Assembly: GCA_002683135.1 (NCBI GenBank)
Contig: NYSS01000182.1
Span: 14,005 to 78,004, forward strand
Length of the DNA stretch: 64,000 nucleotides
Source of the DNA: Planctomycetota bacterium
GTDB taxonomy: Bacteria; Planctomycetota; GCA-002687715
Reading direction: 5' to 3'
The notes beneath the pieces were generated by a model that had not been told where the DNA came from, did not search any database, and worked only from the letters and a program-made list of their open reading frames with translations. A program made the translations under genes and the position numbers. This document shows positions 1-64,000 of the stretch, piece by piece. Within the stretch, counting starts at the first letter, position 1. Each line of letters begins with the position of its first letter.

Positions 1-339
1 TTCATCGCAACGATGGAAGCGGAATCGACAGTGCGCTATGCAATGATTGATTCGAATATAACTGGCGAAGCCGTCGATTGGTCTGCTGATCCGGGTCGTC
101 CGCAGCAGCGTGAGCGAAATCGGGTGGAAGAAGGTGTAGCGCTTTACGAAGCTAAAGTAAATCGCAGCCCTACTGAAAGCCAATTACTGCCGCTTTTCAT
201 GGCTATTGGTATTTCGGAAAGTGGAATAGATTATGATGTAGCTGACTTTGATCAATTCCTAGAAAGCGAACGCCCTAGTAACAGTGCTTCTTGTGTTCTA
301 TTTATTATTTTAGAAAACCTCTCGACAAATATCTATTAG
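1..339 (+). CDS. hypothetical protein, 3' part (ORF open at window edge)
   Basis: Frame 1 is open from nt 1 to TAG 337-339. Confidence 0.4.
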   Translation, partial: FIATMEAESTVRYAMIDSNITGEAVDWSADPGRPQQRERNRVEEGVALYEAKVNRSPTESQLLPLFMAIGISESGIDYDVADFDQFLESERPSNSASCVLFIILENLSTNIY

Positions 340-431
340 GTATGTAGAATTAACTATGAATTGGGTGGTTTATGCCACCCGCCAGATGATAAAAGGCGCA
401 CCTCGGTCCAGTCAGGGGTAGGAAAACCACA
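322..431 (+). promoter_or_regulatory. class-B promoter + pseudoknot (PK) leader
   Basis: TCGACA 322-327, N17, TAGAAT 345-350, with dyad ATATCTATTAGGTAT in the spacer. PK S1 GGC 395-397/GTC 406-408; S2 ACCTC 400-404/GGGGT 415-419; then AGGA. 12 nt to ATG 432. Confidence 0.6.
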
Positions 432-767
432 ATGAAATTCAGACTTGTTCAACTAACTAATGAAATCGTCGTTGTTACAGAATGTGGCGGCGTAGCCACT
501 ATATCTCAACCAGAGCGCAGCAACGAAGATGACAATCGCACGGCTATCACCGATTACTTTTGTTTGCGTATTACCGATTTGAAAAACCCTACAAAAGATA
601 ACGTATGGGATTTACTTGCCGAAGGTAAAGCCCAATACAATGAGTGGACTCACCACAAGTTTAACGACATAGAACTTATCATTGATGCACTCAAGTGGCT
701 TTCCCCATGTGAAAAGCACTGGGAACTGGTAAGGGATTTGTTCACAGAAATTTTTCCTCAATCGTAA
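432..767 (+). CDS. hypothetical protein (111 aa)
   Basis: Track ORF; ATG lies 12 nt after the PK leader. Confidence 0.65.
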   Translation: MKFRLVQLTNEIVVVTECGGVATISQPERSNEDDNRTAITDYFCLRITDLKNPTKDNVWDLLAEGKAQYNEWTHHKFNDIELIIDALKWLSPCEKHWELVRDLFTEIFPQS

Positions 768-780
768 ACCATTTAATTTG

Positions 781-800
781 GAGAGGGATACACCCCTCTC
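781..800 (+). terminator. hairpin GAGAGGG-atacac-CCCTCTC (weak terminator or attenuator)
   Basis: 7-bp stem 14 nt after the stop of 432..767, with a poor T-run. The same GGGATACACCC core recurs at 60301-60315. Confidence 0.3.
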
Positions 801-815
801 TTATGGAAAGATAAA

Positions 816-1316
816 ATGTGCTCACTTCTTATTGATAACGCTTTTAGTACTAGCATGATGCGAAAAGGTGTTACGTTCTCAAGAACTACTTCTCGTAATG
901 ATGTGGTTGATTGCTATCGAAATCTTAATAGAACTGATTTATTTAGCATCAAGCAGAGAAAAGGTGAATTCAAAGGCCTGGTAACAGGGTACGCCAGAGC
1001 TATTCTGATTGCTGAACCATCGTTTCATGTAGGTAAGTCTGCAAATGCGCGTATTAAACAAACGCAATCTAAAGAAGTGCACGCCTATGTACGCGGAAGC
1101 TTTTTTGATGCATTCACAAAAGAGTTAGATACCACGACATTAAACCAACCTCTACTTGTCTCCTACAATCCTTATTTATGCGATAGCTTCTTTACACTTG
1201 AGAGAGATAAGTTTGGTAAGGTTATCAAAGAATCAATAGCGCCGATTGGAAACAGATCGCCCTATAATTACGCGTTAATACAAGGAAAAGACGTTCACCT
1301 TTTCAATAGCCTATAA
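816..1316 (+). CDS. hypothetical protein (166 aa)
   Basis: Track ORF with GGAAAG upstream of the ATG; no family recognised. Confidence 0.5.
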   Translation: MCSLLIDNAFSTSMMRKGVTFSRTTSRNDVVDCYRNLNRTDLFSIKQRKGEFKGLVTGYARAILIAEPSFHVGKSANARIKQTQSKEVHAYVRGSFFDAFTKELDTTTLNQPLLVSYNPYLCDSFFTLERDKFGKVIKESIAPIGNRSPYNYALIQGKDVHLFNSL

Positions 1317-1318
1317 CG

Positions 1319-1663
1319 TCAAAAGCTTAATACCCACTGTGGAGTACAGCCAGCCTCATAGATAGCTGAAAATTTGGTATCAATAAGGTATTGATCAGGC
1401 CTCAAGCTAAGTTTCCCAGACATAGAACAATTAACTTCTATTATCCTTACTTTGGGCTCATAGTCAGATTCATTACCCACAAGTGAAAGTACATTAGGCA
1501 ATTCATATTCACTTGGCCAAAATAATTCTTTTGGCATAAAGCCTTCAAAAAAATGGGCAATATTCTCTTTGGATTCTGATTGATCATTCTCAACGACCAT
1601 CGAGATCGTTTTTTCATTATTGTCTATATAAGTTAATACAATTTCAATGAATTTAGGCGTCAT
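1319..1663 (-). CDS. hypothetical protein (114 aa)
   Basis: Track ORF, convergent with 816..1316. Confidence 0.5.
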   Translation of the reverse strand: MTPKFIEIVLTYIDNNEKTISMVVENDQSESKENIAHFFEGFMPKELFWPSEYELPNVLSLVGNESDYEPKVRIIEVNCSMSGKLSLRPDQYLIDTKFSAIYEAGCTPQWVLSF

Positions 1664-1775
1664 GATTTAGGTCTTGGGTTAGCATTAATGCACAAAGATG
1701 AATTCATATGCAAAATATAGCTTCTACTTTTTCAATTTTCTAGAAAGAATAATTATTAGGACTGGATAAAATCAC

Positions 1776-1945
1776 TTGACTATACCTATTGGGTATGTAT
1801 GATAAATGTAAATCGGGTAACTCCAAGTACCCTTTAATGATTATGGCGTGCAGGGCATCATACCACCAGCACAGTGTTTTTTGATTAATCATTTAGCGAT
1901 TATTAGATAACGATGCGCCTCGGTCTATCAGGGGCAGGAAAGACC
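1776..1945 (+). promoter_or_regulatory. class-B promoter + long leader ending in PK
   Basis: TTGACT 1776-1781, N16 (ATACCTATTGGGTATG), TATGAT 1798-1803. PK S2 GCCTC 1917-1921/GGGGC 1931-1935. 10 nt to ATG 1946. Confidence 0.55.
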
Positions 1946-2212
1946 ATGACAAATTTAATAATGATTAAATCACTTTTTAAAAAAGCGGATGCAATCTCAA
2001 TCGACGATGCTTTTATCTCTTACCTGGATGCTAGAGATACAGAGGCTGGTGGGATTGAAATCATCCATGAAGATGATCGCTTTGAATTTACTAAATCCCA
2101 TTTAGATGGTGCCATCCATGATAAAGATTTTAATGTTTGGACATTATTCGATTCTAACGAAAGCAAATATATAAGGGTGTCATTTTTTCTAGTAACACCG
2201 CTAAAAATATAA
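1946..2212 (+). CDS. hypothetical protein (88 aa)
   Basis: Start moved from track 1913 (which lies inside the leader) to ATG 1946, 10 nt after the PK. Confidence 0.6.
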   Translation: MTNLIMIKSLFKKADAISIDDAFISYLDARDTEAGGIEIIHEDDRFEFTKSHLDGAIHDKDFNVWTLFDSNESKYIRVSFFLVTPLKI

Positions 2213-2219
2213 AAACTTA

Positions 2220-2297
2220 TTGACATTCGTGCGCACAAATATTAATATTGATAACAGTTACAGCGCACCTCGGCTTAGTCAGGGGTAGGAAAAGACC
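2220..2297 (+). promoter_or_regulatory. class-A promoter/operator + PK leader
   Basis: TTGACA 2220-2225, GTGCGCAC 2229-2236, TAATAT 2243-2248. PK S1 AGC 2262-2264/GCT 2273-2275; S2 ACCTC 2267-2271/GGGGT 2282-2286. 11 nt to ATG. Confidence 0.8.
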
Positions 2298-2840
2298 ATG
2301 GATTTTGAAACACTCACAAAGCTACTTGAAACCGGCAAAGAAACAGTTGCAGTTCGTCTTATCAATGATTTTAGTGTGCACAACGAATTTGCGCATATTA
2401 CTCTGCAGGTGGTTCATGTTGCTAAAACCGGCAATTACGATACTTTTGGTTTCTACGATAACTATTACGGCCAAAAGCACCAATATCGCGGCCTGAAATT
2501 GACCTGCCAAATGGATTGGCGTCAAAATAAAACCTATGGCTTTCATATTGGAATATCACCAAAGACTGACCTTATTTCATTAGAAGAAGCTGAAACATCT
2601 CTCAAAGTCCTTCGAACCATTAATCGTAAAATGTTAAAGATGATTCATAACGAAGGCCATACTGATGATTTCAGTGAGTATGCCATGCGTTTTTGTCGTG
2701 CAATTAATGCAAAAGCGTTTTATCACAACATTGATGGTAATAGAGCCCAATCTATAAACCACAATATCGGTTTACTACGTTCTGAGCTTGATATCGCAAT
2801 TAAAACCAACTTGGCAACCTGGGCCTCAAGAGCGGCTTAG
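2298..2840 (+). CDS. hypothetical protein (180 aa)
   Basis: Track ORF directly after an A-module. Confidence 0.7.
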   Translation: MDFETLTKLLETGKETVAVRLINDFSVHNEFAHITLQVVHVAKTGNYDTFGFYDNYYGQKHQYRGLKLTCQMDWRQNKTYGFHIGISPKTDLISLEEAETSLKVLRTINRKMLKMIHNEGHTDDFSEYAMRFCRAINAKAFYHNIDGNRAQSINHNIGLLRSELDIAIKTNLATWASRAA

Positions 2841-2863
2841 CCGATTACGGTAGAATTATGAGA

Positions 2864-2890
2864 AGCCTTGCACTAAGCAAGGCTTTTTTT
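2864..2890 (+). terminator. rho-independent terminator
   Basis: AGCCTTGC-actaa-GCAAGGCT followed by T7. Confidence 0.7.
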
Positions 2891-2975
2891 GATTCATAAA
2901 AAAATATAAACCTATTAAAACTAATGTTTTATGTCTAATTAAGGCATTTAACATTATTTTAATGCTCAATAAGTA

Positions 2976-3090
2976 TTGCTTGATGATGAATAAAATATAT
3001 ACTATGTGCATAGCTAAGGCGGTCTCTCGTTAAAACTATGTGTGTTGTGTTTTCCTTGACTTTAATCCGGCTTCACGCCGGATTTTTTTT
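2976..3090 (+). ncRNA. candidate small RNA / decayed leader module
   Basis: TTGCTT 2976-2981, N16, TATACT 2998-3003, then about 80 nt with no credible ORF, ending in terminator ATCCGGC-ttcac-GCCGGAT+T8 (3065-3090). The 5' part CATAGCTAAGGCGGTCTCTCG resembles the leader with S2a deleted. Confidence 0.25.
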
Positions 3091-3104
3091 AACTAAATTT
3101 CGCC

Positions 3105-3182
3105 TTGACATTCGTGCGCACAGATATTAATATGACTATTAATTAAGGCGCACCTCGGTCCATTCAGGGGTAGGAAATACAA
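3105..3182 (+). promoter_or_regulatory. class-A promoter/operator + PK leader
   Basis: TTGACA 3105-3110, GTGCGCAC 3114-3121, TAATAT 3128-3133. S2 ACCTC 3152-3156/GGGGT 3167-3171. Confidence 0.8.
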
Positions 3183-3722
3183 ATGCAAAACATACATTCT
3201 ACAGCTTTACAAACAGCCATCATGCCAATCCTATCGAGTTCGCGTGCTTTGAATAATTTAAAAGTACTGATGTCTTCTTTGAATATTGAATCAGCCGTCA
3301 TAGAAAAAGGTGACTTTGGCGCTAAAATCACAAATCTTAAGGTTAAAGATGACTTTGACGTTACGTGTAAAGCAAATGTGCTAGCATTCGTGAGTATTGC
3401 TAATCAATATCTCGCGCACTACATGCCTAGCCCATTGTGGGCCTCGAAAGTAAAAGCATCGGGTGGTAAAAAGAAGCAGAATATCTCCGACTTTTTAAAT
3501 GATATCAAAGCGTGTGAAGATTTCATGAGTGCACTTAATCGCTATATAGACGCAGATCTCCTCATGATTTATTTTGAATATACAGGCCTAGATAACTCCC
3601 TACCGCTACCAGGTATTGTCGAGACATGTTTTATTAATATACCGATTAGTGCTTTATGGGATGCCTGCAATGATATTAAGACCAACATCATTCCAAAAGC
3701 GAGACACCTGGCCGCGCAGTAA
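3183..3722 (+). CDS. hypothetical protein (179 aa)
   Basis: Track ORF; ATG lies 11 nt after the PK. Confidence 0.7.
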   Translation: MQNIHSTALQTAIMPILSSSRALNNLKVLMSSLNIESAVIEKGDFGAKITNLKVKDDFDVTCKANVLAFVSIANQYLAHYMPSPLWASKVKASGGKKKQNISDFLNDIKACEDFMSALNRYIDADLLMIYFEYTGLDNSLPLPGIVETCFINIPISALWDACNDIKTNIIPKARHLAAQ

Positions 3723-3817
3723 ATTCTTTAGGTTATACGCATGCTTGTTCGATTATCATCAGCAGGCCACCTAATTTTGTAAAGGCTCAAATTTAGGTCG
3801 TTTGCACATCGATAAAA

Positions 3818-3841
3818 TGCATATATGATATTATGTATGCA
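3818..3841. promoter_or_regulatory. inverted repeat TGCATA-N12-TATGCA in promoter region of 3861 gene
   Basis: Dyad 20 nt upstream of the ATG. Similar TGCATAA/TTATGCA dyads occur at 9867-9890 and 27416-27439. Confidence 0.3.
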
Positions 3842-3860
3842 GCATTAATGAGGCCGATTT

Positions 3861-4964
3861 ATGACCTACCAGAACCCACAATTTGAACGATATGACATTA
3901 ATCGTTTACCAGATAACGAGAAACTCAATCACATCGTCTATCTGTTAAGTCAAAAAAACCTTCAAGACGCAAAGGATACGACGGAATACTTATCTGGCCA
4001 ACGTCATAAACTCCATGACTCTTTCGAACAAATGTGTGAAACATTCACTGCGGCCTTATCTGTAAATGAGGTTGAACAAAAAAAAGCTGAAATCAGAAGT
4101 GCGCTTCCTTTCAACGAATTAGATCAAAAGATGAAAGACGCAATCTTTAAAGAAAAAGTGAATGAGCGGATCTTAAAGATAGCAAAAGATAAAATGCCTG
4201 ATGGGATTTCGACTAAAACAATGTCATGCGATTTTTCCATGAATGAATCCATGACAGGGTGGGGTAGTTCTCAGAAATTTTTCGATATAATAAATAAATT
4301 CATTGAACCACTTACGGATAAGTATGGGCGGGAAAAAGTAACAACCTATTACTTCAATCATAGCCAAACACAACAGCCCACGCTTAAAATTCACTTTGAT
4401 AGTGCAATTCAAAATGACGTCGAAGAAGCACTACTGAGGGCTGGCAGTGAGACTATAAGCTCATTTCGTGAATACATCAAAGAGAATTCAAGTACAATTC
4501 CTGAATCACGACAGGCTTGGCGTGAAGACGGTAACATATTTCAGCTGCAGTGTAAGGATGATACAAACTTTTTCCATCGTATTAGTAATATTGACGCCGG
4601 GACCAATGCTGATTCTGTGAAGATGCATTATTTCAACGATGAGCTTGATCCATCGAGAAAAAGCATTGTGCCATTCCATGAATTAAATCCTCACTATGTA
4701 TTGTCCAGTAACCATCCGAATAAAAAAGAAGTCGATAGTTTCTATATGCACGGAATGCAGGGGCAAATGTTTGATTTAGACTATAAATGCGAGAGTGCAG
4801 CTTTCTTTATGTTAGAGTCGGTGACCCAAAGCGATATGCTGAGCACCTACAGTGAAATAGCAAAGCGAGCTTCAAGCTTAATTACTCGATTAGATAAGAA
4901 GTTCACTAAACAGTTGGCAACAGAAGCTTCGTTAGAGCATCAATTTAGTTTTGCCCCGCGCTAG
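3861..4964 (+). CDS. hypothetical protein (367 aa)
   Basis: Long track ORF; no family recognised. Confidence 0.6.
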   Translation: MTYQNPQFERYDINRLPDNEKLNHIVYLLSQKNLQDAKDTTEYLSGQRHKLHDSFEQMCETFTAALSVNEVEQKKAEIRSALPFNELDQKMKDAIFKEKVNERILKIAKDKMPDGISTKTMSCDFSMNESMTGWGSSQKFFDIINKFIEPLTDKYGREKVTTYYFNHSQTQQPTLKIHFDSAIQNDVEEALLRAGSETISSFREYIKENSSTIPESRQAWREDGNIFQLQCKDDTNFFHRISNIDAGTNADSVKMHYFNDELDPSRKSIVPFHELNPHYVLSSNHPNKKEVDSFYMHGMQGQMFDLDYKCESAAFFMLESVTQSDMLSTYSEIAKRASSLITRLDKKFTKQLATEASLEHQFSFAPR

Positions 4965-4987
4965 CTCATTGTCATTAAGGTGAGACT

Positions 4988-5194
4988 TTGAAGAAATTAA
5001 AAAGCAACCAAATAGGCCCGTGGTGCTCATTTTGCTCACCAAAAACTTCAAGAGCTGTCTATCGTGAAGATAGATTTGCCAGAACGTTTTGCTGTGAAAT
5101 CCATAAAGACACTTTACTGATGCATGAGAGAGAGACAATTGACCGGGAGCGACGTGTCACCGAGGCTGATAGGCAAACTTGGGAAGCGCTTTGA
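4988..5194 (+). CDS. small Cys-rich hypothetical protein (TTG start)
   Basis: Track ORF with CSFC...CCEIH, possibly zinc-binding; start uncertain. Confidence 0.3.
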   Translation: MKKLKSNQIGPWCSFCSPKTSRAVYREDRFARTFCCEIHKDTLLMHERETIDRERRVTEADRQTWEAL

Positions 5195-5201
5195 GTTGCG
5201 G

Positions 5202-5231
5202 AAAAAGGGCATTAAAACAACAACCCTTTTT
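5202..5231. terminator. bidirectional rho-independent terminator
   Basis: AAAAAGGG-loop-CCCTTTTT between convergent genes. Confidence 0.55.
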
Positions 5232-5260
5232 ACTATTGCTGAAAATCTATACTATTCCCA

Positions 5261-6082
5261 CTAAGCAGCGAGTTCGTCAAACGTCTCAAAGAACTTACTT
5301 TCCAGTTCACTAAACTCGATCACCTGGTAGTCATCTGTATAGCGTTCTACATTATCGTGAAGATAAGTACTAATGAAATCAGAAAACCCATTGTCTAAAC
5401 CAAATTTGAATTGGTCCGTTCTCCATTTATTACCATTGGTATCAACAATACGTTGTCCATTTCCATCACTAATAAATTTTTCAGCTGTCACGACATCTCC
5501 GTAAACAGGGGAGTATGCATTTTCAACATCATTTCTTAACCACGGACGAAACTTTGTACCCGGTCTAATACGAACAAATACTGAATTTTCCAGCCTGCCT
5601 GAAGGTGTTTTTCCGAAGAAAAAGATATCTAAATAGTTCGGTTCAAGTGCCTTTAAAGCGCTCGCTAAGAAGCCACGTTGGGAGCCAATACCGGCGCCTG
5701 CTGGTGGAACTGTTAATTCAATCAAAGCATTGTCTTCATTAATCATTGACGTCAATGCGTTTAAATACAATTTCGGCAAACATGTAATTATTCTTGTAGG
5801 GTTAAGTTTTCTAATTAATGCGTTTGCCTTACGCGCATTGCTCTTGATAAAACCTTCCATTGCATCCTTTTCTAACTTCTGTTCATAGGGCTCAATCATT
5901 TCATTAGCGTGAATTAATCCGTACTTAGCAGATAGGATCGCCAAATCATAATCAATACCAACGGATGCCGTAGATTTTGACAATAAAGGAAGGTATCCCT
6001 TTCCTTGATAGAGATTAATCGCTCTGGCAGGAACAGAAAGTTTTTCTTGGGAACAAGGCAATATGATAAGTGGTTTTTGCAT
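5261..6082 (-). CDS. hypothetical protein (273 aa)
   Basis: Track ORF; ATG lies 11 nt after a minus-strand PK leader. N-terminal ILPCSQEK motif; family not confidently recognised. Confidence 0.7.
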   Translation of the reverse strand: MQKPLIILPCSQEKLSVPARAINLYQGKGYLPLLSKSTASVGIDYDLAILSAKYGLIHANEMIEPYEQKLEKDAMEGFIKSNARKANALIRKLNPTRIITCLPKLYLNALTSMINEDNALIELTVPPAGAGIGSQRGFLASALKALEPNYLDIFFFGKTPSGRLENSVFVRIRPGTKFRPWLRNDVENAYSPVYGDVVTAEKFISDGNGQRIVDTNGNKWRTDQFKFGLDNGFSDFISTYLHDNVERYTDDYQVIEFSELESKFFETFDELAA

Positions 6083-6157
6083 TTGTATTTCCTACCCCTG
6101 AAATGCCGAGGTGCACAATAATGATAACAATATTATTTATGTGCGCACGAATGTCAA
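6083..6157 (-). promoter_or_regulatory. class-A promoter/operator + PK leader (minus strand)
   Basis: Plus-strand coordinates: TGTCAA 6152-6157 (= -35 TTGACA), GTGCGCAC 6141-6148. PK S1 6115-6117/6104-6106 (UGU:GCA); S2 GAGGT 6108-6112/ACCCC 6094-6098. Confidence 0.8.
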
Positions 6158-6200
6158 GTCTTTATATTTTAAAAAGTACTTAAAAATAATCATTTTTCCT

Positions 6201-6277
6201 TTACTTCTGTGCGCACATATATTAGTATTAATAAAAGTTAAGACGCGCCTCGGTCAGTCAGGGGTAGGAAAGAAACC
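6201..6277 (+). promoter_or_regulatory. class-A promoter/operator + PK leader (divergent partner of 6083-6157)
   Basis: TTACTT 6201-6206, GTGCGCAC 6209-6216, TAGTAT 6223-6228. S2 GCCTC 6247-6251/GGGGT 6261-6265 (G.U closing pair). Confidence 0.8.
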
Positions 6278-6877
6278 ATGCCACACGCTATCATCGCAAA
6301 TGAAAATTACGCAGTCATCGACGTTAAACTCGCTATCGCTGAAACCAACGGTGACAATATCGCAGACGGCTTAAATGAACTATTTCGCGAGCATTTAGAC
6401 AAAGACTTCATCGTCGATTACATGTTCAGTAATACCGACGAACCTTGCATAAAAACATCATCAAGAGAGCCATCTGAAGGCGAACTCTTTGAAGAAATTC
6501 GATTTGGTTGCCGAGAGTTAAAAACACTAAGCGCGGCTGTGCACTTCTTTCATTCAGAACTTGCTTGTCATGACTTCGAGGACCTTCCAATCGGCATGAT
6601 TGTAGATACCGCTTCATTAACAATCATGACCAACAAATTTTGGAATCTAGGTAGGGCGCTACATGACATTAGCCGGTTTGCAGATCAATCTGATGCACAA
6701 ACAACACCGTCTCTTTCGCAGGAAGAAAAAACAACGATGAAATACACAATCAATCATTTCATAAATTCAATTGATTCTGAAAGCAAGACGACACTGACGG
6801 ATGGCGATAACGATGTGATCCTCAATAAAGCTGCTCTAGAACAACTGAAGGCCAAACTTCAAATATTGTGTAACTAA
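6278..6877 (+). CDS. acidic hypothetical protein (199 aa)
   Basis: Track ORF; ATG lies 12 nt after the PK. Confidence 0.7.
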   Translation: MPHAIIANENYAVIDVKLAIAETNGDNIADGLNELFREHLDKDFIVDYMFSNTDEPCIKTSSREPSEGELFEEIRFGCRELKTLSAAVHFFHSELACHDFEDLPIGMIVDTASLTIMTNKFWNLGRALHDISRFADQSDAQTTPSLSQEEKTTMKYTINHFINSIDSESKTTLTDGDNDVILNKAALEQLKAKLQILCN

Positions 6878-6886
6878 TAAGTATAT

Positions 6887-6920
6887 GACGCGCCTCGGTC
6901 ATCAGGGGCAGGTTTTTATC
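6887..6920 (+). promoter_or_regulatory. PK leader only (intercistronic)
   Basis: GAC 6887-6889; S2 GCCTC 6892-6896/GGGGC 6905-6909. No promoter hexamers. 11 nt to ATG 6921. Confidence 0.7.
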
Positions 6921-7397
6921 ATGCAATCTAGTGCAATCATAATAAAGCCAATGACGGAAACAGAGAACCTGTTAGCCAACCTTTCGTTAGTAATAGAGCT
7001 CAACCAAAAAGTGAGCATGAGTGATTTAAACTTCACTGCTGTTTTCATTAAAAATGGTGATAGATTTTATCCGTTGGCAATAGACCCTAATACGTTGTCA
7101 TCAAGAAAAATAAAAGGAGGCCGTTATCAATTCCTCTGCAAGTTTTCTTACCAAATGGATGAAGTAAGAAGCTTCTTTCAAATCTTCTTTAGTGGGAATT
7201 TCCACTTTGTTCTAGATTCATCAATCTTAAACAGTATTGATTCAACAGCCTACATCAACATTGTTGGTTATGAACATAACACCAAAGTAGATGAGGCTTT
7301 AGGTGATATATACCTTACACTGGACGATACTAGCGAATACATGTCTCTAAATTCACTTGAACATCACGTAAACGTGGTGAACGACAAAACCCTTTAA
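6921..7397 (+). CDS. hypothetical protein (158 aa)
   Basis: Start moved from track 6885 (inside the leader) to ATG 6921. Confidence 0.65.
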   Translation: MQSSAIIIKPMTETENLLANLSLVIELNQKVSMSDLNFTAVFIKNGDRFYPLAIDPNTLSSRKIKGGRYQFLCKFSYQMDEVRSFFQIFFSGNFHFVLDSSILNSIDSTAYINIVGYEHNTKVDEALGDIYLTLDDTSEYMSLNSLEHHVNVVNDKTL

Positions 7398-7414
7398 TAT
7401 CGGAGAACGACATT

Positions 7415-8170
7415 GTGAAGTTTATTACAGTCTTATTTACTCTGCTGGTGGCATCAAACACCACGCTTGCTCAAGATACTTGGCGTGGATTGATTATTGC
7501 TCCTGAAAATCGCTGTTCGCCTTATGATAAAAAATCTCAATACCCTTACCCACAGTCAGTAGAGGATATTGTTGTTGCCAATATGGGTGGAATTGTATAT
7601 GGTCCATACACTGGAAGAATATTCGAAAATGACAGAAAAACCGATATAGAACATATACTTAGTACAAGTGAAGGGCACGATAGCGGCTTGTGTGCAGCAT
7701 CACCTGAAGTAAGAAAACAGTTCGCTATCGATCCGCTTAATCTTACATTGGCGGCACCCGAAGTTAACCGTTGCAATCCTGGCGGCAAATGCGGGTTTGA
7801 TGCCGCAGAATGGATGCCTGAGAAAAACCAGTGCTGGTTCTCTAACCGTATTGTTGAAATTCGACAAAAATACAAATTAACAATTGATATTAATGAAGCT
7901 CGGACGCTGGAAAATACTTTAAGAAATTGCGAGAGCTTTGAAATGATAATGTTTGAAGGCAGACCAGTTCAGGGTGATTTAAATGCGATATCAAACGTGC
8001 AGGTGCCAAATATTTCGCTAAAAAGTGCATTAACGCTTTATGATGATAATGGAAATGGAAAGATCACTTGTAAAGAAGCACGAGCCCACGGCATCGCGCC
8101 GGTCACCCAAGACCACCCTGCCTATCAGTATATGTACGATCCAGATAAAGACGGCGTTGTCTGCGAATAG
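7415..8170 (+). CDS. secreted DUF1524/His-Me-finger-type nuclease with C-terminal Excalibur Ca-binding domain
   Basis: N-terminal signal peptide MKFITVLFTLLVASNTTLAQ; TDIEHILS...DPLNLTLAAPEVN...WMP motifs; C-terminal DDNGNGKITCKE...DPDKDGVVCE. GTG start. Confidence 0.6.
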   Translation: MKFITVLFTLLVASNTTLAQDTWRGLIIAPENRCSPYDKKSQYPYPQSVEDIVVANMGGIVYGPYTGRIFENDRKTDIEHILSTSEGHDSGLCAASPEVRKQFAIDPLNLTLAAPEVNRCNPGGKCGFDAAEWMPEKNQCWFSNRIVEIRQKYKLTIDINEARTLENTLRNCESFEMIMFEGRPVQGDLNAISNVQVPNISLKSALTLYDDNGNGKITCKEARAHGIAPVTQDHPAYQYMYDPDKDGVVCE

Positions 8171-8201
8171 AAATTATTGATAAATTATCGCTGGCACTAG
8201 G

Positions 8202-9506
8202 TTAGTTGAACTGGTGCCTTGCGACTTCATCGTATTCATAACCATCCATTTCCAAGTCAAATCCGATAGTGACATTCTCAGGAACATTCTGCGTGTATTC
8301 AATATTGAAGTAATCACTATTCTCCTGTGACTCAATTATTTTTGAAGCAACCTTTATGCTCATCTCAGTTACACTATCATCATCCATTTCAGCGAGAAGC
8401 TCAGGTTCAGCAATTAATTGCTCAACAATTTCTGCAGAAGCGGTTGCAAAAAGATAAGGAGACTTCAACGAATTGACGCCTTGCGCCAACCTACTTACTG
8501 TATTTTCGTCAACACCACCGTCCAATATTGATTTTGTAAACTGGGCTATTTGTGGATCTTGAATATTACCTAACAGGGCCTCATCATTTTTCTCTACAGC
8601 ACTGTACATTGCACCCATATCTTTAAAGAGATCTTGTTGACTGTCCGTATAAAAATCTAATGAGCTGACATATGAATTATATACATCGGTGTAGTTCTGA
8701 AGCTCAGACAACATACCATCTTCGATGATCTGCTTAGATGACTCAAAAAAACCCACTGCTTCAGCTTTCGTTTCGATAAACGCGTTATCCATCAGATTTG
8801 CATCGTGTGCAATGTAATCCGTACTGTGAAAAAGTTCGTGCTGAATGATGTTGTATAGCATCGCACCGGTTGTGTATTCATTTAGCTTACCGCTATCCGC
8901 TTCATCCTCTAGGCCGTTAAACAAAGACATCATTCCAGTTTTACTAATTACTGCAATTGGGACCGTATCCTGTTTGCTTTCATCCTGAAGAACAAAAGCG
9001 GCTAAACCTTCCCCCGATTTAAGCGCAGAGTGTTGCTCAGCAAGACTTTCAATATAATCCGCATTATCCTGGCCATTGAAGAATTTTTCATTTTCCAGCT
9101 TATTTACGTCATCGAGAGATTGAACAACTAACACTTTGTTTCCATTTTCATCGATACAAAGGCAGTTTTCATTGAAAAGATCACCCAAGAGGACTGATTC
9201 ACCGGTCTCAAAATCATGATAGCCAGTTTCTTTTTCTAACCAGCTTGCACTTGGGCCTATGTCCGACGATGAGTAACCTTTTAACTCATCCGCGAGTAGA
9301 TTGTAATTTGTTTGAGAGAGTTTAGTTAAATTTGGCGTGTCGAGTTCTGATGTTAAATCATCAATTGCTACCTGAGAATCGACCACTTCGAATTCTATTG
9401 ATTGGAAACCACCAGCGTCAGCACTGTCTATAATTGCGACTTCCTGCGCAAATGCCGTACTGGAAAGAAGGGCCGTAGTAAGTAAAACGTTATTAATTAT
9501 CTTCAT
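8202..9506 (-). CDS. secreted acidic protein with HExxH motif (putative zinc metalloprotease)
   Basis: Signal peptide ending AFAQE; IIQHELFHSTD. Confidence 0.5.
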   Translation of the reverse strand: MKIINNVLLTTALLSSTAFAQEVAIIDSADAGGFQSIEFEVVDSQVAIDDLTSELDTPNLTKLSQTNYNLLADELKGYSSSDIGPSASWLEKETGYHDFETGESVLLGDLFNENCLCIDENGNKVLVVQSLDDVNKLENEKFFNGQDNADYIESLAEQHSALKSGEGLAAFVLQDESKQDTVPIAVISKTGMMSLFNGLEDEADSGKLNEYTTGAMLYNIIQHELFHSTDYIAHDANLMDNAFIETKAEAVGFFESSKQIIEDGMLSELQNYTDVYNSYVSSLDFYTDSQQDLFKDMGAMYSAVEKNDEALLGNIQDPQIAQFTKSILDGGVDENTVSRLAQGVNSLKSPYLFATASAEIVEQLIAEPELLAEMDDDSVTEMSIKVASKIIESQENSDYFNIEYTQNVPENVTIGFDLEMDGYEYDEVARHQFN

Positions 9507-9531
9507 GATCGGCCCTTAATGAATTGATTAT

Positions 9532-9771
9532 TTAAGTGAACAACCCTCTATTAAGGAATTTCCCTTTGAGCAATTCTTCACCATGTTTAATGACAATTTC
9601 GCAAACTTTTTGGTCGGCTAACTTTTTCGAAATAGCCTTATTAGTTAGCTTGAACTTTTCAGAAAATAAGATGAAAGCCTTATTTTTCATTACAACAAGG
9701 ATCTCATCACCAGTAACATCATAAAAAAGTTCTGAGTTCGACTGAAAGTTGAACTCATTCACTTCAAGCAT
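9532..9771 (-). CDS. hypothetical protein (79 aa)
   Basis: The track ORF (to 9891) runs through promoter-like AT-rich DNA containing the TGCATAA/TTATGCA dyad. Internal ATG 9771 with AGAGGA upstream is preferred. Confidence 0.35.
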   Translation of the reverse strand: MLEVNEFNFQSNSELFYDVTGDEILVVMKNKAFILFSEKFKLTNKAISKKLADQKVCEIVIKHGEELLKGKFLNRGLFT

Positions 9772-9918
9772 GAGAAAGATTAATCCTCTTTCTTCTTTAT
9801 ACTTCACATTTTTTATGGTGTGACTTTCTAGTCGTTTCTTGTCCAAATCTATCTCCTTAAATATTATGCATAAATAATAGCACTTATGCAAAAATAAAGT
9901 GACGCGGCTTCTCTTATG

Positions 9919-10254
9919 TCACCCTAACGTTTCTTGAAAACACTTATGCTGCTCGCCGAACACTTCGATATCACCCGCGTTTTCGTAAGACATCATAGCA
10001 ATTCTGAGTGCTATGTTATTTCCACTATGCAACTGATTGTATAACCATCCTACACAATGACTTTTTTCTGTCTCGTGACACGCCATCACCTTCAACTCAG
10101 TGTTTTGCAGTTGCCCTTCAATGTCATTTGGATCTGCAATGGTGCTAATGAGTTCCTTGTGCTTTTCAATGCTGTATCCATTCGGAATATCGTTAGGATT
10201 TACCGCCACTTTCCATGGGCACTTCCGGCATTGTTTTACTCTTTCTAATTTCAT
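9919..10254 (-). CDS. small Cys-rich CPW-motif protein (resembles DUF6283-type partners of MTases)
   Basis: CRKCPW...MACHETEKSHCVGW; ATG 10254 with GGGGG RBS, 6 nt after the MTase stop. Confidence 0.5.
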   Translation of the reverse strand: MKLERVKQCRKCPWKVAVNPNDIPNGYSIEKHKELISTIADPNDIEGQLQNTELKVMACHETEKSHCVGWLYNQLHSGNNIALRIAMMSYENAGDIEVFGEQHKCFQETLG

Positions 10255-10259
10255 TTGAA

Positions 10260-11666
10260 TTACCCCCAAGGAATGTTAAGTCTATCCATGTCGGCTTTAT
10301 TAATTTGCGTTGTGCCGTTGATCGTTCTCATTACTGCTTGTGCTTCGTCACTTGATAGAAATTCGACAAGTGCTTTTCCTTCGACTTCCGACAGTGGCTC
10401 GCCCATTTTATGAATGTACTGTACGTGATTTTCTAAAGCCACTACATCGTCATCTATAGTTGCCCTAGACAACCAGGCTGGCATTAAGCGTTTAGGTTCA
10501 TCGCCATCATTACTAGAAATTCTTTTCAATACTACGTAACCACCTGACGTCGGTAAACTAAGTCTATTCTTACTGTTTGTTTCTAAAAATCGAGGTTTCT
10601 TTTTCTCGCCCCAGGTCCAGTTTCCGGCATTATCAAAGTCAGAAGAATAAACAATTTTTGTTGTAAGGTGACCACTTTGTCGATGTAGCTCAAGTTTACC
10701 CGTACTCAATCTGTATCCGGCATCAGGAAATGTCCTATTGCGCTTCTGATTTTTGAGGTAAAGATGGATATCTTTCACTGTCCTTGGTAGCGACCAATGT
10801 GATTCGTTTAGAATATCTGCTGAAGGCAGCACTAAATCGTATTCAGGCTTAGAGTCTGGATCTTTTGCCACCGTGATACGAATGCGGCCAACCTGCTTAC
10901 GTTTACGTGCATAGAAGAGGATATTTTCTTGTAAAACGTTTTTGAAGCACGAACGAGATTTGTATAGTGTAATGTGTTCAATACTAAGATTTTCCATCAG
11001 AAATTTACGGAAATCCTTAAAATAAGCGCCTGAACAAAAGCTGCGGGGTAACACCGCAAGTAAATGCCCATCATCAGCAACCCATTTAGCGGCTAGCACC
11101 ATAAATGCTGAGTACAAATTGGGTGACGATATACCATGTTTCTTTAGCAATAAAGAAAGAGGTTCTTTACTGCTTAGTTTATTGTAGGGTGGGTTAGTGG
11201 TAATAAAATCCGGTTTCGAAAGCCCGTCAATCTCCCCACGCTCTAATAAACTCTTTGCATGTACCGTGAAATCACTTTGTATTTCGTAGTCAGAATTTGA
11301 TTCTGCTTGAGATGAGAAGAACGACCAAGCTCTACTTAAATCATCATGCAATCTTTGATCTGTTTCAAAGCCGTATATGGAAAAATGTTTCGATAAATTT
11401 TGGTTTTGAAGTCTGCTCGCAAGAGCGGCTGATAGAATACCTGTCCCGGCACCTGGGTCACCTATAACTGATTTTGCTGAAACATTTGGAGAAGACATTA
11501 CAGATAATTGGACTGCCATCGACAATGGCGTGAAATGTTGCCCTCTCAATTTCTTTTCTACAGGGCTCGTTGCATTTCTCCAATAATCACTATTGGAATC
11601 TATTCTTGCTAAGAGTTCAGAGTATTCATCTTTACAGACGCTATTACTGACAAGGTTGTATTTCAC
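10260..11666 (-). CDS. N6-adenine DNA methyltransferase (Eco57I/N6_Mtase-like), orphan
   Basis: Motif I GDPGAGTGIL, motif IV TTNPPY. GTG start 11 nt after the PK leader. No adjacent nuclease. Confidence 0.8.
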   Translation of the reverse strand: MKYNLVSNSVCKDEYSELLARIDSNSDYWRNATSPVEKKLRGQHFTPLSMAVQLSVMSSPNVSAKSVIGDPGAGTGILSAALASRLQNQNLSKHFSIYGFETDQRLHDDLSRAWSFFSSQAESNSDYEIQSDFTVHAKSLLERGEIDGLSKPDFITTNPPYNKLSSKEPLSLLLKKHGISSPNLYSAFMVLAAKWVADDGHLLAVLPRSFCSGAYFKDFRKFLMENLSIEHITLYKSRSCFKNVLQENILFYARKRKQVGRIRITVAKDPDSKPEYDLVLPSADILNESHWSLPRTVKDIHLYLKNQKRNRTFPDAGYRLSTGKLELHRQSGHLTTKIVYSSDFDNAGNWTWGEKKKPRFLETNSKNRLSLPTSGGYVVLKRISSNDGDEPKRLMPAWLSRATIDDDVVALENHVQYIHKMGEPLSEVEGKALVEFLSSDEAQAVMRTINGTTQINKADMDRLNIPWG

Positions 11667-11749
11667 TGTATTTTCCTACCCCTGACTGGACCGAGGTGCA
11701 TCGATATAAAACTATATTACTACTTTTTATTTGTGCGCACAAATTTAAT
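11667..11749 (-). promoter_or_regulatory. class-A promoter/operator + PK leader (minus strand)
   Basis: GTGCGCAC 11733-11740; ATATTA 11714-11719 (= -10 TAATAT). S2 GAGGT 11693-11697/ACCCC 11678-11682. Weak -35. Confidence 0.7.
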
Positions 11750-12059
11750 TAGGGTAATAATATAGAATTATCTCCCAGTACCTGATATTTGCAATTTGAT
11801 GATGACTGTATTGTTCATGAACTTGACGCTGATCATGTAGCAATCCCAAACCAGTAATTAAATAACCTTAATGATATTAGAGGGCCCTTAAATGGCAATT
11901 TGGCACATTATCGATCACTTTAACGTCCCTTGATAACTGCAATCAATGTTGCATATCTATTAATAAATATGTATAAAACGCTTGCATGGACGTCTTCAGA
12001 AAATTTATTAAACATTTTGGAAAACCATTCCCCAACAACATTACCCTTAAAGGAAAACC

Positions 12060-12467
12060 ATGATAAAAAAATTGACAAGTTTTGGTGCATTGCTGTGCCT
12101 TTCATTTACTGCGTTTGCTGATGTATCCGTCATCATTAATAAGAGCAACACAAATCAGTTGGATAAAGAAGAAATTGTCAAAATTTTCTTAGGTAAATCG
12201 CAAGCGTTCCCTGATGGGAATACTGTAATTCCAGTTAATTTGACCAGCTCTGAAACACGTAGTGAATTCGACTCGAATATATTGGGTCGTAGCTCGTCAC
12301 AAATCAATGCGTATTGGTCAAAGGCAATTTTCACCGGGGCAGGTAACCCCCCAAAAGAAGTTACCTCGGAATCCGAGTTGCTCAAGCTGGTGGCAAACAA
12401 TCCAAATGTCATAGGCTATGTCGATTCAAACCTGGTTGACGATTCAGTAAAAGTTATTAATTTATAA
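12060..12467 (+). CDS. small PstS-like periplasmic substrate-binding protein
   Basis: Signal peptide; IFLGK...W.DG...IPV and NPNVIGYVD motifs typical of short phosphate-binding-like proteins. Confidence 0.55.
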   Translation: MIKKLTSFGALLCLSFTAFADVSVIINKSNTNQLDKEEIVKIFLGKSQAFPDGNTVIPVNLTSSETRSEFDSNILGRSSSQINAYWSKAIFTGAGNPPKEVTSESELLKLVANNPNVIGYVDSNLVDDSVKVINL

Positions 12468-12473
12468 GGTTAA

Positions 12474-13637
12474 ATGATGAAAAAAACTCTTCTTGCAACA
12501 AGCATTCTGGCAGCAACACTCTTAGCGCCAATTACCGCCAGCGCAGATATCCGCATTAATGGCTTCGCAAACTTTGTTGCCGGGGCCACAACGAATGATG
12601 ATGAATCATTCAACAACTACACTGGCGATATCGATTACTCAAATGACAGTCTCTTCGCGCTTCAGGTTTCTAGCGACATCAACAGTAGAATGACCGCGAC
12701 GGCTCAAATTCTTGCGCGTGGTAATAATGACTATAATGCTGAACTTGAGTGGGCTTATATCAGTTACGCCGGTGACAACGATATGACCTATACCGCTGGT
12801 CGTTTTCGCATGCCATTGTTTGCTTACTCTGCATCACTTGACGTTGGTTATTCATACCACTGGTTAACAGCGCCGCAGTTGGTCTATGATGTCCCGTACC
12901 GAAACATGGATGGCCTCAAAATTAACAAAGCATTTTCAGGCTTAGGTTTCGATTACAATCTTGCCCTTTCTCACGGAAACGTATCTGGTGAAGCATTAGG
13001 CACGGAGGTTACGGTTGATCAAACAACGCTTCTATCTCTTGAGGCTACTAACTTTGAATGGACCGCTCGCGCCGTTTATGGGTTTGGTGATGTAACATTA
13101 GATCTGAACAACACAGATCCGCTTTTGCAGCAACTCTCTGACTTTAACCAAGCGGTGAATGCTTATGGTTTTGCCGAACTTGGTTCCAACATTTTAGTAG
13201 AAGACGATCAAGGTACATTCGTTGGAGCTAGCCTTTTTTATGACAACAGTAAATTCTTTGCCGGTGCCGAATTTACTGTTACGGATCTTGAAAACAGTTT
13301 TACTAGTAAAGATACTGCGTACTACTTAACAGGCGGTTATCGCTTCGGTAAGTGGACCACGGCTTTAACTTATGAAAACTTCGAAAGTGAAGGTGATGTT
13401 AACTACTTAGATGACATCAATGAATTGGCAGCGATTGATGATTTTTCTCAACAACTTGCTTTGTTTGCAGCAGGGGTTCAGGCCGGGCAAATTTCTGAGA
13501 CCGAATCAATTACTGCGACGGTTCGCTACGAAGCAGCTCGCAGCACAGCCATAACGCTAGAATCTAACCACGTTAACGATAAATTGACAGACGATACAGC
13601 GACTCTTGTAAGACTTGGCGTAAGTTACGTCTTTTAG
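12474..13637 (+). CDS. outer-membrane porin
   Basis: Signal peptide ending ITASA; alternating beta-strand pattern; C-terminal ...GVSYVF. Confidence 0.65.
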   Translation: MMKKTLLATSILAATLLAPITASADIRINGFANFVAGATTNDDESFNNYTGDIDYSNDSLFALQVSSDINSRMTATAQILARGNNDYNAELEWAYISYAGDNDMTYTAGRFRMPLFAYSASLDVGYSYHWLTAPQLVYDVPYRNMDGLKINKAFSGLGFDYNLALSHGNVSGEALGTEVTVDQTTLLSLEATNFEWTARAVYGFGDVTLDLNNTDPLLQQLSDFNQAVNAYGFAELGSNILVEDDQGTFVGASLFYDNSKFFAGAEFTVTDLENSFTSKDTAYYLTGGYRFGKWTTALTYENFESEGDVNYLDDINELAAIDDFSQQLALFAAGVQAGQISETESITATVRYEAARSTAITLESNHVNDKLTDDTATLVRLGVSYVF

Positions 13638-13670
13638 TCATTTGTAGAAATTACTTATAATTGTTAATTA

Positions 13671-13692
13671 AAAAGGCGGTTACCGCCTTTTT
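13671..13692 (+). terminator. rho-independent terminator of porin gene
   Basis: AAAAGGCGG-tta-CCGCCTTTTT. Confidence 0.7.
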
Positions 13693-13693
13693 A

Positions 13694-14142
13694 ATTTAAA
13701 ATCACCAAAACGGTGAAACATTTTTATCGATATCCGTGCTACGCACCTCTATCATTTAAAATCACCTAATGCGGTGACTCACTTAGCATGATTAAAGTCT
13801 CTCAAATGTGATTTCTTCTAAATCACCTATGCGGTGACTCACTTTATCGGTATCTTTCACGCTTATTTTTGCAACTTCTAAATCACCTATACGGTGACTC
13901 ACTTAGCATGATTAAAGTCTCTCAAATGTGATTCCTTCTAAATCACCTATGCGGTGAATCACGTGTGCTTTACTTCAGTTAATGAAGGCATGCACTTCTA
14001 AATCACCTATGCGGTGAATCACACGCTTTAGCGTTGAAAGCGTTATCTTTAATTCTTTTAAATCACCTATGCGGTGACTCACGTATTACAATAACTCGCG
14101 ACGCAACGCCGATTCTTCTAAATCACCTATGCGGTGACTCAC
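13694..14142 (-). CRISPR. CRISPR array: 8 repeats (6 canonical 28-nt, 2 degenerate distal) and 7 spacers (six of 32 nt, distal one 33 nt)
   Basis: Canonical repeats end at 13842, 13902, 13962, 14022, 14082 and 14142 (60-nt period). Minus-strand repeat GTGAGTCACCGCATAGGTGATTTAGAAG has type I-F-like architecture. Degenerate repeats 13694-13720 and 13754-13782 lie distal to the AT-rich leader. Confidence 0.95.
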
Positions 14143-14238
14143 TGAAACAAGTTCTCTTATTTTTTAATTAAAATAAAGGGTTAAATAAAAATACGCTAAA
14201 AATCATTATTTTTAACGAAAAAAATAAGTCATTGTTTT
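14143..14238 (-). promoter_or_regulatory. CRISPR leader (AT-rich)
   Basis: 96-nt A/T-rich segment between the csf3 stop and the first canonical repeat. Repeat degeneracy increases away from it. Confidence 0.5.
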
Positions 14239-14940
14239 TTATATTAAATTTACTGGCATATAACAAAGGGTTTTTGTGCCAATATCCCAATAGGGAGGCC
14301 TCAGTGGAGATGATACTGATATATCTCCTTTTTCTTCAAAAGGTTTTACCCGTTTTTTCCACAATTCATTAGCTTCACTACAAACTTCAATCTCAACCTG
14401 CTTGATGAAGCCAAATCCCATACGATGAAGTTTTCCCAAATGAGTAAGGTGCCCGGACGATAAAGCTTCTTCTATAAGCGCTTTGTCACCAATACAATAT
14501 GCTTCCATCTTATCAACATAGGTAATGTTGTGATATACAAGCGCATTACGTTGATGACCGCGGTTAAAATCTAATTGACCAGCATGACTCATCTTCTCTA
14601 ACGAAGCTGCTTGACGCTTTAATTGGATCTGATTGTTCTTCACTGCTGATGCGATAGACGCCTTATCATGCCTGTTTGTATAAAAACGTGATGAATGCGT
14701 TAAATCTCCAACTGGCTGCAGCGCAGAGGCTTTATATATCCAACCTTCGCCGTCACCGTGACGTTCAAATGGTAAATCATCGGCAAGTGCCAGCAGAGCT
14801 TTTCGTGAGTGCGGCTCTTCTAATGTAATCAACCCTTTTTGCGTGTTGATATAAGCGATTAACGCATCCAAATGCAGCGGGTATTTAGGCAGACAAATTG
14901 CGCTACCTAACTCAAATGTAATCTTAAGCGGTTCCATCAT
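14239..14940 (-). CDS. csf3: type IV Cas5-family protein Csf3
   Basis: 233 aa; N-terminal KITFEL...PLHLDALIAYI; last gene before the array, in csf order. Confidence 0.7.
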   Translation of the reverse strand: MMEPLKITFELGSAICLPKYPLHLDALIAYINTQKGLITLEEPHSRKALLALADDLPFERHGDGEGWIYKASALQPVGDLTHSSRFYTNRHDKASIASAVKNNQIQLKRQAASLEKMSHAGQLDFNRGHQRNALVYHNITYVDKMEAYCIGDKALIEEALSSGHLTHLGKLHRMGFGFIKQVEIEVCSEANELWKKRVKPFEEKGDISVSSPLRPPYWDIGTKTLCYMPVNLI

Positions 14941-14943
14941 TGG

Positions 14944-16059
14944 CTACCCTTTTAATTTATCTTTACCACGCTTGATGGCAACTTCACGTGGTGTAAAGTA
15001 ATCAATCATTTCTTCTTTATCGATAGCCTGAATAGCTTCATGCGCTTCGGCAGTCAATGAAGAAAGTGATGTGTAATCAAATGAGAAGTGTTCACCCTGG
15101 TATAGCTCATCAACAATAGTCTCACTAATGTCCAATGCCGGTAAGTCAGCATGAATTGCACTGATTTTGAAGCGACCAAATCCAGTTCGGCCCCAGCCAC
15201 CCAGATAATTAACGTTCGCCAAGTCTTCAAGCGCAACTAATAGAGCGCCAACTTGTGCTTCTGTTAAATCAGGAGAGACATCAATTCTAAAGTGCATATC
15301 AACGCCTGCACAGATTGATTCAACACCCAGTATGTTGCCTAACGTTAGTTTTTTTGCAACATCTTCACCTTTACTCTTCTGGGTTTTACGTTCTTGCTGG
15401 TTCTTCGACACTCCTTCAAGGTAATCTGCAATCGCGCTTTCACCACCCTCTACATTTTGTGTAACATCAACGATGTTATTACCACGAGAAATATCGTCTA
15501 CTTTGATAAAACTACGACGCTCAACGATTTGATAAGGCTGAAGCTGTTTTACATCACCGTCGATTCCAAAGTTTTGCTTCTCTATGATCTCTTGTACTAA
15601 TGCAAGTGGTGCCTGTACTACACCATTTTCCACTGTTGAATTCAGGATCGGATGAATATCACTTACTGCATATCGTGATTCCAACATGCGAGACCCACCA
15701 CCGAATACGCCCATATAAATATGCTCAGATGCGCGTACTAATTCCTCAATCGAAGAGTTAGCCTTGTCTGGTTGCGTATGTGATGACCCAGATTGCAAAG
15801 CAATATGCGTTTCAAGTGATAATTGACCTTGCGTGCTGACCATTGCATCTATTGCTCGCTTTGCAATGTAACGACGGAAACGACCTCGTAAACCATTGGC
15901 CGGGAAGTAAGGAACATTGTTGCCATTAATTCGTTTCTTTACCGTCAATGTTGTGTTGTTCTCATCAGCACCATCTGGGTACGCCACATTCCAATTGCTG
16001 GTGGTTTTCAGGATCACATGAATTGCGTTATTTTGTACGTGGAATTTAGTCATAGTCAT
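14944..16059 (-). CDS. csf2: type IV Cas7-family protein Csf2
   Basis: 371 aa RAMP protein; PANGLRGRFRR and GVFGGGSRM motifs. Confidence 0.8.
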   Translation of the reverse strand: MTMTKFHVQNNAIHVILKTTSNWNVAYPDGADENNTTLTVKKRINGNNVPYFPANGLRGRFRRYIAKRAIDAMVSTQGQLSLETHIALQSGSSHTQPDKANSSIEELVRASEHIYMGVFGGGSRMLESRYAVSDIHPILNSTVENGVVQAPLALVQEIIEKQNFGIDGDVKQLQPYQIVERRSFIKVDDISRGNNIVDVTQNVEGGESAIADYLEGVSKNQQERKTQKSKGEDVAKKLTLGNILGVESICAGVDMHFRIDVSPDLTEAQVGALLVALEDLANVNYLGGWGRTGFGRFKISAIHADLPALDISETIVDELYQGEHFSFDYTSLSSLTAEAHEAIQAIDKEEMIDYFTPREVAIKRGKDKLKG

Positions 16060-16065
16060 TTCCGC

Positions 16066-16839
16066 TTATTTAATATTTGCTGTTCTAACAGGTTCAGGCA
16101 GCTCTAAATTCTCAGTTAGAACGAAATCAAGTGCGTAGGCTTCGCTGCTCGTGAGAGATAAGAGTTGTTTAACATGCGCTTGCATTTCAGGCATGAGTTC
16201 TACGACCTCATTAACCCATTGATAAAGTTCGCTTTGACCAACACGCTGACCTTTCATGTCACAAAATGACAAAGCAGTACGCATTGGTTTCCTTTTAATA
16301 GCTTTTTTGGCGTGCAAAGCTTTGTGCGCTTCAATCAGAGATATAGTTGCTTCAAGACCATCTTGAATTTTCTGTGTTCTAATTTTATGGACATCTTCGC
16401 CGAGTCTAAAGAACACAACATCTTTCGAATAGTTAACGGGTGATCGCCAGGCTACATGCTGAGATTTCGATACTTGAAGATAAAACGTAAAAGGTGGCTC
16501 TGGTGGATTTAAAAACCAGTATCCCCGGTGCACGCGCTTTAAGCATGGATAGAGTCCATCTGCAGTAACGACAGCGCTACCCCATCTAAAGATGAATTCT
16601 TTCTCATCCATGATGGCTGCACAGTGTAGGCAACGATAAGGTGCATGCGGATCAAAAATGACATTTTCGACGGTGAAGGATTTCGTTAGCATCAAAAAAT
16701 CAACCATATCGCCTTCATCATGGGGTTTACCACAAATACCGCAGTGTCCAGTTGTTTCAGCTTCAACACCTTGAGGAAGGGAATCTGCTAAGCCTGCGCC
16801 TTTAATAACGAGTTCTGAGGGATATATTAAATCGGGCAT
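16066..16839 (-). CDS. csf1: type IV Cas8-like protein Csf1 (zinc-finger)
   Basis: 257 aa; HCGICG...CLHCA CxxC pairs; position between cas6 and csf2. Confidence 0.7.
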   Translation of the reverse strand: MPDLIYPSELVIKGAGLADSLPQGVEAETTGHCGICGKPHDEGDMVDFLMLTKSFTVENVIFDPHAPYRCLHCAAIMDEKEFIFRWGSAVVTADGLYPCLKRVHRGYWFLNPPEPPFTFYLQVSKSQHVAWRSPVNYSKDVVFFRLGEDVHKIRTQKIQDGLEATISLIEAHKALHAKKAIKRKPMRTALSFCDMKGQRVGQSELYQWVNEVVELMPEMQAHVKQLLSLTSSEAYALDFVLTENLELPEPVRTANIK

Positions 16840-17531
16840 TGGGTGTGCTTCCCTTTATTAACGAAATAAACAAGGCCATAGCCTCGTGACTGCAAGTGGC
16901 CAGCTTGCCAAATACCTTCAAGTCTTACTTGCATAGCAAATGTTGCTCTTACTTTTGCTACCGCTTTTTGCCCACCGTTTCTAAATTTTACTGATTCACC
17001 GGAACGACGTGATTCCAAGACCATAATATTGAGATCATCATCCGTGAAAGGTGAATCAATAACACCTTTATCAAATGCATCTTCGAACATAGCTATTACA
17101 TGACGCTTCACTAGATCTGCAGCGGATTCAACGACACCGGTTTCAGATTCCCTGCGCTTATCCCGCTGATCAATAAGTCCGGTAAGTCGATAGACATTCG
17201 GCTCATCTGTTAATACAGCTCGCTTATCTTTCTCACCTACACGCGTATCAGGGCTAAAGCCTTTTCCCATGAGAAAACTAATTGCCGGTGCGACAACTTG
17301 AGTTGTCATCAACGGATCGTTATCACTGACAAAGCCAACCCAACCAAGCCCACCAATAAATCGGTTTTCAGGCCGATTACAATTAGTCTTCGTTTCAGTG
17401 AGATAGTTAAACAAACCCGGTTTGCTTTGAAACATCTGCCCATCCAACCCTTTTGCTACTGCCTCACGCATTTCATTAGCATGGATGTATGTACCAGCCG
17501 GGAGGGTGAACTTTACGAATGTCTGTTGCAT
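16827..17531 (-). CDS. cas6: Cas6-family crRNA endoribonuclease (Csf5/Cas6)
   Basis: 234 aa; C-terminal glycine-rich GHLQSRGYGLV loop; first gene of the csf operon. Confidence 0.6.
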   Translation of the reverse strand: MQQTFVKFTLPAGTYIHANEMREAVAKGLDGQMFQSKPGLFNYLTETKTNCNRPENRFIGGLGWVGFVSDNDPLMTTQVVAPAISFLMGKGFSPDTRVGEKDKRAVLTDEPNVYRLTGLIDQRDKRRESETGVVESAADLVKRHVIAMFEDAFDKGVIDSPFTDDDLNIMVLESRRSGESVKFRNGGQKAVAKVRATFAMQVRLEGIWQAGHLQSRGYGLVYFVNKGKHTQCPI

Positions 17532-17608
17532 GTTGCTTGACCATAATTGAAGATTAATCTAAGGTTATTCTCATGAATTTATAAAGTCAACTCCATAGGA
17601 ATGAACTT

Positions 17609-20104
17609 TTGGCTGTTTCAATTAGAATCCCAGAAACATTGACAAAAAACTTGTTTCCAAACACACCATTTGACGAACTAAATGATGCACAAATAACGCA
17701 TACAAAAAAATGTGCGAAGCAATTGATTGAAAGGGCCATTATTGAAAATAAACTACCTGCATCAGTGAGGTTGGAATCAGAAAATGATTTTGTTGGTCAC
17801 CTAACCATTAACATATTGAACAAATACAATAGAGCAATCATTAAGCACGCGAGACAAAATAAAACACCCGAAGCCGTTATCGCACTTGGTTATCTTGTCT
17901 GCGCACTAAATCATGACTGGCATCTTTCACTTATTGAAAATGAAGAAACACGTTTGTCAGATTATTTAAATGCGATGAACTATGAAGTACGCGACGAACA
18001 ACAGCGTTTCTATCGTTTCTTAGATGACACCATCACAAAACAGAAGGTCGGCTTGATTGAAGCAAGCACAGGGGTGGGAAAAAGTCTTGCTATTCTTAGC
18101 CAGGCTAATGAGCGTGCACTTAACGAAAATAAAGTATGCGTGATCTCAACAAACAGCCTTGCCAATATTCAACAATATATTGCTGACTACCGGAACCTCA
18201 CCGCAAAAGACGTGGAGATGTCACCGCTTTATCTCATAATCGGTAGGCAAAATTTTGTTTCTTCGGAACGACTTTTCGCGTGGATCGATTCATGCGAATT
18301 ACCTATTAATAGAGATCGCATCGATGCATGGTTAAATAGGGGAGGGCGTAACGAAAACGAACCTGACTATCTTCCTGCCATGTCATTAGCTTCACTCAAA
18401 GAATGTGAACCAATGGTTATAGATTCAGAAGTAACCCTGAATAGCAATGTCAGTGACAACGATAAAGGATATTTAGCATATCAGGCACAATTTACGCTGT
18501 CACATGATACTCAGCATGCCATATTGCTTGTCACTCATACTATGCTATGCATTGATACAAAGTTTAGGCGTTTACATCAAGATCTAGAGCTTGATGTTAT
18601 CGATGAAATAAAATCGTTACGCGCTGAAGTAGACCGCCGTTTTAAACGCTATGACGAGCTAGAATTAGGTGATAAAAAAGATAAAGCATATGAAGCCTAC
18701 TCAAATGCGCGGTTAGCATACAATGAATGCCGAATGGCTGCACTCAGATCATCCACACCGTCTTTATTGCCAAATTACCAATACTTGTTCGTTGATGAAG
18801 GACATTTACTTGAGAATGCGATGTGTAATGTAACGAGCGAAAACATCTCACTTCGCTCAATAATTCGTGATGTAAAACAGTATTCCGGCACCGGAAAAGC
18901 GACTAAATCAAAAATTTCAGAAGCAGAGAACGCAATAACTGAATTAATTGACTCGCAACAAAAAATAAAAACTGAACAATTAGTCTTATCTAATCAAACT
19001 GAACATCATAATTATTTGCTCCATACAATATGCAGTGCACTTATCGGGAATACAAAAAAAGCTAAAATCGATGCCCCGTGGCGAGAACAATTAATTGCAT
19101 TAAAGGCGTCTCTGAATCGAATTGGTAAGCGTAATTTCGCATGTATACTTTCATTTTCGCCAGTACGACACTATCCGCAAATCAATACCGGGGAAACCAA
19201 TACATTAGGTTACCTTAGTGATATATGGGCACGGGCAGAAGCGGTAGCAATCGTTTCTGCAACGTTATACATCAAACGCTATAACACCTATAGCTCCAAC
19301 TATATATCAAACATCCTTGGGATCTCTAGACAACGCCGTATCGAGTACCCTCCAATTGTTGCTAAGTGGACAAAAGACATTGTAAAAACAGTCTACATGC
19401 CACCAGCTGATAAGCAGCTATCTGATGATCTCACACCAGTTGGAAGAAGCTTCAGAGGGAATGAAACGGAAAGGTCAGAAAAGAAAAGCAGGTGGGATAA
19501 CGCCATCGCAGAAAGGATCGTTAATGTCTACACCAACGCGCCGGGTGGCACACTTGTGTTAATGACGGCTTATGCTGATTGCATTGCGGTTTCTGAGATT
19601 ATTAAAAGAAAGTTGACTGATATCCCTTTAGTTGTGGCCAACAACAATACAACATTGAATGATCAGAAAATCCAATACATTGAGCTAACTAAGTCTGGGA
19701 CCAAACCCTTGTGGTTAGCTGTCGGTAACGCATGGGTAGGTTTGGATATAAACGGTAAAAGTATCGGATTAGGGCATGAAGATATATTTGAAAAGGACAA
19801 TGTTATAACTGATCTAGTTATCCCTAAGATCCCTTTTGGCGCCAACAACTCCTTGTCGCACATCCTACGAATGATGAAGCTCGATAACAATACAAGCGAT
19901 ATTGAACTCATGGAAACCATGATGAAGTTTAAGCAGGGACTAGGCAGGTTGGTTCGACTTGAGCAGCAAAGACCTAATCGCCAGATTCACATACTTGACG
20001 GAAGACTAAACCAGCCGCGATATAAAGGTTTCTTGTCTCTCATCAGGGCCCTGATTGATACTTATCCAAACGTTTTGTCTATGGATTACGATGACAATAG
20101 ATAG
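17609..20104 (+). CDS. dinG: type IV-A DinG-family helicase (Csf4)
   Basis: 831 aa; Walker A EASTGVGKS; DEAH-like FVDEGH; motif VI QGLGRLVR. TTG start with AGGA RBS. Divergent from the csf operon. Confidence 0.8.
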   Translation: MAVSIRIPETLTKNLFPNTPFDELNDAQITHTKKCAKQLIERAIIENKLPASVRLESENDFVGHLTINILNKYNRAIIKHARQNKTPEAVIALGYLVCALNHDWHLSLIENEETRLSDYLNAMNYEVRDEQQRFYRFLDDTITKQKVGLIEASTGVGKSLAILSQANERALNENKVCVISTNSLANIQQYIADYRNLTAKDVEMSPLYLIIGRQNFVSSERLFAWIDSCELPINRDRIDAWLNRGGRNENEPDYLPAMSLASLKECEPMVIDSEVTLNSNVSDNDKGYLAYQAQFTLSHDTQHAILLVTHTMLCIDTKFRRLHQDLELDVIDEIKSLRAEVDRRFKRYDELELGDKKDKAYEAYSNARLAYNECRMAALRSSTPSLLPNYQYLFVDEGHLLENAMCNVTSENISLRSIIRDVKQYSGTGKATKSKISEAENAITELIDSQQKIKTEQLVLSNQTEHHNYLLHTICSALIGNTKKAKIDAPWREQLIALKASLNRIGKRNFACILSFSPVRHYPQINTGETNTLGYLSDIWARAEAVAIVSATLYIKRYNTYSSNYISNILGISRQRRIEYPPIVAKWTKDIVKTVYMPPADKQLSDDLTPVGRSFRGNETERSEKKSRWDNAIAERIVNVYTNAPGGTLVLMTAYADCIAVSEIIKRKLTDIPLVVANNNTTLNDQKIQYIELTKSGTKPLWLAVGNAWVGLDINGKSIGLGHEDIFEKDNVITDLVIPKIPFGANNSLSHILRMMKLDNNTSDIELMETMMKFKQGLGRLVRLEQQRPNRQIHILDGRLNQPRYKGFLSLIRALIDTYPNVLSMDYDDNR

Positions 20105-20139
20105 TGTTTGCATTTACTAGCAACTAAAATAAATACAAC

Positions 20140-20221
20140 TTGCATTGTGTGCGCACATAATATAATATAAACACATAGCAACGACGCACCTCGGTCACCA
20201 TTCAGGGGTAGGATAATAAAA
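20140..20221 (+). promoter_or_regulatory. class-A promoter/operator + PK leader
   Basis: TTGCAT 20140-20145, GTGCGCAC 20149-20156, TAATAT 20163-20168. S2 ACCTC 20188-20192/GGGGT 20205-20209. Confidence 0.8.
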
Positions 20222-22012
20222 ATGTTCTCAATCAAGAAGACAAAACTTCATAAAGCACTGGCACATGCATTAGGCAACCTTGAAGCGCTAACTAAGCGCT
20301 TAAAAGTCATGCAAGAAAGCCCGGACAGCCCACGCAAAAAAATTGTTATTTCTACTAAAGAGCTTTACGTATCATCACTTGGTGAAGGCACTAAAATGGT
20401 GGTAGAAGCACATAGTGACAAGTCTGCGCTCTTTATTCGACCAGCAACATTGTCTGACGGGAAAACACGTGTTGTATCTAAGCGTACCTATAAGAACCGT
20501 GATTACGTCGAGCCTGTTGTTGACATTCGTCACCAGCGCGACATTAATGCCACCATCGGTGATGCTGAATACGTACATGTAACGTTTCAAAAAGACGGAG
20601 CATGGGTTCGACCAGCAACCAAATATCAAGAAATCGCGCTTAAGCATCCATCAGGTGCTCACTTTGATATGACCATGCCAGATGAAGAGGGCCTTTACTC
20701 GCAGATATTAAAGGCGATTAAAATCACAAAGCAATCACACTTTTCATCAATCATCCTAAATACCTCTGATGATTTCTTACATTCAAAGGAATATGTCATT
20801 TTATGTGTGCAATTACGCCGACTCGGTTTCGATATCAAAGAAACAAACAACCTTGTATACGCTAAGCTCCCGCGCTCACCTGAGTTAGATAGTCACGAAT
20901 ATATCGATTTAGCGAGATACAACTACAAAACCAGCTTCCAGAGCATGGCCACACGCTTTAACTTCAATGAGCCGCTATCTACCTTTGCCGCATGTACTGC
21001 TGGCGTTGATATTCATGCCATGGAGAACGAAGGTTTTAAAACCACCAGCATTCTCGAATACCGTCCACCTGAGAAGCGTGATTTTAAAAAATCAGTTGAT
21101 AAAGTATCGGGTGAAACGGTGATCAAACACAACGACAAAACCGATACAGGTGCATTGTGCGCACTGTTAAACAGTAAGCATGCAAAAGTGGTATTCAACG
21201 AAGATATCTATGAGTTTGATTTTTATCGAGTCAGTCATTTATTGCCTGATTTCAATCATTTACATATAAGTGTGCAATGTGATGACTTTACTAATATGAA
21301 ATCTAATTCGTTAAAAGATAATAGCATTGACGATTTAAGTACAACCATTGACATGTTCATCCCAGCCCTTGAATTAGCGGACATGACAAACACGCCGACT
21401 ATGCTGGTGGAGAATGTAGTGAACTTCGGCAAATCAATTGAATGTCGCTTACTCTCCACTGGATTAAAGTGGTTGGGGCATGAAGTAAAAACGCATAATT
21501 ATAATGCTGCTGACTTTAATGGCATGACTAAGCGTGTACGTACTTACCTATTTTCTTCACAATTAGGTTTAGATGACATCAAAGCAACACCAGTAGCTCG
21601 ACGAGCCCATGCATGGAATGATGTTATTGCCCCTCGGTTAAATGAACTGCGCGACGTAACGCACTGCAAAACCATTCAGAAGGGCATTGATACCGGCCGT
21701 ATTCGTGTTATCAACGTGGGTGATGCTATTGTGCCAACTATTGTGAAATCACAATCTAGACAGGTGAAAGACAGCGTGTATGTCTACATGAATGGACGCT
21801 ATTACATGCCATCAAATGACATGCTAAAAGCGCTGATGGGCATTCCTGCTGATTTTAATACCGCGCCATTTAGCGAAGAAATTACGAGCGAAATCACAGG
21901 GCAGAGCATTGAATACCCGATGCATCAAGCTATTTGCGAAAAGGTTAAACAGCACATCTACCGGTTCGTGAAATCGTTTTTTGGCCTAAATATGTTAACC
22001 GTGCAGGCCTGA
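20222..22012 (+). CDS. DNA cytosine-5 methyltransferase-like protein with ~240-aa N-terminal extension
   Basis: C5-MTase motif order is recognisable: I FAACTAGVD, IV SVQCDDFT (QC instead of PC), VI LVENV, VIII KRVRTY, X GQSIEYP. Confidence 0.45.
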   Translation: MFSIKKTKLHKALAHALGNLEALTKRLKVMQESPDSPRKKIVISTKELYVSSLGEGTKMVVEAHSDKSALFIRPATLSDGKTRVVSKRTYKNRDYVEPVVDIRHQRDINATIGDAEYVHVTFQKDGAWVRPATKYQEIALKHPSGAHFDMTMPDEEGLYSQILKAIKITKQSHFSSIILNTSDDFLHSKEYVILCVQLRRLGFDIKETNNLVYAKLPRSPELDSHEYIDLARYNYKTSFQSMATRFNFNEPLSTFAACTAGVDIHAMENEGFKTTSILEYRPPEKRDFKKSVDKVSGETVIKHNDKTDTGALCALLNSKHAKVVFNEDIYEFDFYRVSHLLPDFNHLHISVQCDDFTNMKSNSLKDNSIDDLSTTIDMFIPALELADMTNTPTMLVENVVNFGKSIECRLLSTGLKWLGHEVKTHNYNAADFNGMTKRVRTYLFSSQLGLDDIKATPVARRAHAWNDVIAPRLNELRDVTHCKTIQKGIDTGRIRVINVGDAIVPTIVKSQSRQVKDSVYVYMNGRYYMPSNDMLKALMGIPADFNTAPFSEEITSEITGQSIEYPMHQAICEKVKQHIYRFVKSFFGLNMLTVQA

Positions 22013-22032
22013 TTAAAAACTTAAAATAAAAC

Positions 22033-22115
22033 TTGAATTTCGTGCGCACATAAAATAATATAAGTAAATACCAACGACGCACCTCGGTCATTCATTCAGG
22101 GGTAGGATAATAATC
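22033..22115 (+). promoter_or_regulatory. class-A promoter/operator + PK leader
   Basis: TTGAAT 22033-22038, GTGCGCAC 22042-22049, TAATAT 22056-22061. S2 ACCTC 22081-22085/GGGGT 22099-22103. Confidence 0.8.
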
Positions 22116-22532
22116 ATGCAAAACTTCATCGATTTTCTTAAAGAAGAAATAGACACTTCAACTAAAGCACTTAACAGCTACTACGACCAAGTAGCAAAAT
22201 ACTCTCAAAAAGCGCAAGACGCGCACGCTGACAGAGATAATACGAAAGTGCGCATTAGTGTGGTTAATCACCTTAACAAAGCCGTTGAGAAAGTTGAGTA
22301 CGAAGAAGCATCGCTTCATATCTACACGATGACGCTTAAAAACCTTGAGAAGCACATCGAAGAGGGCACAGAAGACAATTTCGTTGGAACGTTGCTTACG
22401 TCGCTTTCAAGAGAAATAGGCGAGAACAACTTCGGTAACAGCAAGCTATCTCAAAAAGATAAAGCGTATGCGAATGCCAATTTCTATATGTTCAAGAAAA
22501 TCATCCCCTTCGTAGGCTATGCGGGGAACTAA
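22116..22532 (+). CDS. hypothetical protein (138 aa)
   Basis: Track ORF after an A-module; first of a 6-gene same-strand run. Confidence 0.7.
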   Translation: MQNFIDFLKEEIDTSTKALNSYYDQVAKYSQKAQDAHADRDNTKVRISVVNHLNKAVEKVEYEEASLHIYTMTLKNLEKHIEEGTEDNFVGTLLTSLSREIGENNFGNSKLSQKDKAYANANFYMFKKIIPFVGYAGN

Positions 22533-22534
22533 TC

Positions 22535-22903
22535 ATGAGCCAAGCAGATTTCGATACGTTAATGAACAAGCTACATGCACGCCTAGATAAGCGTGTACGT
22601 GAAGAACAAACGCTACATTGGGCAAAGCATCACGCAACGCTATCAAAGGTAGCTAGCATCGTGAACGACGAAACCGATGCTCCACTTACTGACGTTATTA
22701 ACGGCATCAAGACAGCATGGAAAAAAGCGTTCGATGAAATACATGTGCGCCATCCAATGAACGGGTGGGAGGTAACCGCTTCCTTTTGTAAAGAAGCAAA
22801 GTCTTTCATAAGCGCTTATTACACACACTCAACTGAAATGGTGGTTATGTCCAAGCGACTTGAAGCCCTTTTCCAAGCCGAAGTAATCGCGGCTACAGCG
22901 TAG
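22535..22903 (+). CDS. hypothetical protein (122 aa)
   Basis: Track ORF, 2-nt gap to the previous gene. Confidence 0.6.
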   Translation: MSQADFDTLMNKLHARLDKRVREEQTLHWAKHHATLSKVASIVNDETDAPLTDVINGIKTAWKKAFDEIHVRHPMNGWEVTASFCKEAKSFISAYYTHSTEMVVMSKRLEALFQAEVIAATA

Positions 22904-22936
22904 CCACGATTACAAGAATGAATTAGGTCAAAGCAG

Positions 22937-23221
22937 ATGAAAAACTTCGTAATTATGGTAGCCATCAGCACCACAATTCAAGAAAACGATAGAGATGCGG
23001 CTGTCATTGCACTAAGTGACTCTATCAATATTGACGGCAATGCATACCTATATGACGTCGATATCTACGATATAAAAGGACAAGGCGATTTCATTGGCAA
23101 GGTAACCCTTACAAGTACGGATTCTGATATTGAAAGCTTTTCAATCAACAATCTAATTAGCTTTGAACATCACGAAATAATTAACGCAAAAATTGAACAA
23201 ATCGCCCCAGCATATAGCTAA
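22937..23221 (+). CDS. hypothetical protein (94 aa)
   Basis: Track ORF in the operon. Confidence 0.55.
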   Translation: MKNFVIMVAISTTIQENDRDAAVIALSDSINIDGNAYLYDVDIYDIKGQGDFIGKVTLTSTDSDIESFSINNLISFEHHEIINAKIEQIAPAYS

Positions 23222-23249
23222 GTGAATATCATCAACGAGGTTTACTCAA

Positions 23250-23678
23250 ATGAACGAACAACATGTATACACTGTTCACCAGATCAATGAGTGGACCTAC
23301 GAGATGATTAATGAAACCATCCAGTTAGTCACGTGTGATCGCGAACAAGCAATGTCTTACGCGAAAAAGCTGCTTAAGGCACCACGCCCTTCAGTGTGCT
23401 ATGACGTATCAACGGTTGTTGTGCGAGAAACCATCCTTGGCGTTGCGATGGAGCCAGAAGATATCTTCCGTGAGATGAACTACTGGACAGACGACGATGA
23501 AATTCCACCGTTGTTTTCTGACGACGATATTCTTTGTGAAGCTGTCACTTTCGAAGAGGCGAAGCTAGATTGCATGCTGATGGATATTGAATATCGTGCA
23601 AACATGGGAATGCTTTCCGGTGGCTTTGCATCATTTGACTTGTCATCAATGCAGAATTATCTGCATCAAGCCAGCTAA
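23250..23678 (+). CDS. hypothetical protein (142 aa)
   Basis: Track ORF with GAGG RBS. Confidence 0.6.
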   Translation: MNEQHVYTVHQINEWTYEMINETIQLVTCDREQAMSYAKKLLKAPRPSVCYDVSTVVVRETILGVAMEPEDIFREMNYWTDDDEIPPLFSDDDILCEAVTFEEAKLDCMLMDIEYRANMGMLSGGFASFDLSSMQNYLHQAS

Positions 23679-23693
23679 GCGGGTGGACTTTCT

Positions 23694-23984
23694 ATGATCA
23701 ATACAATGATTGCACATAACGATATATTTGTGACGCGTTCTGGAAGACATACTGAACAACACCCTAAGATCTACAAATCAGCTAACCGAATGCTAAAAGC
23801 ACACCGAGAATGGCTGAAAAACGAAGGAATTGCTGAAGCTACCAAGAATAAGGACGATTACAACTTGATCCTTTGCCAAAGTCTAAACCCAAATAATTGG
23901 TCCCAGGCAGATCAGGAATTAACGCTGCTATACGTTTTCGGAGATGTCACAGAGCTAACTAAGGCGAATGTTAATACCAATTAA
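23694..23984 (+). CDS. hypothetical protein (96 aa)
   Basis: Track ORF in the operon. Confidence 0.55.
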   Translation: MINTMIAHNDIFVTRSGRHTEQHPKIYKSANRMLKAHREWLKNEGIAEATKNKDDYNLILCQSLNPNNWSQADQELTLLYVFGDVTELTKANVNTN

Positions 23985-24056
23985 TTTCTAAAAGGAAATT
24001 TGTCTGCATACTTAGCAGATGTGTGAAACTTGTTTTTACCAGTAGAGGTAGATGTA

Positions 24057-24227
24057 ATGAAAATTGATCGCACAGACTATGCACGAAACCTTGGCTATCA
24101 AGGGCAAAAACGCGTCATCGTACAAGATGGTATTGTCATTTCTCACAACAACATGGAATGGCATATTTTCTGCGCCAGCGTGACAGATCACAACAGAGAA
24201 GAAAACAAACTTCCGAAATCGGCGTAA
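24057..24227 (+). CDS. hypothetical protein (56 aa)
   Basis: ATG 24057 with GAGG RBS is preferred over the track TTG at 24030. Confidence 0.4.
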   Translation: MKIDRTDYARNLGYQGQKRVIVQDGIVISHNNMEWHIFCASVTDHNREENKLPKSA

Positions 24228-24302
24228 TGGCATCATACAACGCATATTGGCTGAATAATAAGCTTTGTGTTATGATCACATTATCAACATGAGGAATATT
24301 CA

Positions 24303-24503
24303 ATGCTTGTTATTCAGCAATTACCAACACTAAAAGATATCTTTTGGGATTGGCGTGCAAATACAATCGATGAAAAAGATGCTTTCGAAATCATTGAAAA
24401 GCGCTGGCCTTATATTGCCCAAGAAAACCTTACCGCTGATGAAACAACCCTTATTAATCGACTTAAAGATGAATACGGCTTCGGTGTGCTGATGGTGGCT
24501 TAG
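24303..24503 (+). CDS. small protein upstream of AbiEii-like gene (putative cognate partner)
   Basis: 66 aa; 1-nt gap to the next gene; own extended -10 promoter (TGTTATGAT) upstream. Confidence 0.45.
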   Translation: MLVIQQLPTLKDIFWDWRANTIDEKDAFEIIEKRWPYIAQENLTADETTLINRLKDEYGFGVLMVA

Positions 24504-24504
24504 T

Positions 24505-25212
24505 ATGTCAATACTACATCATCAAGCCATCAAGCACGCACTCTCTCACTTCAATTTAACTTACCTTCAAGAACACAATATCCTTTTTGGTGGAGGTACC
24601 AGAATCGCTCTTGATTTAGACGAATACAGAACGTCTATTGATATTGATTTTCTTTGTCCAAACAAAAAGAGTTATCGAGCTGTACGAACACAAGTCAGTT
24701 CTAATTCTTTGGGCGAACTTGTTGCCAGTCCTTTAACTTTCCTGCGCGAAATAAGGTCTGATAGAGATGCTGTTCGCACTTTCATTAAATCTAATGGCTG
24801 TAATATCAAATTAGAATTCGTATCTTTTGATAATTACAATCTTCAAGCAGAAGTTCAGCCTAAATGGAATGTGCCCATCATAGATGTAAACAGCTGCTTT
24901 ATTACTAAGTTGCTTGCTAATGCGGATCGCTTTCGCGAGCCCGTGAAAAAAGATATCGTCGATCTCATCAAGATGTACGAGGCCTGGGGCGAACCTAATA
25001 ATCTTGTCTGGGATGAAGTTGATTCACACTACGGTAGTGCTGGATATAACAGTCTACGTGATGCACTTAACGCAATTGCAAACGATCCACTTTGTTTAGA
25101 AAAAACCTTTGACGTATGCGAAATAAACCACTCTGAGTCAAATAACATTATTGCACTCGCTACAGAATGGAACGAGCTTATTGAGGGAAGTGAAAACTTT
25201 TTCACTCCTTAA
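24505..25212 (+). CDS. AbiEii/AbiGii-family nucleotidyltransferase (type IV TA toxin-like)
   Basis: FGGGTRIALDLDEYRTSIDIDFLC matches the DUF1814/AbiEii NTase signature. Confidence 0.65.
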   Translation: MSILHHQAIKHALSHFNLTYLQEHNILFGGGTRIALDLDEYRTSIDIDFLCPNKKSYRAVRTQVSSNSLGELVASPLTFLREIRSDRDAVRTFIKSNGCNIKLEFVSFDNYNLQAEVQPKWNVPIIDVNSCFITKLLANADRFREPVKKDIVDLIKMYEAWGEPNNLVWDEVDSHYGSAGYNSLRDALNAIANDPLCLEKTFDVCEINHSESNNIIALATEWNELIEGSENFFTP

Positions 25213-25411
25213 CAATCATTATTTTTTCAGGATAAAAATTAACTGTAATGCAGATCCGAAATAGGAAATACGAACGTGACAGGCATGATATCAATAGAAT
25301 CGAGAGACATTGATAACAGCTATGTATTTAGATGTCGAAAGTGTCATATGCCTGTCAGTGAAACGGTTCCAGCTGCAGCATATGACACACACTAATTCAG
25401 TTTGGCTATCC

Positions 25412-25858
25412 TTACATGACCGGCTGACAAGTATTTTCGTCTTCTAATTCACGATATTTTTCGATACCTTTCTCGGTCCAGCCTGCCTGCGTGTAACTCA
25501 TATAATTCGCATAACCCATTTCATCAGCCCTTGCTACAACAGCTCTTTGCTCGTCAGTAGCTAATCTTTGACAAGAAAAGCCTTCCAACGCGTCTTTCAA
25601 TTCATCGAAGTCACCGAGTGTGAAATCGTCAACGTTTTTTCGCATGATGGTTTTCATAGGCCAATCAGGATTAATTGACTCAAATATTGCATGTTCTTCA
25701 TGATCCAAAATACATTTACAACGAATAACGCCACTTCCGTGTTTCATATACACTTCTAGTCCAACTTTTAGATCTTCTTCAGTAATAGGTGTATTGTCTA
25801 ACTTTGTTGCTTTATGCAGATTAGTGATCATATTTTTAGTCCATATCATAGATTGCAT
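25412..25858 (-). CDS. hypothetical protein
   Basis: The track ORF extends to 25930 through the plus-strand A promoter. It is shortened to an internal ATG; the exact start is uncertain. Confidence 0.4.
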   Translation of the reverse strand: MQSMIWTKNMITNLHKATKLDNTPITEEDLKVGLEVYMKHGSGVIRCKCILDHEEHAIFESINPDWPMKTIMRKNVDDFTLGDFDELKDALEGFSCQRLATDEQRAVVARADEMGYANYMSYTQAGWTEKGIEKYRELEDENTCQPVM

Positions 25859-25895
25859 AAAGAATAACCCATATGCATATATTTGCAAATTTCCA

Positions 25896-25971
25896 TTGAA
25901 ATGTGTGCGCACATATACTAAAGTAAACACATCAACGACGCACCTCGGTCATTCAGGGGTAGGAAGAAAAC
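25896..25971 (+). promoter_or_regulatory. class-A promoter/operator + PK leader
   Basis: TTGAAA 25896-25901, GTGCGCAC 25905-25912, TAAAGT 25919-25924. S2 ACCTC 25942-25946/GGGGT 25956-25960. Confidence 0.75.
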
Positions 25972-26283
25972 ATGTCACAACATTTTATCTCAAATAAGAA
26001 TAATCATTTCTTTGCATCGCTCAGTCCTATTGATGAATCAAAGCTGGTGGACTGCAAAACATTTGATTCACTTGATTCACTTCTCGCTCATGTAGCGACA
26101 GTAGCAACAATTGATGAATTCACTGCAGACGACATCAGGGGGAGCGAAATTCTTATCAAAGAGGAAGAGGGCAGATGGTTCTGCTCAACCCACTACGGTG
26201 CATTTATTCCTATCGAAGATATGGAGGATGAAGATGACGAACCCGAAGATATTTACCAATGGTTAAGCGAATTTGAATGTTAA
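25972..26283 (+). CDS. acidic hypothetical protein (103 aa)
   Basis: Track ORF after an A-module; EDMEDEDDEPED tail. Confidence 0.7.
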   Translation: MSQHFISNKNNHFFASLSPIDESKLVDCKTFDSLDSLLAHVATVATIDEFTADDIRGSEILIKEEEGRWFCSTHYGAFIPIEDMEDEDDEPEDIYQWLSEFEC

Positions 26284-26293
26284 GGAGACGACA

Positions 26294-26605
26294 ATGACTG
26301 ATGTTCAGCAAAATCCCCAAGCTAAAAAAGCGATTGTAAACGACACAGAAACGACTTTTGTTGGTTGGTACATCCTATCTAATGGGTGGGAAGTGTATCT
26401 AACGTCAAACTTTGACGAAGACGGTTATGCGAACGCTTACGTTCAAGGCTTCGAGTCTGAATTTGGCAGCGTTTCATTTGAAGAGCATAAGCCTTATATC
26501 CGTGCTATGTGCGTCGATGCAGAATTTGCCAAAGATGTAGAGCTTGGCAATTTAGCCCCACCAATTGGCGGTAAGTGGATTGAAGATAACACCACTTTTC
26601 ATTAA
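26294..26605 (+). CDS. hypothetical protein (103 aa; weak resemblance to DUF2958-type plasmid proteins)
   Basis: ATG 26294 with AAGGAG RBS; GWYILSNGWEVY...GYANAYVQGFESEFGSVSFEE. Confidence 0.5.
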   Translation: MTDVQQNPQAKKAIVNDTETTFVGWYILSNGWEVYLTSNFDEDGYANAYVQGFESEFGSVSFEEHKPYIRAMCVDAEFAKDVELGNLAPPIGGKWIEDNTTFH

Positions 26606-26653
26606 TTAACATTGAGAGGGAGGCCATGCCTTCCTCTTAAAGGAATTTCCATT

Positions 26654-27016
26654 ATGAAAGAACACGAAATCAAAAAAGCAATGCGCAAGAAACTGCAGAT
26701 TCAGTTCAATGAAAACGATGAGAAATGGATTAACTCTGTAGTACCAGAATTAAACGGCTATCTCGTTTTTGCTGAAGATCGTTTCGGTCTTGTAGATGAT
26801 GAAATAGATAACGTTGTGTTGCTTCCCACTTTTATCACCGACGGTTGCAGCTTCTCAAATTATGAGAAAGCGTTAGCTAATGTATACCAAAAAGGTTTAG
26901 ATAAAGGTATGAAAGAAAAGCAAATTGAAATTTCAAAAGTGCTTGGTCTTGTTACCGAACATAAGCATGAGCACCTTAAATCAGAAGTGATTAAATTACA
27001 GGAAAAGTGGGATTAA
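26654..27016 (+). CDS. hypothetical protein (120 aa)
   Basis: ATG 26654 is preferred over the track TTG at 26612; a hairpin at 26615-26639 precedes it. Confidence 0.5.
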   Translation: MKEHEIKKAMRKKLQIQFNENDEKWINSVVPELNGYLVFAEDRFGLVDDEIDNVVLLPTFITDGCSFSNYEKALANVYQKGLDKGMKEKQIEISKVLGLVTEHKHEHLKSEVIKLQEKWD

Positions 27017-27124
27017 GTATAAAAAACGTAGTAGATATTACAGGTAACATCATAAAAGCTATCCAAGCACGCGAGTTTGGTGATGTAAGGAGTATGCTAG
27101 ATGAATACGACGCAATGTTGACCT

Positions 27125-27415
27125 ATGCCGCAGAATAGAAAAAACCGTTTCGAGGTTTTCACGACTAAACATACGAAGAAAGAGCTTGACGATTTTCAAT
27201 TAGAATTTGGTTTTAATCAACGTGATGCGATTTCAACACTTATTTTGTCGATAACTGAAGTCGATCTAATGCCAAAACCTGCTTCAGCAAAAACGTTGAT
27301 TGATTCACAGTTGACGGATGAGGCCCAGGCACACTTAGAAAATCTTCAGTTAGCATTCGGCAGTAAAGCAAGCAAAAGGAAGATACTTGAACTTGCATTA
27401 AGCAAAATAGAGTAG
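27125..27415 (+). CDS. small possible ribbon-helix-helix DNA-binding protein
   Basis: 96 aa; N-terminal RFEVFTTKHTKKELDDFQLEFGFNQRDAIS resembles a CopG/RHH layout. Weak call. Confidence 0.4.
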   Translation: MPQNRKNRFEVFTTKHTKKELDDFQLEFGFNQRDAISTLILSITEVDLMPKPASAKTLIDSQLTDEAQAHLENLQLAFGSKASKRKILELALSKIE

Positions 27416-27439
27416 TGCATAAATAATATAGTTTATGCA
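27416..27439. promoter_or_regulatory. inverted repeat TGCATAAA-N8-TTTATGCA
   Basis: Perfect 8-bp arms immediately after the stop of 27125..27415 and upstream of the 27500 gene. Confidence 0.35.
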
Positions 27440-27499
27440 TTTACTTGTATTATAAGCTAAGCCATAATCACGGTACTTGCTTTTCAATAGGATCGTATT

Positions 27500-28669
27500 A
27501 TGGCTTCTTCACTTATCCCTAAAGACGGTGGCGTTAACCCTATCAATGGACTTCCCATTAGACGCCATGTATGTGTTGTCTATGACAATGCTACGCTTGA
27601 AATCCTAGCTATCGCTGATACGCACAATAAGGCCGATGAAATTGCAACAGATCGGTTTAATCGCGGCATTGATGCCATTTCATCTGAAATTCGTTATCAC
27701 AATGATGATATTTCTCCTGCCATGCTGGTGGGCATGAAGATGAACGACTTCCAGTGTTTTGTTGACAACAATAACCACCCGCTAAATCCAAGCACTAAAA
27801 AAGTGGATGGCCTAACATTTGTCACTGATCTGGATTCAGTACAACTAGCTTATATCGAATCTGATGTCCAAAAGCTTACGGATATGGCTGTTATGGAACG
27901 TGGTAACGTGCTCGATATTGCCGTAATGAAAGACGATCAACTTATAGGTGCTTTTGCTTTTGATACTGATAACTATATGACGCATGTAGATATCAATATT
28001 GAACATGTTTACGTTAACCCCATCTACCATGACACATATATTATCAATCAAATGTCAGAGAAAGCGGTGGAGCATCTAGCTGCTAATTGCAATCTATTTC
28101 CAAGCAAAGTGAATGTTTCTGCAGATGAATTCATGGAAAATTCTGATGTAATACGTGAACAATTCATCAAAGACATCAAGGCATTCCATCCAATCACTCA
28201 AGTCAACAATGAGAGCAATAACGAAAGTGGCATCACCGTAGTTACTGATCTAGATTCAGTGCATGCGTATTACCTTGAGTCTGGTGAAGATACATTAGCA
28301 GACATGGCCACTGAAGAACGCAACTGTGGAACGGTGCTTGATATAGCCATTTTAAAAGACGGCGAATTTGCTGGTGGCTTCGCTTTTGAGCTGGATAACA
28401 ACGATGATCACACTGAGCTTGAGTTGACCTATGTGTATGTTAAAGCTGAACTAAGAGGCAAGGGTTTAGCTAGTCGCATGTCATGCGCTGCATGCGATGC
28501 TATTACAGAGACATTGTGTAATGAGCCAGAACACATCAAAGCTTTTGCTCATATCGAAAGTGATGGTGGCTGGGCTGTGTGCGACAAAGTGACACAACAG
28601 CTAAGCGAACGCTATCCAAATGCAACGGTGTCTTTGCATGATGAAAACACGATGAATATTGCACCGTAA
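27500..28669 (+). CDS. protein with internal tandem duplication; C-terminal copy GNAT-like
   Basis: FVTDLDSVQLAYIESD...LDIAVMKDDQLIGAFAFD is repeated as VVTDLDSVHAYYLESG...LDIAILKDGEFAGGFAFE. The second copy carries LRGKGLA (GNAT motif A). Confidence 0.5.
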   Translation: MASSLIPKDGGVNPINGLPIRRHVCVVYDNATLEILAIADTHNKADEIATDRFNRGIDAISSEIRYHNDDISPAMLVGMKMNDFQCFVDNNNHPLNPSTKKVDGLTFVTDLDSVQLAYIESDVQKLTDMAVMERGNVLDIAVMKDDQLIGAFAFDTDNYMTHVDINIEHVYVNPIYHDTYIINQMSEKAVEHLAANCNLFPSKVNVSADEFMENSDVIREQFIKDIKAFHPITQVNNESNNESGITVVTDLDSVHAYYLESGEDTLADMATEERNCGTVLDIAILKDGEFAGGFAFELDNNDDHTELELTYVYVKAELRGKGLASRMSCAACDAITETLCNEPEHIKAFAHIESDGGWAVCDKVTQQLSERYPNATVSLHDENTMNIAP

Positions 28670-28704
28670 TAACGATACATTTATCGAAAATATACAACAT
28701 AAAC

Positions 28705-28782
28705 CTTGCTTTTGTGCGCACACTTTTTTATTATAAATAACAGTTACGACGCACCTCGGTCTTTCAGGGGTAGGACAACCAC
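28705..28782 (+). promoter_or_regulatory. class-A promoter/operator + PK leader
   Basis: CTTGCT 28705-28710, GTGCGCAC 28714-28721. S2 ACCTC 28753-28757/GGGGT 28767-28771. Confidence 0.75.
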
Positions 28783-29028
28783 ATGAGCTTTGTACAAGAA
28801 ACCTTTAATCCCGCTAAATATCTCCCTGTAGTAATCTCTCGTGAAGGCATGGAAGTTCTTGAGAATGAACTAAAAGAAAACCGTAATGGCGACTCATTGT
28901 GGGTGGAAATCGGAGCGTGTGAAGAAAGCACATATGAAAATGTGTGTACCGTTCTAAAGGAACACTTTCAAGACGTATTCACTGAAGCACTCGAAGAAGA
29001 ATGTGAATTCATCGCTTTCAGTTGCTAA
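28783..29028 (+). CDS. acidic hypothetical protein (81 aa)
   Basis: Track ORF after an A-module. Confidence 0.7.
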   Translation: MSFVQETFNPAKYLPVVISREGMEVLENELKENRNGDSLWVEIGACEESTYENVCTVLKEHFQDVFTEALEEECEFIAFSC

Positions 29029-29054
29029 GACCCGTTAAACAAAATTTATCAAAT

Positions 29055-29090
29055 GACGCTCCTCGGTCTCTCAGGGGTAGGAAGTAAACC
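29055..29090 (+). promoter_or_regulatory. PK leader only (intercistronic)
   Basis: GAC 29055-29057; S2 TCCTC 29060-29064/GGGGT 29074-29078 (U/U at the closing position). 12 nt to the ATG. Confidence 0.65.
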
Positions 29091-29492
29091 ATGTCTAAAC
29101 GCGATGCACTCATTAAAACATTAATGTCATTACTTAATGAAACACACGATACCAGCCTTACCTTTGAACAAGTAGAAAACTGGGTAGGAAGCGACACGTC
29201 GGAATCTGGTATTCAAGATCACATTTATGATTTTAAATTCTCACCAGAGTCTGCGGTAACGCCTGATGATGTAATGGAATTGTGGGATGAGGCCAGCGAT
29301 GAAGTTCTCCAACGATATAACCATGCTTATGATTTAAATATTGAAATTATAAGCTCATGCTGCAATGCCAGTGATGTTACAGGTGCTGCTTTAAAACAAG
29401 CTTTTCAAAAGAAGTTAGACTCAATGACTGATGAAGAGTTTCTTAAAGAAGCCAATCGTTTCGACACTTTTGAAGTAGAAATAAACTCTTGA
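29091..29492 (+). CDS. acidic hypothetical protein (133 aa)
   Basis: Track ORF after a PK leader. Confidence 0.7.
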   Translation: MSKRDALIKTLMSLLNETHDTSLTFEQVENWVGSDTSESGIQDHIYDFKFSPESAVTPDDVMELWDEASDEVLQRYNHAYDLNIEIISSCCNASDVTGAALKQAFQKKLDSMTDEEFLKEANRFDTFEVEINS

Positions 29493-29539
29493 TTAATAAC
29501 TAAGGCAGAACCGTTATGTACTCTAACCATATTAGACAA

Positions 29540-29572
29540 GATGCGTTGGTCTACAGGGGCAGGATAACACCA
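29540..29572 (+). promoter_or_regulatory. degenerate PK leader
   Basis: GATGCGTTGGTCTACAGGGGCAGGA: S1 (GAU:GUC), S2b and AGGA are kept, S2a is eroded. 12 nt to ATG 29573. Confidence 0.4.
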
Positions 29573-29785
29573 ATGACAGATAGAAATTACATTCACATCA
29601 TGGCTTTCAGAACAGAGCTAGATGAAGACACACCAGACAAAGAGCCAACGCACATTGAGTCAATTTCCGAAGAAGGTGATTGGAGAAGGGATGTTCAAGC
29701 CATTATCAATGAAAACATGCCGAAGTACCACGCCGTCTTTTTAGAGGACGATTTAGGAACTGACCTTTCAGGCTTCACTTTTTAG
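29573..29785 (+). CDS. hypothetical protein (70 aa)
   Basis: Start moved from track 29516 to the ATG after the degenerate leader. Confidence 0.5.
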   Translation: MTDRNYIHIMAFRTELDEDTPDKEPTHIESISEEGDWRRDVQAIINENMPKYHAVFLEDDLGTDLSGFTF

Positions 29786-29795
29786 GAGAACAATT

Positions 29796-30449
29796 ATGTT
29801 AGTAGCAAAAAAAGCCCTCAAATCAATTACAGAAGCATTTCTAAAGTCGGTTAAGGATTACGGCATAGAAATTAATGATGAAGCCGGAAACGTGGCTGAT
29901 TCGCTAGAAGAAGTATTAGCAGAGCATGGTGTACTAGTAGAAGAGGAAGTGTCTTTCAATGATTTGAACAATACTCAACACGCCTCTTGGGTGAAAATTG
30001 CAGAGTCATATGTTCCAGATAGCGACAAAGCTTCGCTTAACATGGAAACCATTGCTGAACACCTATTCAATAAGCATGAGGGCAACCAAAGTGCTTTCCA
30101 TGGCACTAATCAACAATTAACCATGGTAGATTGGCGCACACCAGAAGGCTCACCGCTAGAATCACCCACGCACAACACAACCTATGACGTGATTGTTCAG
30201 CTAGGTAATCAAATCGGTATTGATTTTCTTACCGATAACGACCAACCTGTCATGGGAGTATTGATTGAAGTCAATCACGGTGTTCCGTGTCTCCATATTG
30301 ATATTGATGGTTCTGATACATTAATGCACATTCATAAAAGTAAAAAAAGTTTGGTATTCACGCCGGACAGTAAAGTTAATTATTTCGAACAACCAGACGA
30401 AGACGATCTGCTTTACCCTTCTCTCAATGCACAAAAGGTAAGAGCTTAA
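29796..30449 (+). CDS. hypothetical protein (217 aa)
   Basis: Track ORF with GGAG RBS. Confidence 0.6.
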   Translation: MLVAKKALKSITEAFLKSVKDYGIEINDEAGNVADSLEEVLAEHGVLVEEEVSFNDLNNTQHASWVKIAESYVPDSDKASLNMETIAEHLFNKHEGNQSAFHGTNQQLTMVDWRTPEGSPLESPTHNTTYDVIVQLGNQIGIDFLTDNDQPVMGVLIEVNHGVPCLHIDIDGSDTLMHIHKSKKSLVFTPDSKVNYFEQPDEDDLLYPSLNAQKVRA

Positions 30450-30498
30450 TAACCCAATAGGCGCTGACACTTTAATCTTGCAGAGCTTTATTTGTTAC

Positions 30499-30535
30499 CC
30501 ACCTTTAAGCATATATATAATATGCTTATAGGTGG
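30499..30535. repeat. 37-bp near-perfect palindrome overlapping a promoter-like TTGTTA-N18-TATAAT
   Basis: CCACCTTTAAGCATAT-atata-ATATGCTTATAGGTGG (one mismatch), at the 5' end of the dnaB remnant. Confidence 0.6.
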
Positions 30536-30916
30536 TGTCATTCAGACAGATTTTCTTCAAAAACCTAATAATATCCAAAAACTTAAAGTCCCCCCCCGCA
30601 CTCGATGGAAGCAGAGCAATGCGTTATTGGGAGCATGCTTAACGATCCAGATAGCTGGGATAAAGTCACAGAACTTGTAACAGACTCCGATTTTTACAAT
30701 CGCTCCCGCCAACTCATATTCAAAGAAATCATCAAGTTGCTTAGCGAAAGCAAACCCATTGATTTGATCACGGTGTCAGAGTCACTAGAGCAGAACAATC
30801 TCATTTATGAAGCGGGTGGATTTGCATATCTTGATGAATTAGCTAAAAGCACGCCTAATTTCAAGAGGACTACTAACCATGTCAAATCTACAGGTTTTAT
30901 CATTTCAGCAAGCTGA
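30522..30916 (+). pseudogene. dnaB: replicative helicase DnaB N-terminal-domain remnant (frameshifted and truncated)
   Basis: ...LKVPP|(C7 run 30591-30597)|PHSMEAEQCVIGSML...PIDLITVSESLE...GGFAYLDELAKSTPN matches the DnaB N-terminus (E. coli LKVPPHSIEAEQSVLG...). Similarity ends near 30859 and there is no ATPase domain. Confidence 0.65.
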
Positions 30917-31071
30917 CAAGTTTTTTCTCTGCAAGCGAAAAATCGAAAAAGAAAACAACTTTGTGGGCAACAAAACGATCAAGGAAAAGATCACCATTAT
31001 AATGTCTCATGGTGAACATTTTGATGCCCTGCGTTATAGTGTTAATCAATTATTAATGTAGGCAACTTCCA

Positions 31072-31455
31072 ATGAAAAAAGCTATCCCTCTACACGATGC
31101 GCACTTGATTGCATTGAAAAAAAATTGTCTATCATTGAAATTTTCTGTCCATAAAAGAAATTCATACATTAAAGGTAGGGCAATAACACTTGAAGAGGCG
31201 CTTAGTTGCGTCATTTTTCAGAACAAGTGGGCTTCGTCTCATGACGTTTTGAGAGGAAGCACAAAAGAAGTTATCAATGCTTCAGTTTCAATAGTATCAC
31301 TCATTGATCTAAATGATTCAGGCCAATTTGTTGAAGTTGATATTAGCACCCCATCAGATACTTCGAGACAGCAATTCATCGTCACACAAAGTGATACGCA
31401 CTGGGTATTTCAGGATTTGTCGTTACTTTCATGCACTCCTTGCCAGGAAATATGA
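31072..31455 (+). CDS. hypothetical protein (127 aa)
   Basis: Track ORF. Confidence 0.45.
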   Translation: MKKAIPLHDAHLIALKKNCLSLKFSVHKRNSYIKGRAITLEEALSCVIFQNKWASSHDVLRGSTKEVINASVSIVSLIDLNDSGQFVEVDISTPSDTSRQQFIVTQSDTHWVFQDLSLLSCTPCQEI

Positions 31456-31568
31456 AAAGACATCAATATATATTGCATGCTCTTTGAATTTTTGGTGAGT
31501 TGATAGCCGGTTTATCGACTCAGTAGGTGGGTCTCAAAGGCGTATTTTAATAAAAACTTTAAAAAAAC

Positions 31569-31645
31569 TTGATTTCTGTGCGCACATATTATAGTATATT
31601 CATCAGTTACGACGCACCCCGGTCAATCAGGGGTAGGAGATTATT
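31569..31645 (+). promoter_or_regulatory. class-A promoter/operator + PK leader
   Basis: TTGATT 31569-31574, GTGCGCAC 31578-31585, TAGTAT 31592-31597. S2 ACCCC 31616-31620/GGGGT 31630-31634 (U-to-C turns the wobble into a Watson-Crick pair). Confidence 0.8.
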
Positions 31646-31819
31646 ATGGATTATCAAGAAAAATTGTTAGCTGGCAAAGCTCACGTAGAACTCACCCCAT
31701 TTCAACGTGATAAAGACGCTTTACCCGTCATTGAATTGAAAATTGATGGCGTATATTTTGGTGAATTTCCCACCTATACAGCAGCGTCAAATCATCTCAT
31801 TGGACTCATTGAAGAATAA
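31646..31819 (+). CDS. small hypothetical protein (57 aa), absent from ORF track
   Basis: ATG 11 nt after the PK; open to TAA 31817-31819. Confidence 0.6.
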   Translation: MDYQEKLLAGKAHVELTPFQRDKDALPVIELKIDGVYFGEFPTYTAASNHLIGLIEE

Positions 31820-31829
31820 GGTTATTATC

Positions 31830-31967
31830 ATGCTGCTAGATAGAGAAAGAAAAGAAAAAGAATTTCTCATTGCGTGCGGAATGGACTTGTCACATGGTTT
31901 TTTTTCAGAAGATGTCACGTTCTGGAAAGTCAAAGAGCCGGAATTATATAGCTATTACTTCGGATGA
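31830..31967 (+). CDS. small hypothetical protein (45 aa)
   Basis: Internal ATG of track ORF 31743..31967, 10 nt after the previous stop, with AAGG upstream. Confidence 0.35.
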   Translation: MLLDRERKEKEFLIACGMDLSHGFFSEDVTFWKVKEPELYSYYFG

Positions 31968-32055
31968 ATATAATGATTAGAAAAATGAATATTTTTTTCC
32001 AACTGCCATTTTCATAGTTGCTGCGGCTGTTTATTTCATACCACTCATTGATGCA

Positions 32056-32340
32056 ATGATGATAACCTTTTTACTTATGTTATTTTTCATCGGTGGTATA
32101 TTTGCATTTGGTAGTCATACAGCCAAAGTAAAGGAAAAATACAATCCGCTTTTTAGAATTGGCGTTTCATCCATCGGATTTTTTTCATTGTCCTATGGGG
32201 TATTTTGTTATGCGGAGTTTTATCAAGGTTTTGTATATCCGTTTGGTTTTATCCCTTTCATGATATCGGTTTTCGCGGCTTGTCTTTTAACAGCGTTGGG
32301 AATAACTTTCTATTTCTATGAACCGGAAAGCCAAAAATAA
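32056..32340 (+). CDS. small membrane protein (possibly 5'-truncated by T7 frameshift)
   Basis: Hydrophobic 94 aa. The upstream in-frame stretch 31981-32055 encodes a further TM-like segment (PTAIFIVAAAVYFIPLI) but is reachable from ATG 31985 only with one extra T in run 31992-31998. Confidence 0.5.
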   Translation: MMITFLLMLFFIGGIFAFGSHTAKVKEKYNPLFRIGVSSIGFFSLSYGVFCYAEFYQGFVYPFGFIPFMISVFAACLLTALGITFYFYEPESQK

Positions 32341-32441
32341 AAAAGAAAATCATATAAAAGGCCACATCTTTTCTTAAAAACCTAAAAGAACACAGGAATA
32401 GGGATTAACGGAGAAATACACTCGGAATTTGAGAAAAATAC

Positions 32442-32520
32442 TTGATATCTGTGCGCACATAATTTAATATAAACACATCAACGACGCACCTCGGTCTAGT
32501 TCAGGGGTAGGAAAATAACC
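32442..32520 (+). promoter_or_regulatory. class-A promoter/operator + PK leader
   Basis: TTGATA 32442-32447, GTGCGCAC 32451-32458, TAATAT 32465-32470. S2 ACCTC 32488-32492/GGGGT 32504-32508. Confidence 0.8.
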
Positions 32521-34146
32521 ATGCAACTTTCAATTAATGCTCAAAAAACCATTCAAAACTTTTCTTCAGTAATGACCGATTCATCAAAGGTTATATCTGA
32601 ACTAATTCAGAACAGCCGACGAGCCGGTGCAACACGCATTGACATCAATTTCGATATGGATAGTAACACCCTTCAAATCCAAGATAATGGCACAGGTGTT
32701 TCGAAATTCGAAAATTTAATTACCTTGTCAGATAGCGGGTGGAGTGATGCTACGCGTTCCATTGAAAACCCTTTTGGGATGGGGTTCTTTTCTACCTTGT
32801 TTGCCGCCAAGCAAGTTGTCATTGAAAGTAGTGGGAAATCCTTGATTATCGATACGGCTACTGCACTTAACTTTGAAGATATTGGTCAGCCAACAGATTC
32901 AGCCAGTTGCCCTAATGAAGGTACGCGCATTACGCTAATTGACTTTAATAAAGATGGTTCAGACTACTCAATTCAAGATAAAGTCAGTGACTTGGCTTTA
33001 TTCTCAAGTGTAGACATTTATTTCAATGGAGAGCTTCAGGAAAATAAATTAGCACTTCATTTATTGGAAAAAGAGTACGAAACTATTGAAACTCCTTATG
33101 GTACGCTTGTTTGTAAACATAAATTTTCAAATAAAATTGCCATTGTTTGCCAGGAATTGCGTGTTGGTAAACACAAGAGCTTTTCAAACTATCTATTTCT
33201 TAACAACAGTGTCCAATTACGTATGCCAGATAGGGATGCTATTATCAATGCTGAAATGTTCGAGAAAGAGGTCGATAAATGGCTAGACGCTTACTGGGCG
33301 AATAAACTTGAAGAATTACGTAACGACCTACAAGATGATATCGCATTTGTCGAAAAACATTTCCGAGCAATTATTCGTTACAGCAAAACATTACTTAATG
33401 ACATCGATTACCTTCCCAGTGTAGCGTTTTCATCTACCCCTGTTCTTTCTTGCCGCGATATGATTTCAGACTCGCCTTATGAAGTTTTAAAAAGAGAGGA
33501 AGTGGCAGATAAGATTATTTATAGCGATTATGATATGTGGAACAAAGGCATACTTGCCCATCATTTCTTTCATTTTTCTAATGCGCTTATGTTAAATACG
33601 CAGCTTGACCCGAATCACTGGATTTATGAAAGCATTATTCTTGACGATGAATGCAACAATGATGATTTTGAAGTTTCAACTGAAAGTGGTAATTTACTTG
33701 ATTATTCGCTTCAATATTCTGAATTCGGTGTTGCGTTAGTTTACGACAGCGATATTACGATCAAGCATATTCCATCAGGCAAAGTTGTAAACATTGATAA
33801 CAGTAATTCGTTTGCACTGTGGGATCATTGTCTTGAGTCTGATATCTCAATTCGTTGTGGCGAAGATGAATTAACGCCTACCCTAGTCATTGGTAAAACT
33901 GCGCACGTCGAAAGTGAATTACTACTGCAATTATCAAGATATCAATCTGAATTTGATGAGGACTTAGATGCAGAACTTCACACTGATACCAGAGCATTGA
34001 GCCAACAAGTAAATGCATTTATAAAGGACGATCCTCTTCAGGTGCTTTCAGATATGATTGGACAGCTACCGCCTGTTTTACAGACTAAACTGGCCGGGCA
34101 AACGCTGACTGCAAAGATTGAAAACGGCAAACTGTCTTTCGCATAA
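32521..34146 (+). CDS. GHKL (Hsp90/MutL/histidine-kinase-like) ATPase-domain protein, 541 aa
   Basis: Bergerat-fold motifs: N-box ELIQNSRRAGA, G1 DNGTGV, G2 NPFGMGFFS. Confidence 0.7.
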   Translation: MQLSINAQKTIQNFSSVMTDSSKVISELIQNSRRAGATRIDINFDMDSNTLQIQDNGTGVSKFENLITLSDSGWSDATRSIENPFGMGFFSTLFAAKQVVIESSGKSLIIDTATALNFEDIGQPTDSASCPNEGTRITLIDFNKDGSDYSIQDKVSDLALFSSVDIYFNGELQENKLALHLLEKEYETIETPYGTLVCKHKFSNKIAIVCQELRVGKHKSFSNYLFLNNSVQLRMPDRDAIINAEMFEKEVDKWLDAYWANKLEELRNDLQDDIAFVEKHFRAIIRYSKTLLNDIDYLPSVAFSSTPVLSCRDMISDSPYEVLKREEVADKIIYSDYDMWNKGILAHHFFHFSNALMLNTQLDPNHWIYESIILDDECNNDDFEVSTESGNLLDYSLQYSEFGVALVYDSDITIKHIPSGKVVNIDNSNSFALWDHCLESDISIRCGEDELTPTLVIGKTAHVESELLLQLSRYQSEFDEDLDAELHTDTRALSQQVNAFIKDDPLQVLSDMIGQLPPVLQTKLAGQTLTAKIENGKLSFA

Positions 34147-34361
34147 ACCAACACGGGGTATACTGTAGCGCAGTTGCCCCTTAACTTTTTACGTTGTTAT
34201 GAACGATTACTTAAGCTTACTTTTTGTGATGTTAGGACTTCTTTATATCAATGAGCGCCTACACAAAAACAAACATAAGAAGAAAACGCAACGTCTCTTA
34301 CTAATGGGTAGCATCATTTTTGCCGGTGCTGCCTGGATATTAATTCTAAGCTAGGTGCAGC

Positions 34362-34556
34362 ATGGAACACACTCGCGAATACATCGAAGCGCAACGAAGA
34401 GAAATCTGGCCTGAATTGTATGATCAAGATTTTCCGCATGCTTATGAGGTCATCCATCAAGTTTTATCTCGTGGCACAGGCTCACAGAGAGCGAGCAAGC
34501 GAACACCAAAGCGCGAGGGTAACGCTGACCTTGGAATAAACACGCAAAGAAAATAG
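34362..34556 (+). CDS. hypothetical protein (64 aa)
   Basis: Track ORF only. Confidence 0.3.
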   Translation: MEHTREYIEAQRREIWPELYDQDFPHAYEVIHQVLSRGTGSQRASKRTPKREGNADLGINTQRK

Positions 34557-34788
34557 TTTAAATCCTTCCTGACATCTTTAGGATTTACCTGGTTTCCTGC
34601 GCTTAAGGTTGGAAAAACCACCCGCGTTAGATTAAATGATGCTGATCTACCAAGTGGCCTTTTGGTCGTAGCACTTAAAGGTCACTAAACAGCAGTGAAG
34701 AATGGGCAACTCCAAGACGTTTTCGATTGCAGTTGTCATGGTAAGCGTGTGTTTCTTGGTTACTGGAAAAAACAAGCAGCAACGAAAC

Positions 34789-34808
34789 CAGTGTTTTTAA
34801 AAACACTG
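34789..34808. repeat. perfect 20-bp palindrome CAGTGTTTTTAAAAACACTG
   Basis: Read directly; lies in the ORF-poor stretch 34557-34834. Confidence 0.8.
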
Positions 34809-34834
34809 ATGCAACAATAAGAGGTTGATAAATA

Positions 34835-35278
34835 GTGATCAGAATTAGCAGCGAATATACGAGTGAGTTTCATTTTATTCACGACTCAAGCATGAACGTT
34901 GGTGATAGACCACCAGAATGTATAGAACCCTTTATTTGCCCACAAGAGGCCATGAACACGCTAATTTCTAGTGGAACTAAACATCAAGCCACTTTTGATT
35001 TGGTCGGCAGGTTCACAGCTCAACTAGATACTGTTAGCGATGTCGAAAAAATAGGTAACATGAATACCATGTTCATTGTCGGTGTTAGTAGGGAAGGCCG
35101 TTCCCCTAAAGAATCAAAGGTATTCAAAATCTTTTCCGATGTTAATAAAGCCTTTGCTTGTCGAGATGAGCAAAATGAAGATTATCACACATTTGAGGTT
35201 TTCTCGTTTGATTGCGAAATAACTAACAAATTCCAAAACATGGAAGAGGTCTCAAAAGTTTGGGAGCTGTATCAATAA
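34835..35278 (+). CDS. hypothetical protein (147 aa, GTG start)
   Basis: Track ORF with GAGG RBS. Confidence 0.5.
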   Translation: MIRISSEYTSEFHFIHDSSMNVGDRPPECIEPFICPQEAMNTLISSGTKHQATFDLVGRFTAQLDTVSDVEKIGNMNTMFIVGVSREGRSPKESKVFKIFSDVNKAFACRDEQNEDYHTFEVFSFDCEITNKFQNMEEVSKVWELYQ

Positions 35279-35892
35279 TGTTAGAGGCTAAACAAATGCA
35301 AAACTTTGATCCAATTAAAGAACTAAACAACGCACTACCAACTTGGGTGGTTGAAGATTACGAGCGTGCCAAGCCATTTAAAATGACCCTGATGTCCCTA
35401 TGCCAATCAAGACCAAATGAAAACGTAAGCGCCGCTGTTTTACTTATTTTAATTTTAATATCATCCATTTTTTTCAGTGAGATTAAGGCTTTCTGGACTA
35501 GCACCTTTACTAATGAGTCAATCTCACCCATTGAAGGTTTGGCGATGTTACTATTTAGCTCGTTTTCTTTGTTATTTATCTTTGATTGCTGGGTAAATAT
35601 AAGTTACATGATGAAGCAGCCTAAATTGGAAGAATTTATCAAAGAACACAAAATCAATGTGTATAGCAAAGGCGTAAAGTTAGCGATTAAAAATATAGAT
35701 CTATCCAAATACCTTGCGCTTAAAGAAAAGAAAGAGGCAGAACTAACGAAAGCCGATTGGCTAACGCTTTCAGCAATGTATGGGCGGGGTGAAATAGTAC
35801 ATTTTGATTACAGCAAATATCTACTCTGTTGTGAAAATTCGAAAGCATTAAAGGATGAAGGTTCGTTTTGTCATTGCGATAATCAAGTTTAG
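35278..35892 (+). CDS. membrane protein (about 204 aa)
   Basis: ATG overlaps the previous stop (TAATG); two hydrophobic segments. Confidence 0.5.
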   Translation: MLEAKQMQNFDPIKELNNALPTWVVEDYERAKPFKMTLMSLCQSRPNENVSAAVLLILILISSIFFSEIKAFWTSTFTNESISPIEGLAMLLFSSFSLLFIFDCWVNISYMMKQPKLEEFIKEHKINVYSKGVKLAIKNIDLSKYLALKEKKEAELTKADWLTLSAMYGRGEIVHFDYSKYLLCCENSKALKDEGSFCHCDNQV

Positions 35893-35961
35893 CTTACAAC
35901 TATTGTTTTGTTTGATAAGTTTTGCACAAAGAATATACTATAAGCATTATCATTTCTTCAG

Positions 35962-36657
35962 GTGCACTCGATGACTAATAACCTTAAGCTTTCACATAGT
36001 GAATTTAAAAAACTAACTCAAACGTTAATAGCCATTCATAAACAGGCGCTCAATGAAGAGGATACTTTGCTTATTAAAAAAGCTGAATCATTAGGGTACG
36101 TGGCTAATAACGAATATACAAAAGCCGGGTACAATGCATTAATCTTTAGCAACCAAATGAAGCAGCCATCCGCAACGTTTGTTACACAAGACGGTTATAC
36201 CCTTACGCGAAAAAACGAATCACCAGCCTGTTGGACAGATGACGATCTAACATTCGTCGTAGACGAAGATACGGGCTTACCTATGGGTCATGATGAAGAG
36301 CCACTTGAAGGGAAACTAACGCTTAATCTTCCTTTCGTACTCAATGTAGATAACGAAAAGCTCAATATGCAATTCATCATTACAAAAATCGTAGACTGGC
36401 ATGAGCATCACTTTCCTACCTGGGATCTGGTGGTTGATGAAAGTACGGAAGAAAAACTAAACAAATACACTGACAAAGTGTTTTTAACGGAGTTGATTGC
36501 TTGTTTCAGTGCACCTGACTACGGTTTGACTGCAGACATAGAGCTAGGGAAAGACCATATTAATTACCAGGCGAATTACACCATTACAACTGTAGATCCC
36601 GCTTTAAATGATCTTCTCAACATTGCCCCTGAACAGGGACTCACTATGACAATGTAA
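35962..36657 (+). CDS. hypothetical protein (231 aa)
   Basis: Track ORF with a GTG start; ATG 35971 is an alternative. Confidence 0.5.
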   Translation: MHSMTNNLKLSHSEFKKLTQTLIAIHKQALNEEDTLLIKKAESLGYVANNEYTKAGYNALIFSNQMKQPSATFVTQDGYTLTRKNESPACWTDDDLTFVVDEDTGLPMGHDEEPLEGKLTLNLPFVLNVDNEKLNMQFIITKIVDWHEHHFPTWDLVVDESTEEKLNKYTDKVFLTELIACFSAPDYGLTADIELGKDHINYQANYTITTVDPALNDLLNIAPEQGLTMTM

Positions 36658-36675
36658 TGCGCCATGAGGTGTCAT

Positions 36676-36712
36676 AAAAAGCATGCTGCAGGCGATGTAG
36701 CATGCTTTTTTT
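36676..36712. terminator. bidirectional rho-independent terminator
   Basis: AAAAAGCATGCT-loop-AGCATGCTTTTTT between convergent genes. Confidence 0.75.
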
Positions 36713-36720
36713 GTTATATA

Positions 36721-37323
36721 TTAGGCTGCGCTTTTCTTGGATAAGTAATCATCCAACAAAGGGTGTTCGACTTGTAAGTGTTCAGATACACAATAAGTAG
36801 AAATAGCCGTTGGTATGTGGGCAGTGATTTTAGACACAAACAATGCCTTATTCTCAAAACTTTCCAATACAGCATAGCCTTCGTTCTGATATAAGGCAGC
36901 TACACGATGTTCTAAAAGCCAAAAGTTCATCGCACTTTCAACGTATTCATCTTTGAAAACCACATGATCAACATGCTTAGCGACGTAGTGCAACACACTG
37001 GCGTTTCTATTCATCCTGAAGCCATCTTCAGAAAACACAGTATCTTTACTATAAACCTCTTCGGCGTTAACCAATATTGGCTCTTTACTGACGTAAAAAA
37101 TGGATTTAGATACAGGGGTAATGAACTGCTTGACTGCAAGACCATTACAAACTTGGGTCAAATCGATACCTGGCTCGTGATAAGAAACCTCAATGACAAA
37201 AACATCACAATGATGCGCAATACACTTCAATGCCGGAACCAAACCCGTCTCGTTCTTACTTTCTAAATAGGTTTTTACTGCATTTATACCGACATCAATT
37301 GTCGATCTTAATACCATTCCCAT
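36721..37323 (-). CDS. hypothetical protein (200 aa)
   Basis: Track ORF. Confidence 0.55.
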   Translation of the reverse strand: MGMVLRSTIDVGINAVKTYLESKNETGLVPALKCIAHHCDVFVIEVSYHEPGIDLTQVCNGLAVKQFITPVSKSIFYVSKEPILVNAEEVYSKDTVFSEDGFRMNRNASVLHYVAKHVDHVVFKDEYVESAMNFWLLEHRVAALYQNEGYAVLESFENKALFVSKITAHIPTAISTYCVSEHLQVEHPLLDDYLSKKSAA

Positions 37324-37425
37324 AACTCTCTCGCTTAATGAACTAATTGCAAAATGAATAACTAATATGCAGCATAATGACTGTTTTTAATCATGTAAAG
37401 TTGCGTCTTCAAATGCGACTCAGAT

Positions 37426-37761
37426 TTACGTAGATAGCGCCTCTTTTTTATATATGTAGGCCGCACCTATACCAAGAGGGTGAACCGTCCAGATTAAAAT
37501 TGATAAAGCACTTACGACATATGCAGCAACATAATTCACCGTTTGACTATAAAAAGGCATGACATGCTCTATAGCGGGTAAGAGAACTGCTTTGATAGGG
37601 ACGCTGATTGACACAAGTGCAAGTAAAAGCGCACTCATCATTAAAAGTTGACTCTCAGCGAAACATTTCTCGGTGCTAAACGCTCTTCGAATTGTAATAA
37701 ATCCACAAATCCACCCAGTGATAGTAAACAAACAGAATAAAATTATCTGAACCATTTCCAT
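37426..37761 (-). CDS. membrane protein (111 aa)
   Basis: Track ORF; three hydrophobic segments. Confidence 0.55.
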   Translation of the reverse strand: MEMVQIILFCLFTITGWICGFITIRRAFSTEKCFAESQLLMMSALLLALVSISVPIKAVLLPAIEHVMPFYSQTVNYVAAYVVSALSILIWTVHPLGIGAAYIYKKEALST

Positions 37762-37773
37762 ATTTTCACCCTG

Positions 37774-37911
37774 TTATATTTTTCTTAAAAATACATCACC
37801 AGCTAACACTAACATCAACAGAAACAGGACAGCAAAAGTTATAGCAATAAAAAATAATGTCAGAAACTCACCTGGATTTTTTGATACCCATTCATCAATT
37901 TTTTTAAACAT
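37774..37911 (-). CDS. small membrane protein (45 aa), absent from ORF track
   Basis: ATG 37911; MFKKIDEWVSKNPGEFLTLFFIAITFAVLFLLMLVLAGDVFLRKI. Its stop lies 12 nt before the next start. Confidence 0.4.
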   Translation of the reverse strand: MFKKIDEWVSKNPGEFLTLFFIAITFAVLFLLMLVLAGDVFLRKI

Positions 37912-37983
37912 GTTATCCACTACTACCTGTTGTTAATACTAAAAAAACACATACGCATAAGACACTTCAAAATAAAGATTAAT

Positions 37984-38229
37984 TCACAAGTTCTCCAAAG
38001 ACCAGTCGTTAGCAGATACCGCATTTTCAAGAGAGTTGATATTAGCAACTAATTCAACAAGACCCAGAGATACTAATTTAGCGCGGGTGGCATCATCTAA
38101 ATAGACTGCGCGTGCACAATTAAGTAATGCATCTTCAGTTTTATTGCTGTCGCTATCAGTTGCTTCTGAAACAGGTGTACCAGTGAAAAATTCAAAAGCG
38201 GCTTCTTGAGATAAAATTGGAGTAATCAT
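37984..38229 (-). CDS. hypothetical protein (81 aa)
   Basis: Start moved from track TTG 38241 to ATG 38229, 11 nt after the PK. Confidence 0.65.
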   Translation of the reverse strand: MITPILSQEAAFEFFTGTPVSEATDSDSNKTEDALLNCARAVYLDDATRAKLVSLGLVELVANINSLENAVSANDWSLENL

Positions 38230-38309
38230 GTTGGTTTCCAACCCCTGAACTAGACCGAGGTGCGTCTTTAGATGTAATTTATATTAATTTGTGTGCGCAC
38301 ATAAGTCAA
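38230..38309 (-). promoter_or_regulatory. class-A promoter/operator + PK leader (minus strand)
   Basis: AGTCAA 38304-38309 (= -35 TTGACT), GTGCGCAC 38293-38300, ATATTA 38281-38286. S2 GAGGT 38257-38261/ACCCC 38241-38245. Confidence 0.8.
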
Positions 38310-38373
38310 TGTGAATTTTATTATGCAGTAACGCGAATGAGGCTAAGTTATCAAGTACAATTGCTGCAACGGA

Positions 38374-38805
38374 TCAGTCTTTAGCGAGCAAGCTAATGAA
38401 ATCATTACACCAATCTGGAAAATTAAGATCGAGCATTACATCTTCACGGTTTGCCCTGTTAACAAAGTAGGTATTGAGTTCTGAGATTGCTTTGCGTTTT
38501 TCCAAGCGCGAGAACTCAGCAAGGGCATCATCTGCCGTCGTATTTCTCGCATCCTTAATTTTATAGAAGGCATCCGGCTTTCCTTCTTTCATCTCCCAAG
38601 ATACCTGCATCAATAGCGCATTATGTGCAGCAAGTTCTGTCACTTTTTGTTTTGCTTCGGCAAGTGCCAACTCAAGCGCTTTGATCTGATTTTCAGCGTC
38701 ATCTAGATCGCACGTATCGCATTTTCCTATTTGACTGCCGTGTACACAGTCTCTTGGGTGGTCTTTGGTTCTGTGTAGCAGTTCATCACTCATTCTCTTC
38801 TCCAA
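38374..38805 (-). CDS. hypothetical protein (143 aa, coiled-coil segment)
   Basis: Track ORF. Confidence 0.55.
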   Translation of the reverse strand: MEKRMSDELLHRTKDHPRDCVHGSQIGKCDTCDLDDAENQIKALELALAEAKQKVTELAAHNALLMQVSWEMKEGKPDAFYKIKDARNTTADDALAEFSRLEKRKAISELNTYFVNRANREDVMLDLNFPDWCNDFISLLAKD

Positions 38806-38970
38806 CGTGGATTGCGCTTTCTATCACCTTTGCTTCGCTTTTCAAAATGACACTTTTGACCAGCTCGTTTTTCAAACGAGCATATGTGCTCAACCTGTTT
38901 TTTCGTAAGCAAAGGCTCATCATCGAAATTCATATCATCAAGTGCTTTTCTAAACAGGTTGATTGCCATT
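38790..38970 (-). CDS. small basic hypothetical protein (about 60 aa)
   Basis: Internal ATG (MAINLF...) of track ORF 38790..39035; overlaps its neighbours by a few codons. Confidence 0.35.
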
Positions 38971-39246
38971 ATCTTGATCCAAACTCTTGTGATAATCATG
39001 ATCTTGTACAAATTCTTCGCCGTGCACAGCGCCAAACGGGTGAGGCCATTTATCCCATTTCACACGATGACCTTCCCAGCAGTCATGACCGACAACCTCA
39101 CCAAGACCATCTTTTTCGGCATAAAGGTTTCCTGGACTAAACTCATCAGGCCCACTGGACAACTCTTTAACAAATTTGATTCGAGTGCCGATTGGAAGCT
39201 TGACCTCTTTCATGTTTAGTTTTTTCGGAAATTTCATAAAGGCCAT
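38950..39246 (-). CDS. hypothetical protein (98 aa)
   Basis: Track ORF in the minus-strand operon. Confidence 0.5.
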   Translation of the reverse strand: MAFMKFPKKLNMKEVKLPIGTRIKFVKELSSGPDEFSPGNLYAEKDGLGEVVGHDCWEGHRVKWDKWPHPFGAVHGEEFVQDHDYHKSLDQDNGNQPV

Positions 39247-39266
39247 GGAAATATTCTCTGTGAAAT

Positions 39267-39635
39267 CTACAATTTCAATGTTTGTTTTGCGGCGTAAATA
39301 ACTTCATCAGCCCAGTCATGATCAAAACCGGGCATAGCGGGTAACTTCGCAACTACCTCATCCGGCAAGGCATCTATATATTCTTTCTGTGCCTCTATAA
39401 TATCCAATAGAGACTTAATCATTTTTTTACCCGCTACCATTTCAAAAACTTCAAACCCAAATTTTTCGCCTAAAACAGATTCTAGTGCGCCTTCTCTAGC
39501 ATCATCATGATTATCGAACGTTGCAAACTCAGCCTCATTTGTCGCAATGTTTGTACAGCGCATTAAAGGAATAAAACCACCGCTTTGGGTATTTAGCATT
39601 ACAAAAAATCGCCCTTTTTCACACATGTCTCTCAT
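39267..39635 (-). CDS. hypothetical protein (122 aa); C-terminal 50 aa paralogous to 61445..61603
   Basis: MIKSLLDIIEAQKEYIDALPDEVVAKLPAMPGFDHDWADEVIYAAKQ aligns with MIKELLEIIEAQREYIDALPESVVSTLPVMPGHDRDWADEVIYAAKK. Confidence 0.55.
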   Translation of the reverse strand: MRDMCEKGRFFVMLNTQSGGFIPLMRCTNIATNEAEFATFDNHDDAREGALESVLGEKFGFEVFEMVAGKKMIKSLLDIIEAQKEYIDALPDEVVAKLPAMPGFDHDWADEVIYAAKQTLKL

Positions 39636-39903
39636 TCCTATTTAATTGTTGATTAGTACCTAACGCCATTGCCCATAGATTCGCTATTTTGGTTCGACTT
39701 TCTATGTCTATCACTTTGACTTGTCGATTAGGTTTAGCGGTTTCAATAGTCTGATATTTATCAGCATGGCGTATATTGTAAAGTAGCCCTGATGCTTTAT
39801 AGGCAGGTATACCCAGAGCCTTACCTAATGATGAAGCCGTGTGGAATTGTCCCGATTTCAACATGATTTCAGCTGCTTCTAGCGTTGTTACCTTTTGTTT
39901 CAT
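39619..39903 (-). CDS. small protein, possible winged-helix DNA binder
   Basis: 94 aa; the TTLEAAEIMLKSGQFHTASSLGKALGIPAYKASGLLYNI layout is wHTH-like. Weak call. Confidence 0.4.
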   Translation of the reverse strand: MKQKVTTLEAAEIMLKSGQFHTASSLGKALGIPAYKASGLLYNIRHADKYQTIETAKPNRQVKVIDIESRTKIANLWAMALGTNQQLNRNERHV

Positions 39904-39909
39904 ACAACA

Positions 39910-40233
39910 TCACCCCGATAGATTACATTCTAAACGCCATATATTGATTGTTTTTCTTGGTTGTTGACTTTGAATAAATTCGGCCCATGAAACGGCATCA
40001 AACAAACTGGTAATGGGGCGGCTTTCCACTTTGTATTTATCAGCGTCTTTACCGAATAGAGAAGTAACGAAATACTTGTTTTCATCGTATCTGTCAGTCG
40101 CTAAATCTCTTAAGTCTTTGCCGGACTCCAAGTTTCCTATAAATGACAGTAGGTAAGCTGGATTGGGGGTTTCAGCTTTTTGGATAACACAGCGTTTATC
40201 TGTGAAAGAGTAGAAGTAGAATTGTTCGCTCAC
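39910..40233 (-). CDS. hypothetical protein (107 aa, GTG start)
   Basis: GTG lies 12 nt after the PK leader. Confidence 0.65.
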   Translation of the reverse strand: MSEQFYFYSFTDKRCVIQKAETPNPAYLLSFIGNLESGKDLRDLATDRYDENKYFVTSLFGKDADKYKVESRPITSLFDAVSWAEFIQSQQPRKTINIWRLECNLSG

Positions 40234-40311
40234 GGCATGTGTCCTACCCCTGAAATGACCGAGGTGCGTCGTTGATGTGAATATTATAATTTATGTGCGC
40301 ACATAAATCAA
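40234..40311 (-). promoter_or_regulatory. class-A promoter/operator + PK leader (minus strand)
   Basis: AATCAA 40306-40311 (= TTGATT), GTGCGCAC 40295-40302. S2 GAGGT 40261-40265/ACCCC 40246-40250. Confidence 0.8.
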
Positions 40312-40318
40312 GAAGTAA

Positions 40319-40816
40319 TTAAGGACGCAAAATAGGGGTATTGGTCGAAGTGATCAAATACTCAACTTGTTGGATTTCTTCATCTGTTTTTGCCCATACA
40401 GGTAATGTCTGCCCCCAATACTTAATGAACTCATCCCGTTCTTGTTCTGTGAGCGCAAAACCAAAATAATCGTCGGCTAATTCAGTGCAAGGCTCGACGA
40501 TATTTTTATTAGCATCTACTATCCAGCTGTGCCTAAACCACTTACCTTTTTTGAGAGCCATACCCGTGAACACCTTGTCTCCATCTTCACTGTGGTTATT
40601 CCATTCATATGCTACCGCTTGATGACAGGTTCCTTCAGGATGATCACAGACAAACGCGCTATCAGATACAAGCTCTAACAGTTCTCCACGCGATATGGTT
40701 TTCTTAATGTCTGAATCGACTTCTAGCGCATATAATGACTCACTATCCTGATTAGCTAACGCAGTATCACCTACCGCATTTACAAGCTTATCGAAAAGTT
40801 GTTCAACATTATTCAC
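40319..40816 (-). CDS. hypothetical protein (165 aa) with Cys...His-x-Trp...Asp pattern
   Basis: GTCHQAVAYEW...FRHSWIVDANKNIVEP; a similar pattern occurs in 48242..48703. Confidence 0.5.
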   Translation of the reverse strand: MNNVEQLFDKLVNAVGDTALANQDSESLYALEVDSDIKKTISRGELLELVSDSAFVCDHPEGTCHQAVAYEWNNHSEDGDKVFTGMALKKGKWFRHSWIVDANKNIVEPCTELADDYFGFALTEQERDEFIKYWGQTLPVWAKTDEEIQQVEYLITSTNTPILRP

Positions 40817-40821
40817 TGGCT

Positions 40822-41070
40822 CTAAACCTCTGATTTCTTACTCATGATGTCGTGGGCATCTTTTAATTTCGCATAGCGTCTTTTCTCTACATCGCTATAC
40901 GGCATCGGTATGAGGATACTCAAAATACCCAAGGCCATGAATACGCCGCCCATAGCAACAAGAAAACCACCACCAATAAACAAGTAATCAAGCAGCCCTA
41001 GAAAACCACCCAACAAGAGCATGACCATTGGCAATAGGTCTAAAACCGTTCTTAACGTCTTATGTTTCAT
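40822..41070 (-). CDS. small membrane protein (82 aa)
   Basis: Two hydrophobic segments. Confidence 0.5.
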   Translation of the reverse strand: MKHKTLRTVLDLLPMVMLLLGGFLGLLDYLFIGGGFLVAMGGVFMALGILSILIPMPYSDVEKRRYAKLKDAHDIMSKKSEV

Positions 41071-41094
41071 ATTACAAACTATTCCTTAATCGTA

Positions 41095-41556
41095 TTAATG
41101 CATACCAGGCACAATGTGCACATCGGCTTCTTCATTAATATCAAGCCATTCGTGATAGCGTTCGCTACCTTCTACCGACAGTTGATCGTTTTCATCTAGT
41201 TCATTGAGAAGGGCATGGCATTCATCAACCTTACCCTTTAGCTTCACAATTTCTTGTTTCTGCTCATCAAGTACATCTGCCGTTGTTTTACCTTCAACAA
41301 AACGACAAGTGAGCTCTAGCTGGCGATCATCGACTTTAAAATTATTGGTAGTGAAGTTTTCGATATTCTGCTCAATCATTACAGTTGCAATGTAATCAGC
41401 TACAGTCACAAGTTTTTCTTCAGCACTCTTCAGTTCTGCATTTTCTTTTTCGAGTGCTTCAATACGCTTCATAAGTTCATTGTTTTCCTGCTCAAGTTCC
41501 TCGAATAAATCATCTGCAATCGTATCGTTCGTTACTACGTCCATTGAGTGGCCCAT
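41095..41556 (-). CDS. acidic coiled-coil protein (153 aa)
   Basis: Track ORF with AGGAA RBS. Confidence 0.55.
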   Translation of the reverse strand: MGHSMDVVTNDTIADDLFEELEQENNELMKRIEALEKENAELKSAEEKLVTVADYIATVMIEQNIENFTTNNFKVDDRQLELTCRFVEGKTTADVLDEQKQEIVKLKGKVDECHALLNELDENDQLSVEGSERYHEWLDINEEADVHIVPGMH

Positions 41557-41573
41557 TTTAAATTCCTAACTGG

Positions 41574-41762
41574 TTATGATGCAATTTGTTCAGGTTGAGT
41601 GGCATCTGCTTTGCACGAGGTACACACATGGGCATTGCCTTCTGCATTCCAATTATGATCTCGTTTGAGCAAGGTATTCGCGTGCTCTTCATCAAAGGCC
41701 CACACTTCTTGAGATTTTTTACATAAGTCACAAAAGGCGCTATGTCTAAGTTTAAAAGCCAT
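41574..41762 (-). CDS. small Cys4 zinc-ribbon-like protein (62 aa)
   Basis: CDLCKK...CTSCK. Confidence 0.45.
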   Translation of the reverse strand: MAFKLRHSAFCDLCKKSQEVWAFDEEHANTLLKRDHNWNAEGNAHVCTSCKADATQPEQIAS

Positions 41763-41807
41763 GATTTTAACTTCCTCTATTTCATTGCCATGCTGGTGGC
41801 ATTGTCC

Positions 41808-42047
41808 TTATAATTTGACTGCGCTTATTTTTTGCTTTGCCTGATAGTTATCAAAGCAATGTGCAACAATTTCAGTAATGTATTTAAACACCACGCAGAT
41901 ACCGACATTTAAGAAGACAAACATAAGTGGGGCGCTCATAGCATCACCTGAAAGGTAATTCATTAACACGTATTTGTTAGCTGTGATTAGCAAAAACACT
42001 TGAAAGGCTACAAGTGAAATAAGAGTGTTAGCTTTAAGATTTTTCAT
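41808..42047 (-). CDS. small membrane protein (79 aa)
   Basis: ATG lies 11 nt after the PK leader. Confidence 0.65.
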   Translation of the reverse strand: MKNLKANTLISLVAFQVFLLITANKYVLMNYLSGDAMSAPLMFVFLNVGICVVFKYITEIVAHCFDNYQAKQKISAVKL

Positions 42048-42124
42048 GATAAATTCCTACCCCTGACTAAGCCGAGGTGCGCCGTGTTAATGATAATAAT
42101 AATTTCCGTGCGCACATAAGTCAA
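42048..42124 (-). promoter_or_regulatory. class-A promoter/operator + PK leader (minus strand)
   Basis: AGTCAA 42119-42124, GTGCGCAC 42108-42115. PK S1 42081-42083/42070-42072 (GGC:GCU); S2 GAGGT 42074-42078/ACCCC 42059-42063. Confidence 0.8.
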
Positions 42125-42138
42125 GTGCTTATTAATTT

Positions 42139-42630
42139 TTACATCGTTGGCGCATTGTGTTCATCTAAGCTCATTTCCATCACACGCTCGTTCATAAGCA
42201 GCTTTTCAACCAAAATATTTTGCTGTTTAAGTCGTCCTTCTGGCATAGCATCAATCTTAATAAACCGCCTAAGAATGCTTGCATCAATTACCCCAAGGTC
42301 AAAAGCCTTTGTGCCTATTGATAATATATTGCTACTTGCTTTTTCCATATCCGTAACTAAGGCTTCGCGCTCTTCAAAAAGGGTATTTGCTAAATACGTT
42401 TCTTTAATCTTTAAGGCAACGTTAGGCAGGTGGTTTTCGAGCGCTATCAGCACGCCCACTGCAATACCTGAATAAGCCCCGTTCATAAGGATATCGGTAT
42501 TTTCCGTGACCAATCCATATGCCATGGTACCTAATGCAAGATTGAGTGATGTTGCAAAAAAAGTGTTTGCACCTTCTCGCGTGCGTAACTTGGACCGTAA
42601 TTTTGTTAAGGCTGAAGGAGTGCTATACAT
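42139..42630 (-). CDS. hypothetical protein (163 aa)
   Basis: ATG 42630 with GAGG RBS, 1 nt after the upstream stop; preferred over the track TTG at 42642. Confidence 0.5.
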   Translation of the reverse strand: MYSTPSALTKLRSKLRTREGANTFFATSLNLALGTMAYGLVTENTDILMNGAYSGIAVGVLIALENHLPNVALKIKETYLANTLFEEREALVTDMEKASSNILSIGTKAFDLGVIDASILRRFIKIDAMPEGRLKQQNILVEKLLMNERVMEMSLDEHNAPTM

Positions 42631-42631
42631 G

Positions 42632-42982
42632 TTACACCTCAATATTTCCGTTTAGCGTAAGATTGAATTGCTGAGATATATCCATGACAGCTTTTTCAAT
42701 AAGTTCTAAAGTTGAGTTAATTTCATCTTCATTATCATTGGCCAATTGAGAACCTTTTTGAGATTTCAGGCCGGTAAGATACACGCCAGATACCGATAAC
42801 AGCTCATTTAAATCGTTTACCATCGGCAGCAAATATTTCGTTGCTAGTGCTTCGGATATAGAATCGATACAGGCATCGATTCGTGTCAGCAAATGGTTTA
42901 TTCGCTCAAACAGCGCCGTAAAGCGCTGAAAGAAAGGGTGTGATGTTTTAACGGGTTTACTTAGTAGCGCACTTTTTAGCAT
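42632..42982 (-). CDS. hypothetical protein (116 aa)
   Basis: ATG 42982 is preferred over the track TTG at 42997. Confidence 0.5.
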   Translation of the reverse strand: MLKSALLSKPVKTSHPFFQRFTALFERINHLLTRIDACIDSISEALATKYLLPMVNDLNELLSVSGVYLTGLKSQKGSQLANDNEDEINSTLELIEKAVMDISQQFNLTLNGNIEV

Positions 42983-43079
42983 AAGGTTTAAATCCAAATT
43001 TTATTTTAGATTATAATGCACAAATCGTACTAAATATGCAACATGAAGAGCGGCAAGTTTGCAAGTCGTGCCGCTCAAT

Positions 43080-43439
43080 TTACATGGAAAGGATAGGGCG
43101 AGTATCCATCATGTCGTTGAGTTTGTCTTGAATCTCTTCGACGGATTCTGTTTCAAATACCGGTGGTTCAGACTCATTAACGATATTAATGCCGTTCTCA
43201 TCATCATTGTACGCTTTTAAGATGGTAAAGCGTTTCGCTTCTGGGAATTCACGTTCTGCTGGCTCTTCATGGTCAATCCACAGGGTGTAGTACTGCCCAT
43301 CAACATTAAAATAAAAGGACGGCGCTACATCATGACAATAGCTTTTATCGACTAAATCAGGGAAGTCATTTAGGTCTATTCCTAGATCAAACTTCGCGCC
43401 AAACTCTTCCTGATACTGCGCATATAAATCATCTGCCAT
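43080..43439 (-). CDS. acidic hypothetical protein (119 aa)
   Basis: Track ORF. Confidence 0.55.
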   Translation of the reverse strand: MADDLYAQYQEEFGAKFDLGIDLNDFPDLVDKSYCHDVAPSFYFNVDGQYYTLWIDHEEPAEREFPEAKRFTILKAYNDDENGINIVNESEPPVFETESVEEIQDKLNDMMDTRPILSM

Positions 43440-43457
43440 ACTTTATACCTCGCTAGA

Positions 43458-43745
43458 TTACTTCTTAGGGATAGACGTTATCTGACCATTCTCATTAAAT
43501 TGCGTCTTCAATACATCATAGCCTTGCTCATCAAGAAAGCGCAAAAGTTCTGATGCCAACCCTTCGGCGAGATTTACGCCTTTGGTACCACTTTCCTTCG
43601 CGGCTACAATAGGCTGGCCCTTTTGACCATGCTTAATCCCGGTTAACGGCGTTAAGTTGAAAAGACGTGCCCAGTCGTTTTGAGAAGCACCCGTTATCTG
43701 GCGTGCTTCCATGTATAATTTTTTGTTGCGTAATTTACTGTCCAT
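43458..43745 (-). CDS. hypothetical protein (95 aa), possible HTH
   Basis: Internal ATG 43745 with GAGGAAA RBS removes the 62-nt overlap with 43783..43998. Confidence 0.45.
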   Translation of the reverse strand: MDSKLRNKKLYMEARQITGASQNDWARLFNLTPLTGIKHGQKGQPIVAAKESGTKGVNLAEGLASELLRFLDEQGYDVLKTQFNENGQITSIPKK

Positions 43746-43782
43746 TGATGATTTCCTCTGCCTTAACGTGTTTACTATGATT

Positions 43783-43998
43783 TCATTGAGTTGAGTACTG
43801 TTTTTCTGCAGATGATTCCGCAATTCTTTCACCGGTATCAACATGTTCTACCCATACTCGCCAACCTTTACTTGCTAAATTTTCAAAAGCCTCATTAGCA
43901 GCTGCACGAGTAAACGGACTTTTATCGGCAATTTTAACAGCAGTAAAGATCTCAGGGTTACCAGCGATAAACTTAACGTTCCAAATTTTTTTACTCAT
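43783..43998 (-). CDS. hypothetical protein (71 aa)
   Basis: Track ORF. Confidence 0.45.
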   Translation of the reverse strand: MSKKIWNVKFIAGNPEIFTAVKIADKSPFTRAAANEAFENLASKGWRVWVEHVDTGERIAESSAEKQYSTQ

Positions 43999-44020
43999 TT
44001 TCTACTCAATTCCTAGTGTA

Positions 44021-44146
44021 TTAGATAGCGCTAGTGCGGTTAATAGACACCATGCCTAAACCTTTGAGTTCGACGTGGATACAACGGTTCGTGTTTTGAT
44101 CTTCCCATACATTGAAAACAGGCTGTTTAATTAATAGGGTTGACAT
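44021..44146 (-). CDS. small hypothetical protein (41 aa), absent from ORF track
   Basis: ATG 44146 with GAGG RBS; fills an otherwise empty gap in the operon. Confidence 0.3.
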   Translation of the reverse strand: MSTLLIKQPVFNVWEDQNTNRCIHVELKGLGMVSINRTSAI

Positions 44147-44200
44147 ACTTACCTCGACTTTAATTGTTTTGAGCCCCAGTAGGAGAAGGGGCATGCTTAT

Positions 44201-44734
44201 TCACCCAGTAACAACTTGGCTTAGTGATACTTGGCAAGCCTTCATGCGATAGGTTGCGTTATCAGACAGCGACTTTACTAACCATCCTTTTTTACCTGAA
44301 TACTTGCTGATGAGCTCGTAGATAACACCTTGGAACTTCAATTTCATTCCGGCTTTTACAGAAGCTCGCTTTTTGGCACGCTCACGCTGCATGGCATGAT
44401 ATTCAAATACTTTCTCATGCCATGTTTTAGTACAATCAGAAAGCGTTCTACCTGATGCTACAGTACGTTTAATAAACCCAATGGGGCAATTGTAGTGATA
44501 AGGCTGACTAGTATCGTCAAACTCTTTATAGCCGTAGATGCCGTCATCTTTTTGCAAAAGCATTAACGTGACAAAGATATCGCATTTGCGCTCACCTTCA
44601 TTTACCTGAAGTAATAACCAAAGATTATTGCCTCTAACTGCATGATCTAACTTTGTGAGTGATTTGCTCACCTGCGTACAATGCTCAATGATGTCATTTT
44701 TAGTACGCCAATCGTTACCGTATGTCCAACCCAT
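44201..44734 (-). CDS. hypothetical protein (177 aa)
   Basis: ATG 44734 (MGWTYGNDW...) with GAGGT RBS 7 nt upstream; preferred over track 44755. Confidence 0.55.
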   Translation of the reverse strand: MGWTYGNDWRTKNDIIEHCTQVSKSLTKLDHAVRGNNLWLLLQVNEGERKCDIFVTLMLLQKDDGIYGYKEFDDTSQPYHYNCPIGFIKRTVASGRTLSDCTKTWHEKVFEYHAMQRERAKKRASVKAGMKLKFQGVIYELISKYSGKKGWLVKSLSDNATYRMKACQVSLSQVVTG

Positions 44735-44762
44735 GACGATTACCTCGTTAAACAATACGTTG

Positions 44763-45020
44763 TTAAGGTTGAGTAGGAGATTTGATTTGCTGATAACCCT
44801 CTTTTACACGCACATGTGGATAGTTGCCGCGTGCCTTTTCCAGTTCGCATAACAGGCCTAGCATGACTTCAGCTACGTCTGAATAATTACACCCTGCTTT
44901 TACGATACGTCGGGCTTCATCTTCTGCTGTCCACGTTCTGCTTGGCGTATCCGTATAACGCAAACGGTCAACAGTAGGTGCGCAATCAATGTGTACGATT
45001 TTAGTTTCTTGTGTAGACAT
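44763..45020 (-). CDS. hypothetical protein (85 aa)
   Basis: Track ORF behind a class-B promoter. Confidence 0.55.
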   Translation of the reverse strand: MSTQETKIVHIDCAPTVDRLRYTDTPSRTWTAEDEARRIVKAGCNYSDVAEVMLGLLCELEKARGNYPHVRVKEGYQQIKSPTQP

Positions 45021-45108
45021 GGTATTAACCTCGCTATGTAAATTTATTGCAGGTGGTAGGAGTCACCCGATTGAGACTTAATTATACATACCCAATAGAT
45101 ATACGAAA
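45021..45108 (-). promoter_or_regulatory. class-B promoter without PK leader (minus strand)
   Basis: Minus-strand reading: TTTCGT-N16 (ATATCTATTGGGTATG)-TATAAT. Plus-strand coordinates: 45103-45108, 45087-45102, 45081-45086. Confidence 0.5.
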
Positions 45109-45389
45109 GAGGGTTTTTTAAAAAAAGTAAGTTGTTTGTATGAAAGGATTAAATATAGGATAGAAGTATTGAGATGAGTTCGTTACCTCGCGCTCATCTC
45201 ATAGGCGCAGGTGGTGTAGGAGCCCCTGCGCTGACTATTACTGTGTGACCCGTAGGTGAGGGTGGCTACCGCGGAGTTTTTCTATCTTACATAGCAAACC
45301 AAGCATCACTTCTGCTTTGGGTTCTGTGTAAAGCCAACAATCTGCACTAGGTGTACGGCCAATATACACGCTAGTCGATTTTTGACATG

Positions 45390-45659
45390 TTATATTTTCC
45401 CATTAAAAAATTGGTATTCCGTTTGGCCGAAATGTGCGGCTAACGCCTCATAACTGATAAGCGATTTCAGGCAAAAGTTTTTGGCCACCTGCCATGAGTT
45501 ATACACACCGTGCACTGTACACCTGGTCTGCATTTCAATTGGACGCCCTTTCAGCTTCCTAAATTCATAAACGCGGGTGGAATGCCTGCCATCATTGGAC
45601 GCAATAACCAGTAAATCTTTTGTCTTCTTTAAGATGTTAGGTGCTTGATTCATGCCCAA
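45390..45659 (-). CDS. hypothetical protein (89 aa)
   Basis: Track ORF; overlaps the upstream gene by 10 nt. Confidence 0.5.
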   Translation of the reverse strand: MGMNQAPNILKKTKDLLVIASNDGRHSTRVYEFRKLKGRPIEMQTRCTVHGVYNSWQVAKNFCLKSLISYEALAAHFGQTEYQFFNGKI

Positions 45660-45997
45660 TTAGGTCCTTTGTCGATGGTGGTTTTAAAATGAACGTCTTC
45701 ATCCGGCGTATCACTCACGTATACCAACCGTAATTTAACATCAGTCGTTATCTTTACATTGGTAGGCGCCATGTTCGCATAATCGTGGAAGTATTCACCG
45801 TCACGCTCAACAAAATTCCAGCACCATAACAGGTCACCTTTTTCGATTTGGTATGTCTTCTCATTTTCTGGGTCTGTAATATCCCAACATAGGGTACCGC
45901 TATTCTCTGCGATAACAATACACTGATCGTCACCTCTTTTAACGGCACGCTTTATTTCATCTTCAGACATGAATTTAAATGGGGCTTTAGTAGGCAT
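45650..45997 (-). CDS. hypothetical protein (115 aa)
   Basis: Track ORF. Confidence 0.55.
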   Translation of the reverse strand: MPTKAPFKFMSEDEIKRAVKRGDDQCIVIAENSGTLCWDITDPENEKTYQIEKGDLLWCWNFVERDGEYFHDYANMAPTNVKITTDVKLRLVYVSDTPDEDVHFKTTIDKGPNWA

Positions 45998-46006
45998 GAT
46001 AATTCC

Positions 46007-46159
46007 TTATTGTGCTGGCACGATTGAAAGATACATTTGTACACCAGGCGCTTGTTGGCTGACCCAGTTACTGGCTAAATCGTAAGAATTGAAAGAGGAA
46101 GGGATTGCATACCCAAGATTGAAACCGGTTCTTGCTACTACCTGATACTTGTTATTCAT
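46007..46159 (-). CDS. small hypothetical protein (50 aa), absent from ORF track
   Basis: ATG 46159 lies 10 nt after a PK leader; its stop is 9 nt before the next start. Confidence 0.55.
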   Translation of the reverse strand: MNNKYQVVARTGFNLGYAIPSSFNSYDLASNWVSQQAPGVQMYLSIVPAQ

Positions 46160-46198
46160 CGTTTTTCCTGCCCCAGACAGTCGAGGCGCACTATATTA
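46160..46198 (-). promoter_or_regulatory. PK leader only (minus strand)
   Basis: PK S1 46190-46192/46179-46181 (AGU:ACU); S2 GAGGC 46183-46187/GCCCC 46170-46174. ATATTA 46193-46198 may be a -10. Confidence 0.65.
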
Positions 46199-46213
46199 TT
46201 TTGAAAAAAGTTA

Positions 46214-46230
46214 CCTTGGTATTACCAAGG
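46214..46230 (-). terminator. 17-bp palindrome CCTTGGTA-T-TACCAAGG + U-run (terminator/attenuator)
   Basis: Overlaps the stop codon of 46222..46371. On the minus strand it is followed by TAACTTTTTTC. Confidence 0.5.
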
Positions 46231-46371
46231 AAGTTGCTCCCAATGAAGGGTATCACCATCAATCGAGATTAATTTAATACGGATTTTTCGGTAGTTGATA
46301 GTTTCACCAACAACGGGTTGTGTTCCCCATGTTTGAATATACGAAGAGCGTTGCTGAGTTCTTTTAAACAT
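46222..46371 (-). CDS. small hypothetical protein (49 aa), absent from ORF track
   Basis: ATG 46371 lies 11 nt after the PK leader of an A-module. Confidence 0.55.
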   Translation of the reverse strand: MFKRTQQRSSYIQTWGTQPVVGETINYRKIRIKLISIDGDTLHWEQLPW

Positions 46372-46450
46372 AATTAACTCCAACCCCTGAATGGTGACCG
46401 AGGTGCATCGTTGATGTGCTTATAATAATTTACGTGCGCACGAAAAGCAA
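46372..46450 (-). promoter_or_regulatory. class-A promoter/operator + PK leader (minus strand)
   Basis: AAGCAA 46445-46450 (= TTGCTT), GTGCGCAC 46434-46441. S2 GAGGT 46400-46404/ACCCC 46383-46387. Confidence 0.8.
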
Positions 46451-46512
46451 TTTTTATTTATTCTTTTTTTGCTATGTAGTGAATTAATTCGATAATTCCG
46501 TTCTCTAATGAT

Positions 46513-46559
46513 TTGTTGTGCACAACAATGATGTATTATGCATAGCAAAGGAGGTAAGC
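46513..46559 (+). promoter_or_regulatory. variant operator TTGTTGTGCACAACAA + promoter + canonical SD (no PK)
   Basis: Perfect 16-bp palindrome 46513-46528 (core GTGCAC versus GTGCGCAC); TATTAT 46534-46539. CATAGCAAAG matches the 5' leader of A-modules, then AAGGAGG and ATG 46560. Confidence 0.5.
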
Positions 46560-47978
46560 ATGACAACATTTACGCAGATTCAAACCGATCTCATTCAAGA
46601 TATTCAGAACCCATTTGAGCTGGAAGTAGAACAAGCACTTAGCGGCGATTGCATTATTGGAAAAATGCTTTTTGTTGATAAAGGGACTATATCTTCTCTT
46701 GCTGGCAACTTTCATATAAGTCATCAATACCTCTGTATCGGTAAAGATGATAACAATGAACCGGTGCTACTATCGATATCTGAAGATCACGATAATGTCG
46801 AGCTTGTCAGTCTATCTAAAGCATTGGAAGGCGCGGTCACTGTAAATTCTGTTGCCATACATGCAGGCCATAAAGATCCAAACGTTCAAAATGCAATCCG
46901 GCAAAAAGGCAAAGAAGTTGCTGATAAGTATGTTGGTACCACTGCAGCCCATTATCGAATGAGTGAAGAGAAATACATAAAAGGCTTTGCTATTTCTGTT
47001 GGTGTTGCAGCATTAACCTATCTTGGTCACACAGTAGGCATGCCTGAAAATAGTGAAATGTTTAATTTCATCAAAGATACACTTGTGTACCCCAAAATAG
47101 CGCTGCAGGCTGCTGGTGCAATGTATCTACTGAATTTTGGCACTAATTTAGCTAAGTTTGGAGTAACATCAACCGCAAGCTATATTTCTCACTGGCTTGC
47201 TGACCACCAAGGTCTTTCTAAACTAGCTACATCATTATTAAAAAAGGTATCTACACCAGGTTTAAAGAGCACCCTTGAAAAAATGAAAGATTATTGGGGT
47301 ATAGGTAAACCTGCAACGTCACTAAAAGAACACCTCTATACGGATAAGTTCCACAATATCAAATCCCGGATCACGATGGGAGATGCTGTTTTGCAAATCC
47401 TTGAGACTGTTAATCCAATAACAGCACGAGAACTGAAAACTTACACAGAAAAAAATAGCATCCGTAACTTATCACCGGCCGCGTTAATGCAGTTCTTTAA
47501 ACATTCTGAACATGTCGGTGATTTAAAGACATTTGAAAAACGCGATAGTATGTGGGTTAACGCTACAAGGGCTATTGGTGATGTAGTTTCCGTTGTCGGT
47601 AATGCCAGTTACCAGATAAATAATTCACGGTTATCGCCATCCACGCTAGTAATGGGATTCAAAGGATTAGTTAAAAGAAAAACAGAGAAACATGCTAAAT
47701 TCACAAACCAAAATCTTATGTTTTGGAATAAAGAAAATACATTATCCATCGTTGTGAATGATAATGATGGCAGTCCGTTTGTTCAGATATTAGATAGCAA
47801 AAACGGAGAGCTAAAAAGAGTACTGGACACCGAAGAAACTAAAAGAGTCTTTGATCTCGTTGATCTCGAATCGATACCCGCGGTAACCAGAAAATTAAAA
47901 GCCGCAAAGATTATTCGTGAAGACCAAGAAGTAAATGTGGAGTTAGATCAATGGGAAAACCCATTACCTAGACCTTAA
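46560..47978 (+). CDS. large hypothetical membrane-associated protein (472 aa)
   Basis: ATG 46560 with a strong AAGGAGG RBS (track GTG 46518 lies in the operator); hydrophobic segments in the middle of the protein. Confidence 0.6.
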   Translation: MTTFTQIQTDLIQDIQNPFELEVEQALSGDCIIGKMLFVDKGTISSLAGNFHISHQYLCIGKDDNNEPVLLSISEDHDNVELVSLSKALEGAVTVNSVAIHAGHKDPNVQNAIRQKGKEVADKYVGTTAAHYRMSEEKYIKGFAISVGVAALTYLGHTVGMPENSEMFNFIKDTLVYPKIALQAAGAMYLLNFGTNLAKFGVTSTASYISHWLADHQGLSKLATSLLKKVSTPGLKSTLEKMKDYWGIGKPATSLKEHLYTDKFHNIKSRITMGDAVLQILETVNPITARELKTYTEKNSIRNLSPAALMQFFKHSEHVGDLKTFEKRDSMWVNATRAIGDVVSVVGNASYQINNSRLSPSTLVMGFKGLVKRKTEKHAKFTNQNLMFWNKENTLSIVVNDNDGSPFVQILDSKNGELKRVLDTEETKRVFDLVDLESIPAVTRKLKAAKIIREDQEVNVELDQWENPLPRP

Positions 47979-48241
47979 CATTTAGAGCATACAAGTAAGT
48001 GGACTCCTACTTCATATAGAACATTACTACACCAAGTCGTCTTGAATATGTATCTCAGTATTTTAAACGATGCGTATTTTAGACGACTTCTTTATTTGAC
48101 GAAGTATTACAACGTATTACCTGGGTAGTTTTTGGTGTAGTGCCCGGTACCGGCTGCAAGTATAAAAATAACAATAACACCAAGAGTCGCTAAAATTAAT
48201 CGCTTTCTCTTACCCCTTTCATTAATGTTGTAATCAATCCA

Positions 48242-48703
48242 TTAGTTAACTTTTTTATGTTGAGTCCATGCTTTCAATTCAATGATGTTCGGGACGCTTT
48301 TGCAGTGCATTTCTTCCATAGTTGAGTATAAATCGAGTAGATTTAAAGACTGATATTTAAAGTATTTCCCTTTGGGCAATTCAGATATAAAATCAAAATA
48401 AACCCCGTCGTACTCAAACCAGCAATGTTCGACAATTTGTTCAGGTTTATCTATGATCTGATGCAGCCCTATACACAGTTTAAGTTCCGGTTCCTCATTG
48501 ATATTTTTAAGCAGTGTATTTACGACATTATCATAACATTTATTAGCCTGGTACTTGGCCGTATCAAATGAACTCTGCTCGACATCTATTACGGTGATCG
48601 GCGTAAATAAATTTACTGGCAACGATGTCATTACCGGCGCATTAAGTTGCTTTAAAACAAACTGAAAAGTAAACACATCCATTTTTTTGTCTGTAGTAGC
48701 CAT
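48242..48703 (-). CDS. hypothetical protein (153 aa) with Cys...His-x-Trp...Asp pattern
   Basis: ATG lies 12 nt after the PK; NKCYDNVV...VEHCWFEYDGVYFDF. Confidence 0.65.
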   Translation of the reverse strand: MATTDKKMDVFTFQFVLKQLNAPVMTSLPVNLFTPITVIDVEQSSFDTAKYQANKCYDNVVNTLLKNINEEPELKLCIGLHQIIDKPEQIVEHCWFEYDGVYFDFISELPKGKYFKYQSLNLLDLYSTMEEMHCKSVPNIIELKAWTQHKKVN

Positions 48704-48786
48704 ATGTTTTATCCAACCCCTGATAGTGTGACCGAGGTGCGTCGTAGGTATGTACTAACATTATTATTTGTGCGCACAAATATCAA
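48704..48786 (-). promoter_or_regulatory. class-A promoter/operator + PK leader (minus strand)
   Basis: TATCAA 48781-48786 (= TTGATA), GTGCGCAC 48770-48777. S2 GAGGT 48734-48738/ACCCC 48716-48720. Confidence 0.8.
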
Positions 48787-48872
48787 GAGGAGAATCATTC
48801 TTTTTTTGTCCATCACAAAAAAAAGTAGCGATTTAACGCTACTTTTAACACATGACAAGCATGGTGATTGTC

Positions 48873-49346
48873 CTATTCTTTTGTCTTAAGCGCTAACCTA
48901 TCAAGTGCTTGCCAAGTATCTATTTGAACCTCGCCAAGATTAGCATGATCAAACACAGCGGATTCGATAGCTTGTCGCATTACCTCTTTTTCCTTTGATA
49001 GTTCCGTTACCTTTTCCTGTAAGTCTTCAATTTTAAAGGCCATGGAAAGGATAAGGTTGTCACCTGTCAAATCTCGCCACTGCTCACCATGACGTAATGC
49101 TATGTGCTTATTTTGATCAAAGATATAGGTGTACTTACCGTTATCTAATTCAATCCTTAAACTATTTCCTTTAACTGAAACCTCGTTGGATGAGGACACC
49201 GGGGCTTCGCAAAGTTTCTCAAAATCACGCATTGAACAGTTGTTTTGCATAGCGCGTTTATAAGCGCTGTGTGCATCCTCTGGGCTATCAAAACAATCCA
49301 TCATAGACTTGGCTAACTTCACGGCTTTCGATTCTTGCATTGTCAT
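48873..49346 (-). CDS. hypothetical protein (157 aa)
   Basis: Track ORF. Confidence 0.55.
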   Translation of the reverse strand: MTMQESKAVKLAKSMMDCFDSPEDAHSAYKRAMQNNCSMRDFEKLCEAPVSSSNEVSVKGNSLRIELDNGKYTYIFDQNKHIALRHGEQWRDLTGDNLILSMAFKIEDLQEKVTELSKEKEVMRQAIESAVFDHANLGEVQIDTWQALDRLALKTKE

Positions 49347-49353
49347 GTACTCC

Positions 49354-49752
49354 TTATGCGCGTTGATATTCGACGTAAATCATGAAACTTCCGTTATCCA
49401 ACGGGGTAGGCAATACACCATAACCAGATACAATACAACCGTTTAATAACTTGTATTCACCATTAACAAGTGACTGATAGGTTTTGCTTTGCATAGCTCT
49501 TGATTCACTACTAAAGCCTTTACCGGATGATGCTACATGTATTTGTGACACTTTATTGCAAACGTTTAATACGTTATACATTTCACGCATAAGCCATTGC
49601 GATGCCACCTGCTTGGGGTTTTTATAGCCGCGGCCAACAATACTGCTTGGTTTTGTCTGACCATTCATCATGCGGTCATAATCGTCTTTAAACGCAATGA
49701 ACTTTGGATCGTCTTTGGTAATGATTGATTGCTTAACTGTTTGCATTGTCAT
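49354..49752 (-). CDS. hypothetical protein (132 aa)
   Basis: Start moved from track 49788 (inside the leader) to ATG 49752, 11 nt after the PK. Confidence 0.65.
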   Translation of the reverse strand: MTMQTVKQSIITKDDPKFIAFKDDYDRMMNGQTKPSSIVGRGYKNPKQVASQWLMREMYNVLNVCNKVSQIHVASSGKGFSSESRAMQSKTYQSLVNGEYKLLNGCIVSGYGVLPTPLDNGSFMIYVEYQRA

Positions 49753-49852
49753 GAAAATATCCAACCCCTGAAAATGGTCGAGGTGCACCGTGTTTGTTTA
49801 TTCGTTGTATCCAACTTAATAGTAATTATACATACCTATTAGATATGGTCAA
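49753..49852 (-). promoter_or_regulatory. class-B promoter + PK leader (minus strand)
   Basis: Minus-strand reading: TTGACC-N16 (ATATCTAATAGGTATG)-TATAAT (plus 49847-49852, 49831-49846, 49825-49830). PK S1 49787-49789/49776-49778 (GGU:ACC); S2 GAGGT 49780-49784/ACCCC 49764-49768. Confidence 0.7.
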
Positions 49853-49970
49853 GGATTTTAATAATAGTTTTTGTGTTTCTTAAAAAGTATCACATATGCA
49901 TAAGATAACAGTTGCATTTCCCTATTTTCACTTTTACTGTAACACTCACATTCACATTGTGAGTATAAAA

Positions 49971-50276
49971 ATGAGCAAGCGTACATACAGATTTTTTAAC
50001 AATTGCGTCAGCTGGGATTCTGCGGATGTGCACGTTGATGGTGGGCTTTGTAGCCTTATTGATGATAGAACCTCTATTGAACGTAGCACCTTTCTTCAAT
50101 ACGTTGACCATGATGAACTTCAAGAAATTGAATTAAGCTTAGGTTATAGCAAACACTACAAGCAAGGCTTGACGATGGCAGGGGATAACCATGTTGAATA
50201 CTTCCGCTCAAAACATCACGGGGAACGTGTATATGGATTTAGACATTCCGCAATAGAATTCGTGTTTGTGGCGTAA
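49971..50276 (+). CDS. hypothetical protein (101 aa)
   Basis: ATG 49971 is preferred over track 49896; inverted repeat CTCACA-N7-TGTGAG lies just upstream. Confidence 0.5.
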   Translation: MSKRTYRFFNNCVSWDSADVHVDGGLCSLIDDRTSIERSTFLQYVDHDELQEIELSLGYSKHYKQGLTMAGDNHVEYFRSKHHGERVYGFRHSAIEFVFVA

Positions 50277-50280
50277 AAAT

Positions 50281-51048
50281 ATGAAAGTATTTACAACCAG
50301 CATAAACGATTTAAATGCAGATCTATCTCTATCGCCACATGACTATGTGAAATTACATGAAGAGTCGCGAGTAGCGTATTGGCGAAGACTTGAAAGATTG
50401 TACCGATGCGATCACTTACCTCATCTTATTTGCGAATATCTCGATATCACAAGTAAGCAATTTGTTGATGATCTGAAAGCGTTGTATGACAAAGGGATTG
50501 TATTAAGTAACGATACCCGTAAAGAGCGTGATTTTGAGTCTAGGACGCCACCTTCAAAACTCAGTAAAGTTGAGTATCAACGACTTATTGATGATGAGAC
50601 CTTCTATTCATCTAAAGGAATATCAATAATTGATACATGTAGGTTGATGATGATTACATTGTCACGGTGGAAACATCTTGAGAATGCGAAGCCCAGGCCT
50701 AAGCCGATTGATACTGCAGCCAGAAATAAAGCAATTGTTGAAATTTTCTCAAATACTGAAAATAAGCGGGGCCTCAAATCCAGAATTGCATCATCGTTCG
50801 GTATATCAAGGAAGATGATTGATCTGATATTGGAAGACAATGGCATTAATTCAACAGTAGGCGCCAGAAAGCAACGCGTGCACGTTCCGACAAGTAAGAA
50901 GCAGTCAATTATTGATTGCTATGATGAGAACATAAAAAATGGTACCCCGGAGTCCAAAATCGTTGGAAATATCGCCCGGACATTAGAGTGCACAACAGGT
51001 TACGTATACAAAGTCCTTAAAGAAAATGACAAAAAAAAGCCCACATAA
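50281..51048 (+). CDS. hypothetical protein with HTH-like segments (255 aa)
   Basis: ATG 50281. IASSFGISRKMIDLILEDNG and IARTLECTTGYVYKVLKEN resemble resolvase-type HTH motifs. Weak call. Confidence 0.45.
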   Translation: MKVFTTSINDLNADLSLSPHDYVKLHEESRVAYWRRLERLYRCDHLPHLICEYLDITSKQFVDDLKALYDKGIVLSNDTRKERDFESRTPPSKLSKVEYQRLIDDETFYSSKGISIIDTCRLMMITLSRWKHLENAKPRPKPIDTAARNKAIVEIFSNTENKRGLKSRIASSFGISRKMIDLILEDNGINSTVGARKQRVHVPTSKKQSIIDCYDENIKNGTPESKIVGNIARTLECTTGYVYKVLKENDKKKPT

Positions 51049-51245
51049 AATGTGGGCCGCAAGTAGGCCTCTCAACCCAGTTAGCAGGTTAGTACCTTGT
51101 AGCTACCTAAGCTTAGACAAGTTTTTGGCAAACACAATGGATTATTCATAAAATAGATGTAATATGCAAAATATACCGTCCTCTTGTGCTATTTTCACCT
51201 TTACCAACTAGGTTTATTTTTCTAACAACTATCTTAGGAGCTCTT

Positions 51246-51629
51246 ATGAAAAACACACTTATTACTCTGAAATATGTTGATGAGAGTAACTACAAAGAAT
51301 CTATTAATTACGTTTTAAAAGGCGAAATTACAGATGAACAACTCAATGAAATTGCCGAACACCTAGAAGATGGTGAGTGCATTATTGCGGAAGAAATTGG
51401 TTTACCAACACCAGCGTTACAATTTGCTGAAAAGTATGATTTCCCAACAGAAGATGATCATGTTTTTACAACAATACAAGAATTCCAATCTGGCATTCCT
51501 AGCGCTGAAAGTCTTCACACAGACTTAACCCCAACAGATCCGAACTATACCGTTGATGATTTTTACACGCGTATTATTGAATCAAACGGTTGGGATATTA
51601 CAAGGGAATATGAACGATTAGGGATGTAA
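51246..51629 (+). CDS. acidic hypothetical protein (127 aa)
   Basis: ATG 51246 with AGGAG RBS is preferred over the track GTG at 51186. Confidence 0.55.
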   Translation: MKNTLITLKYVDESNYKESINYVLKGEITDEQLNEIAEHLEDGECIIAEEIGLPTPALQFAEKYDFPTEDDHVFTTIQEFQSGIPSAESLHTDLTPTDPNYTVDDFYTRIIESNGWDITREYERLGM

Positions 51630-51637
51630 ACAAATGC

Positions 51638-51717
51638 TTGACAACTGTGCGCACGGAATATATTATCTTTAAAAGACTTTGATGCACCTCGGTCACCACT
51701 CAGGGGTAGGAAAAACC
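51638..51717 (+). promoter_or_regulatory. class-A promoter/operator + PK leader
   Basis: TTGACA 51638-51643, GTGCGCAC 51647-51654, TATTAT 51661-51666. S2 ACCTC 51686-51690/GGGGT 51703-51707. Confidence 0.8.
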
Positions 51718-52257
51718 ATGACAACCACCATCAAAACTAAAACTGAAATCAGACAAATCATCGATCTGGTATTACACGATGATGCGAACAAAAATTCAAA
51801 CTGGTCAGAAATGCTTGCTAGTGCCTTCATCGCAAAACAGCATCGTTTATTATCTGAATACCTTTCTCATGGAAAAGGTTTCAACGATGGTTCAAAAAAG
51901 GCTTTTTGCCAGCTTCTTAACACCGACACTGTTTTAACGAAGAAAGGGATAGACATCCTTATAGCTCAGCATTGTCAAATCGAACTTGAACAGCTTCTCA
52001 ACGAAAGAAAACAGGAAGAAATCGAGTTCACATTGAGTCATGTAAAAGAAAAAGTTCTTGATAAGTTTGAAAATGGTATTGAAGCAATGGCATGGGTTGA
52101 CTCGCTTGTTGAAAAAGGATTCAACAAAATAGTCAAGCAGAACAAAAAGAGTTATTTAGTTAACGATGAAGGTAATGGATATAACCTTAAAAGAGCACTC
52201 GTTAGAGAATACGCAGAAGCCTTGCTTGCTTTCTCTAATATAAAAAAAGCAGCGTAA
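51718..52257 (+). CDS. hypothetical protein (179 aa)
   Basis: Start moved from track 51679 to ATG 51718, 10 nt after the PK. Confidence 0.65.
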   Translation: MTTTIKTKTEIRQIIDLVLHDDANKNSNWSEMLASAFIAKQHRLLSEYLSHGKGFNDGSKKAFCQLLNTDTVLTKKGIDILIAQHCQIELEQLLNERKQEEIEFTLSHVKEKVLDKFENGIEAMAWVDSLVEKGFNKIVKQNKKSYLVNDEGNGYNLKRALVREYAEALLAFSNIKKAA

Positions 52258-52336
52258 TGCATGATATCAAAGTCGGTGATATTTTTATTACAGACGACTG
52301 TAGTAATTAATATCTGGTAACTATTTTAATTATTAA

Positions 52337-52373
52337 GATGCGCCTCGATCACTTCTCAGGGGCAGGAATAAAG
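52337..52373 (+). promoter_or_regulatory. PK leader only
   Basis: PK S1 GAT 52337-52339/ATC 52348-52350; S2 GCCTC 52342-52346/GGGGC 52359-52363. 10 nt to ATG 52374. Confidence 0.65.
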
Positions 52374-53041
52374 ATGAATAACACTGCACTTTCATTACCA
52401 TCGCATAGCAAACTACCCGCTCGCTTTGCAAATATGCTATCGACCCCATCAGATTCAAAAGTTGAACAATTGTGGTGGCAGTTCAGAGGTCAAGAAGAGT
52501 CTCTGAACAAGACCCACGAGATGATAAATAGCCCCAGCACCAAACTATCCATTTCTCTATTGCTCAGAAGTTCACTAAAAGATCTCAATGAGCCAATTAA
52601 TTGTTCATTATTTGGGTCGTCGTTAGAAAATGCGAAAAAATTCTTCAACAGCAGTATTGGGAGAAGGCTATAGATTTAACTGATGTTAAATTTCACATGC
52701 CTAATAACAGACGTATTGAGTGGAGGGAAAACGTAAAAGCCTTTAATTTCCCTGATTTCACCCTAGAGAACCTTTTTTCTACGTTATCAACCTTACTGTT
52801 AGAGCGCGACAAATTCATAGCAGAGCGGGTGGAGGGCGTATTTAATGCGTTATCGAAGTCTCACGTTACTAATACCCCAGAAGGTTTCTATAAAAGGATG
52901 ATCATTAGTGATATTCATAGAGATGGTTTTCCTTGTTCGACACGTTGCGGTTACATCAACGATCTTCGAATTGTAGTCGGACGGTTCTTAGGACGTGAAA
53001 ATGATAATGTGGTGAGTTCCTATGATCTCTTAATCGTTTAA
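52374..53041 (+). pseudogene. N-terminal (DUF4942-like) part of a methyltransferase gene, interrupted by a frameshift
   Basis: Reading ...SSLENAKK switches to ILQQQYWEKAIDL... only if one A is added to run A6 52635-52640. Track ORFs 52338..52673 and 52601..53041 overlap by 73 nt. Confidence 0.5.
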
Positions 53042-54006
53042 TGCAGCACACTGGTCAATGGGTAGAGATTGATGGCGGTACTTTACGTATCCGTGTCTAC
53101 AAAAAAGGGACTGCGCATATTGAGGTACACCCCGATATCGCTTGGCAATTAAATGAGATCTTAGCCATGCTTTACCCGCGTGCTATTCCTTCTCAATTTA
53201 GAACCAAACAAAAGAAAAAAATAAAACACGTTAATTTGTCAAATACGTTGCTTAATCATGACGTTATTAACGAGCTAGGACAAATTCAACCCGCCTACGA
53301 AATGAAAGGCAAACCTGGTTTTAACCTATCCCGTGGTAACAAAATAGAAAATCGGGTAACACCTCGATATCCGTTTTCTATGGACAAACACTTGTTAGCC
53401 AAAGTAAGCGACGTTCTTATCGCCATCGGCGGGATAGCATTAGAAAACCATGAGTTTCAGTTTGACTATGATCCCATGCCTATCATAGAGCAAGTATACT
53501 TTGAAGGACGTATCCCAGATAAGTACAGCCATCAATTTTATCCAACACCGGCACCCTTAGCTAAGAGAATGGCCGATCTATTGGGCAATGTACAAGGTCT
53601 ATTACTAGAACCCGAAGCCGGGCAGGGCGCATTAGCAGAGTATTTAGGTAAAGATGCAACGCTGGTGGAAGTATCATCCTTGCATTGCGAAATTTTAAAG
53701 CAAAAAGGCTTTAAAAACGTCATATGTGATGACTTTATCAAATGGGCACATAAAACAGTTAAGACAAATACACGCTTTGCAGGGATTCTAATGAACCCGC
53801 CTTTTTCGGAGGGGCGTGCAGTTCATCATTTGGATGCTGCAATTTCTCTTCTTGCTGACAAAGGTAAGATAGTTGGATTGGTAACATTGCCTGTAGCGAA
53901 TAATTATTATGCAGAGGGAATGAGCAAACAAATCACACCGGTCGCACAAAAAGAATTTAAAGGTGTCAGTGTAGATCTGGCCATCATTGAACTAAGCAAA
54001 CTGTGA
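53041..54006 (+). CDS. SAM-dependent N6-adenine/N4-cytosine DNA methyltransferase module
   Basis: Motif I LLEPEAGQGALA, motif IV LMNPPF. ATG overlaps the previous stop (TAATG). Confidence 0.65.
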   Translation: MQHTGQWVEIDGGTLRIRVYKKGTAHIEVHPDIAWQLNEILAMLYPRAIPSQFRTKQKKKIKHVNLSNTLLNHDVINELGQIQPAYEMKGKPGFNLSRGNKIENRVTPRYPFSMDKHLLAKVSDVLIAIGGIALENHEFQFDYDPMPIIEQVYFEGRIPDKYSHQFYPTPAPLAKRMADLLGNVQGLLLEPEAGQGALAEYLGKDATLVEVSSLHCEILKQKGFKNVICDDFIKWAHKTVKTNTRFAGILMNPPFSEGRAVHHLDAAISLLADKGKIVGLVTLPVANNYYAEGMSKQITPVAQKEFKGVSVDLAIIELSKL

Positions 54007-54171
54007 GCATAGGGCTAATTTAAATATCATTTGTGGCCACGTAGAGAATAATACTTAATTTGCACGCTATTTTGGAGCAGGTATACTCACTATCAAACTA
54101 TGCGTAAATAGATGTATTTGTGCATAGTTAACAAATTAAATTGATATTTATGCATTGTTAATGGAGAAGAC

Positions 54172-54654
54172 ATGAAAAAATTTTTATTAGGTATTTCACT
54201 TTCACTAGCCGCTATGACTTGTGACGCTGGTGACCCTAAATTCATTGATTTTGTGGTTAAGCAAGCTCATCAAAAAAAATTCTATGGATGCGATGCAGCC
54301 ATCAAATCAGCGTTCGATCAGGCAACGGGTGATGATATCCGGGTAAATACCGATTGGTTCGAAGATACCCAGGATGATTTTTTAAAGCTTACTGCAACAT
54401 TTGGAAGCACTAATGATTCAGTTTTCATTGAGGCTGAATTTAGAAAGCACTCAGATAAATGCTATGTAACGAAAACATCAATTATTACCACACCTCAGTC
54501 TTGTACGGCATATGCCAGTGAAATGAAGGGTTTTGAATTTGAAGCTGAAACCTCGGACTATATTTGGATGAAAAGCAAGGGTGGGATTCCAATGTATCTA
54601 AAACCATTTAACGGCGGGTGTATCGCAACGTTCCAATTTGGTAATTATTACTAA
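54172..54654 (+). CDS. secreted/lipoprotein-like hypothetical protein (160 aa)
   Basis: Signal peptide MKKFLLGISLSLAAMTCDA. Confidence 0.55.
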   Translation: MKKFLLGISLSLAAMTCDAGDPKFIDFVVKQAHQKKFYGCDAAIKSAFDQATGDDIRVNTDWFEDTQDDFLKLTATFGSTNDSVFIEAEFRKHSDKCYVTKTSIITTPQSCTAYASEMKGFEFEAETSDYIWMKSKGGIPMYLKPFNGGCIATFQFGNYY

Positions 54655-54684
54655 GTTCTAAACCCATTAGATAAAGAGATCAAA

Positions 54685-55344
54685 ATGAAAGAAATTATTA
54701 AAGAAATTGTTCAATTGCAAAGTAACGCCAATGATAAAGCTAAACCAGATTGGCTGATTAATCCACCACCTTATCTTCGCGCTGCAGCTGTCGAAAGTTT
54801 TGAGACCTTAGAGCATATTTCGTCATGGAAGTGGTGGAAGGCCGCTAAACCAGATTTCAAACAAGCAAGTATGGAAATGGTAGATATACTTCATTTCATC
54901 GTCGCGCAGGAAATCATCAACTTTAATGGTGATCTCGAAGCCACATCAAACTTTATCACTGAACAGTTTAACGTAAGCGATACCGATGCTATTCCACAAA
55001 CTGACATCGACTTCGACATGTTAAATGACGCAATTGAGTCCATGTCGGGTAATTTTATCGCTCGTGAAATCGACTATCCTTTGTTTATCCTGGTAACAAG
55101 AATGTGCGGTCTATCATTAGAGGGGCTGTTTACTTGGTATATCGGAAAAAATGCGTTAAACAATGCACGCCAGGCTCTGGGTTATAAAGATGGTACCTAC
55201 CAGAAAATATGGGATGGCAAAGAGGATAATGTTTACCTAGTTGAGATCATTGAAACGGCCGATGAATCTAAAGCGTCGGAGAAGTCATTGTACGATCACG
55301 TATACAGTGAGTTGTTACGCCTATATCAACATTACAATGGATAA
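54685..55344 (+). CDS. dimeric (all-alpha) dUTPase-family nucleotide pyrophosphatase
   Basis: AAAVESFETLEHISSWKWWK...EMVDILHFIVAQ matches the dUTPase_2-type motif layout. Confidence 0.55.
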   Translation: MKEIIKEIVQLQSNANDKAKPDWLINPPPYLRAAAVESFETLEHISSWKWWKAAKPDFKQASMEMVDILHFIVAQEIINFNGDLEATSNFITEQFNVSDTDAIPQTDIDFDMLNDAIESMSGNFIAREIDYPLFILVTRMCGLSLEGLFTWYIGKNALNNARQALGYKDGTYQKIWDGKEDNVYLVEIIETADESKASEKSLYDHVYSELLRLYQHYNG

Positions 55345-55362
55345 TAATCCAACCTAGTTTTG

Positions 55363-55390
55363 AAAAAGAAGGGCTTGCCCTTCTTTTTTT
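55363..55390. terminator. bidirectional rho-independent terminator
   Basis: AAAAAGAAGGGC-tt-GCCCTTCTTTTTTT between convergent genes. Confidence 0.75.
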
Positions 55391-55393
55391 GTT

Positions 55394-55969
55394 CTAGGCT
55401 TTTATCAGTACGAGCTCCTTCACTTCGGATGTATCGCCATCAAGCATAGATAGCAATTTCTGCCCACTTACAATTACAACATTCCTACCTGAATTGCCCA
55501 ACGATTTCGCGCCGGTTTTACCCGTGTGCACGAATAAACCAAAAGATTTATGACGATGACATAGTTCAGAAAATTCTCTGACATGCTTTGGATCAATGTG
55601 GTTCGCATAGCGTTTGGCCTGAATTATTATCAATCGACCATTTATATATATTTTACCGTCTATACCACCATCCCCGGTGTACTTTTTATTTCGCTTAATT
55701 TTGACACCCGCTTTTTTTAACGATGATAAAATCATTTCTTCAAAAACGAATGGATCTACTTTACGAAGATAAGCGAACTTCTGTGCTGGGCTTTCCATCT
55801 TGTTGAGTTGCTTTAGCGCTCTATAAGATGACTTAACGCGCCATCTTTTCTTTTTTGGCCAGAACCAGGCTGCAATTAAAGCTATACCGACGGCCATTCC
55901 AAGCAAAAAGGGATCGCTTACTAATGCTTCTGTTAATGAAATTACAGTAAGAAATACATTTTCAATCAC
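55394..55969 (-). CDS. membrane-anchored Mrr-type (Mrr_cat) restriction endonuclease-like protein
   Basis: N-terminal TM segments; YTGDGGIDGKIYINGRLIIIQAKRY catalytic-core signature. Confidence 0.65.
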   Translation of the reverse strand: MIENVFLTVISLTEALVSDPFLLGMAVGIALIAAWFWPKKKRWRVKSSYRALKQLNKMESPAQKFAYLRKVDPFVFEEMILSSLKKAGVKIKRNKKYTGDGGIDGKIYINGRLIIIQAKRYANHIDPKHVREFSELCHRHKSFGLFVHTGKTGAKSLGNSGRNVVIVSGQKLLSMLDGDTSEVKELVLIKA

Positions 55970-56436
55970 GTACTAACCATCCTCTTATTAATGGTGAAAA
56001 CTATCCGCTTTAGCTACACATTGAATTGCGCCTAAATCAGTGATGATTCTATCCACCATATAGCGATTGATGTTCCTGAACGCGATGTTCAAATCGCATT
56101 GAGTTTTGCACAAATAATATCATTAATGCATACTTTGTATCGTTATTTTCGACTAATTATGTAATACCAACAAATCAAAACAATACGTACCGGTTCATTT
56201 CTTCTGGGCCTTCTTACATATCCCACCAGCTCATTCAATCAATAATTGCCTTTCAATACGCCGGTATTAAAACGCAAAAACGCTTATATATTTCAAATCG
56301 AGATGAGTATGGCGATTTTACGATGAAAGGTTTAACCGTAGCGCCGCTCACTTTGGTTACCTGGCTAAAATTATAATGTCTGCAGTACAAGACCACGTTA
56401 ATCGCATTGCTGGTGGTGAGAAAATACGATTCCACC

Positions 56437-56517
56437 TTTACTTTTGTGCGCACGAATAATATAATGAACACATCTCAAGACGCGCCTCGGTCACCATTCA
56501 GGGGTTGGAAATTAGTT
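56437..56517 (+). promoter_or_regulatory. class-A promoter/operator + PK leader
   Basis: TTTACT 56437-56442, GTGCGCAC 56446-56453, TATAAT 56460-56465. S2 GCCTC 56484-56488/GGGGT 56501-56505. Confidence 0.8.
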
Positions 56518-56784
56518 ATGCAAATTTTTGCCAAATATCACACTGAATTTGAAAACCAAAATATCACATCATTTGTGGGCATTGATGCCGACAGTTGCAC
56601 CATCGTAGAGTCACAAGAAATCAATGACGCCGAAGTAAGTTCCGACAGAGGGGAGCATTTATCTGATTACGTGGAAGTTGAGCATCATGGCGAGTATTTT
56701 ATCTTTGAATGTGAAGCGGGTGATTTAACACACGTAGGCGGTAAAGAATTTGAAAATTTCCTTCGTGAGACACTCTTAAAATAA
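56518..56784 (+). CDS. acidic hypothetical protein (88 aa)
   Basis: Start moved from track 56407 to ATG 56518, 12 nt after the PK. Confidence 0.65.
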   Translation: MQIFAKYHTEFENQNITSFVGIDADSCTIVESQEINDAEVSSDRGEHLSDYVEVEHHGEYFIFECEAGDLTHVGGKEFENFLRETLLK

Positions 56785-56826
56785 GTTTCACATCAAAACT
56801 GTTTATGTGGAAGGCCAGGGTTAAAA

Positions 56827-57198
56827 ATGAAAGCAGTTCAAAAGTTTTTAAAAGCTCATATTGGTGATAGCAATATAGATACATCCACTGCAATTTTTGA
56901 TAAATGGGGTGGTGTTAAAGGCATAAAGGCCTATTCTCACTGCACTCTCACTCTTTTAAACGATGCTAATGGGTCGCTAGGGATTGGTAATATAGAAGTT
57001 GAGTCAGGTTTCAGAAGTTCTGGCATTGGCAGAAAAACTATGAAGATGCTTCTTGACTATGCAGACACGAACTCCGTGACACTTACACTGTACGCTAGGT
57101 CACATTCATTTAGCCCACTAGATACTTATAACTTAGTGCGTTGGTATGAAAATATGGGGTTTACTAAAACACCAAGAGGGCATATTAGGGAAAGTTAG
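56827..57198 (+). CDS. GNAT-family N-acetyltransferase (123 aa)
   Basis: IEVESGFRSSGIGRKTMKMLLDYA (motif A) and YENMGF. Confidence 0.6.
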   Translation: MKAVQKFLKAHIGDSNIDTSTAIFDKWGGVKGIKAYSHCTLTLLNDANGSLGIGNIEVESGFRSSGIGRKTMKMLLDYADTNSVTLTLYARSHSFSPLDTYNLVRWYENMGFTKTPRGHIRES

Positions 57199-57207
57199 TA
57201 TTCCTGC

Positions 57208-57288
57208 TTGATATTTGTGCGCACGAATAATATGATAAATACATCTCAAGACGCACCTCGGTCATACCATCAGGGGTTGGAATTAACC
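57208..57288 (+). promoter_or_regulatory. class-A promoter/operator + PK leader
   Basis: TTGATA 57208-57213, GTGCGCAC 57217-57224, TATGAT 57231-57236. S2 ACCTC 57255-57259/GGGGT 57273-57277. Confidence 0.8.
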
Positions 57289-57666
57289 ATGAACATCGTT
57301 ACCACATTCTACTGCATCGCTCGATACTTCCTTGGGTTATACGTACCTTTTATCATTGCCGCTGATCTACCGCAGGCACTAGCCGATTTAGTAGGCTTAC
57401 CCGCCTTGGTCGGAGAAGTATTGAGTAATGTTTCTCACATTGCGCTATTCATCTTCGCCTATAACGTCAGCAGACAGCCAAAGTATGTCGCAGCTATCGG
57501 TGCAACCTATACTATTGCTAACATAGCCACCGTTTTTCAATCAGCTATTGCAACGTTCATTTTCAATGTAAGCTTCACGTCTTGCCTTTTACTATTATCT
57601 GCAAAATTCTATGTAGCACGTCATCAAATCGCTGCAGAAGTATTTGAACGTATGAGTAGGACGTAA
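57289..57666 (+). CDS. membrane protein (125 aa)
   Basis: Start moved from track 57208 to ATG 57289; hydrophobic throughout. Confidence 0.65.
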   Translation: MNIVTTFYCIARYFLGLYVPFIIAADLPQALADLVGLPALVGEVLSNVSHIALFIFAYNVSRQPKYVAAIGATYTIANIATVFQSAIATFIFNVSFTSCLLLLSAKFYVARHQIAAEVFERMSRT

Positions 57667-57685
57667 GCGCCACTTAATCTTAAAT

Positions 57686-57720
57686 GACGCGCCTCGGTCT
57701 TTCTGGGGCAGGATAACGAT
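57686..57720 (+). promoter_or_regulatory. PK leader only (intercistronic)
   Basis: GAC 57686-57688; S2 GCCTC 57691-57695/GGGGC 57705-57709. 11 nt to the ATG. Confidence 0.7.
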
Positions 57721-58086
57721 ATGCACGCAACCAAGACCAACGAACTTGAAATGTTACTTAGACAACTTTTAGGCATAAAGACACGATATTTCTTCACATG
57801 GACAGGAGATCAAAAAACTTACCGGCTTTTGTTTTCAAATGGTGAAGTTCACAAAGACGTAACTCAAGACATGCTTCTTGATGCAGCTAAAGCACTAGGG
57901 GCGCCTAAAGAAGCGCTTACCAGTGGAATCAAACGATTCCATTTCCCACTCTATGAGCTTTATCACCGTAAGGCATTGCAGAATGTAAAAGAAGAAAGTG
58001 ACTGCTTCCGGTGCAGTGATTGTGGCTATGAGTGGAGTATGGCGGCAGGCGATAATGAGGTGCCAGTTCGTTGCACGCATGATTAA
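57721..58086 (+). CDS. hypothetical protein with C-terminal zinc-ribbon-like CxxC..C motif (121 aa)
   Basis: Track ORF after a PK leader; CFRCSDCGYEW...RCTH. Confidence 0.65.
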   Translation: MHATKTNELEMLLRQLLGIKTRYFFTWTGDQKTYRLLFSNGEVHKDVTQDMLLDAAKALGAPKEALTSGIKRFHFPLYELYHRKALQNVKEESDCFRCSDCGYEWSMAAGDNEVPVRCTHD

Positions 58087-58197
58087 CCTATCCACTTAAT
58101 ACGACAAGGGCTTTTGATGACAGTCAATGGCCCTCTTTTTATAGAAATTGCCGGGAACTTTGAGCTAATAGTTTTGGCAATATCGACAACCAAAGCA

Positions 58198-58602
58198 TTA
58201 TCGATCGTTATTAATATACCGCTTCCCTACAGCAATTCTTCGGGTAAAGCGTGGATCTAACGGGGTGATCTTCACGTTGGCAGGAAGTTGTGTGCTCTGG
58301 CCTGATAAGTACTTGTTCGACAAATTATCTAACTTAAACTCAACACCCAACCTCTGCATTGCTTCAATAAGCACTCCATCAGCGCCAGCAGCGTTGTCAG
58401 GCATCAATTTTCCCGTGATACGATTAGTTCTGGCTCGTGCATACAGGCCATAACCAATCTTCATTAGCAAGCCGTTACGAGTCAATCTCCTAAGTGCACG
58501 CCCTACTTGGTCATAGTCTGCTATGTCTTTAAAATCAGAGCGAATAAAAACAGATCGCTTAGAGCACTTCACTCTGGCCTTTATTCTGTCTTGTATCGTC
58601 AT
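58198..58602 (-). CDS. AbiEi-N/DUF6088-like wHTH protein (antitoxin-like, no adjacent AbiEii)
   Basis: SVFIRSDFKDIADYDQVGRALRRLTRNGLLMKIGYGLYARA. Confidence 0.5.
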   Translation of the reverse strand: MTIQDRIKARVKCSKRSVFIRSDFKDIADYDQVGRALRRLTRNGLLMKIGYGLYARARTNRITGKLMPDNAAGADGVLIEAMQRLGVEFKLDNLSNKYLSGQSTQLPANVKITPLDPRFTRRIAVGKRYINNDR

Positions 58603-58646
58603 CTTAAAACCTGACTCCCATCCTACTTGAGCTAATCTCAGTAGGG

Positions 58647-59339
58647 CTATTTTATCTGACTCACTGAAAGGACATTAGTGATCTTTTGTTTCCGACCACA
58701 CCATATATAACGGTAATGACCAGCTTGCATAGGGATCGTCACAGTACGAGGTTTAAATGCCGCGATACACTCTCCACCAGCATGTCTTACGCTATTATAG
58801 AGCAACCCATTGCTGCCTTTAGCCCTTAACTCTTTCGCAAAACGTTGCGGCTCTGCATAATCTTCAGTATGTAGATTAGCATACGTGTCAGGTCGAATGT
58901 CATGTAACGTTAGCGCAACTTTATTGATGTAGCAGCGCATCGTAACTTCCGTATCAGGCTCATTGGTAGCCGATAAGAACTTTTCTCTATGGTATATGGT
59001 CTCTATAATTGCTGTATCGAGATCTTTGGCGCCATAATAAACACCGTAATGCATACCGTCTGTAAATCTACTGGGTAGTGATAAATGAGTAAACGCAGCC
59101 ATGATAGGGGTGGTGCCTGGGCCAGAAATTCTATCCTCTGGTGGAACTAATGCCAGATCGCCAGCTTCATCGCGTAATCTATCATTCGTCAATGATTCTA
59201 TTTCAAAGACGATCTCAAGCTCATCCGGCGAGGCCACATTTTCGAAAAGATTAATAAGTGGGAAGTGGCTAGGAACTAAACGGTGAAGTTTCTCCCAGTC
59301 AGGCAACGTCAGCAACGGCTCATCCACGTTGTGCATCAA
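58647..59339 (-). CDS. RES-domain toxin (NAD+-targeting family)
   Basis: SRFTDG...YGAKDLDTAIIETIYH...LLYNSVRH (R-E-S residues); sits downstream of an Xre-like antitoxin. Confidence 0.7.
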   Translation of the reverse strand: MMHNVDEPLLTLPDWEKLHRLVPSHFPLINLFENVASPDELEIVFEIESLTNDRLRDEAGDLALVPPEDRISGPGTTPIMAAFTHLSLPSRFTDGMHYGVYYGAKDLDTAIIETIYHREKFLSATNEPDTEVTMRCYINKVALTLHDIRPDTYANLHTEDYAEPQRFAKELRAKGSNGLLYNSVRHAGGECIAAFKPRTVTIPMQAGHYRYIWCGRKQKITNVLSVSQIK

Positions 59340-59721
59340 TATATCTCCTTACATCCCACAGATTTATCATGCTTCCTTTAAGCATGTACTCCATTGCTGT
59401 TAACCCGTTAAAGTCGCGATTACTTTTATTAGGCCACGCATCTGCTTGTTCGCGGGTGGGGAATAAGATCCCCAATCCTTTATAAATTCCCATGACATAA
59501 GAAATGCGTTCAAGGGTATCCGGGGATAACGAAGACACATTCCCCTTTTTCCACTTGTAATAGGTTGATTCAGATGGACTACCTAACAGCGTAATTTGAT
59601 CTTTAGCTTTAACACGCCATGCATCCATGATGTTAAAGAATACTGATAATGCAACCTTAGCTTTTTTCGAATCTGATGAGTTCGTTTTTTCTATTAATAG
59701 AGTAGGCACAATAAACTCCAT
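59320..59721 (-). CDS. Xre/MbcA/ParS-type antitoxin (DUF2384-like C-terminus)
   Basis: N-terminal HTH-like part; C-terminal NGLTAMEYMLKGSMINLWDVRRYIDAQ. Overlaps the RES gene by 20 nt. Confidence 0.65.
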   Translation of the reverse strand: MEFIVPTLLIEKTNSSDSKKAKVALSVFFNIMDAWRVKAKDQITLLGSPSESTYYKWKKGNVSSLSPDTLERISYVMGIYKGLGILFPTREQADAWPNKSNRDFNGLTAMEYMLKGSMINLWDVRRYIDAQRG

Positions 59722-59827
59722 AAAAACACTATAATTTAAATATACTCTCTTAAAACACCTTATTCAAGAGATTGGGATGCTCATCGCCTTTGTTTTGATA
59801 GTCTTTGCTAATAAAATGAAATAAACC

Positions 59828-59908
59828 TTTACTTTTGTGCGCACATAAAATAATATAAACACATAGCAAAGACGCACCTCGGTCACCATTCAGGGGTAGG
59901 AAAAAACA
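59828..59908 (+). promoter_or_regulatory. class-A promoter/operator + PK leader
   Basis: TTTACT 59828-59833, GTGCGCAC 59837-59844, TAATAT 59851-59856. S2 ACCTC 59876-59880/GGGGT 59893-59897. Confidence 0.8.
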
Positions 59909-60286
59909 ATGTCAAATAAACTAAATACCACGCAAAAAATCGCTTCTGATGTAGTTTCTACGTTTATCGCTCGTGCCGATGAGTCATCAGACGTCAATCA
60001 GCTTGCTTTCGATAGCATCATCAAAGAAACCCTTACCACAGTTGGTTTTGGTCAATGCTTTGAACAATTGCTTGTAAGAAAGAATTTTCAATTGAAAGCT
60101 ATCCTAGATGTGTTTTCTAAAGCATCTAGGGAATGCGTCTTTGATACCTATGCCGACAATGACGACGCTATCGAGCAATCAGTAGATATCAGCCTAACTG
60201 ATACAGTCATGGGCATTGCACTGTCACGCTCTCGATTGATGCAGCGATTAATTATCGAAGCCGAAGACACTGCGCTGAATCTCTAA
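59909..60286 (+). CDS. hypothetical protein (125 aa)
   Basis: Track ORF after an A-module. Confidence 0.7.
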   Translation: MSNKLNTTQKIASDVVSTFIARADESSDVNQLAFDSIIKETLTTVGFGQCFEQLLVRKNFQLKAILDVFSKASRECVFDTYADNDDAIEQSVDISLTDTVMGIALSRSRLMQRLIIEAEDTALNL

Positions 60287-60326
60287 GACAGCACTATTGG
60301 AAGGGATACACCCTTATTGATTTGAA

Positions 60327-60361
60327 GACGCGCCTCGGTCATTCAGGGGCTGGTAAATACA
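60327..60361 (+). promoter_or_regulatory. PK leader only (intercistronic)
   Basis: GAC 60327-60329; S2 GCCTC 60332-60336/GGGGC 60346-60350. Preceded by hairpin AAGGG-ataca-CCCTT at 60301-60315. Confidence 0.7.
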
Positions 60362-60658
60362 ATGAAAAATGCAACTACGGCAGCAAAGCTACCTCGAATT
60401 AATGTTACTCACTTTATTGCTGGTGGTATTTCAGAAATCTTTGAATCAGAAGTGCTAGTCGATAACGAAGACCGTTTAGAAGTAGTAACAACGCAATCAA
60501 GTATTCTTTCTGAGCAGAATAAACAAATCATTTCTGACTATGTTCGCAGCTGCCAGGGAGAGGACGAGGACACCAACGAAGAGCTGGCAGAATTTTTTAA
60601 CGGGCTAGACAAAGACTGCAGCATTCCTACGCTTTTTTATTGGGATTCAGAAGCGTAA
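60362..60658 (+). CDS. acidic hypothetical protein (98 aa)
   Basis: Track ORF after a PK leader. Confidence 0.7.
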   Translation: MKNATTAAKLPRINVTHFIAGGISEIFESEVLVDNEDRLEVVTTQSSILSEQNKQIISDYVRSCQGEDEDTNEELAEFFNGLDKDCSIPTLFYWDSEA

Positions 60659-60689
60659 ATTTTTTAATATCCTCAAGGAAACCCATCAT

Positions 60690-60947
60690 ATGACGCTAGA
60701 ACATTTATCAGCAATGCCACCTGAACAGGTAATGCAGTGGATTAAGGCTCATAAAGGAAGCTTTACGTTAGTACCAAATGTACCGAGTCATGAATTTTTG
60801 AGTACCTTTATTTTGCATATGCCTGCAGCAATGGATCAAACGACAGCTGATGCAGTGGCTAAACAATACTGCGAATATCATGAAGAAGTTATAGAGTCCA
60901 CTAAACAGCACTTTTCATGTGTTGATGAATCTATTGAGTCTAATTAA
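60690..60947 (+). CDS. hypothetical protein (85 aa)
   Basis: Track ORF with AAGGAA RBS. Confidence 0.55.
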   Translation: MTLEHLSAMPPEQVMQWIKAHKGSFTLVPNVPSHEFLSTFILHMPAAMDQTTADAVAKQYCEYHEEVIESTKQHFSCVDESIESN

Positions 60948-60973
60948 TAAATAACACTTACTTAGGGAGCCTT

Positions 60974-61192
60974 ATGAATAAAAGTACAAAAGCGGCCTTG
61001 CTAGTATATGCCACACCATTTTTGGCTATTTTCGGCTTAGAACTGCTCATGTTTTTTTATGTAAAGCCTATGGTACTGGAAAAAGTGCCTTCTGCTGGCA
61101 ATTTATGGCAGTTCCATGTTCTCGGTATAGCTATCATAATTGGTCTTTGGTATCCCATTAGAAAGTGGATATATAAAGATTTGATGAAATAA
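60974..61192 (+). CDS. small membrane protein (72 aa)
   Basis: Two hydrophobic segments; GGGAG RBS. Confidence 0.55.
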   Translation: MNKSTKAALLVYATPFLAIFGLELLMFFYVKPMVLEKVPSAGNLWQFHVLGIAIIIGLWYPIRKWIYKDLMK

Positions 61193-61220
61193 CAATATTA
61201 AGCCGACAGGAGAATGTTCT

Positions 61221-61424
61221 ATGGCTAACAAAATCAGACCTTTTGGCATTTACAACATTAATCCTGCGAGTATTTCGCCTTCAGGGTATGATGTTGCGGA
61301 TTGCCAAGATCTGCTTCCAAAAGGAGAGCGGATCAGAAACAAGAAGTTAAAGCGCCGTAGACATAATAAAATGGCGCGTGTTGCAGCTAAGCAGGCTTTA
61401 TATAAAGAACTGATAGTGGCTTAA
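61221..61424 (+). CDS. small basic protein (67 aa)
   Basis: KKLKRRRHNKMARVAAK; AGGAG RBS. Confidence 0.5.
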   Translation: MANKIRPFGIYNINPASISPSGYDVADCQDLLPKGERIRNKKLKRRRHNKMARVAAKQALYKELIVA

Positions 61425-61444
61425 CTCTTAGTGAGGAATTCAAA

Positions 61445-61603
61445 ATGATTAAAGAATTATTGGAAATAATTGAGGCACAGCGAGAGTATATTGACGCCTT
61501 GCCTGAATCAGTGGTTTCGACGTTACCAGTTATGCCCGGTCACGATAGAGATTGGGCTGACGAGGTAATTTATGCTGCTAAGAAGTCCTTGGACGACAAA
61601 TAA
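61445..61603 (+). CDS. small protein (52 aa), absent from ORF track; paralog of C-terminus of 39267..39635
   Basis: ATG 61445 with GAGGA RBS; about 70 percent identical by eye to residues 72-121 of the 122-aa protein. Confidence 0.6.
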   Translation: MIKELLEIIEAQREYIDALPESVVSTLPVMPGHDRDWADEVIYAAKKSLDDK

Positions 61604-61736
61604 CCGGTCATTAATCAGTATATCATTCGGGTATAAAAATACGGCAACCTTCACAATAGGTTTTACTTTAGTTCCATAGATATCGTGAACTAGTGATAAA
61701 AATTACGAAAAAAGTGGTGAAAGAGATAAATAAATG

Positions 61737-61818
61737 TTGATTTCTGTGCGCACACACAGTAATATAAACACATAGCAAAGACGCACCTCGGTCACCATTC
61801 AGGGGTAGGACATTAACC
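61737..61818 (+). promoter_or_regulatory. class-A promoter/operator + PK leader
   Basis: TTGATT 61737-61742, GTGCGCAC 61746-61753, TAATAT 61760-61765. S2 ACCTC 61785-61789/GGGGT 61802-61806. Confidence 0.8.
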
Positions 61819-62232
61819 ATGAATATTCAGTCATCGAATACACAGAACTTCGACCTTCGTAACTACTACCTTTTCATTAAAATTGCCCAGGATGACTTTA
61901 ACGGCGAACTTAACCTATCTCACGTTGAGCTGAAAAACGGCAACACCAGCCAGCCGTTAGAAATTAATTCGGTAATAGGCATGAAGTATGACGCTAATCA
62001 GTACACGTTGATCTGCAAATTTGATGATGAACATGCAGACTATTGTGATTCACCCGAAGCATTACGTCGTATCTTTGAAGCAATCCATTCTTCTACAAGC
62101 GATGCCTACATTGATTTGACTGCTGATGTTGATTCACTCGATGTAGACGCTACATTAAATAACATCATTGAAATTCAATTATATTCAGACTCTGACCTCA
62201 AGTTTTCAAAATCAGTCGCAATCGTCCATTAA
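61819..62232 (+). CDS. hypothetical protein (137 aa)
   Basis: Track ORF after an A-module. Confidence 0.7.
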   Translation: MNIQSSNTQNFDLRNYYLFIKIAQDDFNGELNLSHVELKNGNTSQPLEINSVIGMKYDANQYTLICKFDDEHADYCDSPEALRRIFEAIHSSTSDAYIDLTADVDSLDVDATLNNIIEIQLYSDSDLKFSKSVAIVH

Positions 62233-62244
62233 TTTGTAATCATT

Positions 62245-62281
62245 GACGCGCCTCGGTCTTTCAGGGGCAGGATAAACCAAC
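62245..62281 (+). promoter_or_regulatory. PK leader only (intercistronic)
   Basis: GAC 62245-62247; S2 GCCTC 62250-62254/GGGGC 62264-62268. 13 nt to the ATG. Confidence 0.7.
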
Positions 62282-62467
62282 ATGTGCAATAAAATCTTTG
62301 AAACCACTCACCCCAAAAATAGTCACAACGTTATTGTTGAATACGATGCAAACCTACGCCTTGTCAATGCTACCTATGAGGACGGCGAAGACGTTGATAT
62401 TACTGATGTGGTAAAAGCCCACCTGCAAGATGACATTAATCATTTCGCTTCATTCCAATTATCTTAA
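62282..62467 (+). CDS. small hypothetical protein (61 aa)
   Basis: Track ORF after a PK leader. Confidence 0.65.
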   Translation: MCNKIFETTHPKNSHNVIVEYDANLRLVNATYEDGEDVDITDVVKAHLQDDINHFASFQLS

Positions 62468-62481
62468 AAGAGGACACGCAT

Positions 62482-62976
62482 ATGAAAACCGTTGAAACTG
62501 GTTGCTTTGGTATCACTATTACTACCGCTGAAAACAATACAGCAGCTGCATCTATCCAGTCTGAAATGCATGATGAAGCCCTATCGAGTGAACATCCATT
62601 TAATGTCTCAGTAGATGCCCTTGAATCACTTATTCTTGCTCAGTTTTGCGCTGGCATTGATATCACTACACCTGCTTACCTTCAAAGCATTGAAACGGCA
62701 TATGAGGCTATTAGTACACAACATAGTCATTGCGCCGACAACGACGAGGGCATGATCTACATTCAGAAAATAAGAAATATCCAAGCACAAGTAACGGAAA
62801 GCATAACCTATAAAGCGCGAAGTGAAGACTGGGCAGAGGCAATGGAAAGTTCAGGCGATGAAGAAGAGCAAGCCTTACTCACATTACAAAACCGTCTAGC
62901 TGTAGAGCGGTTGGAGTACGATGCAGAAGTCGATGAATTTTTAGAAGAATTTGATTGCGAAGTTACCGTCATCTAG
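62482..62976 (+). CDS. acidic hypothetical protein (164 aa)
   Basis: Track ORF with GAGGA RBS. Confidence 0.6.
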   Translation: MKTVETGCFGITITTAENNTAAASIQSEMHDEALSSEHPFNVSVDALESLILAQFCAGIDITTPAYLQSIETAYEAISTQHSHCADNDEGMIYIQKIRNIQAQVTESITYKARSEDWAEAMESSGDEEEQALLTLQNRLAVERLEYDAEVDEFLEEFDCEVTVI

Positions 62977-62989
62977 TTCACCCATTATT

Positions 62990-63018
62990 AAGCCTTTATT
63001 TTTATAAAGGCTTTTTTA
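62990..63018 (+). terminator. rho-independent terminator
   Basis: AAGCCTTTAT-tttt-ATAAAGGCTT followed by a T-run. Confidence 0.75.
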
Positions 63019-63051
63019 TTGCCCACATTTGACTACTTAAAAGAGATATCA

Positions 63052-63948
63052 ATGAAAATTACCGTACCGTTTATATATGAAGCCTTAATTGTGAAACCAC
63101 GATGTCGTAAACCATCTCTCGCGATCATTAGAGATACCTTTGAGGTAGAGATAAGAGAAGTGAATGAAGTCACGCTTCCTGTCGCATTTAAAGTGGGAGA
63201 ATCATCTATCCGCTGGGATGGCAATAATTTGTGGAACTATTACTACGACATAACAGGCAAGACCCCCGCGTTAGTCACAGCTGACACCGTTAAAAATAAT
63301 ACCGAATCTGGCGAAAACAAATATTCTCATCGTTCAGCGACATCGCCTTTTAGTAATTTTTGGTTACACGGGAATATATCAGACACAATGAGTGCTAGGC
63401 ATAACGTTAGGCTTCATGGGTTTCATCATTATATTGATGACAACTGCGTTATCGAAATTAACGACCTCAAGTACCGCGAATGGATAGACGATAATAAACA
63501 AGTGGTTATCGATAAAGCCAATGAAATTGCCAAGGGCTTACTTATTCTAAATAACATGTTATTCACGCAGGTGGGTGAGCCACGGTATGTTATCGTTACT
63601 TTCGGCTTAGGTAATAATCATGGCGGCACAGGCATGTTTATTCAATCGCACTACAATACCAATATTGCTAACGATAACTACTTTAATGCCCTTCAGTATG
63701 ATGCAGCTATCCAATACGCTGATAAAATAGCAACAAATCGAGGCGATAACAAAAGTGTGCCCGTAAGACCAAATTGTGGGAACCGTATCAAGGTTTTAAT
63801 TCCTGAAGCGGTAAAATGCTCGCCAAATACAGAGCATGGCGCCGGGTGTGATTTTATGAATAAGATTGAAGACGGTATTGTTAAGGCAGGCCCATTGGGT
63901 GGACTCTTAACAGGGCTTTCAGAGATAGCGAAGCATGAAACGCAATAA
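63052..63948 (+). CDS. hypothetical protein (298 aa)
   Basis: ATG 63052 is preferred over the track TTG at 63019. Confidence 0.55.
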   Translation: MKITVPFIYEALIVKPRCRKPSLAIIRDTFEVEIREVNEVTLPVAFKVGESSIRWDGNNLWNYYYDITGKTPALVTADTVKNNTESGENKYSHRSATSPFSNFWLHGNISDTMSARHNVRLHGFHHYIDDNCVIEINDLKYREWIDDNKQVVIDKANEIAKGLLILNNMLFTQVGEPRYVIVTFGLGNNHGGTGMFIQSHYNTNIANDNYFNALQYDAAIQYADKIATNRGDNKSVPVRPNCGNRIKVLIPEAVKCSPNTEHGAGCDFMNKIEDGIVKAGPLGGLLTGLSEIAKHETQ

Positions 63949-64000
63949 AGGCTATCTGCCTGAAAAAATCCATATCCACATCACTGTTTAGCCATACAGC

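Follow-up and report, generated by a model that had tools for sequence, protein, structure and literature searches.

Our analysis shows that the palindrome GTGCGCAC (here, O1) lies within the 17-bp spacer of 21 gene-facing, sigma70-like promoters in a 64,000-nucleotide stretch of DNA (here, the window) from a conjugative-type Alteromonas megaplasmid that is 98% identical to pKD01. Each of these promoters is joined to a conserved H-type pseudoknot leader, and about 80 genes, most of them unannotated, lie downstream of them. Judging from sequence comparisons, O1 is probably the operator of one putative repressor, by which a 90-kb sector of the plasmid would be silenced and its promoters switched together.

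Exact copies of GTGCGCAC number 22 in the window, whereas dinucleotide-preserving shuffles average 0.53 and never exceed 3, which bears out the enrichment far above chance claimed in a sequence-only reading of this DNA. The word ranks first by count among all 256 8-bp palindromes of the window, and the next most frequent among those with four or more G/C bases occurs 6 times. Allowing up to one mismatch gives 32 sites (expected, 15.4); since only 10 sites are thereby added, the exact copies are not accompanied by a cloud of degenerate ones. The 21 copies counted previously are those in promoters, but the total is 22, and the statement that every copy is intergenic fails for the last one, which sits inside an open reading frame (Table 1). 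The base before the palindrome is T in 16 of the 21 promoters and the base after it is A in 16, and the 10-mer TGTGCGCACA is found at 12 sites.

The arrangement of -35 hexamer, 3 nt, GTGCGCAC, 6 nt, and -10 hexamer (spacer, 17 bp), which had been described as fixed, is seen in 19 of the 21 promoters; the exceptions are those at 28714, where the -35 hexamer is off by 1 nt, and at 11733, where both hexamers are poor. With this geometry, the mean match is 4.4/6 to TTGACA and 4.0/6 to TATAAT, compared with 1.6 and 1.8 at random positions, and 18/21 promoters have at least 8 of 12 hexamer matches, compared with 0.6% of random positions. An ATG or GTG sits 65 to 75 nt downstream of all 21, each of which faces it, and the O1 promoters thus combine sigma70-type hexamers with a spacer of 17 ± 1 bp and a gene-facing orientation. 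Scanning this AT-rich window for generic promoters gave no enrichment (38 hits, with 59 expected), and we therefore base the promoter call on the fixed geometry instead. We recovered, as first described, the back-to-back copies at 6141(-)/6209(+) and the subfamilies of leaders, AAACACATAGCAAMGACG and AACACATCAACGACG.

Although a promoter with its operator had been taken as the repeated unit, the real repeat is a cassette of about 95 bp that includes the leader and the ribosome binding site (RBS). It begins with an A-rich tract, followed by a sigma70 promoter close to consensus (TTGAnn, 17 bp, TAnnAT) with GTGCGCAC in its spacer, a short variable leader, an H-type pseudoknot ending in the Shine-Dalgarno sequence, and the start codon. 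The pseudoknot is backed by covariation, and its second stem (ACCUC/GGGGU) resembles a Shine-Dalgarno/anti-Shine-Dalgarno helix. The same leader is present in phage contigs, Patescibacteria, and a Marinobacter locus. It has no Rfam match at gathering score anywhere in the window; two cassettes gave nothing at E ≤ 10, and the leader-bearing Marinobacter and Patescibacteria loci likewise lack an Rfam match.

Table 1. Operator cassettes and related features, in window coordinates
Feature	Position	Strand	Remarks
O2 cassette TCGACA-17-TAGAAT, TATCTATTAGGTA (330-342) in spacer, same leader	322..423	+	drives 432-767
O1 cassette TTGACA-ttc-GTGCGCAC-aaatat-TAATAT with pseudoknot leader	2220..2290	+	drives 2298-2840
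O1 cassette	3105..3175	+	drives 3183-3722 and genes downstream
O1 cassette, one half of back-to-back pair	6090..6157	-	drives 5261-6082 (DUF6884)
O1 cassette, other half of back-to-back pair	6200..6269	+	drives 6278-8170
O1 cassette, poor -35/-10	11674..11749	-	drives N6-methylase gene 10260-11666 and three others
O1 cassette	20140..20213	+	drives 20222-22012 (weak C5-methylase match)
22nd GTGCGCAC copy	21157..21164	.	intragenic (ORF 20222-22012), no promoter context
O1 cassette	22033..22107	+	drives 22116-25212, including AbiEii toxin gene
O1 cassette	25896..25964	+	drives 25972-28669
O1 cassette, -35 shifted 1 nt	28705..28775	+	O2 promoter at syntenic MRG65-300 position
Pseudoknot leader without promoter, intra-operon	29055..29082	+	precedes 29091-29492
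O1 cassette	31569..31638	+	
O1 cassette	32442..32512	+	drives 32521-34146 (HATPase_c_3) and genes downstream
O1 cassette	38237..38309	-	
O1 cassette	40242..40311	-	operon includes candidate 39619-39903
O1 cassette	42055..42124	-	
O1 cassette	46379..46450	-	drives ~12-gene operon, 46371 down to 42139
O1 cassette	48712..48786	-	drives 48242-48703
Candidate repressor-lead gene (DNA binding putative)	49354..49752	-	family co-occurs with GTGYRCAC spacer-operator promoters
O2 cassette TTGACC-16-TATAAT, TATCTAATAGGTA in spacer, leader variant	49753..49852	-	drives 49354-49752
O1 cassette	51638..51711	+	methylase-like gene 53041-54006 in operon
O1 cassette	56437..56509	+	
O1 cassette	57208..57281	+	
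O1 cassette	59828..59901	+	
O1 cassette	61737..61810	+	

For an estimate of selection, we paired nine promoters of the window with their syntenic counterparts in MRG65-300, a plasmid with 87% DNA identity. Palindrome positions are identical in 72/72 cases, while identity is 74% in the -35 hexamer, 83% in the -10 hexamer, 70 to 81% in the spacer flanks, and 48% in the upstream DNA. As far as these alignments can tell, the palindrome is under stronger purifying selection than the hexamers on either side of it. An operator is expected to be a dyad between -35 and -10 that is conserved beyond its neighbors, and this is what the promoters have, with a perfect 8-bp palindrome in 21/21. In distant metagenomic elements, the palindrome still lies within the 17-bp spacer, at an offset of 0 to 7 nt from the -35 hexamer, and it is kept in elements whose compared stretches have little or no detectable protein-coding overlap with the window.

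Other palindromes can occupy the same position. A second operator class, O2 (TAYCTAWTAGGTA), occurs in two promoters of the window, and in MRG65-300 it stands in for O1 at the syntenic site before the orthologue of 29091-29492, a locus at which gene 28783 has no match. A third, O3 (ATTGTACGTACAAT), fills the spacer position in A. antoniana, whereas O1 is found in A. macleodii and A. mediterranea; TCGTGTACACGA is at this position in 11/12 sites of L195 and at 11 sites of L224. The exchange of palindromes and their variable offset are compatible with steric repression by a dimeric DNA-binding protein. Selection, retention in the spacer, and palindrome swaps together favor the earlier view that the palindrome acts like a core-promoter operator.

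In pKD01, 32 of the 33 GTGCGCAC sites fall in one 90-kb sector (216 to 306 kb), in which nearly every transcription unit opens with the cassette, and 27 of the sites carry the leader. The lone site outside the sector is at 145.8 kb; apart from it, no GTGCGCAC sites are present in the transfer and metal resistance parts of pKD01, which encode a Dot/Icm-type type IV secretion system (T4SS) and two rep genes. The only carriers of the cassette in PLSDB are pKD01 (26 places) and MRG65-300 (23 places).

We suggest the following mechanism. One sequence-specific, twofold-symmetric, and probably plasmid-encoded protein would dock on O1, where it would keep RNA polymerase off the promoter; because polymerase would be excluded in this way, about 21 promoters and roughly 80 genes of the window would be switched together. 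On the scale of the whole plasmid, at least 27 promoters would be under O1 control. Tight silencing would be expected in an established host, and a burst of expression upon entry into a repressor-free cell or upon inactivation of the repressor. We infer the binding of a protein, the negative sign of regulation, its timing, and the identity of the repressor. The single-repressor regulon proposed earlier thus keeps its operator-like palindrome, but a single repressor is likewise something we infer, and the O2 promoters form a second class.

A search for the repressor in the window yielded one tentative lead. The four small proteins named earlier as candidate binders found no support in Pfam, PHROGs, or PDB, and one AF2 model is of low confidence. 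Among 20 small or basic proteins compared with these databases, we found just helix-turn-helix proteins of the toxin-antitoxin type (an Xre-like antitoxin and DUF6088), no other helix-turn-helix regulator family, and no ArdK-like protein; two AF2 models show no recognizable DNA-binding fold. For a helix-turn-helix dimer, an 8- to 10-bp palindrome with directly adjoining halves would be an unusually small target; it suits ribbon-helix-helix binders better. The lead is the family of gene 49354-49752: no other protein family accompanies GTGYRCAC spacer-operator promoters across unrelated elements (eight sampled contexts on about seven contigs). Its own promoter carries O2, not O1, its predicted fold has no match, and its N-terminal part gives weak matches within mobile-element proteins of very large size, as might be expected of an effector more than of a repressor. 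This family is a putative repressor at best, and we regard the assignment as doubtful. A wider conjecture is equally speculative: GTGYRCAC promoters may constitute a new and widespread control of marine mobile elements, with this orphan-fold family of about 125 amino acids as repressor and an O2-wired two-repressor switch that would set the 90-kb establishment/anti-defense sector silent or on, and the leader may be a new translation-control RNA common to plasmids, phages, and Patescibacteria.

Since none of the plasmid candidates is confirmed and O1 occurs on several otherwise different marine contigs, the binder might instead be a chromosomal regulator of the Alteromonadales host, by which the accessory sector would be plugged into a host signal. 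We consider this unlikely, given that plasmids of the same genus differ in their operators and that O1 and O2 are both found within one plasmid.

The genes driven by O1 include orphan DNA methylases, an AbiEii toxin, a GHKL-type ATPase, and many small acidic unannotated proteins. Another three cytosine methylases are annotated in pKD01, two of which lie within or beside the O1 sector. The methylases and the many proteins with a pI near 4 are compatible with an establishment or antirestriction program. They also raise the question of an epigenetic switch, in which an orphan plasmid methylase would target GTGCGCAC (which contains GCGC and TGCGCA) and methylation, alone or via a binder, would set promoter activity after transfer. 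The regulon does drive genes for an N6 methylase and a methylase-like protein as well as one that weakly matches C5 methylases, and the sole intragenic copy of the palindrome lies inside the last of these. However, GCGC (n = 825) and TGCGCA (n = 88) are neither depleted in pKD01 nor linked to promoters outside O1, the conserved unit spans 8 to 10 bp, and the sister operator GTGTACAC lacks a CpG core, the remaining palindromes at this position being AT rich. Such a switch is accordingly rather improbable.

We attach still less weight to the idea that what binds the palindrome is an activator or a factor that remodels RNA polymerase, by MerR-like spacer binding or sigma appropriation. MerR family activators also occupy a dyad between -35 and -10, and the negative repressor search would suit them. 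Their targets, however, have a centered dyad in a spacer of 19 to 20 bp, whereas the spacer here is of optimal length (17 bp) and relatives differ in where the dyad sits within it, which is awkward for helix-face-specific remodeling; moreover, an activator is not needed because the hexamers are near consensus. Finally, duplication and recombination might recently have multiplied a single repeat into the present cassettes, in which the palindrome has no function of its own, as leader-sharing subfamilies and the exchange of cassettes between orthologous positions could suggest, but this is hardly credible in view of the divergence of the hexamers, spacer flanks, and upstream DNA around an invariant palindrome, its retention in elements with little or no shared coding content, and the lack of excess one-mismatch copies.

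Repression from O1 would resemble the global regulons of other plasmids, an analogy that had been drawn with a different sequence in mind and is apt. In IncP-1 plasmids (RK2/RP4), the plasmid repressors KorA and KorB act on identical palindromic operators at many promoters and coordinate much of the backbone. The IncP KorA operator OA (GTTTAGCTAAAC) and KorB operator OB (TTTAGCSGCTAAA) have no matches in the window or pKD01, and what we see is thus no KorA/KorB system. In IncP-1, KorA sites overlap the -10 hexamer and KorB sites are upstream or distant, whereas O1 has a fixed register within the spacer; RK2 has 7 and 12 sites, compared with 27 to 33 here, and the genes regulated here are accessory or unannotated rather than those of replication, partition, or transfer. 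In P1, the C1 repressor acts on many operators dispersed over a plasmid-like replicon, and in P22, Arc bound to its operator at Pant, which is placed between -35 and -10, prevents open complexes from forming. Each C1 operator is an asymmetric 17-mer and Arc serves a single promoter region, in contrast to the repeated perfect palindrome O1; no C1 or Arc homologue was detected.

The IncN plasmid pKM101 is described as having promoter-bearing CUP repeats before several genes, including antirestriction genes of the leading region (PMC6289460), and the same account has one plasmid repressor, ArdK, binding CUP and controlling its own gene (PMC6289460, citing Delver and Belogurov 1997). The likeness lies in a repeated, conserved, promoter-carrying element upstream of several genes. 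Nevertheless, CUP copies in pKM101 are few and have an ArdK core of 13 nt, compared with 21 to 33 copies of a perfect 8-bp palindrome here, and CUP is not known to resemble the O1 cassette in sequence. To our knowledge, CUP elements have no pseudoknot leader. In R388 (IncW), strong promoters are repressed by plasmid repressors in negative feedback, with a burst after transfer (PMC3937220). R388 employs six repressors at about 15 promoters in 34 kb, whereas one operator dominates the 90-kb sector; feedback and overshoot are features of R388 that would extend to this sector by analogy. The regulatory logic is thus already known from KorA/KorB, ArdK/CUP, and P1 C1, and the scale and the cassette are new.

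If one protein does silence about 30 strong promoters and at least 100 genes, it would be a master switch of plasmid cost and of establishment after transfer, and its operator would offer a regulatory part that is portable, very tight, and usable as it stands. Unrelated AT-rich elements have parallel regulons whose operator differs by one dinucleotide, which amounts to a natural specificity-swap experiment. The pseudoknot leader, spread across phyla, may be the more general discovery. Because the almost wholly unannotated O1 sector, with its orphan methylases and small acidic proteins, has the cargo profile of antirestriction and anti-defense functions, the regulon points to a large pool of candidate genes of this kind.

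Our analysis shows that the 8-bp palindrome GTGCGCAC (here, O1) occurs 22 times in the 64-kb window (38-41% G+C) versus a mean of 0.53 and a maximum of 3 in dinucleotide-preserving shuffles, in agreement with the earlier sequence-only reading, which expected such a word less than once per 64 kb by chance. It is the commonest of all 256 possible 8-bp palindromes in the window, and the runner-up among those with four or more G/C bases occurs six times. Counting one-mismatch variants as well raises the total only from 22 to 32 (15.4 expected), an addition of 10 that is no excess; GTGCGCAC is therefore either perfect or absent. A common context surrounds 21 of the 22 copies: an A-rich tract, a -35 hexamer TTGAnn, 3 nt, the palindrome, 6 nt, and a -10 hexamer TAnnAT. 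At this fixed spacing, the two hexamers agree with the consensus at 4.4 and 4.0 of 6 positions on average, versus 1.6 and 1.8 at random positions, and at least 8 of 12 matches are reached by 18 of the 21 promoters versus 0.6% of random positions. A generic promoter scan of the window showed no enrichment and missed most cassettes (promoter, O1, leader, and ribosome binding site); it is uninformative because the window DNA is AT-rich. Fourteen O1 promoters lie on the plus strand and seven on the minus strand, each with a start codon 65 to 75 nt downstream. The earlier reading had described every copy as intergenic and the geometry as fixed. The first statement holds for the 21 promoter copies but fails for the 22nd, at 21157, which lies within the open reading frame (ORF) 20222-22012 and lacks promoter context; the second holds for the 19 promoters with a 17-bp spacer, whereas the -35 hexamer is one base nearer at 28714 and both hexamers are poor at 11733. 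The O1 pattern is thus real and far beyond chance. A literature search on GTGCGCAC as an operator, or on promoters of Alteromonas megaplasmids, gave no relevant match.

The repeated unit is larger than the promoter alone and includes a conserved leader, which begins about 28 to 30 nt past the palindrome in all 21 O1 promoters and follows the pattern NNN-G-CACCUC-G-NNN-loop(3-10)-CA-GGGGU-WGGA, then 5 to 9 nt, then ATG. There are 24 leader copies in the window, three of them without O1 (one inside an operon at 29059 and two behind promoters with another palindrome, O2). Covariation was assessed in 69 distinct leaders, drawn from the plasmid family and also from replicons unrelated to it. In the first stem, the three positions preceding the invariant G pair with those following CG in 69, 68, and 64 of the 69 leaders; the middle pair shows compensatory changes (A-U 41, G-C 15, C-G 7, and G-U 5), and a one-base shift of the partner makes the pairing collapse. 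The second stem (ACCUC/GGGGU) hardly varies, in part by construction, as most of its bases were set by the search pattern; the rare variants still pair (CACCCC with GGGG, CCUC with GAGG, and, on the retrieved sequence L222, CGCCUC with GGGGC). Since the first stem is compensated and second-stem variants retain pairing, the leader is predicted to fold into a compact H-type pseudoknot with its end at the Shine-Dalgarno sequence. In the second stem, the 5' strand is identical in sequence to the 3' end of 16S rRNA (the anti-Shine-Dalgarno sequence).

Rfam returned nothing at the gathering score for the leader/promoter region, nothing at an E value of up to 10 for two cassettes, and no match for leader-bearing Marinobacter and Patescibacteria loci. 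The leader is found in Gamma- and Betaproteobacteria, Patescibacteria, and viral contigs (examples among the retrieved sequences are L021, L079, L102, L118, and L197-L221). It lies upstream of small genes and DNA-methylase genes in Marinobacter, Rheinheimera, an Enterovibrio plasmid, other Alteromonas, Dechloromonas, and Rhodanobacteraceae, and likewise in several Patescibacteria genomes and 25 IMG/VR viral contigs. On one “Candidatus Nomurabacteria” contig (L102), a type III hammerhead ribozyme match at 6764-6817 (minus strand), about 500 bp from the leader, is below threshold (36.9 bits versus a gathering score of 48.5; E = 9e-5).

The window shares 98% identity with the 336-kb plasmid pKD01 of Alteromonas macleodii and 87% with the 302-kb plasmid MRG65-300 of A. 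mediterranea. It contains no tRNA genes, and a phage origin was rejected, there being no similarity in INPHARED. Among the features of pKD01 are a Dot/Icm-type transfer system, type IV pili, two rep genes, metal-resistance transposons, and a type IV-A CRISPR-Cas locus. Its GTGCGCAC sites number 33, of which 32 lie between 216 and 306 kb, with just one elsewhere; the leader follows 27 of them. Within PLSDB, the cassette is confined to pKD01 and MRG65-300 (26 and 23 places, respectively). On our own gene map, about 80 of some 110 plausible window genes are located downstream of O1 promoters. Those with annotations encode an N6 methylase, a weak C5-methylase match, a methylase-like protein, an AbiEii toxin, a GHKL-type ATPase, a DUF6884 protein, and GNAT acetyltransferases, while many of the remainder encode small proteins with a pI near 4. 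The CRISPR-Cas genes, a RES-Xre toxin-antitoxin pair, and an Mrr-like nuclease gene are outside the O1 units. Two spacers of the CRISPR array are nearly identical (aligned units 96% identical).

Elsewhere on pKD01, the region from 73 to 98 kb holds about 70 very small genes in a single orientation, without O1 and leader; this block is a second set of unknown genes under some other control. As judged from coordinates and ORF sizes, window positions 1-2200 differ from pKD01 244.1-246.6 kb, so that the window plasmid and pKD01 are probably not the same isolate. By coordinate offset, the window start corresponds to a cytosine-methylase gene of pKD01 (244135-245334), in place of which other small ORFs and an O2 promoter are found in the window.

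When nine syntenic promoters of the window are compared with their MRG65-300 counterparts, all 72 of 72 palindrome positions agree, versus 74% identity for the -35 hexamer, 83% for the -10 hexamer, 70 to 81% for the spacer flanks, and 48% for the upstream DNA. Thus, the palindrome is under tighter constraint than the hexamers contacted by RNA polymerase. A metagenome scan for O1 plus leader recovered genuine cassettes from marine contigs, those of Tara Oceans among them, in which the palindrome is kept within the 17-bp spacer at a distance of 0 to 7 nt from the -35 hexamer. Location within the polymerase footprint, rather than a given helical face, seems to matter, and the variable offset would be compatible with occlusion and speaks against MerR-type activation. 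Furthermore, other replicons share the promoter-leader design but have a different spacer palindrome, such as ATTGTACGTACAAT in A. antoniana; exchange of the dyad at one place is how a changed repressor specificity would be expected to look. The promoter-spacer operator proposed earlier is therefore well supported by sequence evidence, namely, selection, the position rule, and palindrome swaps.

Other roles of the palindrome account for these data less well. An epigenetic function is possible as an overlay, in that O1 contains GCGC and the regulon drives methylases; however, it leaves conservation over 8 to 10 bp unexplained, pKD01 has 792 further GCGC sites, and the sister operator is CpG-free. 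No depletion suggestive of restriction-site avoidance was seen around GCGC or TGCGCA. The palindrome is unlikely to be an activator site, as the promoters come close to consensus and their spacer length is optimal; MerR-type activation requires a spacer of 19 to 20 bp, unlike the 17 bp and the shifting offset of the metagenomic relatives. A binder encoded by the host fits poorly with operator types that vary among plasmids of a single genus and inside an individual plasmid. All sequence around the palindrome has diverged, which contradicts conservation through recent copying alone. On the basis of spacer matches, silencing by the neighboring type IV CRISPR system is excluded, the best match in the window (22/32) being at chance level.

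In addition to the putative operator O1, a second palindrome, O2 (TATCTAWTAGGTA), occupies the spacer of two leader-bearing window promoters. pKD01 has a single copy, and O2 precedes gene 49354-49752 or its orthologue. In MRG65-300, O2 is found before the orthologue of 29091-29492; the syntenic window position is the O1 promoter of gene 28783, which itself has no match in MRG65-300. O2 could be the site of a second regulator or part of a two-repressor switch.

Coordinates of the CRISPR array, O2 sites, and sample leaders (window positions unless stated otherwise)
Feature	Position	Context	Sequence features
Type IV-A CRISPR array	13815-14142	Adjoins csf genes 14239-20104	28-nt repeat CTTCTAAATCACCTATGCGGTGACTCAC, 32-nt spacers
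O2	330-342 (+) and 49833-49845 (-); also about 19700 on retrieved sequence L119	Promoter spacer	Palindrome TAYCTAWTAGGTA
Leader (3 of 24 copies)	2262-2290, 20183-20213, 29055-29082

AT-rich contigs carry O1' (TCGTGTACACGA), which is O1 with the central CG replaced by TA. On the metagenomic contig L195 (Ga0535681_0000170), O1' is located 3 nt before the -10 hexamer in 11 of 12 sites within 20 kb, and on L224 it is the top 8-mer palindrome, with 11 sites. These unrelated metagenomic elements (L195, L224/L225, L194, and L126; 27 to 38% G+C) have a parallel regulon, whose promoters take the form TTGnnn-6-GTGTACAC-3-TATAAT, with up to 12 near-identical promoters per 20 kb, and are followed by a different, ordinary leader. 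Besides Ga0535681_0000170, contigs with GTGYRCAC in promoter spacers include CEUP01047106.1, CEWF01050304.1, and OJBB01000088.1.

As candidates for the putative single repressor of the earlier reading, 20 small or basic proteins (the four candidate binders proposed earlier and 16 others) were screened against Pfam and PHROGs. The only DNA-binding families among them were an Xre-like antitoxin and a DUF6088/AbiEi-like protein, both members of toxin-antitoxin systems; other matches were GNAT, Mrr, and one weak PHROG “late transcriptional activator.” The four earlier candidates found no backing beyond this last match, and their PDB sequence searches were empty. Protein 27125-27415, which by eye resembles a tandem ribbon-helix-helix protein, gained no structural support (poor AF2 model, pLDDT 64; Foldseek neighbors not significant). 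The sole match of 39619-39903 is a PHROG of unknown function, and 43458-43745 has a homologue (72% identity) on an A. salexigens contig that also bears one O1 site. The “late transcriptional activator” match (E = 8e-4) belongs to 50266-51048 (plus strand; 50281-51048 in the earlier reading), a basic protein of 260 amino acids without a Pfam domain, encoded next to an O2 promoter. It has three homologues. It is 100% conserved in pKD01 and 58 to 60% identical in two other relatives (one on L222). Several of its segments resemble a helix-turn-helix by eye (e.g., IARTLECTTGYVYKVLKEN). Ranking by conservation with MRG65-300 did not single out the candidates, which are 73 to 84% identical.

A different lead is gene 49354-49752 (132 amino acids; pI 9), the first gene behind an O2 promoter. 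Its homologues, fetched by protein similarity alone, are 56 to 64% identical and are encoded on AT-rich contigs, where no other window protein has a detectable match. Every such contig has GTGTACAC in promoter spacers, with 5 to 12 copies each on L195, L224, L196, and L225, two on L194, and one on L226. On the Tara contig L137, the first gene behind a back-to-back pair of O1 promoters encodes a homologue with 38% identity. In an all-against-all comparison of eight sampled contexts, themselves picked around this gene, no further family occurred in more than three, aside from an overlapping opposite-strand ORF family that we take to be shadow ORFs. The AF2 model is confident (pLDDT 84.5) and has no match in PDB or BFVD, and residues tracking operator type (O1 or O1') were too few to inform. 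In this plasmid, the promoter of the gene bears O2 rather than O1. Weak profile matches place its N-terminal part inside very large mobile-element proteins, which would suit an injected effector as well as a regulator. As a candidate for the O1 binder, the product of 49354-49752 has a low probability.

KorA/KorB of IncP-1 and C1 of P1 are global regulators of plasmids. In IncN plasmids, ArdK acts on CUP promoter elements that are repeated in the leading region (PMC6289460), and R388 has a six-repressor network with an expression burst after transfer (PMC3937220). By analogy, the logic of the O1 regulon appears to be that of such plasmid global regulons. KorA/KorB operator sequences are absent, and the system is therefore not a KorA/KorB member. 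While this logic is known, O1 differs from all four systems in its operator, a minimal 8-bp perfect palindrome locked inside the spacer; in its 27 to 33 copies over a 90-kb accessory block instead of the backbone; in the recurrence of the design, with operator variants, in unrelated marine elements; and in the joining of the promoter to a conserved leader, the putative pseudoknot, which is the more unusual by-product of our O1 analysis.

Follow-up and report, generated by a model that had tools for sequence, protein, structure and literature searches.

A context-associated closing-pair allele in a repeated pseudoknot leader of an Alteromonas megaplasmid family

In the early region of phage T7, the RNase III sites between cistrons are long (~20 bp) imperfect duplexes at which cleavage has been demonstrated. 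Small H-type pseudoknots, such as the preQ1-I riboswitch, the T4 gene 32 mRNA pseudoknot and the rpsO/S15 operator, serve as translation operators or riboswitches, and engineered 5′ UTR insulators such as RiboJ and bicistronic designs act by self-cleavage or translational coupling. Among repeated cassettes, the PeSL (promoter-early stem-loop) elements belong to T4-type phages (PMC2839356, PMC4122927), and the CUP (conserved upstream) elements to the leading region of IncN pKM101/R46 (Delver & Belogurov 1997, as cited in PMC6289460).

The window analysed here, a whole stretch of 64 kb that is part of an Alteromonas megaplasmid with 98% identity to pKD01, contains 32 copies of an H-type pseudoknot leader, 31 of them intact and one degenerate (Table 1). 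Regular-expression scans and a covariance-model scan run with filters off gave concordant results: the 31 intact copies reach 31-53 bits, against 8.5 bits for the degenerate one (29536-29565), and the rest of the window does not exceed 11 bits. Each leader is 26-31 nt long, or ~35 nt with the Shine-Dalgarno (SD) sequence, and consists of a 3-nt S1 (for example GAC, with GUC of the hairpin loop), L1 (GC), S2 (RCCUC:GGGGY) and an L3 of 4-9 nt. The SD sequence, (A/U)GGA, directly abuts the end of S2, and the start codon lies 7-10 nt further on. Variation in S2 is confined to the outermost pair, the one adjoining the SD sequence. Among 60 distinct leader sequences, pairing is intact in 99% of cells, with both-sided changes at all three S1 pairs and at the S2 closing pair, and in slid controls the pairing signal collapses. 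The pseudoknot matched no Rfam family. About one-quarter to one-third of the genes in the sector have a leader of any kind, and most internal cistrons have none.

To our knowledge, neither a conserved RNA pseudoknot nor context-dependent alleles have been described for CUP elements. In common with the preQ1-I, gene 32 and rpsO type, the leader is a 30-40-nt H-type pseudoknot beside a ribosome-binding site with invariant loop nucleotides, but its SD sequence lies outside the knot, and it is found before dozens of unrelated genes, not just one gene that is autoregulated or belongs to a pathway. With RiboJ and bicistronic designs it may share the role of a standard structured part before the ribosome-binding site that makes expression less dependent on upstream sequence, although it is natural and they are engineered; this functional analogy underlies the stability reading given below. 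Like PeSL cassettes, the present cassettes place a short repeated sigma-70 promoter and a stem-loop before small orphan genes in hyperplastic regions, and recombination between copies yields deletions and shuffling, here a deletion in pKD01; the PeSL stem-loop, however, is a transcription terminator, whereas the present element is a 5′ UTR pseudoknot set against the SD sequence that also occurs without a promoter (PMC2839356, PMC4122927). As in the cited account of CUP elements, the cassettes recur on a conjugative plasmid ahead of numerous genes for establishment and anti-restriction, and each joins a promoter to an operator for a single plasmid repressor (ArdK in CUP, a putative GTGCGCAC binder here), but the host, the plasmid type (Dot/Icm-type T4SS here) and the operator differ (PMC6289460).

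Table 1 Leader copies in the window, with the S2 closing pair and setting of each.
Position	Strand	Closing pair	Setting	Remarks
395..422	+	A:U	45 nt 3′ of non-class-A sigma-70-like promoter	S1 GGC:GUC, L3 6 nt
1912..1938	+	G:C	promoter-distal, after divergent gene	L3 5 nt
2262..2289	+	A:U	class-A promoter	S1 AGC:GCU (compensated)
3147..3174	+	A:U	class-A promoter	
6091..6117	-	A:U	class-A promoter	S1 UGU:GCA; class-A copy no. 21
6242..6268	+	G·U	class-A promoter	G·U in 3/3 plasmids
6887..6912	+	G:C	before cistron 2	L3 4 nt; 9 nt past stop codon of ORF 6278-6877
11675..11702	-	A:U	class-A promoter	GTG start
20183..20212	+	A:U	class-A promoter	
22076..22106	+	A:U	class-A promoter	
25937..25963	+	A:U	class-A promoter	S1 and L3 as in G:C copy 60327
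28748..28774	+	A:U	class-A promoter	S1 and L3 as in G:C copy 62245
29055..29081	+	U·U mismatch	cistron 2, no promoter	
29536..29565	+		cistron 3	degenerate; GGGGC kept, S2 5′ strand gone
31611..31637	+	A:U	class-A promoter	S2 ACCCC (C:G in place of U·G)
32483..32511	+	A:U	class-A promoter	polymorphic, G·U in MRG65-300
38238..38266	-	A:U	class-A promoter	
40243..40270	-	A:U	class-A promoter	
42056..42083	-	A:U	class-A promoter	S1 GGC:GCU
46167..46192	-	G:C	cistron 2	L3 4 nt, S1 AGU:ACU; terminator-like hairpin 46230-46214 just 5′
46380..46409	-	A:U	class-A promoter	
48713..48743	-	A:U	class-A promoter	
49761..49789	-	A:U	35 nt 3′ of TTGACC-16-TATAAT (49852-49825)	S1 GGU:ACC
51681..51710	+	A:U	class-A promoter	
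52337..52366	+	G:C	cistron 2	L3 8 nt, S1 GAU:AUC
56479..56508	+	G·U	class-A promoter	polymorphic, A:U in MRG65-300
57250..57280	+	A:U	class-A promoter	polymorphic, G·U in MRG65-300
57686..57712	+	G:C	before cistron 2	L3 5 nt; 19 nt past stop codon of ORF ending at 57666
59871..59900	+	A:U	class-A promoter	RNA contig depth rises from ~0.5 to ~57-74
60327..60353	+	G:C	cistron 2	L3 5 nt; weak terminator-like hairpin 60301-60315
61780..61809	+	A:U	class-A promoter	
62245..62271	+	G:C	before cistron 2	L3 5 nt; 12 nt past stop codon of ORF ending at 62232

The class-A promoter, TTGACA-N17-TAATAT with GTGCGCAC in the spacer, precedes 21 leaders in the window and is kept as one unit with them from the -35 element through the SD sequence, the -10 element lying a constant 12-14 nt 5′ of S1. 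These modules are homologous over ~95 nt and partly homogenised, and one 31-mer is identical at 20183, 59871 and 61780; the leader copies are therefore not fully independent. Exactly as a preliminary description of this DNA had claimed, 19 of the 21 have ACCUC:GGGGU, two have GCCUC:GGGGU (6242, 56479) and none has GGGGC. What that description says of promoter-less copies needs revision. Six copies, at 6887, 46192(-), 52337, 57686, 60327 and 62245, do carry GCCUC:GGGGC, but copies 395 and 49789(-) lie behind sigma-70-like promoters (322-350, a 10/12 consensus match, and 49852-49825, an 11/12 match). Both belong to a second sigma-70 promoter class with an operator unlike that of class A; the leaders of this second class are A:U at 3/3 loci. 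Copy 29055 has no promoter, and its closing pair is a U·U mismatch, which shows that a broken or weak closing pair can persist at cistron 2. Two further observations of the preliminary description hold: the degenerate copy retains GGGGC (at 29544), its ortholog in the plasmid MRG65-300 being an intact G:C leader, and copy 1912 is GCCUC:GGGGC ~110 nt downstream of a TTGACT-16-TATGAT site (1776-1803). This copy follows a divergent gene and is not intercistronic.

When the copies in the window are sorted by position, S2 is closed by A:U in 21 and by G·U in two of the 23 promoter-adjacent leaders, and by G:C in seven of the eight promoter-distal ones (G:C in 7/8 versus 0/23, Fisher p = 3.0e-6). 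Counted by locus in three plasmids (48 loci), G:C is present at 10/11 distal versus 1/37 promoter-adjacent loci (p = 1.8e-8), and the association is retained for distinct S1/L3 haplotypes only (p = 1.7e-10) and for distinct L3 alone (p = 7.8e-9). The association of G:C with promoter-distal position in this plasmid family is confirmed as real and strong. With an identical loop, the S2 hairpin has a free energy of -5.9 kcal/mol with G:C versus -4.2 kcal/mol with A:U, a gain of about -1.7 kcal/mol, and the mean for S2 is -6.35 kcal/mol in promoter-distal versus -4.41 kcal/mol in promoter-adjacent copies. L3 is also shorter in the former (median 5 versus 6 nt, Mann-Whitney p = 2.7e-4); the short loops ascribed to the G:C copies are found in six of seven (4-5 nt) but not at 52337 (8 nt). 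Closing pair and L3 are two independent traits, and both are shifted toward higher stability in promoter-distal copies. A partition-function run on S2 formation, with in silico allele swaps in short and long contexts, gave noisy output under a model without pseudoknots. Among promoter-linked loci, three have A at position 10 in one sister plasmid and G in another, two have G there throughout, and position 32 is U at 36/37 loci, as though either weak pair, A:U or G·U, served these loci equally well.

The relatives widen this picture. In elements of 66-69% GC, the promoter-adjacent leaders are all G:C, so A:U is no requirement of promoter adjacency; this distribution fits drift by base composition. 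A Vibrio alginolyticus plasmid (49% GC) has A:U in 12/12 leaders, including copies that lack the usual upstream module; the closing-pair rule may not be general. From these two patterns, the closing pair also tracks base composition and lineage. The Tara contig CEUP01047106.1 (~42% GC, with GTGCGCAC promoters) is an independent relative that shows the same promoter/intercistronic split: its promoter-adjacent leaders are three A:U and one G:C, and its sole intercistronic leader is G:C, with an L3 of 4 nt, 8 nt past the upstream ORF end. The proposal that G:C marks internal cistrons is limited on three counts: most internal cistrons are leaderless, the class-A leader of the dndB locus is G:C in both sister plasmids, and the allele also follows composition and lineage.

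The association could be historical, with no functional difference between the alleles, if descent and recombination carried position 10 along with the upstream DNA and position 32 with the downstream gene; class-A promoter-leader modules would then have spread and homogenised as A:U, and the leader-only copies would derive from a G:C lineage. We take this to be the main rival of the explanation preferred below, though less likely than not. The unity of the class-A module and its fixed -10 spacing agree with it, as does the distribution across lineages (G:C at 66-69% GC, A:U or G·U at 36-49% GC). Two natural recombinants, with breakpoints inside the leader or at its edge, point the same way. 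At the pKD01 locus 1913, the G:C leader keeps its 3′ half, but its 5′ half and the promoter come from a different class-A copy, and the chimera closes with an A·C mismatch; the U·U copy 29055 has an A:U ortholog in MRG65-300 behind a sigma-70 promoter, and the mutual homology begins at the leader. Against this account, divergence among the G:C copies in S1 (GAC:GUC, GAU:AUC, AGU:ACU and GGU:GCC) and L3 and their position between mutually unrelated genes make a single recent origin unlikely; in view of their flanking genes and differing S1, they are not co-duplicated units. The leader-only copies are no closer to one another than to the far commoner A:U copies, and in the pairs 28748/62245 and 25937/60327 S1 and L3 are the same and, over S1-S2, the closing pair alone differs. 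At such levels of homology, neutral exchange or AT-biased mutation should yield internal G·U or A:U copies, yet none was found among 11 loci and 27 copies. Moreover, leader-by-leader recombination does take place, as in the pKD01 deletion, and with A:U copies more than three times as numerous as G:C ones, exchange without selection would be expected to wear the G:C class down. Leaders behind the second, unrelated promoter class are A:U as well.

A less probable reading, raised in the preliminary description and one we hold to be doubtful, is that G:C leaders mark RNA processing sites. A cut just 5′ would give each cistron a 5′-proximal leader, and the stronger helix would shield the new monophosphorylated 5′ end. 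Wherever a lineage has a recognisable promoter, the leader lies near the predicted 5′ end, with 11-17 nt between the end of the -10 element and S1 in unrelated promoter modules; this suggests that nearness to the 5′ end is important. The flanks 5′ of internal copies are AU-rich. However, assembled metatranscriptome contigs are unbroken over 57686, 60327 and 62245, and no motif common to the G:C copies was found 5′ of them. Like the T7 sites, the leaders are conserved structured elements lying between cistrons in the early polycistronic RNA of a mobile element, but the present leader has a helix of only 5 bp plus a 3-bp knot, too short for a likely RNase III substrate. Copy 1912 is G:C without any upstream cistron to split off.

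Still less probable is a constraint at the DNA level, in which the RNA itself would fare best with G:C in any setting and position 10 would be held as A beside class-A promoters as an operator-like site: GACGCAC resembles the operator half-site GTGCGCAC and could be an auxiliary repressor site ~36 bp downstream. The CGCAC of the A allele is seen directly in the sequences as five contiguous operator bases, and in the 66% GC elements, where the operator is ATACGCGG...CCGCGTAT, the GACGCG of the G allele likewise matches five contiguous bases. Position 10 is nevertheless the polymorphic one (A/G at five class-A loci) and the U at position 32 the conserved one, the reverse of what is predicted, and the other promoter class, with a different operator, is also A:U. 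Finally, it is very improbable that the leader-only copies have unrecognised promoters of their own, as the preliminary description had considered, and that the contrast between internal and 5′-proximal copies is unreal: the consensus scans cover sigma-70-type sites only, and terminator-like hairpins before two G:C copies (46230-46214, 60301-60315) would call for re-initiation of transcription, but in three plasmids no site of at least 9/12 with its -10 element 5-40 nt 5′ of any leader-only copy was found beyond scattered 8/12 matches, the gap from upstream stop codon to S1 is as short as 9-19 nt, and the RNA contigs are continuous over three leader-only copies.

The explanation that we tentatively prefer, at a little short of even likelihood, is that stability is tuned to transcript position. 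The different stability requirements put forward in the preliminary description are partly supported by the energy gain, the shorter L3, the toggling between A:U and G·U and the unrelated flanks. The class-A G:C leader at dndB, the U·U pair at 29055 and the uniformly A:U Vibrio plasmid are counterpoints to a stability reading. Copies 5-8 nt from the 5′ end (class A) or within ~45 nt of it (second class) would fold first, with scant upstream RNA as a competitor, and so would tolerate a weak closing pair; on a replicon of 39% GC, such copies would follow the AT bias of the plasmid and come to rest at A:U, and flips to G·U would be neutral. Where an upstream cistron is translated, or the 5′ UTR is long, a copy would instead have to fold against upstream RNA, after the passage of ribosomes. 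From the allele and loop differences, we infer selection for a stabler S2 as the cause of the pattern, and the embedded copies of this plasmid family would be kept by it in the stronger state, with a G:C closing pair and a shorter L3.

The leader, a pseudoknot of 26-31 nt placed 5' of the Shine-Dalgarno (SD) sequence, consists of two stems, S1 (3 bp) and S2 (5 bp), and a loop, L3. An example copy reads GAC-GC-ACCUC-G-GUC-(4-9 nt)-GGGGU-AGGA, with the start codon 7-10 nt further on. An unfiltered covariance-model search of the entire window returned 31 matches at 31-53 bits, and all remaining matches scored 11 bits or less, including a degenerate copy at 29536-29565 (8.5 bits). Given this wide gap in bit score, the census of 31 intact copies and one degenerate copy is complete; every copy faces the ORF next downstream. 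The fold was evaluated in three plasmids together (60 distinct sequences) against shuffles and slid controls. In this set, 99% of cells are paired as an H-type pseudoknot, with the 3' strand of helix 1 located in the loop of helix 2 and the arrangement backed by covariation; none of 500 shuffles matched the observed score, and the slid controls were at most 61% paired. Both partners vary in each of the three S1 pairs (GAC:GUC, AGC:GCU, GGU:ACC, AGU:ACU, UGU:GCA, GAU:AUC). Four S2 pairs (C:G, C:G, U·G, C:G) are near-invariant, and covariation is restricted to the outermost one, the closing pair adjoining the SD (positions 10:32), which is A:U in 38 sequences, G:C in 16 and G·U in four. That the pseudoknot forms in the mRNA follows from its G·U pairs and its fixed placement against the SD. 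Rfam 15 gave no match across the 64 kb at gathering thresholds, a sub-threshold search of 59800-60400 (E up to 10) gave unrelated eukaryotic families that matched no leader, and a full-text literature search with the leader sequence returned unrelated primer sequences only. Separately, in the class-A-type leader of one metagenome contig (L133, 1655-1690) the 3' strand of S2 is GAGGU, so that the invariant U·G becomes U:A. A T-run follows one of the 31 leaders (6892-6909), where the G:C S2 hairpin together with AGGTTTTTAT was flagged as terminator-like.

The identity of the closing pair is associated with transcript position. None of the 21 leaders in the window that lie behind a class-A promoter (TTGACA-N17-TAATAT with GTGCGCAC in the spacer) has GGGGC; 19 are A:U and two G·U, exactly as the preliminary description had counted. 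That description also listed eight promoter-less leaders, six of them G:C. The placement of G:C away from promoters holds, but the leaders at 395 and 49789(-), both A:U, have another sigma-70-like promoter. G:C thus occurs at 0/23 promoter-adjacent and 7/8 promoter-distal leaders (p=3e-6), and the 29055 closing pair is U·U. The proposal that G:C marks internal cistrons is upheld as an association but not to the letter, as the leader at 1912 has a divergent gene upstream, with TTGACT-16-TATGAT about 110 nt 5', and is not intercistronic. The truly internal leaders are all at cistron 2, straight after a class-A-led cistron, with the copy at 29544 at cistron 3, and later cistrons, such as the four ORFs at 60690-61603, are leaderless. 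The property common to the G:C copies is distance from the 5' end, not cistron number. With these minor corrections, the original observation is confirmed and its interpretation upheld in part. TTGACC-16-TATAAT, the second sigma-70 promoter class, has a spacer with a palindrome resembling TACCTAATAGGTA; its leaders begin 35-45 nt 3' and are all A:U.

Positions of leaders, promoters, palindromes and related records (L-numbers are sequence records)
Feature	Record	Positions	Remark
G:C leaders	window	1912, 6887, 46192(-), 52337, 57686, 60327, 62245	
Second promoter class	window	322-350 (+)	ahead of leader 395
Second promoter class	window	49852-49825 (-)	ahead of leader 49789(-)
Second promoter class	L125	~12500-12560 (-)	
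TTGCATA-N13-TATGCAA palindromes	window	1688-1714, 9866-9892, 25853-25879, 35922-35948, 37347-37373, 49876-49902, 56106-56132	
Relatives	L130, L131, L140, L141, L151-L153		66-67% GC contigs
Relatives	L155	31671-39672	Vibrio alginolyticus plasmid NZ_CP110672.1
Relatives	L144, L146, L148		
CAGGGTGGGCTTCGGCCTGGTACCTG hairpin and palindrome	L144	622-6917	upstream of most leaders
CAGGGTGGGCTTCGGCCTGGTACCTG hairpin and palindrome	L135, L147, L148, L146, L155		upstream of most leaders

The same association is observed in two sister plasmids, pKD01 and MRG65-300, of which ~142 kb (beyond position 194,396) and 300 of 302 kb, respectively, were scanned. Grouped by downstream gene, 109 copies from the three plasmids fall into 48 loci. 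Most of the 37 promoter-linked loci are A:U. The exceptions are two fixed for G·U, three polymorphic between plasmids (A:U/G·U), an A·C chimera in pKD01 and the dndB locus, the sole G:C promoter-linked locus, which is G:C in both sister plasmids; across promoter-linked loci, position 10 toggles between A and G and position 32 is a U at 36 of 37. Ten of the 11 promoter-less loci are G:C, and the other is U·U (Fisher p=1.8e-8 for 48 loci; p=1.7e-10 after collapse to distinct S1/L3 haplotypes). The G:C copies also have a shorter L3 (median of 5 nt vs 6 nt, p=2.7e-4) and a lower mean S2 hairpin energy (-6.35 vs -4.41 kcal/mol), with the swap of the closing pair alone worth about -1.7 kcal/mol. Two leader pairs, 28748/62245 and 25937/60327, are identical in S1 and L3 and unlike at the closing pair. 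Partition-function folding with alleles swapped in silico, in a short as well as a long context, gave a noisy result and was not pseudoknot-aware. Among the flanking genes, the protein of cistron 1 at 61819-62232 weakly resembles that of cistron 2 at 6921-7397 (27% identity over 124 aa, E=9e-7); the remainder are mutually unrelated.

Two natural recombinants are present at these loci. At pKD01 locus 1913, the promoter and 5' half of the leader (GAUGC-ACCUCGGUC) are those of a class-A leader from another MRG65-300 locus, and the 3' half (UAUCA-GGGGC-AGGA) is that of the G:C leader of the same locus in the window and MRG65-300; the crossover lies within CCTCGGTC and creates an A·C mismatch. At 29055, homology to MRG65-300 starts at the leader, upstream of which lies coding sequence in the window vs a promoter in MRG65-300, and the closing pair is U·U vs A:U. 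As the chimera and this homology boundary demonstrate, leaders act as recombination joints: the upstream DNA carries position 10 along, and the gene carries position 32.

Selection for a more stable knot wherever the leader folds behind translated or long upstream RNA is tentatively favored as the cause of this pattern. At promoter-linked loci the closing pair would be neutral between two weak states of almost equal energy (-4.2 and -4.5 kcal/mol), with mutation biased towards AT, whereas a leader behind translated or long upstream RNA would need a more stable knot and G:C would be retained. The "different stability requirements" suggested in the preliminary description are thus in keeping with the energies, the L3 lengths and the persistence of G:C, with selection as their cause being the favored reading only. 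A serious rival, if a rather less probable one, is that the alleles have hitchhiked by descent and recombination, since class-A modules are homologous as units and the two recombinants tie alleles to flanks. Descent fits less well with the persistence of promoter-distal G:C through divergence of S1 and L3, next to unrelated flanking genes, and in the face of leader-by-leader exchange with a more than threefold surplus of A:U donors. Selection for stability is favored because of this retention, and because the two leader pairs that share S1 and L3 differ at the closing pair.

That G:C leaders are RNA processing sites, the other suggestion made initially, is unlikely. An RNase III-type intercistronic site is a long double-stranded stem of about 20 bp, of which an S2 of just 5 bp and an S1 of 3 bp fall short, and the leader was rejected as such a site on stem length. 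Cutting by Csf5/Cas6 was also rejected, as the leader bears no relation to the CRISPR repeat hairpin (TCACC...GGTGA). RNA evidence was taken from marine metatranscriptome Logan assembled contigs (21 RNA-kind runs; 24 of any kind). At 59.87 kb, where a class-A module lies, contig depth leaps. Unbroken contigs span 57686, 60327 and 62245, which supports co-transcription of the cistrons across these three internal leaders, although assembled contigs would not reveal partial processing. Contig breaks at 59872 and 61781 were dismissed as transcript ends, since they coincide with the repeated class-A 31-mer and are assembly artefacts. Among PLSDB plasmids, the class-A module is present in pKD01 and MRG65-300 only. 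A dRNA-seq study covers A. macleodii Te101, whose plasmid pTE101 is syntenic with pAMDE1-300 (PMC5864184); no TSS data on these leaders were found in that paper. An auxiliary operator acting at the DNA level at promoter-linked leaders is less likely still. A U or C at position 32 was considered as lengthening the SD:anti-SD helix and rejected, as neither base pairs with the known 16S 3' tail in either register.

The least probable alternative places cryptic promoters at the leader-only copies, and sigma-70 scans upstream of all of these in the three plasmids found no site of class-A-like quality, in line with the initial view of them as promoter-less. The class-A -10 element ends 12-14 nt before S1, so the RNA 5' end would lie ~5-8 nt from the knot. 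At leader-only copies, the gap between the upstream stop codon and S1 is as small as 9-19 nt, and two of these copies have a terminator-like hairpin on their 5' side (46230-46214 and 60301-60315).

Relatives of the leader were found by a specific pattern scan; a loose-pattern scan of genome contigs produced single chance matches only, and further pattern scans of viral contigs produced no match. The knot is found in mobile elements of 36-69% GC behind wholly different promoter/operator modules, mostly 5' of small orphan genes and near methylase, ArdC or ParB-like genes. Prophage-like contigs of 66-69% GC, with tail genes and a methylase, have the leader behind a terminator and TTGACG-ATACGCGGAAACCGCGTAT-TAGAAT, with G:C in every copy; in those of 66-67% GC, each gene has this arrangement. 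All 12 copies are A:U in a conjugative-type plasmid of Vibrio alginolyticus (49% GC), and both A:U and G·U occur in related metagenome contigs, also 49% GC, that carry genes for ArdC and an N6-methylase; contigs of 40% GC have G·U and those of 36% GC A:U. On CEUP01047106.1 (Tara, ~42% GC, GTGCGCAC promoters), three promoter-adjacent leaders are A:U and one is G:C, and the single intercistronic leader is G:C with an L3 of 4 nt, 8 nt past the end of the upstream ORF. Given this variation among relatives, a leader beside a promoter does not need A:U, and the default closing pair tracks base composition. The internal G:C copies of AT-rich replicons stand out from this background.

Lineages of 36-49% GC have a conserved hairpin, CAGGGTGGGCTTCGGCCTGGTACCTG, 5' of the leader; its outer stem covaries (CAGG:CCTG vs CAGA:TCTG), and a short GC-rich palindrome follows 3' (TGCGCAttcGCGCA, GTGCaaacGCAC or GGTGtatattgCACC). 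Candidate roles of this hairpin are those of a processing signal, an operator or a structure at the RNA 5' end. A sigma-54 identity for the CTGGTAC...GC module that lies 5' of leaders in the Vibrio-type lineages was rejected, as by eye the GG-N10-GC spacing is right in one lineage only.

A broader reading, which spans the Alteromonas and Vibrio plasmids and the high-GC prophage-like contigs (36-69% GC), is that of an undescribed but widespread mobile-element pseudoknot needing a nearby mRNA 5' end or a dedicated factor. The G:C copies would then be a distinct "restart" subclass inside operons, for example processing-and-protection sites that free leader-headed monocistronic mRNAs, or would be read differently by a leader-binding regulator. 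As a whole, this reading is improbable.

Positions 14000-34000 of the window share 98% identity with pKD01 of Alteromonas macleodii and 93.5% identity (55% query coverage) with MRG65-300 of A. mediterranea RG65. According to the annotation, it is a megaplasmid that contains transfer genes of Dot/Icm type, a CRISPR-Cas system of type IV-A, numerous DNA methyltransferases and long stretches of hypothetical small genes; PLSDB types both plasmids as non-mobilizable, yet Dot/Icm-type genes are present. A tRNA search of the window found none. Methylases, the type IV-A CRISPR system and small orphan genes lie 3' of class-A modules. In MRG65-300, leaders and GTGCGCAC promoters occupy one ~100 kb sector (record ~61-164 kb), and the transfer and backbone regions contain neither. 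In the CRISPR-Cas locus of the window (13769-14142 and 14239-20104), the genes are ordered csf5-csf1-csf2-csf3 (-) with csf4/DinG divergent, and the array has a 60-bp period and I-F-like repeats. A group II intron reverse transcriptase/maturase, ltrA, is located in pKD01 (L001 38330-39601). The palindrome TTGCATA-N13-TATGCAA, with seven copies mainly in divergent intergenic regions of the window, is a probable operator for a further plasmid regulator and may correspond to "class B" of the preliminary description.

Two known systems are comparable. CUP elements of the IncN leading region place ArdK operators ahead of ard genes (PMC6289460, citing Delver & Belogurov 1997). Like them, one promoter-plus-operator module recurs in many copies ahead of establishment/anti-restriction genes, here as 21 class-A modules. 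In T4-type phages, copies of PeSL cassettes recombine and shuffle small genes (PMC2839356, PMC4122927); similarly, recombination between cassette copies has led to deletions or replacements between close relatives at pKD01 locus 1913 and at 29055 of the window. In PeSL cassettes the stem-loop is a terminator upstream of the promoter, a role rejected for the leader, whose structure lies downstream of the promoter within the 5' UTR. In contrast to both systems, the conserved element here is a 5'-UTR pseudoknot with neither an Rfam counterpart nor a literature sequence match, and it also occurs promoter-less in a second allelic state.

The leader family spans mobile elements of very unlike base composition, and its members act as joints at which gene cassettes are shuffled. 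If the distribution of closing pairs is merely historical, it is a clean case of compensatory change and recombination-made mismatches in an RNA element. If the closing pair is tuned to position, one plasmid would hold a naturally occurring set of alleles (A:U, G·U, G:C and the recombinant A·C and U·U) in an otherwise invariant 35-nt element across dozens of gene contexts. This would be a ready system to measure the RNA stability that a ribosome-binding-site module requires at a 5' end vs inside an operon, and would offer a handle on the function of an Rfam-less leader family ahead of establishment/anti-defence-type genes.

What the first reader, a model, noticed from the sequence alone, without database searches (positions are those of the whole stretch)
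13694..20104. Type IV-A CRISPR-Cas locus with divergently oriented dinG, I-F-like repeats and no adaptation genes
The cas6/csf5-csf1-csf2-csf3 genes (17531 to 14239, minus strand) are followed by an AT-rich leader and an array. dinG/csf4 (17609..20104) is transcribed divergently from a 77-bp shared intergenic region. In the type IV-A loci I recall, dinG is co-oriented with the csf genes. The repeat GTGAGTCACCGCATAGGTGATTTAGAAG keeps the type I-F layout: 28 nt, a 5-bp stem, a 5-nt loop and a ...AGAAG 3' handle. This fits reliance on a host I-F Cas1/Cas2-3 for spacer uptake. Type IV-A systems are known to be carried by plasmids and ICEs and to act by DinG-dependent interference or silencing of competing elements. 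That supports a mobile-element origin for this window.
Basis: partly seen in the sequence, partly recalled or inferred. Interest (0 to 1): 0.7.

Follow-up and report, generated by a model that had tools for sequence, protein, structure and literature searches.

The report
Ordinary plasmid-borne type IV-A1 CRISPR-Cas

Summary
csf5-csf1-csf2-csf3 (17531-14239, minus), an AT-rich leader, a CRISPR array (14142-13694) and a divergent csf4/dinG (17609-20104) are all present. All five proteins pass NCBIfam equivalog cut-offs, and PADLOC places them in subtype IV-A1. The window is collinear with Alteromonas megaplasmids pKD01 (97% identity) and pAMRG65-300 (93.5%). RefSeq already annotates the same locus there, and a 2017 paper reported it.

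In 24 of 25 plasmids holding homologues of both genes, csf4 and csf2 lie head-to-head, and the same holds in all 11 metagenomic relatives.

The type I-F link is supported. Repeats are 28 nt, spacers 32 nt, and the hairpin shows compensatory changes in relatives. All 4 distinct protospacers found carry a 5'-CC PAM (chance about 3e-6). No adaptation genes occur in the window or in 72 kb of pKD01.

Related plasmids share the trailer end of the array but differ in every leader-proximal spacer, which indicates polarized acquisition. Spacer 1 matches pAMDE1-family conjugative plasmids perfectly. Spacer 3 matches the start of an early-region gene of a temperate phage.

Verdict: a known system and a correct call, with the novelty claim refuted. 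Low to moderate interest.

The parts
17609..20104 (+). csf4 / CasDinG helicase (831 aa, TTG start)
   Evidence: It scores 580 bits on TIGR03117 (cut-off 400), aligned over residues 1-820. The best PADLOC model is Csf4_1_IVA1 at 559 bits. It has Walker A GVGKS at residue 155 and DEGH at 396, with no HNH or other nuclease domain found. The closest solved structures are the P. oleovorans IV-A1 DinG (8RFJ) and P. aeruginosa CasDinG (8E2W, 7XEX).
17532..17608 (.). 77-bp divergent control region between csf5 and csf4
   Evidence: This is direct sequence. Two oppositely oriented TTGAC hexamers lie at 17537-17541 on the plus strand and 17590-17586 on the minus strand. They are conserved between the Alteromonas loci and Vibrio pVPS91, whose Csf4 is 36% identical. 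The simple sigma-70 scan found no full promoter here, so the promoter assignment is inference.
16827..17531 (-). csf5 (Cas6-family crRNA endonuclease, 234 aa)
   Evidence: It scores 208 bits on NF045575 cas6_csf5 (cut-off 150). PADLOC assigns Cas6_2_IVA1.
16066..16839 (-). csf1 (Cas8-like large subunit, 257 aa)
   Evidence: It scores 169 bits on TIGR03114 (cut-off 140). It has two CxxC motifs at residues 33 and 70, which form the zinc finger.
14944..16059 (-). csf2 (Cas7 backbone subunit, 371 aa)
   Evidence: It scores 298 bits on TIGR03115 (cut-off 130) and also hits Pfam RAMPs. The closest solved structures are 8RC3 and 7XFZ.
14239..14940 (-). csf3 (Cas5, 233 aa)
   Evidence: It scores 211 bits on TIGR03116 (cut-off 140). 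The exact protein is present in 123 blocks of public assemblies, including Tara Oceans contigs.
14143..14238 (-). AT-rich CRISPR leader (17.7% GC)
   Evidence: The last 40 nt before the first repeat are identical in pKD01 and different in pRG65. A promoter-like site lies at 14232-14205 on the minus strand.
13694..14142 (-). CRISPR array: 6 intact 28-nt repeats, 6 spacers of 32 nt, then 2 degenerate repeats flanking one ancestral 33-nt spacer
   Evidence: The trailer end is shared with pKD01 and pRG65, while every leader-proximal spacer differs. The whole array is identical in two Tara Oceans contigs.
14083..14114 (-). Spacer 1: 32/32 match to pAMDE1-family conjugative plasmids of Alteromonas mediterranea, 5'-CC PAM
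   Evidence: The protospacer is at NC_019394 116026-116057, inside the hypothetical gene WP_015068645.1.
13963..13994 (-). Spacer 3: 31-32/32 match to six IMG/VR viral contigs, 5'-CC PAM in five
   Evidence: The protospacer covers the ribosome-binding site and ATG of a 145-aa ORF. That ORF precedes a CII-like activator and an integrase, opposite a regulator gene.
13783..13934 (-). Spacers 4 and 6 (13934-13903, 13814-13783): near-duplicates that differ only at nucleotide 1 (G vs A), with spacer 5 between them
   Evidence: No target was found.
13670..13692 (.). Hairpin terminator closing the array (AAAAAGGCGGTAACCGCCTTTTT), usable from either side
   Evidence: This is direct sequence. It is conserved in pKD01 and pRG65.

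Best explanation

Inferred mechanism, by homology to the studied Pseudomonas and Klebsiella systems:
1. The array is transcribed from the leader on the minus strand.
2. Csf5 cuts each repeat at its hairpin.
3. Csf1, several copies of Csf2, Csf3 and Csf5 assemble on the crRNA.
4. The complex binds double-stranded DNA that carries a 5'-CC PAM and forms an R-loop.
5. It recruits the CasDinG helicase, which is expressed from the opposite strand of a shared 77-bp control region.
6. The helicase silences transcription or replication of the target without cutting it.

Shown here: the targets include a competing conjugative plasmid family (pAMDE1) and the early control region of a temperate phage.

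New spacers are most probably inserted at the leader end by a type I-F Cas1-Cas2/3 supplied in trans by the host chromosome. The locus has no adaptation genes, yet it has I-F-type repeats, 32-nt spacers and a CC PAM.
For: Identity: all five genes pass NCBIfam equivalog cut-offs, and the best PADLOC models are IV-A1. RefSeq annotates the same five genes in pKD01 and pAMRG65-300. PMC5217437 reports a type IV system lacking Cas1/Cas2 in pAMRG65-300.

Intactness: Csf4 has Walker A and DEGH motifs and no nuclease domain was found. Csf1 has a double CxxC.

Hairpin: the fold has z = -5.9. Two stem pairs change on both sides in a metagenomic relative, 96.7% of cells are paired, and no slid register comes close.

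Active, polarized acquisition: the degenerate repeats, the ancestral spacer and the terminator are shared by three plasmids that are 93-97% identical, while all 5-7 leader-proximal spacers differ.

Targets: spacer 1 matches four pAMDE1-family conjugative plasmids 32/32. Spacer 3 matches six viral contigs with 0-1 mismatch, over the ribosome-binding site and ATG of an early-region gene.

PAM: wS1, wS3, pKD01 S3 and pKD01 S5 all have CC immediately 5' of the protospacer. The CC frequency in the targets is 0.037-0.046, which gives about 3e-6 for 4 of 4. CC is the established type I-F PAM (textbook knowledge).

Literature: IV-A1 co-occurs with I-F (P = 3.7e-17) and their repeats co-cluster (PMC7038947). 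In-trans acquisition has been shown for IV-A3 with I-E. DinG is needed to block transcription that has already started (bioRxiv 10.1101/2023.06.23.546257; PMC11519345). Chromosomal I-F systems exist in Alteromonas strains that carry a type IV chromid (PMC5217437).
Against: No expression, crRNA or interference data exist for this system, so every mechanistic step is by homology (25-36% identity to the studied CasDinG proteins).

The helper I-F system was not observed. The window's host is unknown. The single scan of GTDB species representatives with the repeat core found no Alteromonas genome. It found only Psychrobacter arrays, whose cas genes, if any, lie outside the 8-kb stretches returned.

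Four of the six unique window spacers have no known target. Two of the four PAM-bearing protospacers have 4 mismatches to their spacers. The array is identical in the two Tara Oceans contigs examined, so acquisition is not frequent in this lineage.
Confidence: 0.85

Rival explanations
1. The divergent dinG marks a distinct IV-A variant, with the helicase uncoupled from the effector operon and a different regulation or function.
For: dinG is on the opposite strand, 77 bp from csf5. One plasmid locus, from Geoalkalibacter, has all five genes co-oriented, so both layouts exist.
Against: The head-to-head layout is the rule. It is seen in 24 of 25 PLSDB records and in 10 of 12 annotated loci opened, from Vibrio, Citrobacter, Azospira, Burkholderia, Aromatoleum and Pseudomonas. 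All 11 metagenomic relatives have it as well. The gap is similarly short in most of these loci (78-121 bp).
Confidence: 0.03
2. The locus is an inactive relic: the genes and array are carried passively and no longer interfere with anything.
For: The array is short (6 spacers) and ends in two decayed repeats. It is identical in the two Tara Oceans contigs examined. Several repeats carry point changes. Most spacers have no target.
Against: All five ORFs are full length and align end to end with their family profiles. The helicase and zinc-finger motifs are intact. The spacer sets differ completely between plasmids that are 93-97% identical. Two spacers match extant mobile elements perfectly, with the right PAM. 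One viral contig with a perfect match carries TC instead of CC, as expected for escape from an active system.
Confidence: 0.08
3. Spacers are not supplied by a type I-F module. Instead they come from another adaptation system (for example I-E Cas1-Cas2, as in IV-A3), or the arrays change only by recombination with other arrays.
For: More distant IV-A1 relatives carry their own cas1, with or without a Cas2 of the CT1978 (I-E) type, directly after csf3. The pRG65 array has a different leader and a different repeat variant in its five newest units, which points to recombination. No I-F genes were seen in any sequence examined.
Against: The relatives that have their own cas1 also have 29-nt, GC-rich, I-E-like repeats with a period of 61. 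This lineage has 28-nt repeats, a period of 60, an AGAAG 3' end and a CC PAM in 4 of 4 cases, not the AAG of I-E. The polarized pattern, with a shared trailer and variable leader end, fits integrase-driven insertion.
Confidence: 0.12
4. Some spacers regulate host or plasmid genes by self-targeting, as in Pseudomonas oleovorans, rather than defending against competitors.
For: Four of the six unique spacers have no match in the plasmid, phage or viral collections. IV-A1 silencing of a chromosomal gene is documented (PMC11551745 abstract).
Against: No spacer matches elsewhere in the 64-kb window with up to 6 mismatches. The two spacers that do have targets hit foreign elements. Alteromonas chromosomes could not be searched.
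Confidence: 0.1

Closest known systems
Type IV CRISPR-Cas loci of Alteromonas plasmids pKD01 (NZ_CP147979) and pAMRG65-300 (NZ_CP018030; reported in PMC5217437)
   Same: The five genes, their order and orientation, the leader position, the repeat family, the trailer end of the array and the flanking genes are the same. DNA identity is 96.9% and 93.5%.
   Different: Every leader-proximal spacer differs. pRG65 also has a different leader-proximal sequence and repeat variant (GTGTGTCACCGCGTAGG...).
Type IV-A1 model systems: Aromatoleum aromaticum EbN1 plasmid 1, Pseudomonas aeruginosa and Pseudomonas oleovorans (structures 7XEX-7XG4, 8E2W, 8RC3, 8RFJ)
   Same: The gene set is the same, and so is the csf4 | csf5-csf1-csf2-csf3-array layout in the EbN1 and P. 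aeruginosa plasmid loci opened. The best PADLOC models are IV-A1. CasDinG has no nuclease domain.
   Different: Csf4 identity is only 25-29%. The Pseudomonas CasDinG is about 100 aa shorter. The other IV-A1 arrays read in PLSDB (Vibrio, Citrobacter, Burkholderia and two Pseudomonas plasmids) have GC-rich, I-E-like repeats with a period of 60-61, whereas this one has a 28-nt I-F-like repeat and a CC PAM.
Type IV-A3 of Klebsiella pneumoniae plasmids (bioRxiv 10.1101/2023.06.23.546257)
   Same: It is a plasmid-borne, nuclease-free system with DinG-dependent silencing. It has no adaptation genes, and its repeats and PAM match a host type I system that supplies Cas1-Cas2 in trans.
   Different: Its helper is I-E (AAG PAM), not I-F, and its Cas6 is of the I-E type. 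The proteins are too distant to be found by tblastn with this Csf4 or Csf2. The in-trans step has been shown experimentally there and is only inferred here.
Type I-F CRISPR arrays
   Same: Shared features are the 28-nt repeat, 32-nt spacers, a 5-bp stem with a 5-nt loop, 8 nt after the stem ending in AGAA, and a 5'-CC PAM. The core TCACCGCATAGGTGATTTAGAA is identical to that of large Psychrobacter arrays.
   Different: There is no Cas1, Cas2/3, Csy1-3 or Cas6f here. Processing is by a Csf5-type enzyme, not Cas6f. The Psychrobacter arrays could not be typed, because no cas genes lie in the stretches returned.

Membership tests
Type IV-A (subtype IV-A1) CRISPR-Cas | Core effector genes csf1 (Cas8-like), csf2 (Cas7) and csf3 (Cas5) | tested here: met
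   TIGR03114 scores 169 bits, TIGR03115 298 bits and TIGR03116 211 bits, all above the equivalog cut-offs. The PADLOC type IV models agree.
Type IV-A (subtype IV-A1) CRISPR-Cas | Subtype signature gene dinG/csf4 | tested here: met
   TIGR03117 scores 580 bits (cut-off 400) as a full-length match, and PADLOC Csf4_1_IVA1 scores 559 bits. Scores on the housekeeping DinG and YoaA models are far below their cut-offs.
Type IV-A (subtype IV-A1) CRISPR-Cas | Csf5-type Cas6 endonuclease (IV-A1), rather than Cas6f-like (IV-A2) or Cas6e-like (IV-A3) | tested here: met
   NF045575 cas6_csf5 scores 208 bits (cut-off 150), and the best PADLOC model is Cas6_2_IVA1. The variant definitions come from PMC7038947.
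Type IV-A (subtype IV-A1) CRISPR-Cas | Adjacent CRISPR array with a hairpin-forming repeat | tested here: met
   There are 6 intact and 2 degenerate repeats directly after csf3. The hairpin fold has z = -5.9 and shows compensatory changes.
Type IV-A (subtype IV-A1) CRISPR-Cas | No adaptation module and no effector nuclease | tested here: met
   There are no cas1, cas2 or cas3 in the window or in the collinear 72 kb of pKD01. No HNH or HD domain was found in Csf4.
Type IV-A (subtype IV-A1) CRISPR-Cas | Carried by a plasmid or similar element, with spacers aimed at other mobile elements | tested here: met
   55 of the 64 kb are collinear with pKD01. Spacer 1 targets conjugative plasmids and spacer 3 targets a temperate phage.
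Type IV-A (subtype IV-A1) CRISPR-Cas | crRNA-guided, DinG-dependent interference without target cleavage | not testable with these tools
   This needs RNA sequencing and interference assays. It is inferred from homologues (PMC11519345; bioRxiv 10.1101/2023.06.23.546257).
Arrays serviced by a type I-F adaptation module | 28-nt repeat, 32-nt spacers and the I-F hairpin/handle layout | tested here: met
   
Arrays serviced by a type I-F adaptation module | 5'-CC protospacer-adjacent motif | tested here: met
   All 4 distinct protospacers have it, with a chance probability of about 3e-6. The sample is small, and two of the matches have 4 mismatches.
Arrays serviced by a type I-F adaptation module | A I-F cas1-cas2/3 in the same cell | not testable with these tools
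   The host chromosome is not available. The literature reports chromosomal I-F in A. mediterranea CP48/CP49 and A. australica DE170. The GTDB scan with the repeat core found no Alteromonas array.
Arrays serviced by a type I-F adaptation module | Leader-end (polarized) insertion of new spacers | tested here: met
   The trailer end is shared and all leader-proximal spacers are private in the three related plasmids. This is comparative evidence, not experimental.

The most novel reading that the evidence does not exclude
The marine (Alteromonas-type) branch of IV-A1 may have switched its whole guide module from an I-E-like to an I-F-like format. That module comprises the repeat and leader, the hairpin specificity of Csf5 and the PAM specificity of Csf1/Csf3. 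The switch would let the system use the I-F adaptation machinery of its hosts.

Separately, near-duplicate spacers recur in these small arrays: the window, pRG65 and one metagenomic relative each hold a pair that differs by 1-2 bases. These may record repeated re-acquisition of the same protospacer from escape variants. That would imply a priming-like bias in a system with no nuclease.
Probability: 0.2. Interest if true: 0.5.

Novelty: already known. Interest (0 to 1): 0.22.

Why it matters
The finding matters mostly as a correction. The trait that made it look special, the divergent dinG, is the default architecture of IV-A1, so it should not be carried forward as a new variant.

What remains useful is modest but concrete:
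- It is a natural IV-A1 system with I-F-type repeats and a consistent CC PAM.
- Comparative evidence shows leader-end spacer turnover between sister plasmids.
- It has identifiable targets: a rival conjugative plasmid family of the same genus, and the early switch region of a temperate phage.

This makes the Alteromonas plasmids a convenient, environmentally abundant test case (the exact Csf3 is present in 123 assembly blocks). They could be used to test whether I-F Cas1-Cas2/3 can feed a type IV array in trans. That has been shown only for I-E with IV-A3.

Tried and rejected
- Repeat pattern in JGI metagenome contigs: no hit.
- Spacer 4/6 core in JGI metagenomes and IMG/VR: no hit.
- Spacers 2 and 5 in IMG/VR: no hit.
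- All 17 unique spacers of the three plasmids against INPHARED phages: no match.
- Scan of GTDB representative genomes with the repeat core, meant to find an Alteromonas I-F array: it returned only Psychrobacter arrays plus single chance-like hits. The stretches around the Psychrobacter arrays hold an integrase, HrpA, an aminotransferase and unnamed proteins, but no cas genes, so their type stays unproven.
- Function of the plasmid target gene WP_015068645.1: no Pfam or PHROG family.
- Promoters in the 77-bp region: the consensus scan found none. Only two conserved TTGAC hexamers were seen by alignment.
- Leader comparison with the Psychrobacter array and with Vibrio: no meaningful similarity.
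- tblastn with Csf4 or Csf2 does not reach Klebsiella IV-A3, so the orientation tally speaks for IV-A1 and a few IV-A2-like loci only.
- Literature search for the repeat sequence: nothing.
- I considered and rejected the idea that the 596-aa gene after csf4 is an accessory gene of the system. It is absent from the 87%, 55% and 52% identity relatives and from all other IV-A1 loci opened.

Full report

Yes. On the minus strand, four ORFs run head to tail at 17531-16827, 16839-16066, 16059-14944 and 14940-14239. An 831-aa ORF starts 77 bp away on the plus strand at 17609-20104.

Downstream of the last minus-strand gene lies a 96-bp leader with 17.7% GC, against 39.6% for the window. The repeat GTGAGTCACCGCATAGGTGATTTAGAAG then occurs six times with 0-1 mismatch at a 60-nt period. 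No shuffle gave any match.

Two decayed repeats (13782-13754 and 13720-13694) and a hairpin terminator (13692-13670) close the array. The repeat RNA folds into the stated 5-bp stem with a 5-nt loop. The minimum-energy fold extends the stem through G-U pairs (z = -5.9).

**2. What is it?**

All five proteins pass the NCBIfam equivalog cut-offs for Csf5, Csf1, Csf2, Csf3 and Csf4. The best PADLOC models are the IV-A1 ones.

- Csf4 has Walker A (GVGKS) and DEGH motifs, and no nuclease domain was found.
- Csf1 has two CxxC motifs.
- The closest solved structures are the IV-A1 complexes of Pseudomonas oleovorans and P. aeruginosa.

The locus is 96.9% identical to plasmid pKD01 of Alteromonas macleodii and 93.5% identical to pAMRG65-300 of A. 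mediterranea. RefSeq already names the same five genes in both. 55 of the 64 kb of the window are collinear with pKD01. A 2017 study of Alteromonas plasmids had already reported a type IV system without Cas1/Cas2 in pAMRG65-300 (PMC5217437).

The exact Csf3 protein is present in 123 blocks of public assemblies. Two Tara Oceans contigs carry an identical array. The window is therefore from a widespread marine megaplasmid lineage.

**3. The divergent dinG**

- tblastn of the window's Csf4 and Csf2 against 72,556 plasmids found 25 records with both genes. In 24 of them the two genes lie head-to-head; only Geoalkalibacter is co-oriented.
- I opened 12 annotated loci. Ten show exactly csf4 | csf5-csf1-csf2-csf3. 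They are the two Alteromonas plasmids, Vibrio pVPS91, a Citrobacter IncC plasmid, Azospira, Burkholderia, Aromatoleum aromaticum EbN1, P. alcaligenes and two P. aeruginosa plasmids. The gaps are 78-121 bp in most.
- Rhodoferax has a rearranged locus that includes casE and cas1e.
- All eleven metagenomic relatives fetched through Csf3 homologues are divergent too.

Two oppositely oriented TTGAC hexamers in the 77-bp region are conserved between Alteromonas and Vibrio. They may be the -35 elements of overlapping divergent promoters. This is inference, because the consensus scan found no full promoter.

**4. The type I-F link**

*Repeat format across relatives.* Within the marine branch (Csf3 at least 52% identical), the repeats keep GTG at the 5' end and TTTAGAAG at the 3' end, while the stem changes by compensatory substitutions. 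The stems are TCACC/GGTGA here, a 6-bp AATCGT/ACGATT stem in L027 (whose TCGT/ACGA core lies in the same register as the stem here), and ATCGC/GCGAT in L035.

By contrast, other IV-A1 loci (Vibrio, Citrobacter, Burkholderia, Pseudomonas) have GC-rich, I-E-like repeats, mostly with a 61-nt period. Two distant metagenomic relatives with such repeats even carry their own cas1, and one also carries a Cas2 of the CT1978 type, right after csf3.

*PAM.* Four distinct protospacers were found:

| Spacer | Target | Match | 5' flank |
|---|---|---|---|
| Window spacer 1 | pAMDE1 | 32/32 | CC |
| pKD01 spacer 5 | pAMDE1, about 760 bp away | 28/32 | CC |
| Window spacer 3 | Six IMG/VR contigs | 31-32/32 | CC in five, TC in one |
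| pKD01 spacer 3 | One of those contigs | 28/32 | CC |

CC immediately precedes all four. With a CC frequency of about 0.04 in the targets, the chance of this is roughly 3e-6. CC is the established I-F PAM.

*Literature.* Pinilla-Redondo et al. reported IV-A1/I-F co-occurrence and repeat co-clustering, but could not derive a IV-A1 PAM (PMC7038947).

*What is missing.* The helper system itself was not seen.

**5. Evidence that the array is, or recently was, active**

The three sister plasmids share the two decayed repeats, the 33-nt spacer between them and the terminator. Every spacer nearer the leader is private to one plasmid. This is the classic signature of leader-end acquisition after the plasmids diverged.

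The targets make biological sense.

- Spacer 1 lies in a hypothetical gene of the conjugative pAMDE1 family (MOBP, MPF_I), which lives in the same genus. pKD01 spacer 5 lies just upstream of the same gene.
- Spacer 3 covers the ribosome-binding site and start codon of the first gene of an operon. That operon continues with a CII-like activator and an integrase, opposite a regulator gene. This is the early switch region of a temperate phage, and a sensible place for a system that silences rather than cuts.
- One viral contig with a perfect protospacer has TC instead of CC, which may be a PAM escape.

**6. Mechanism**

These steps are inferred from the studied homologues (PMC11519345; bioRxiv 10.1101/2023.06.23.546257):

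1. The array is transcribed from the leader.
2. Csf5 cuts at the hairpin.
3. The Csf1-Csf2-Csf3-Csf5 complex with its crRNA recognises CC-flanked DNA and forms an R-loop.
4. CasDinG is recruited to the displaced strand and blocks transcription or replication without cleavage.

None of these steps was tested here.

**7. Comparison and verdict**

The locus meets every sequence-level criterion of type IV-A1 (see the membership table). It is a close relative of loci that are already annotated and published, so I rate it as already known.

The small additions are:
- the CC PAM;
- polarized spacer turnover;
- the identity of two targets;
- the observation that the marine branch uses I-F-format repeats, while its nearest plasmid relatives use I-E-format repeats.

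Interest is low to moderate (0.22). The most novel reading still open is a wholesale switch of the guide module between helper systems, together with re-acquisition of escape variants as the origin of the near-duplicate spacers. It would deserve about 0.5 if true, and I give it about 0.2.

Noticed in passing
window 13934-13903 and 13814-13783; L002 8337-8306 and 8277-8246; L027 about 8890-9110: Near-duplicate spacers recur in these short arrays. In the window, S4 and S6 differ only at nucleotide 1, with G in the newer copy and A in the older. In pRG65, S5 and S6 show the same G/A difference at nucleotide 1. A metagenomic relative has a pair that differs by 2 bases. Similar pairs occur in the Citrobacter and P. 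aeruginosa DN1 IV-A1 arrays, and none among 28 Psychrobacter spacers. In the window the repeats flanking the two copies differ, which argues against a simple block duplication.
   Followed up: partly
L002 8606-8723 and repeats 8605-8338 (pAMRG65-300): The pRG65 array is a hybrid. Its leader-proximal sequence and its five newest repeats (GTGTGTCACCGCGTAGG...) differ from its older repeats and from the window and pKD01. This suggests the leader end was replaced by recombination with another array.
   Followed up: partly
L030 5010-4979 (IMGVR_UViG_3300048881_000490): One viral contig has a perfect 32/32 match to window spacer 3 but TC instead of CC at the PAM position. It is a candidate PAM-escape variant.
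   Followed up: no
L039 10751-11966; L040 10756-11863; L041 9556-10663: Distant IV-A1 relatives (Csf3 35-41% identical) carry their own cas1 directly after csf3. Two of them also carry a Cas2 of the CT1978 type, and both lineages have I-E-like repeats. L039 also has an AcrVA2-like gene about 3 kb from dinG.
   Followed up: partly
L014 6795-8000 and L015 1-743 (Psychrobacter urativorans); L016 7711-7978: These are large arrays with at least 27 repeats of CTTCATCACCGCATAGGTGATTTAGAAA. Their hairpin and 3' part are identical to the window's repeat. They lie next to a tyrosine integrase, with no cas gene in the 8-kb stretches returned, so they may be isolated I-F arrays on an island.
   Followed up: partly
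window 20222-22012 (+): A 596-aa ORF lies 118 bp after csf4 on the same strand and is conserved in pKD01, pRG65 and the Tara Oceans contigs. It matches C5 cytosine methyltransferases only weakly, over residues 313-456 (Pfam 24 bits; NCBIfam below cut-off). It is annotated as a DNA cytosine methyltransferase in pRG65 and as hypothetical in pKD01. It is absent next to csf4 in more distant relatives.
   Followed up: partly
L003 19810-21426 (pAMDE1, NC_019394 115835-117451): Two different plasmids' arrays target the same spot of pAMDE1. The spot is a 277-aa gene with no family, plus the 780-bp non-coding region upstream of it. That region contains several GGTGAGT-like repeats and might be a replication or control region.
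   Followed up: no
window 8202-11666 (-), 24505-25212 (+), 58647-59721 (-): Other defence or addiction genes lie near the locus. They include an N6 adenine methyltransferase of the Eco57I type next to a DUF6283 gene, an AbiEii/AbiGii-family toxin (named in pKD01), and a RES-Xre toxin-antitoxin pair (named in pKD01).
   Followed up: no
window 36628-39700: The window and pKD01 differ in this segment. pKD01 has a group II intron reverse transcriptase there, while the window has about 3 kb of unrelated small ORFs.
   Followed up: no
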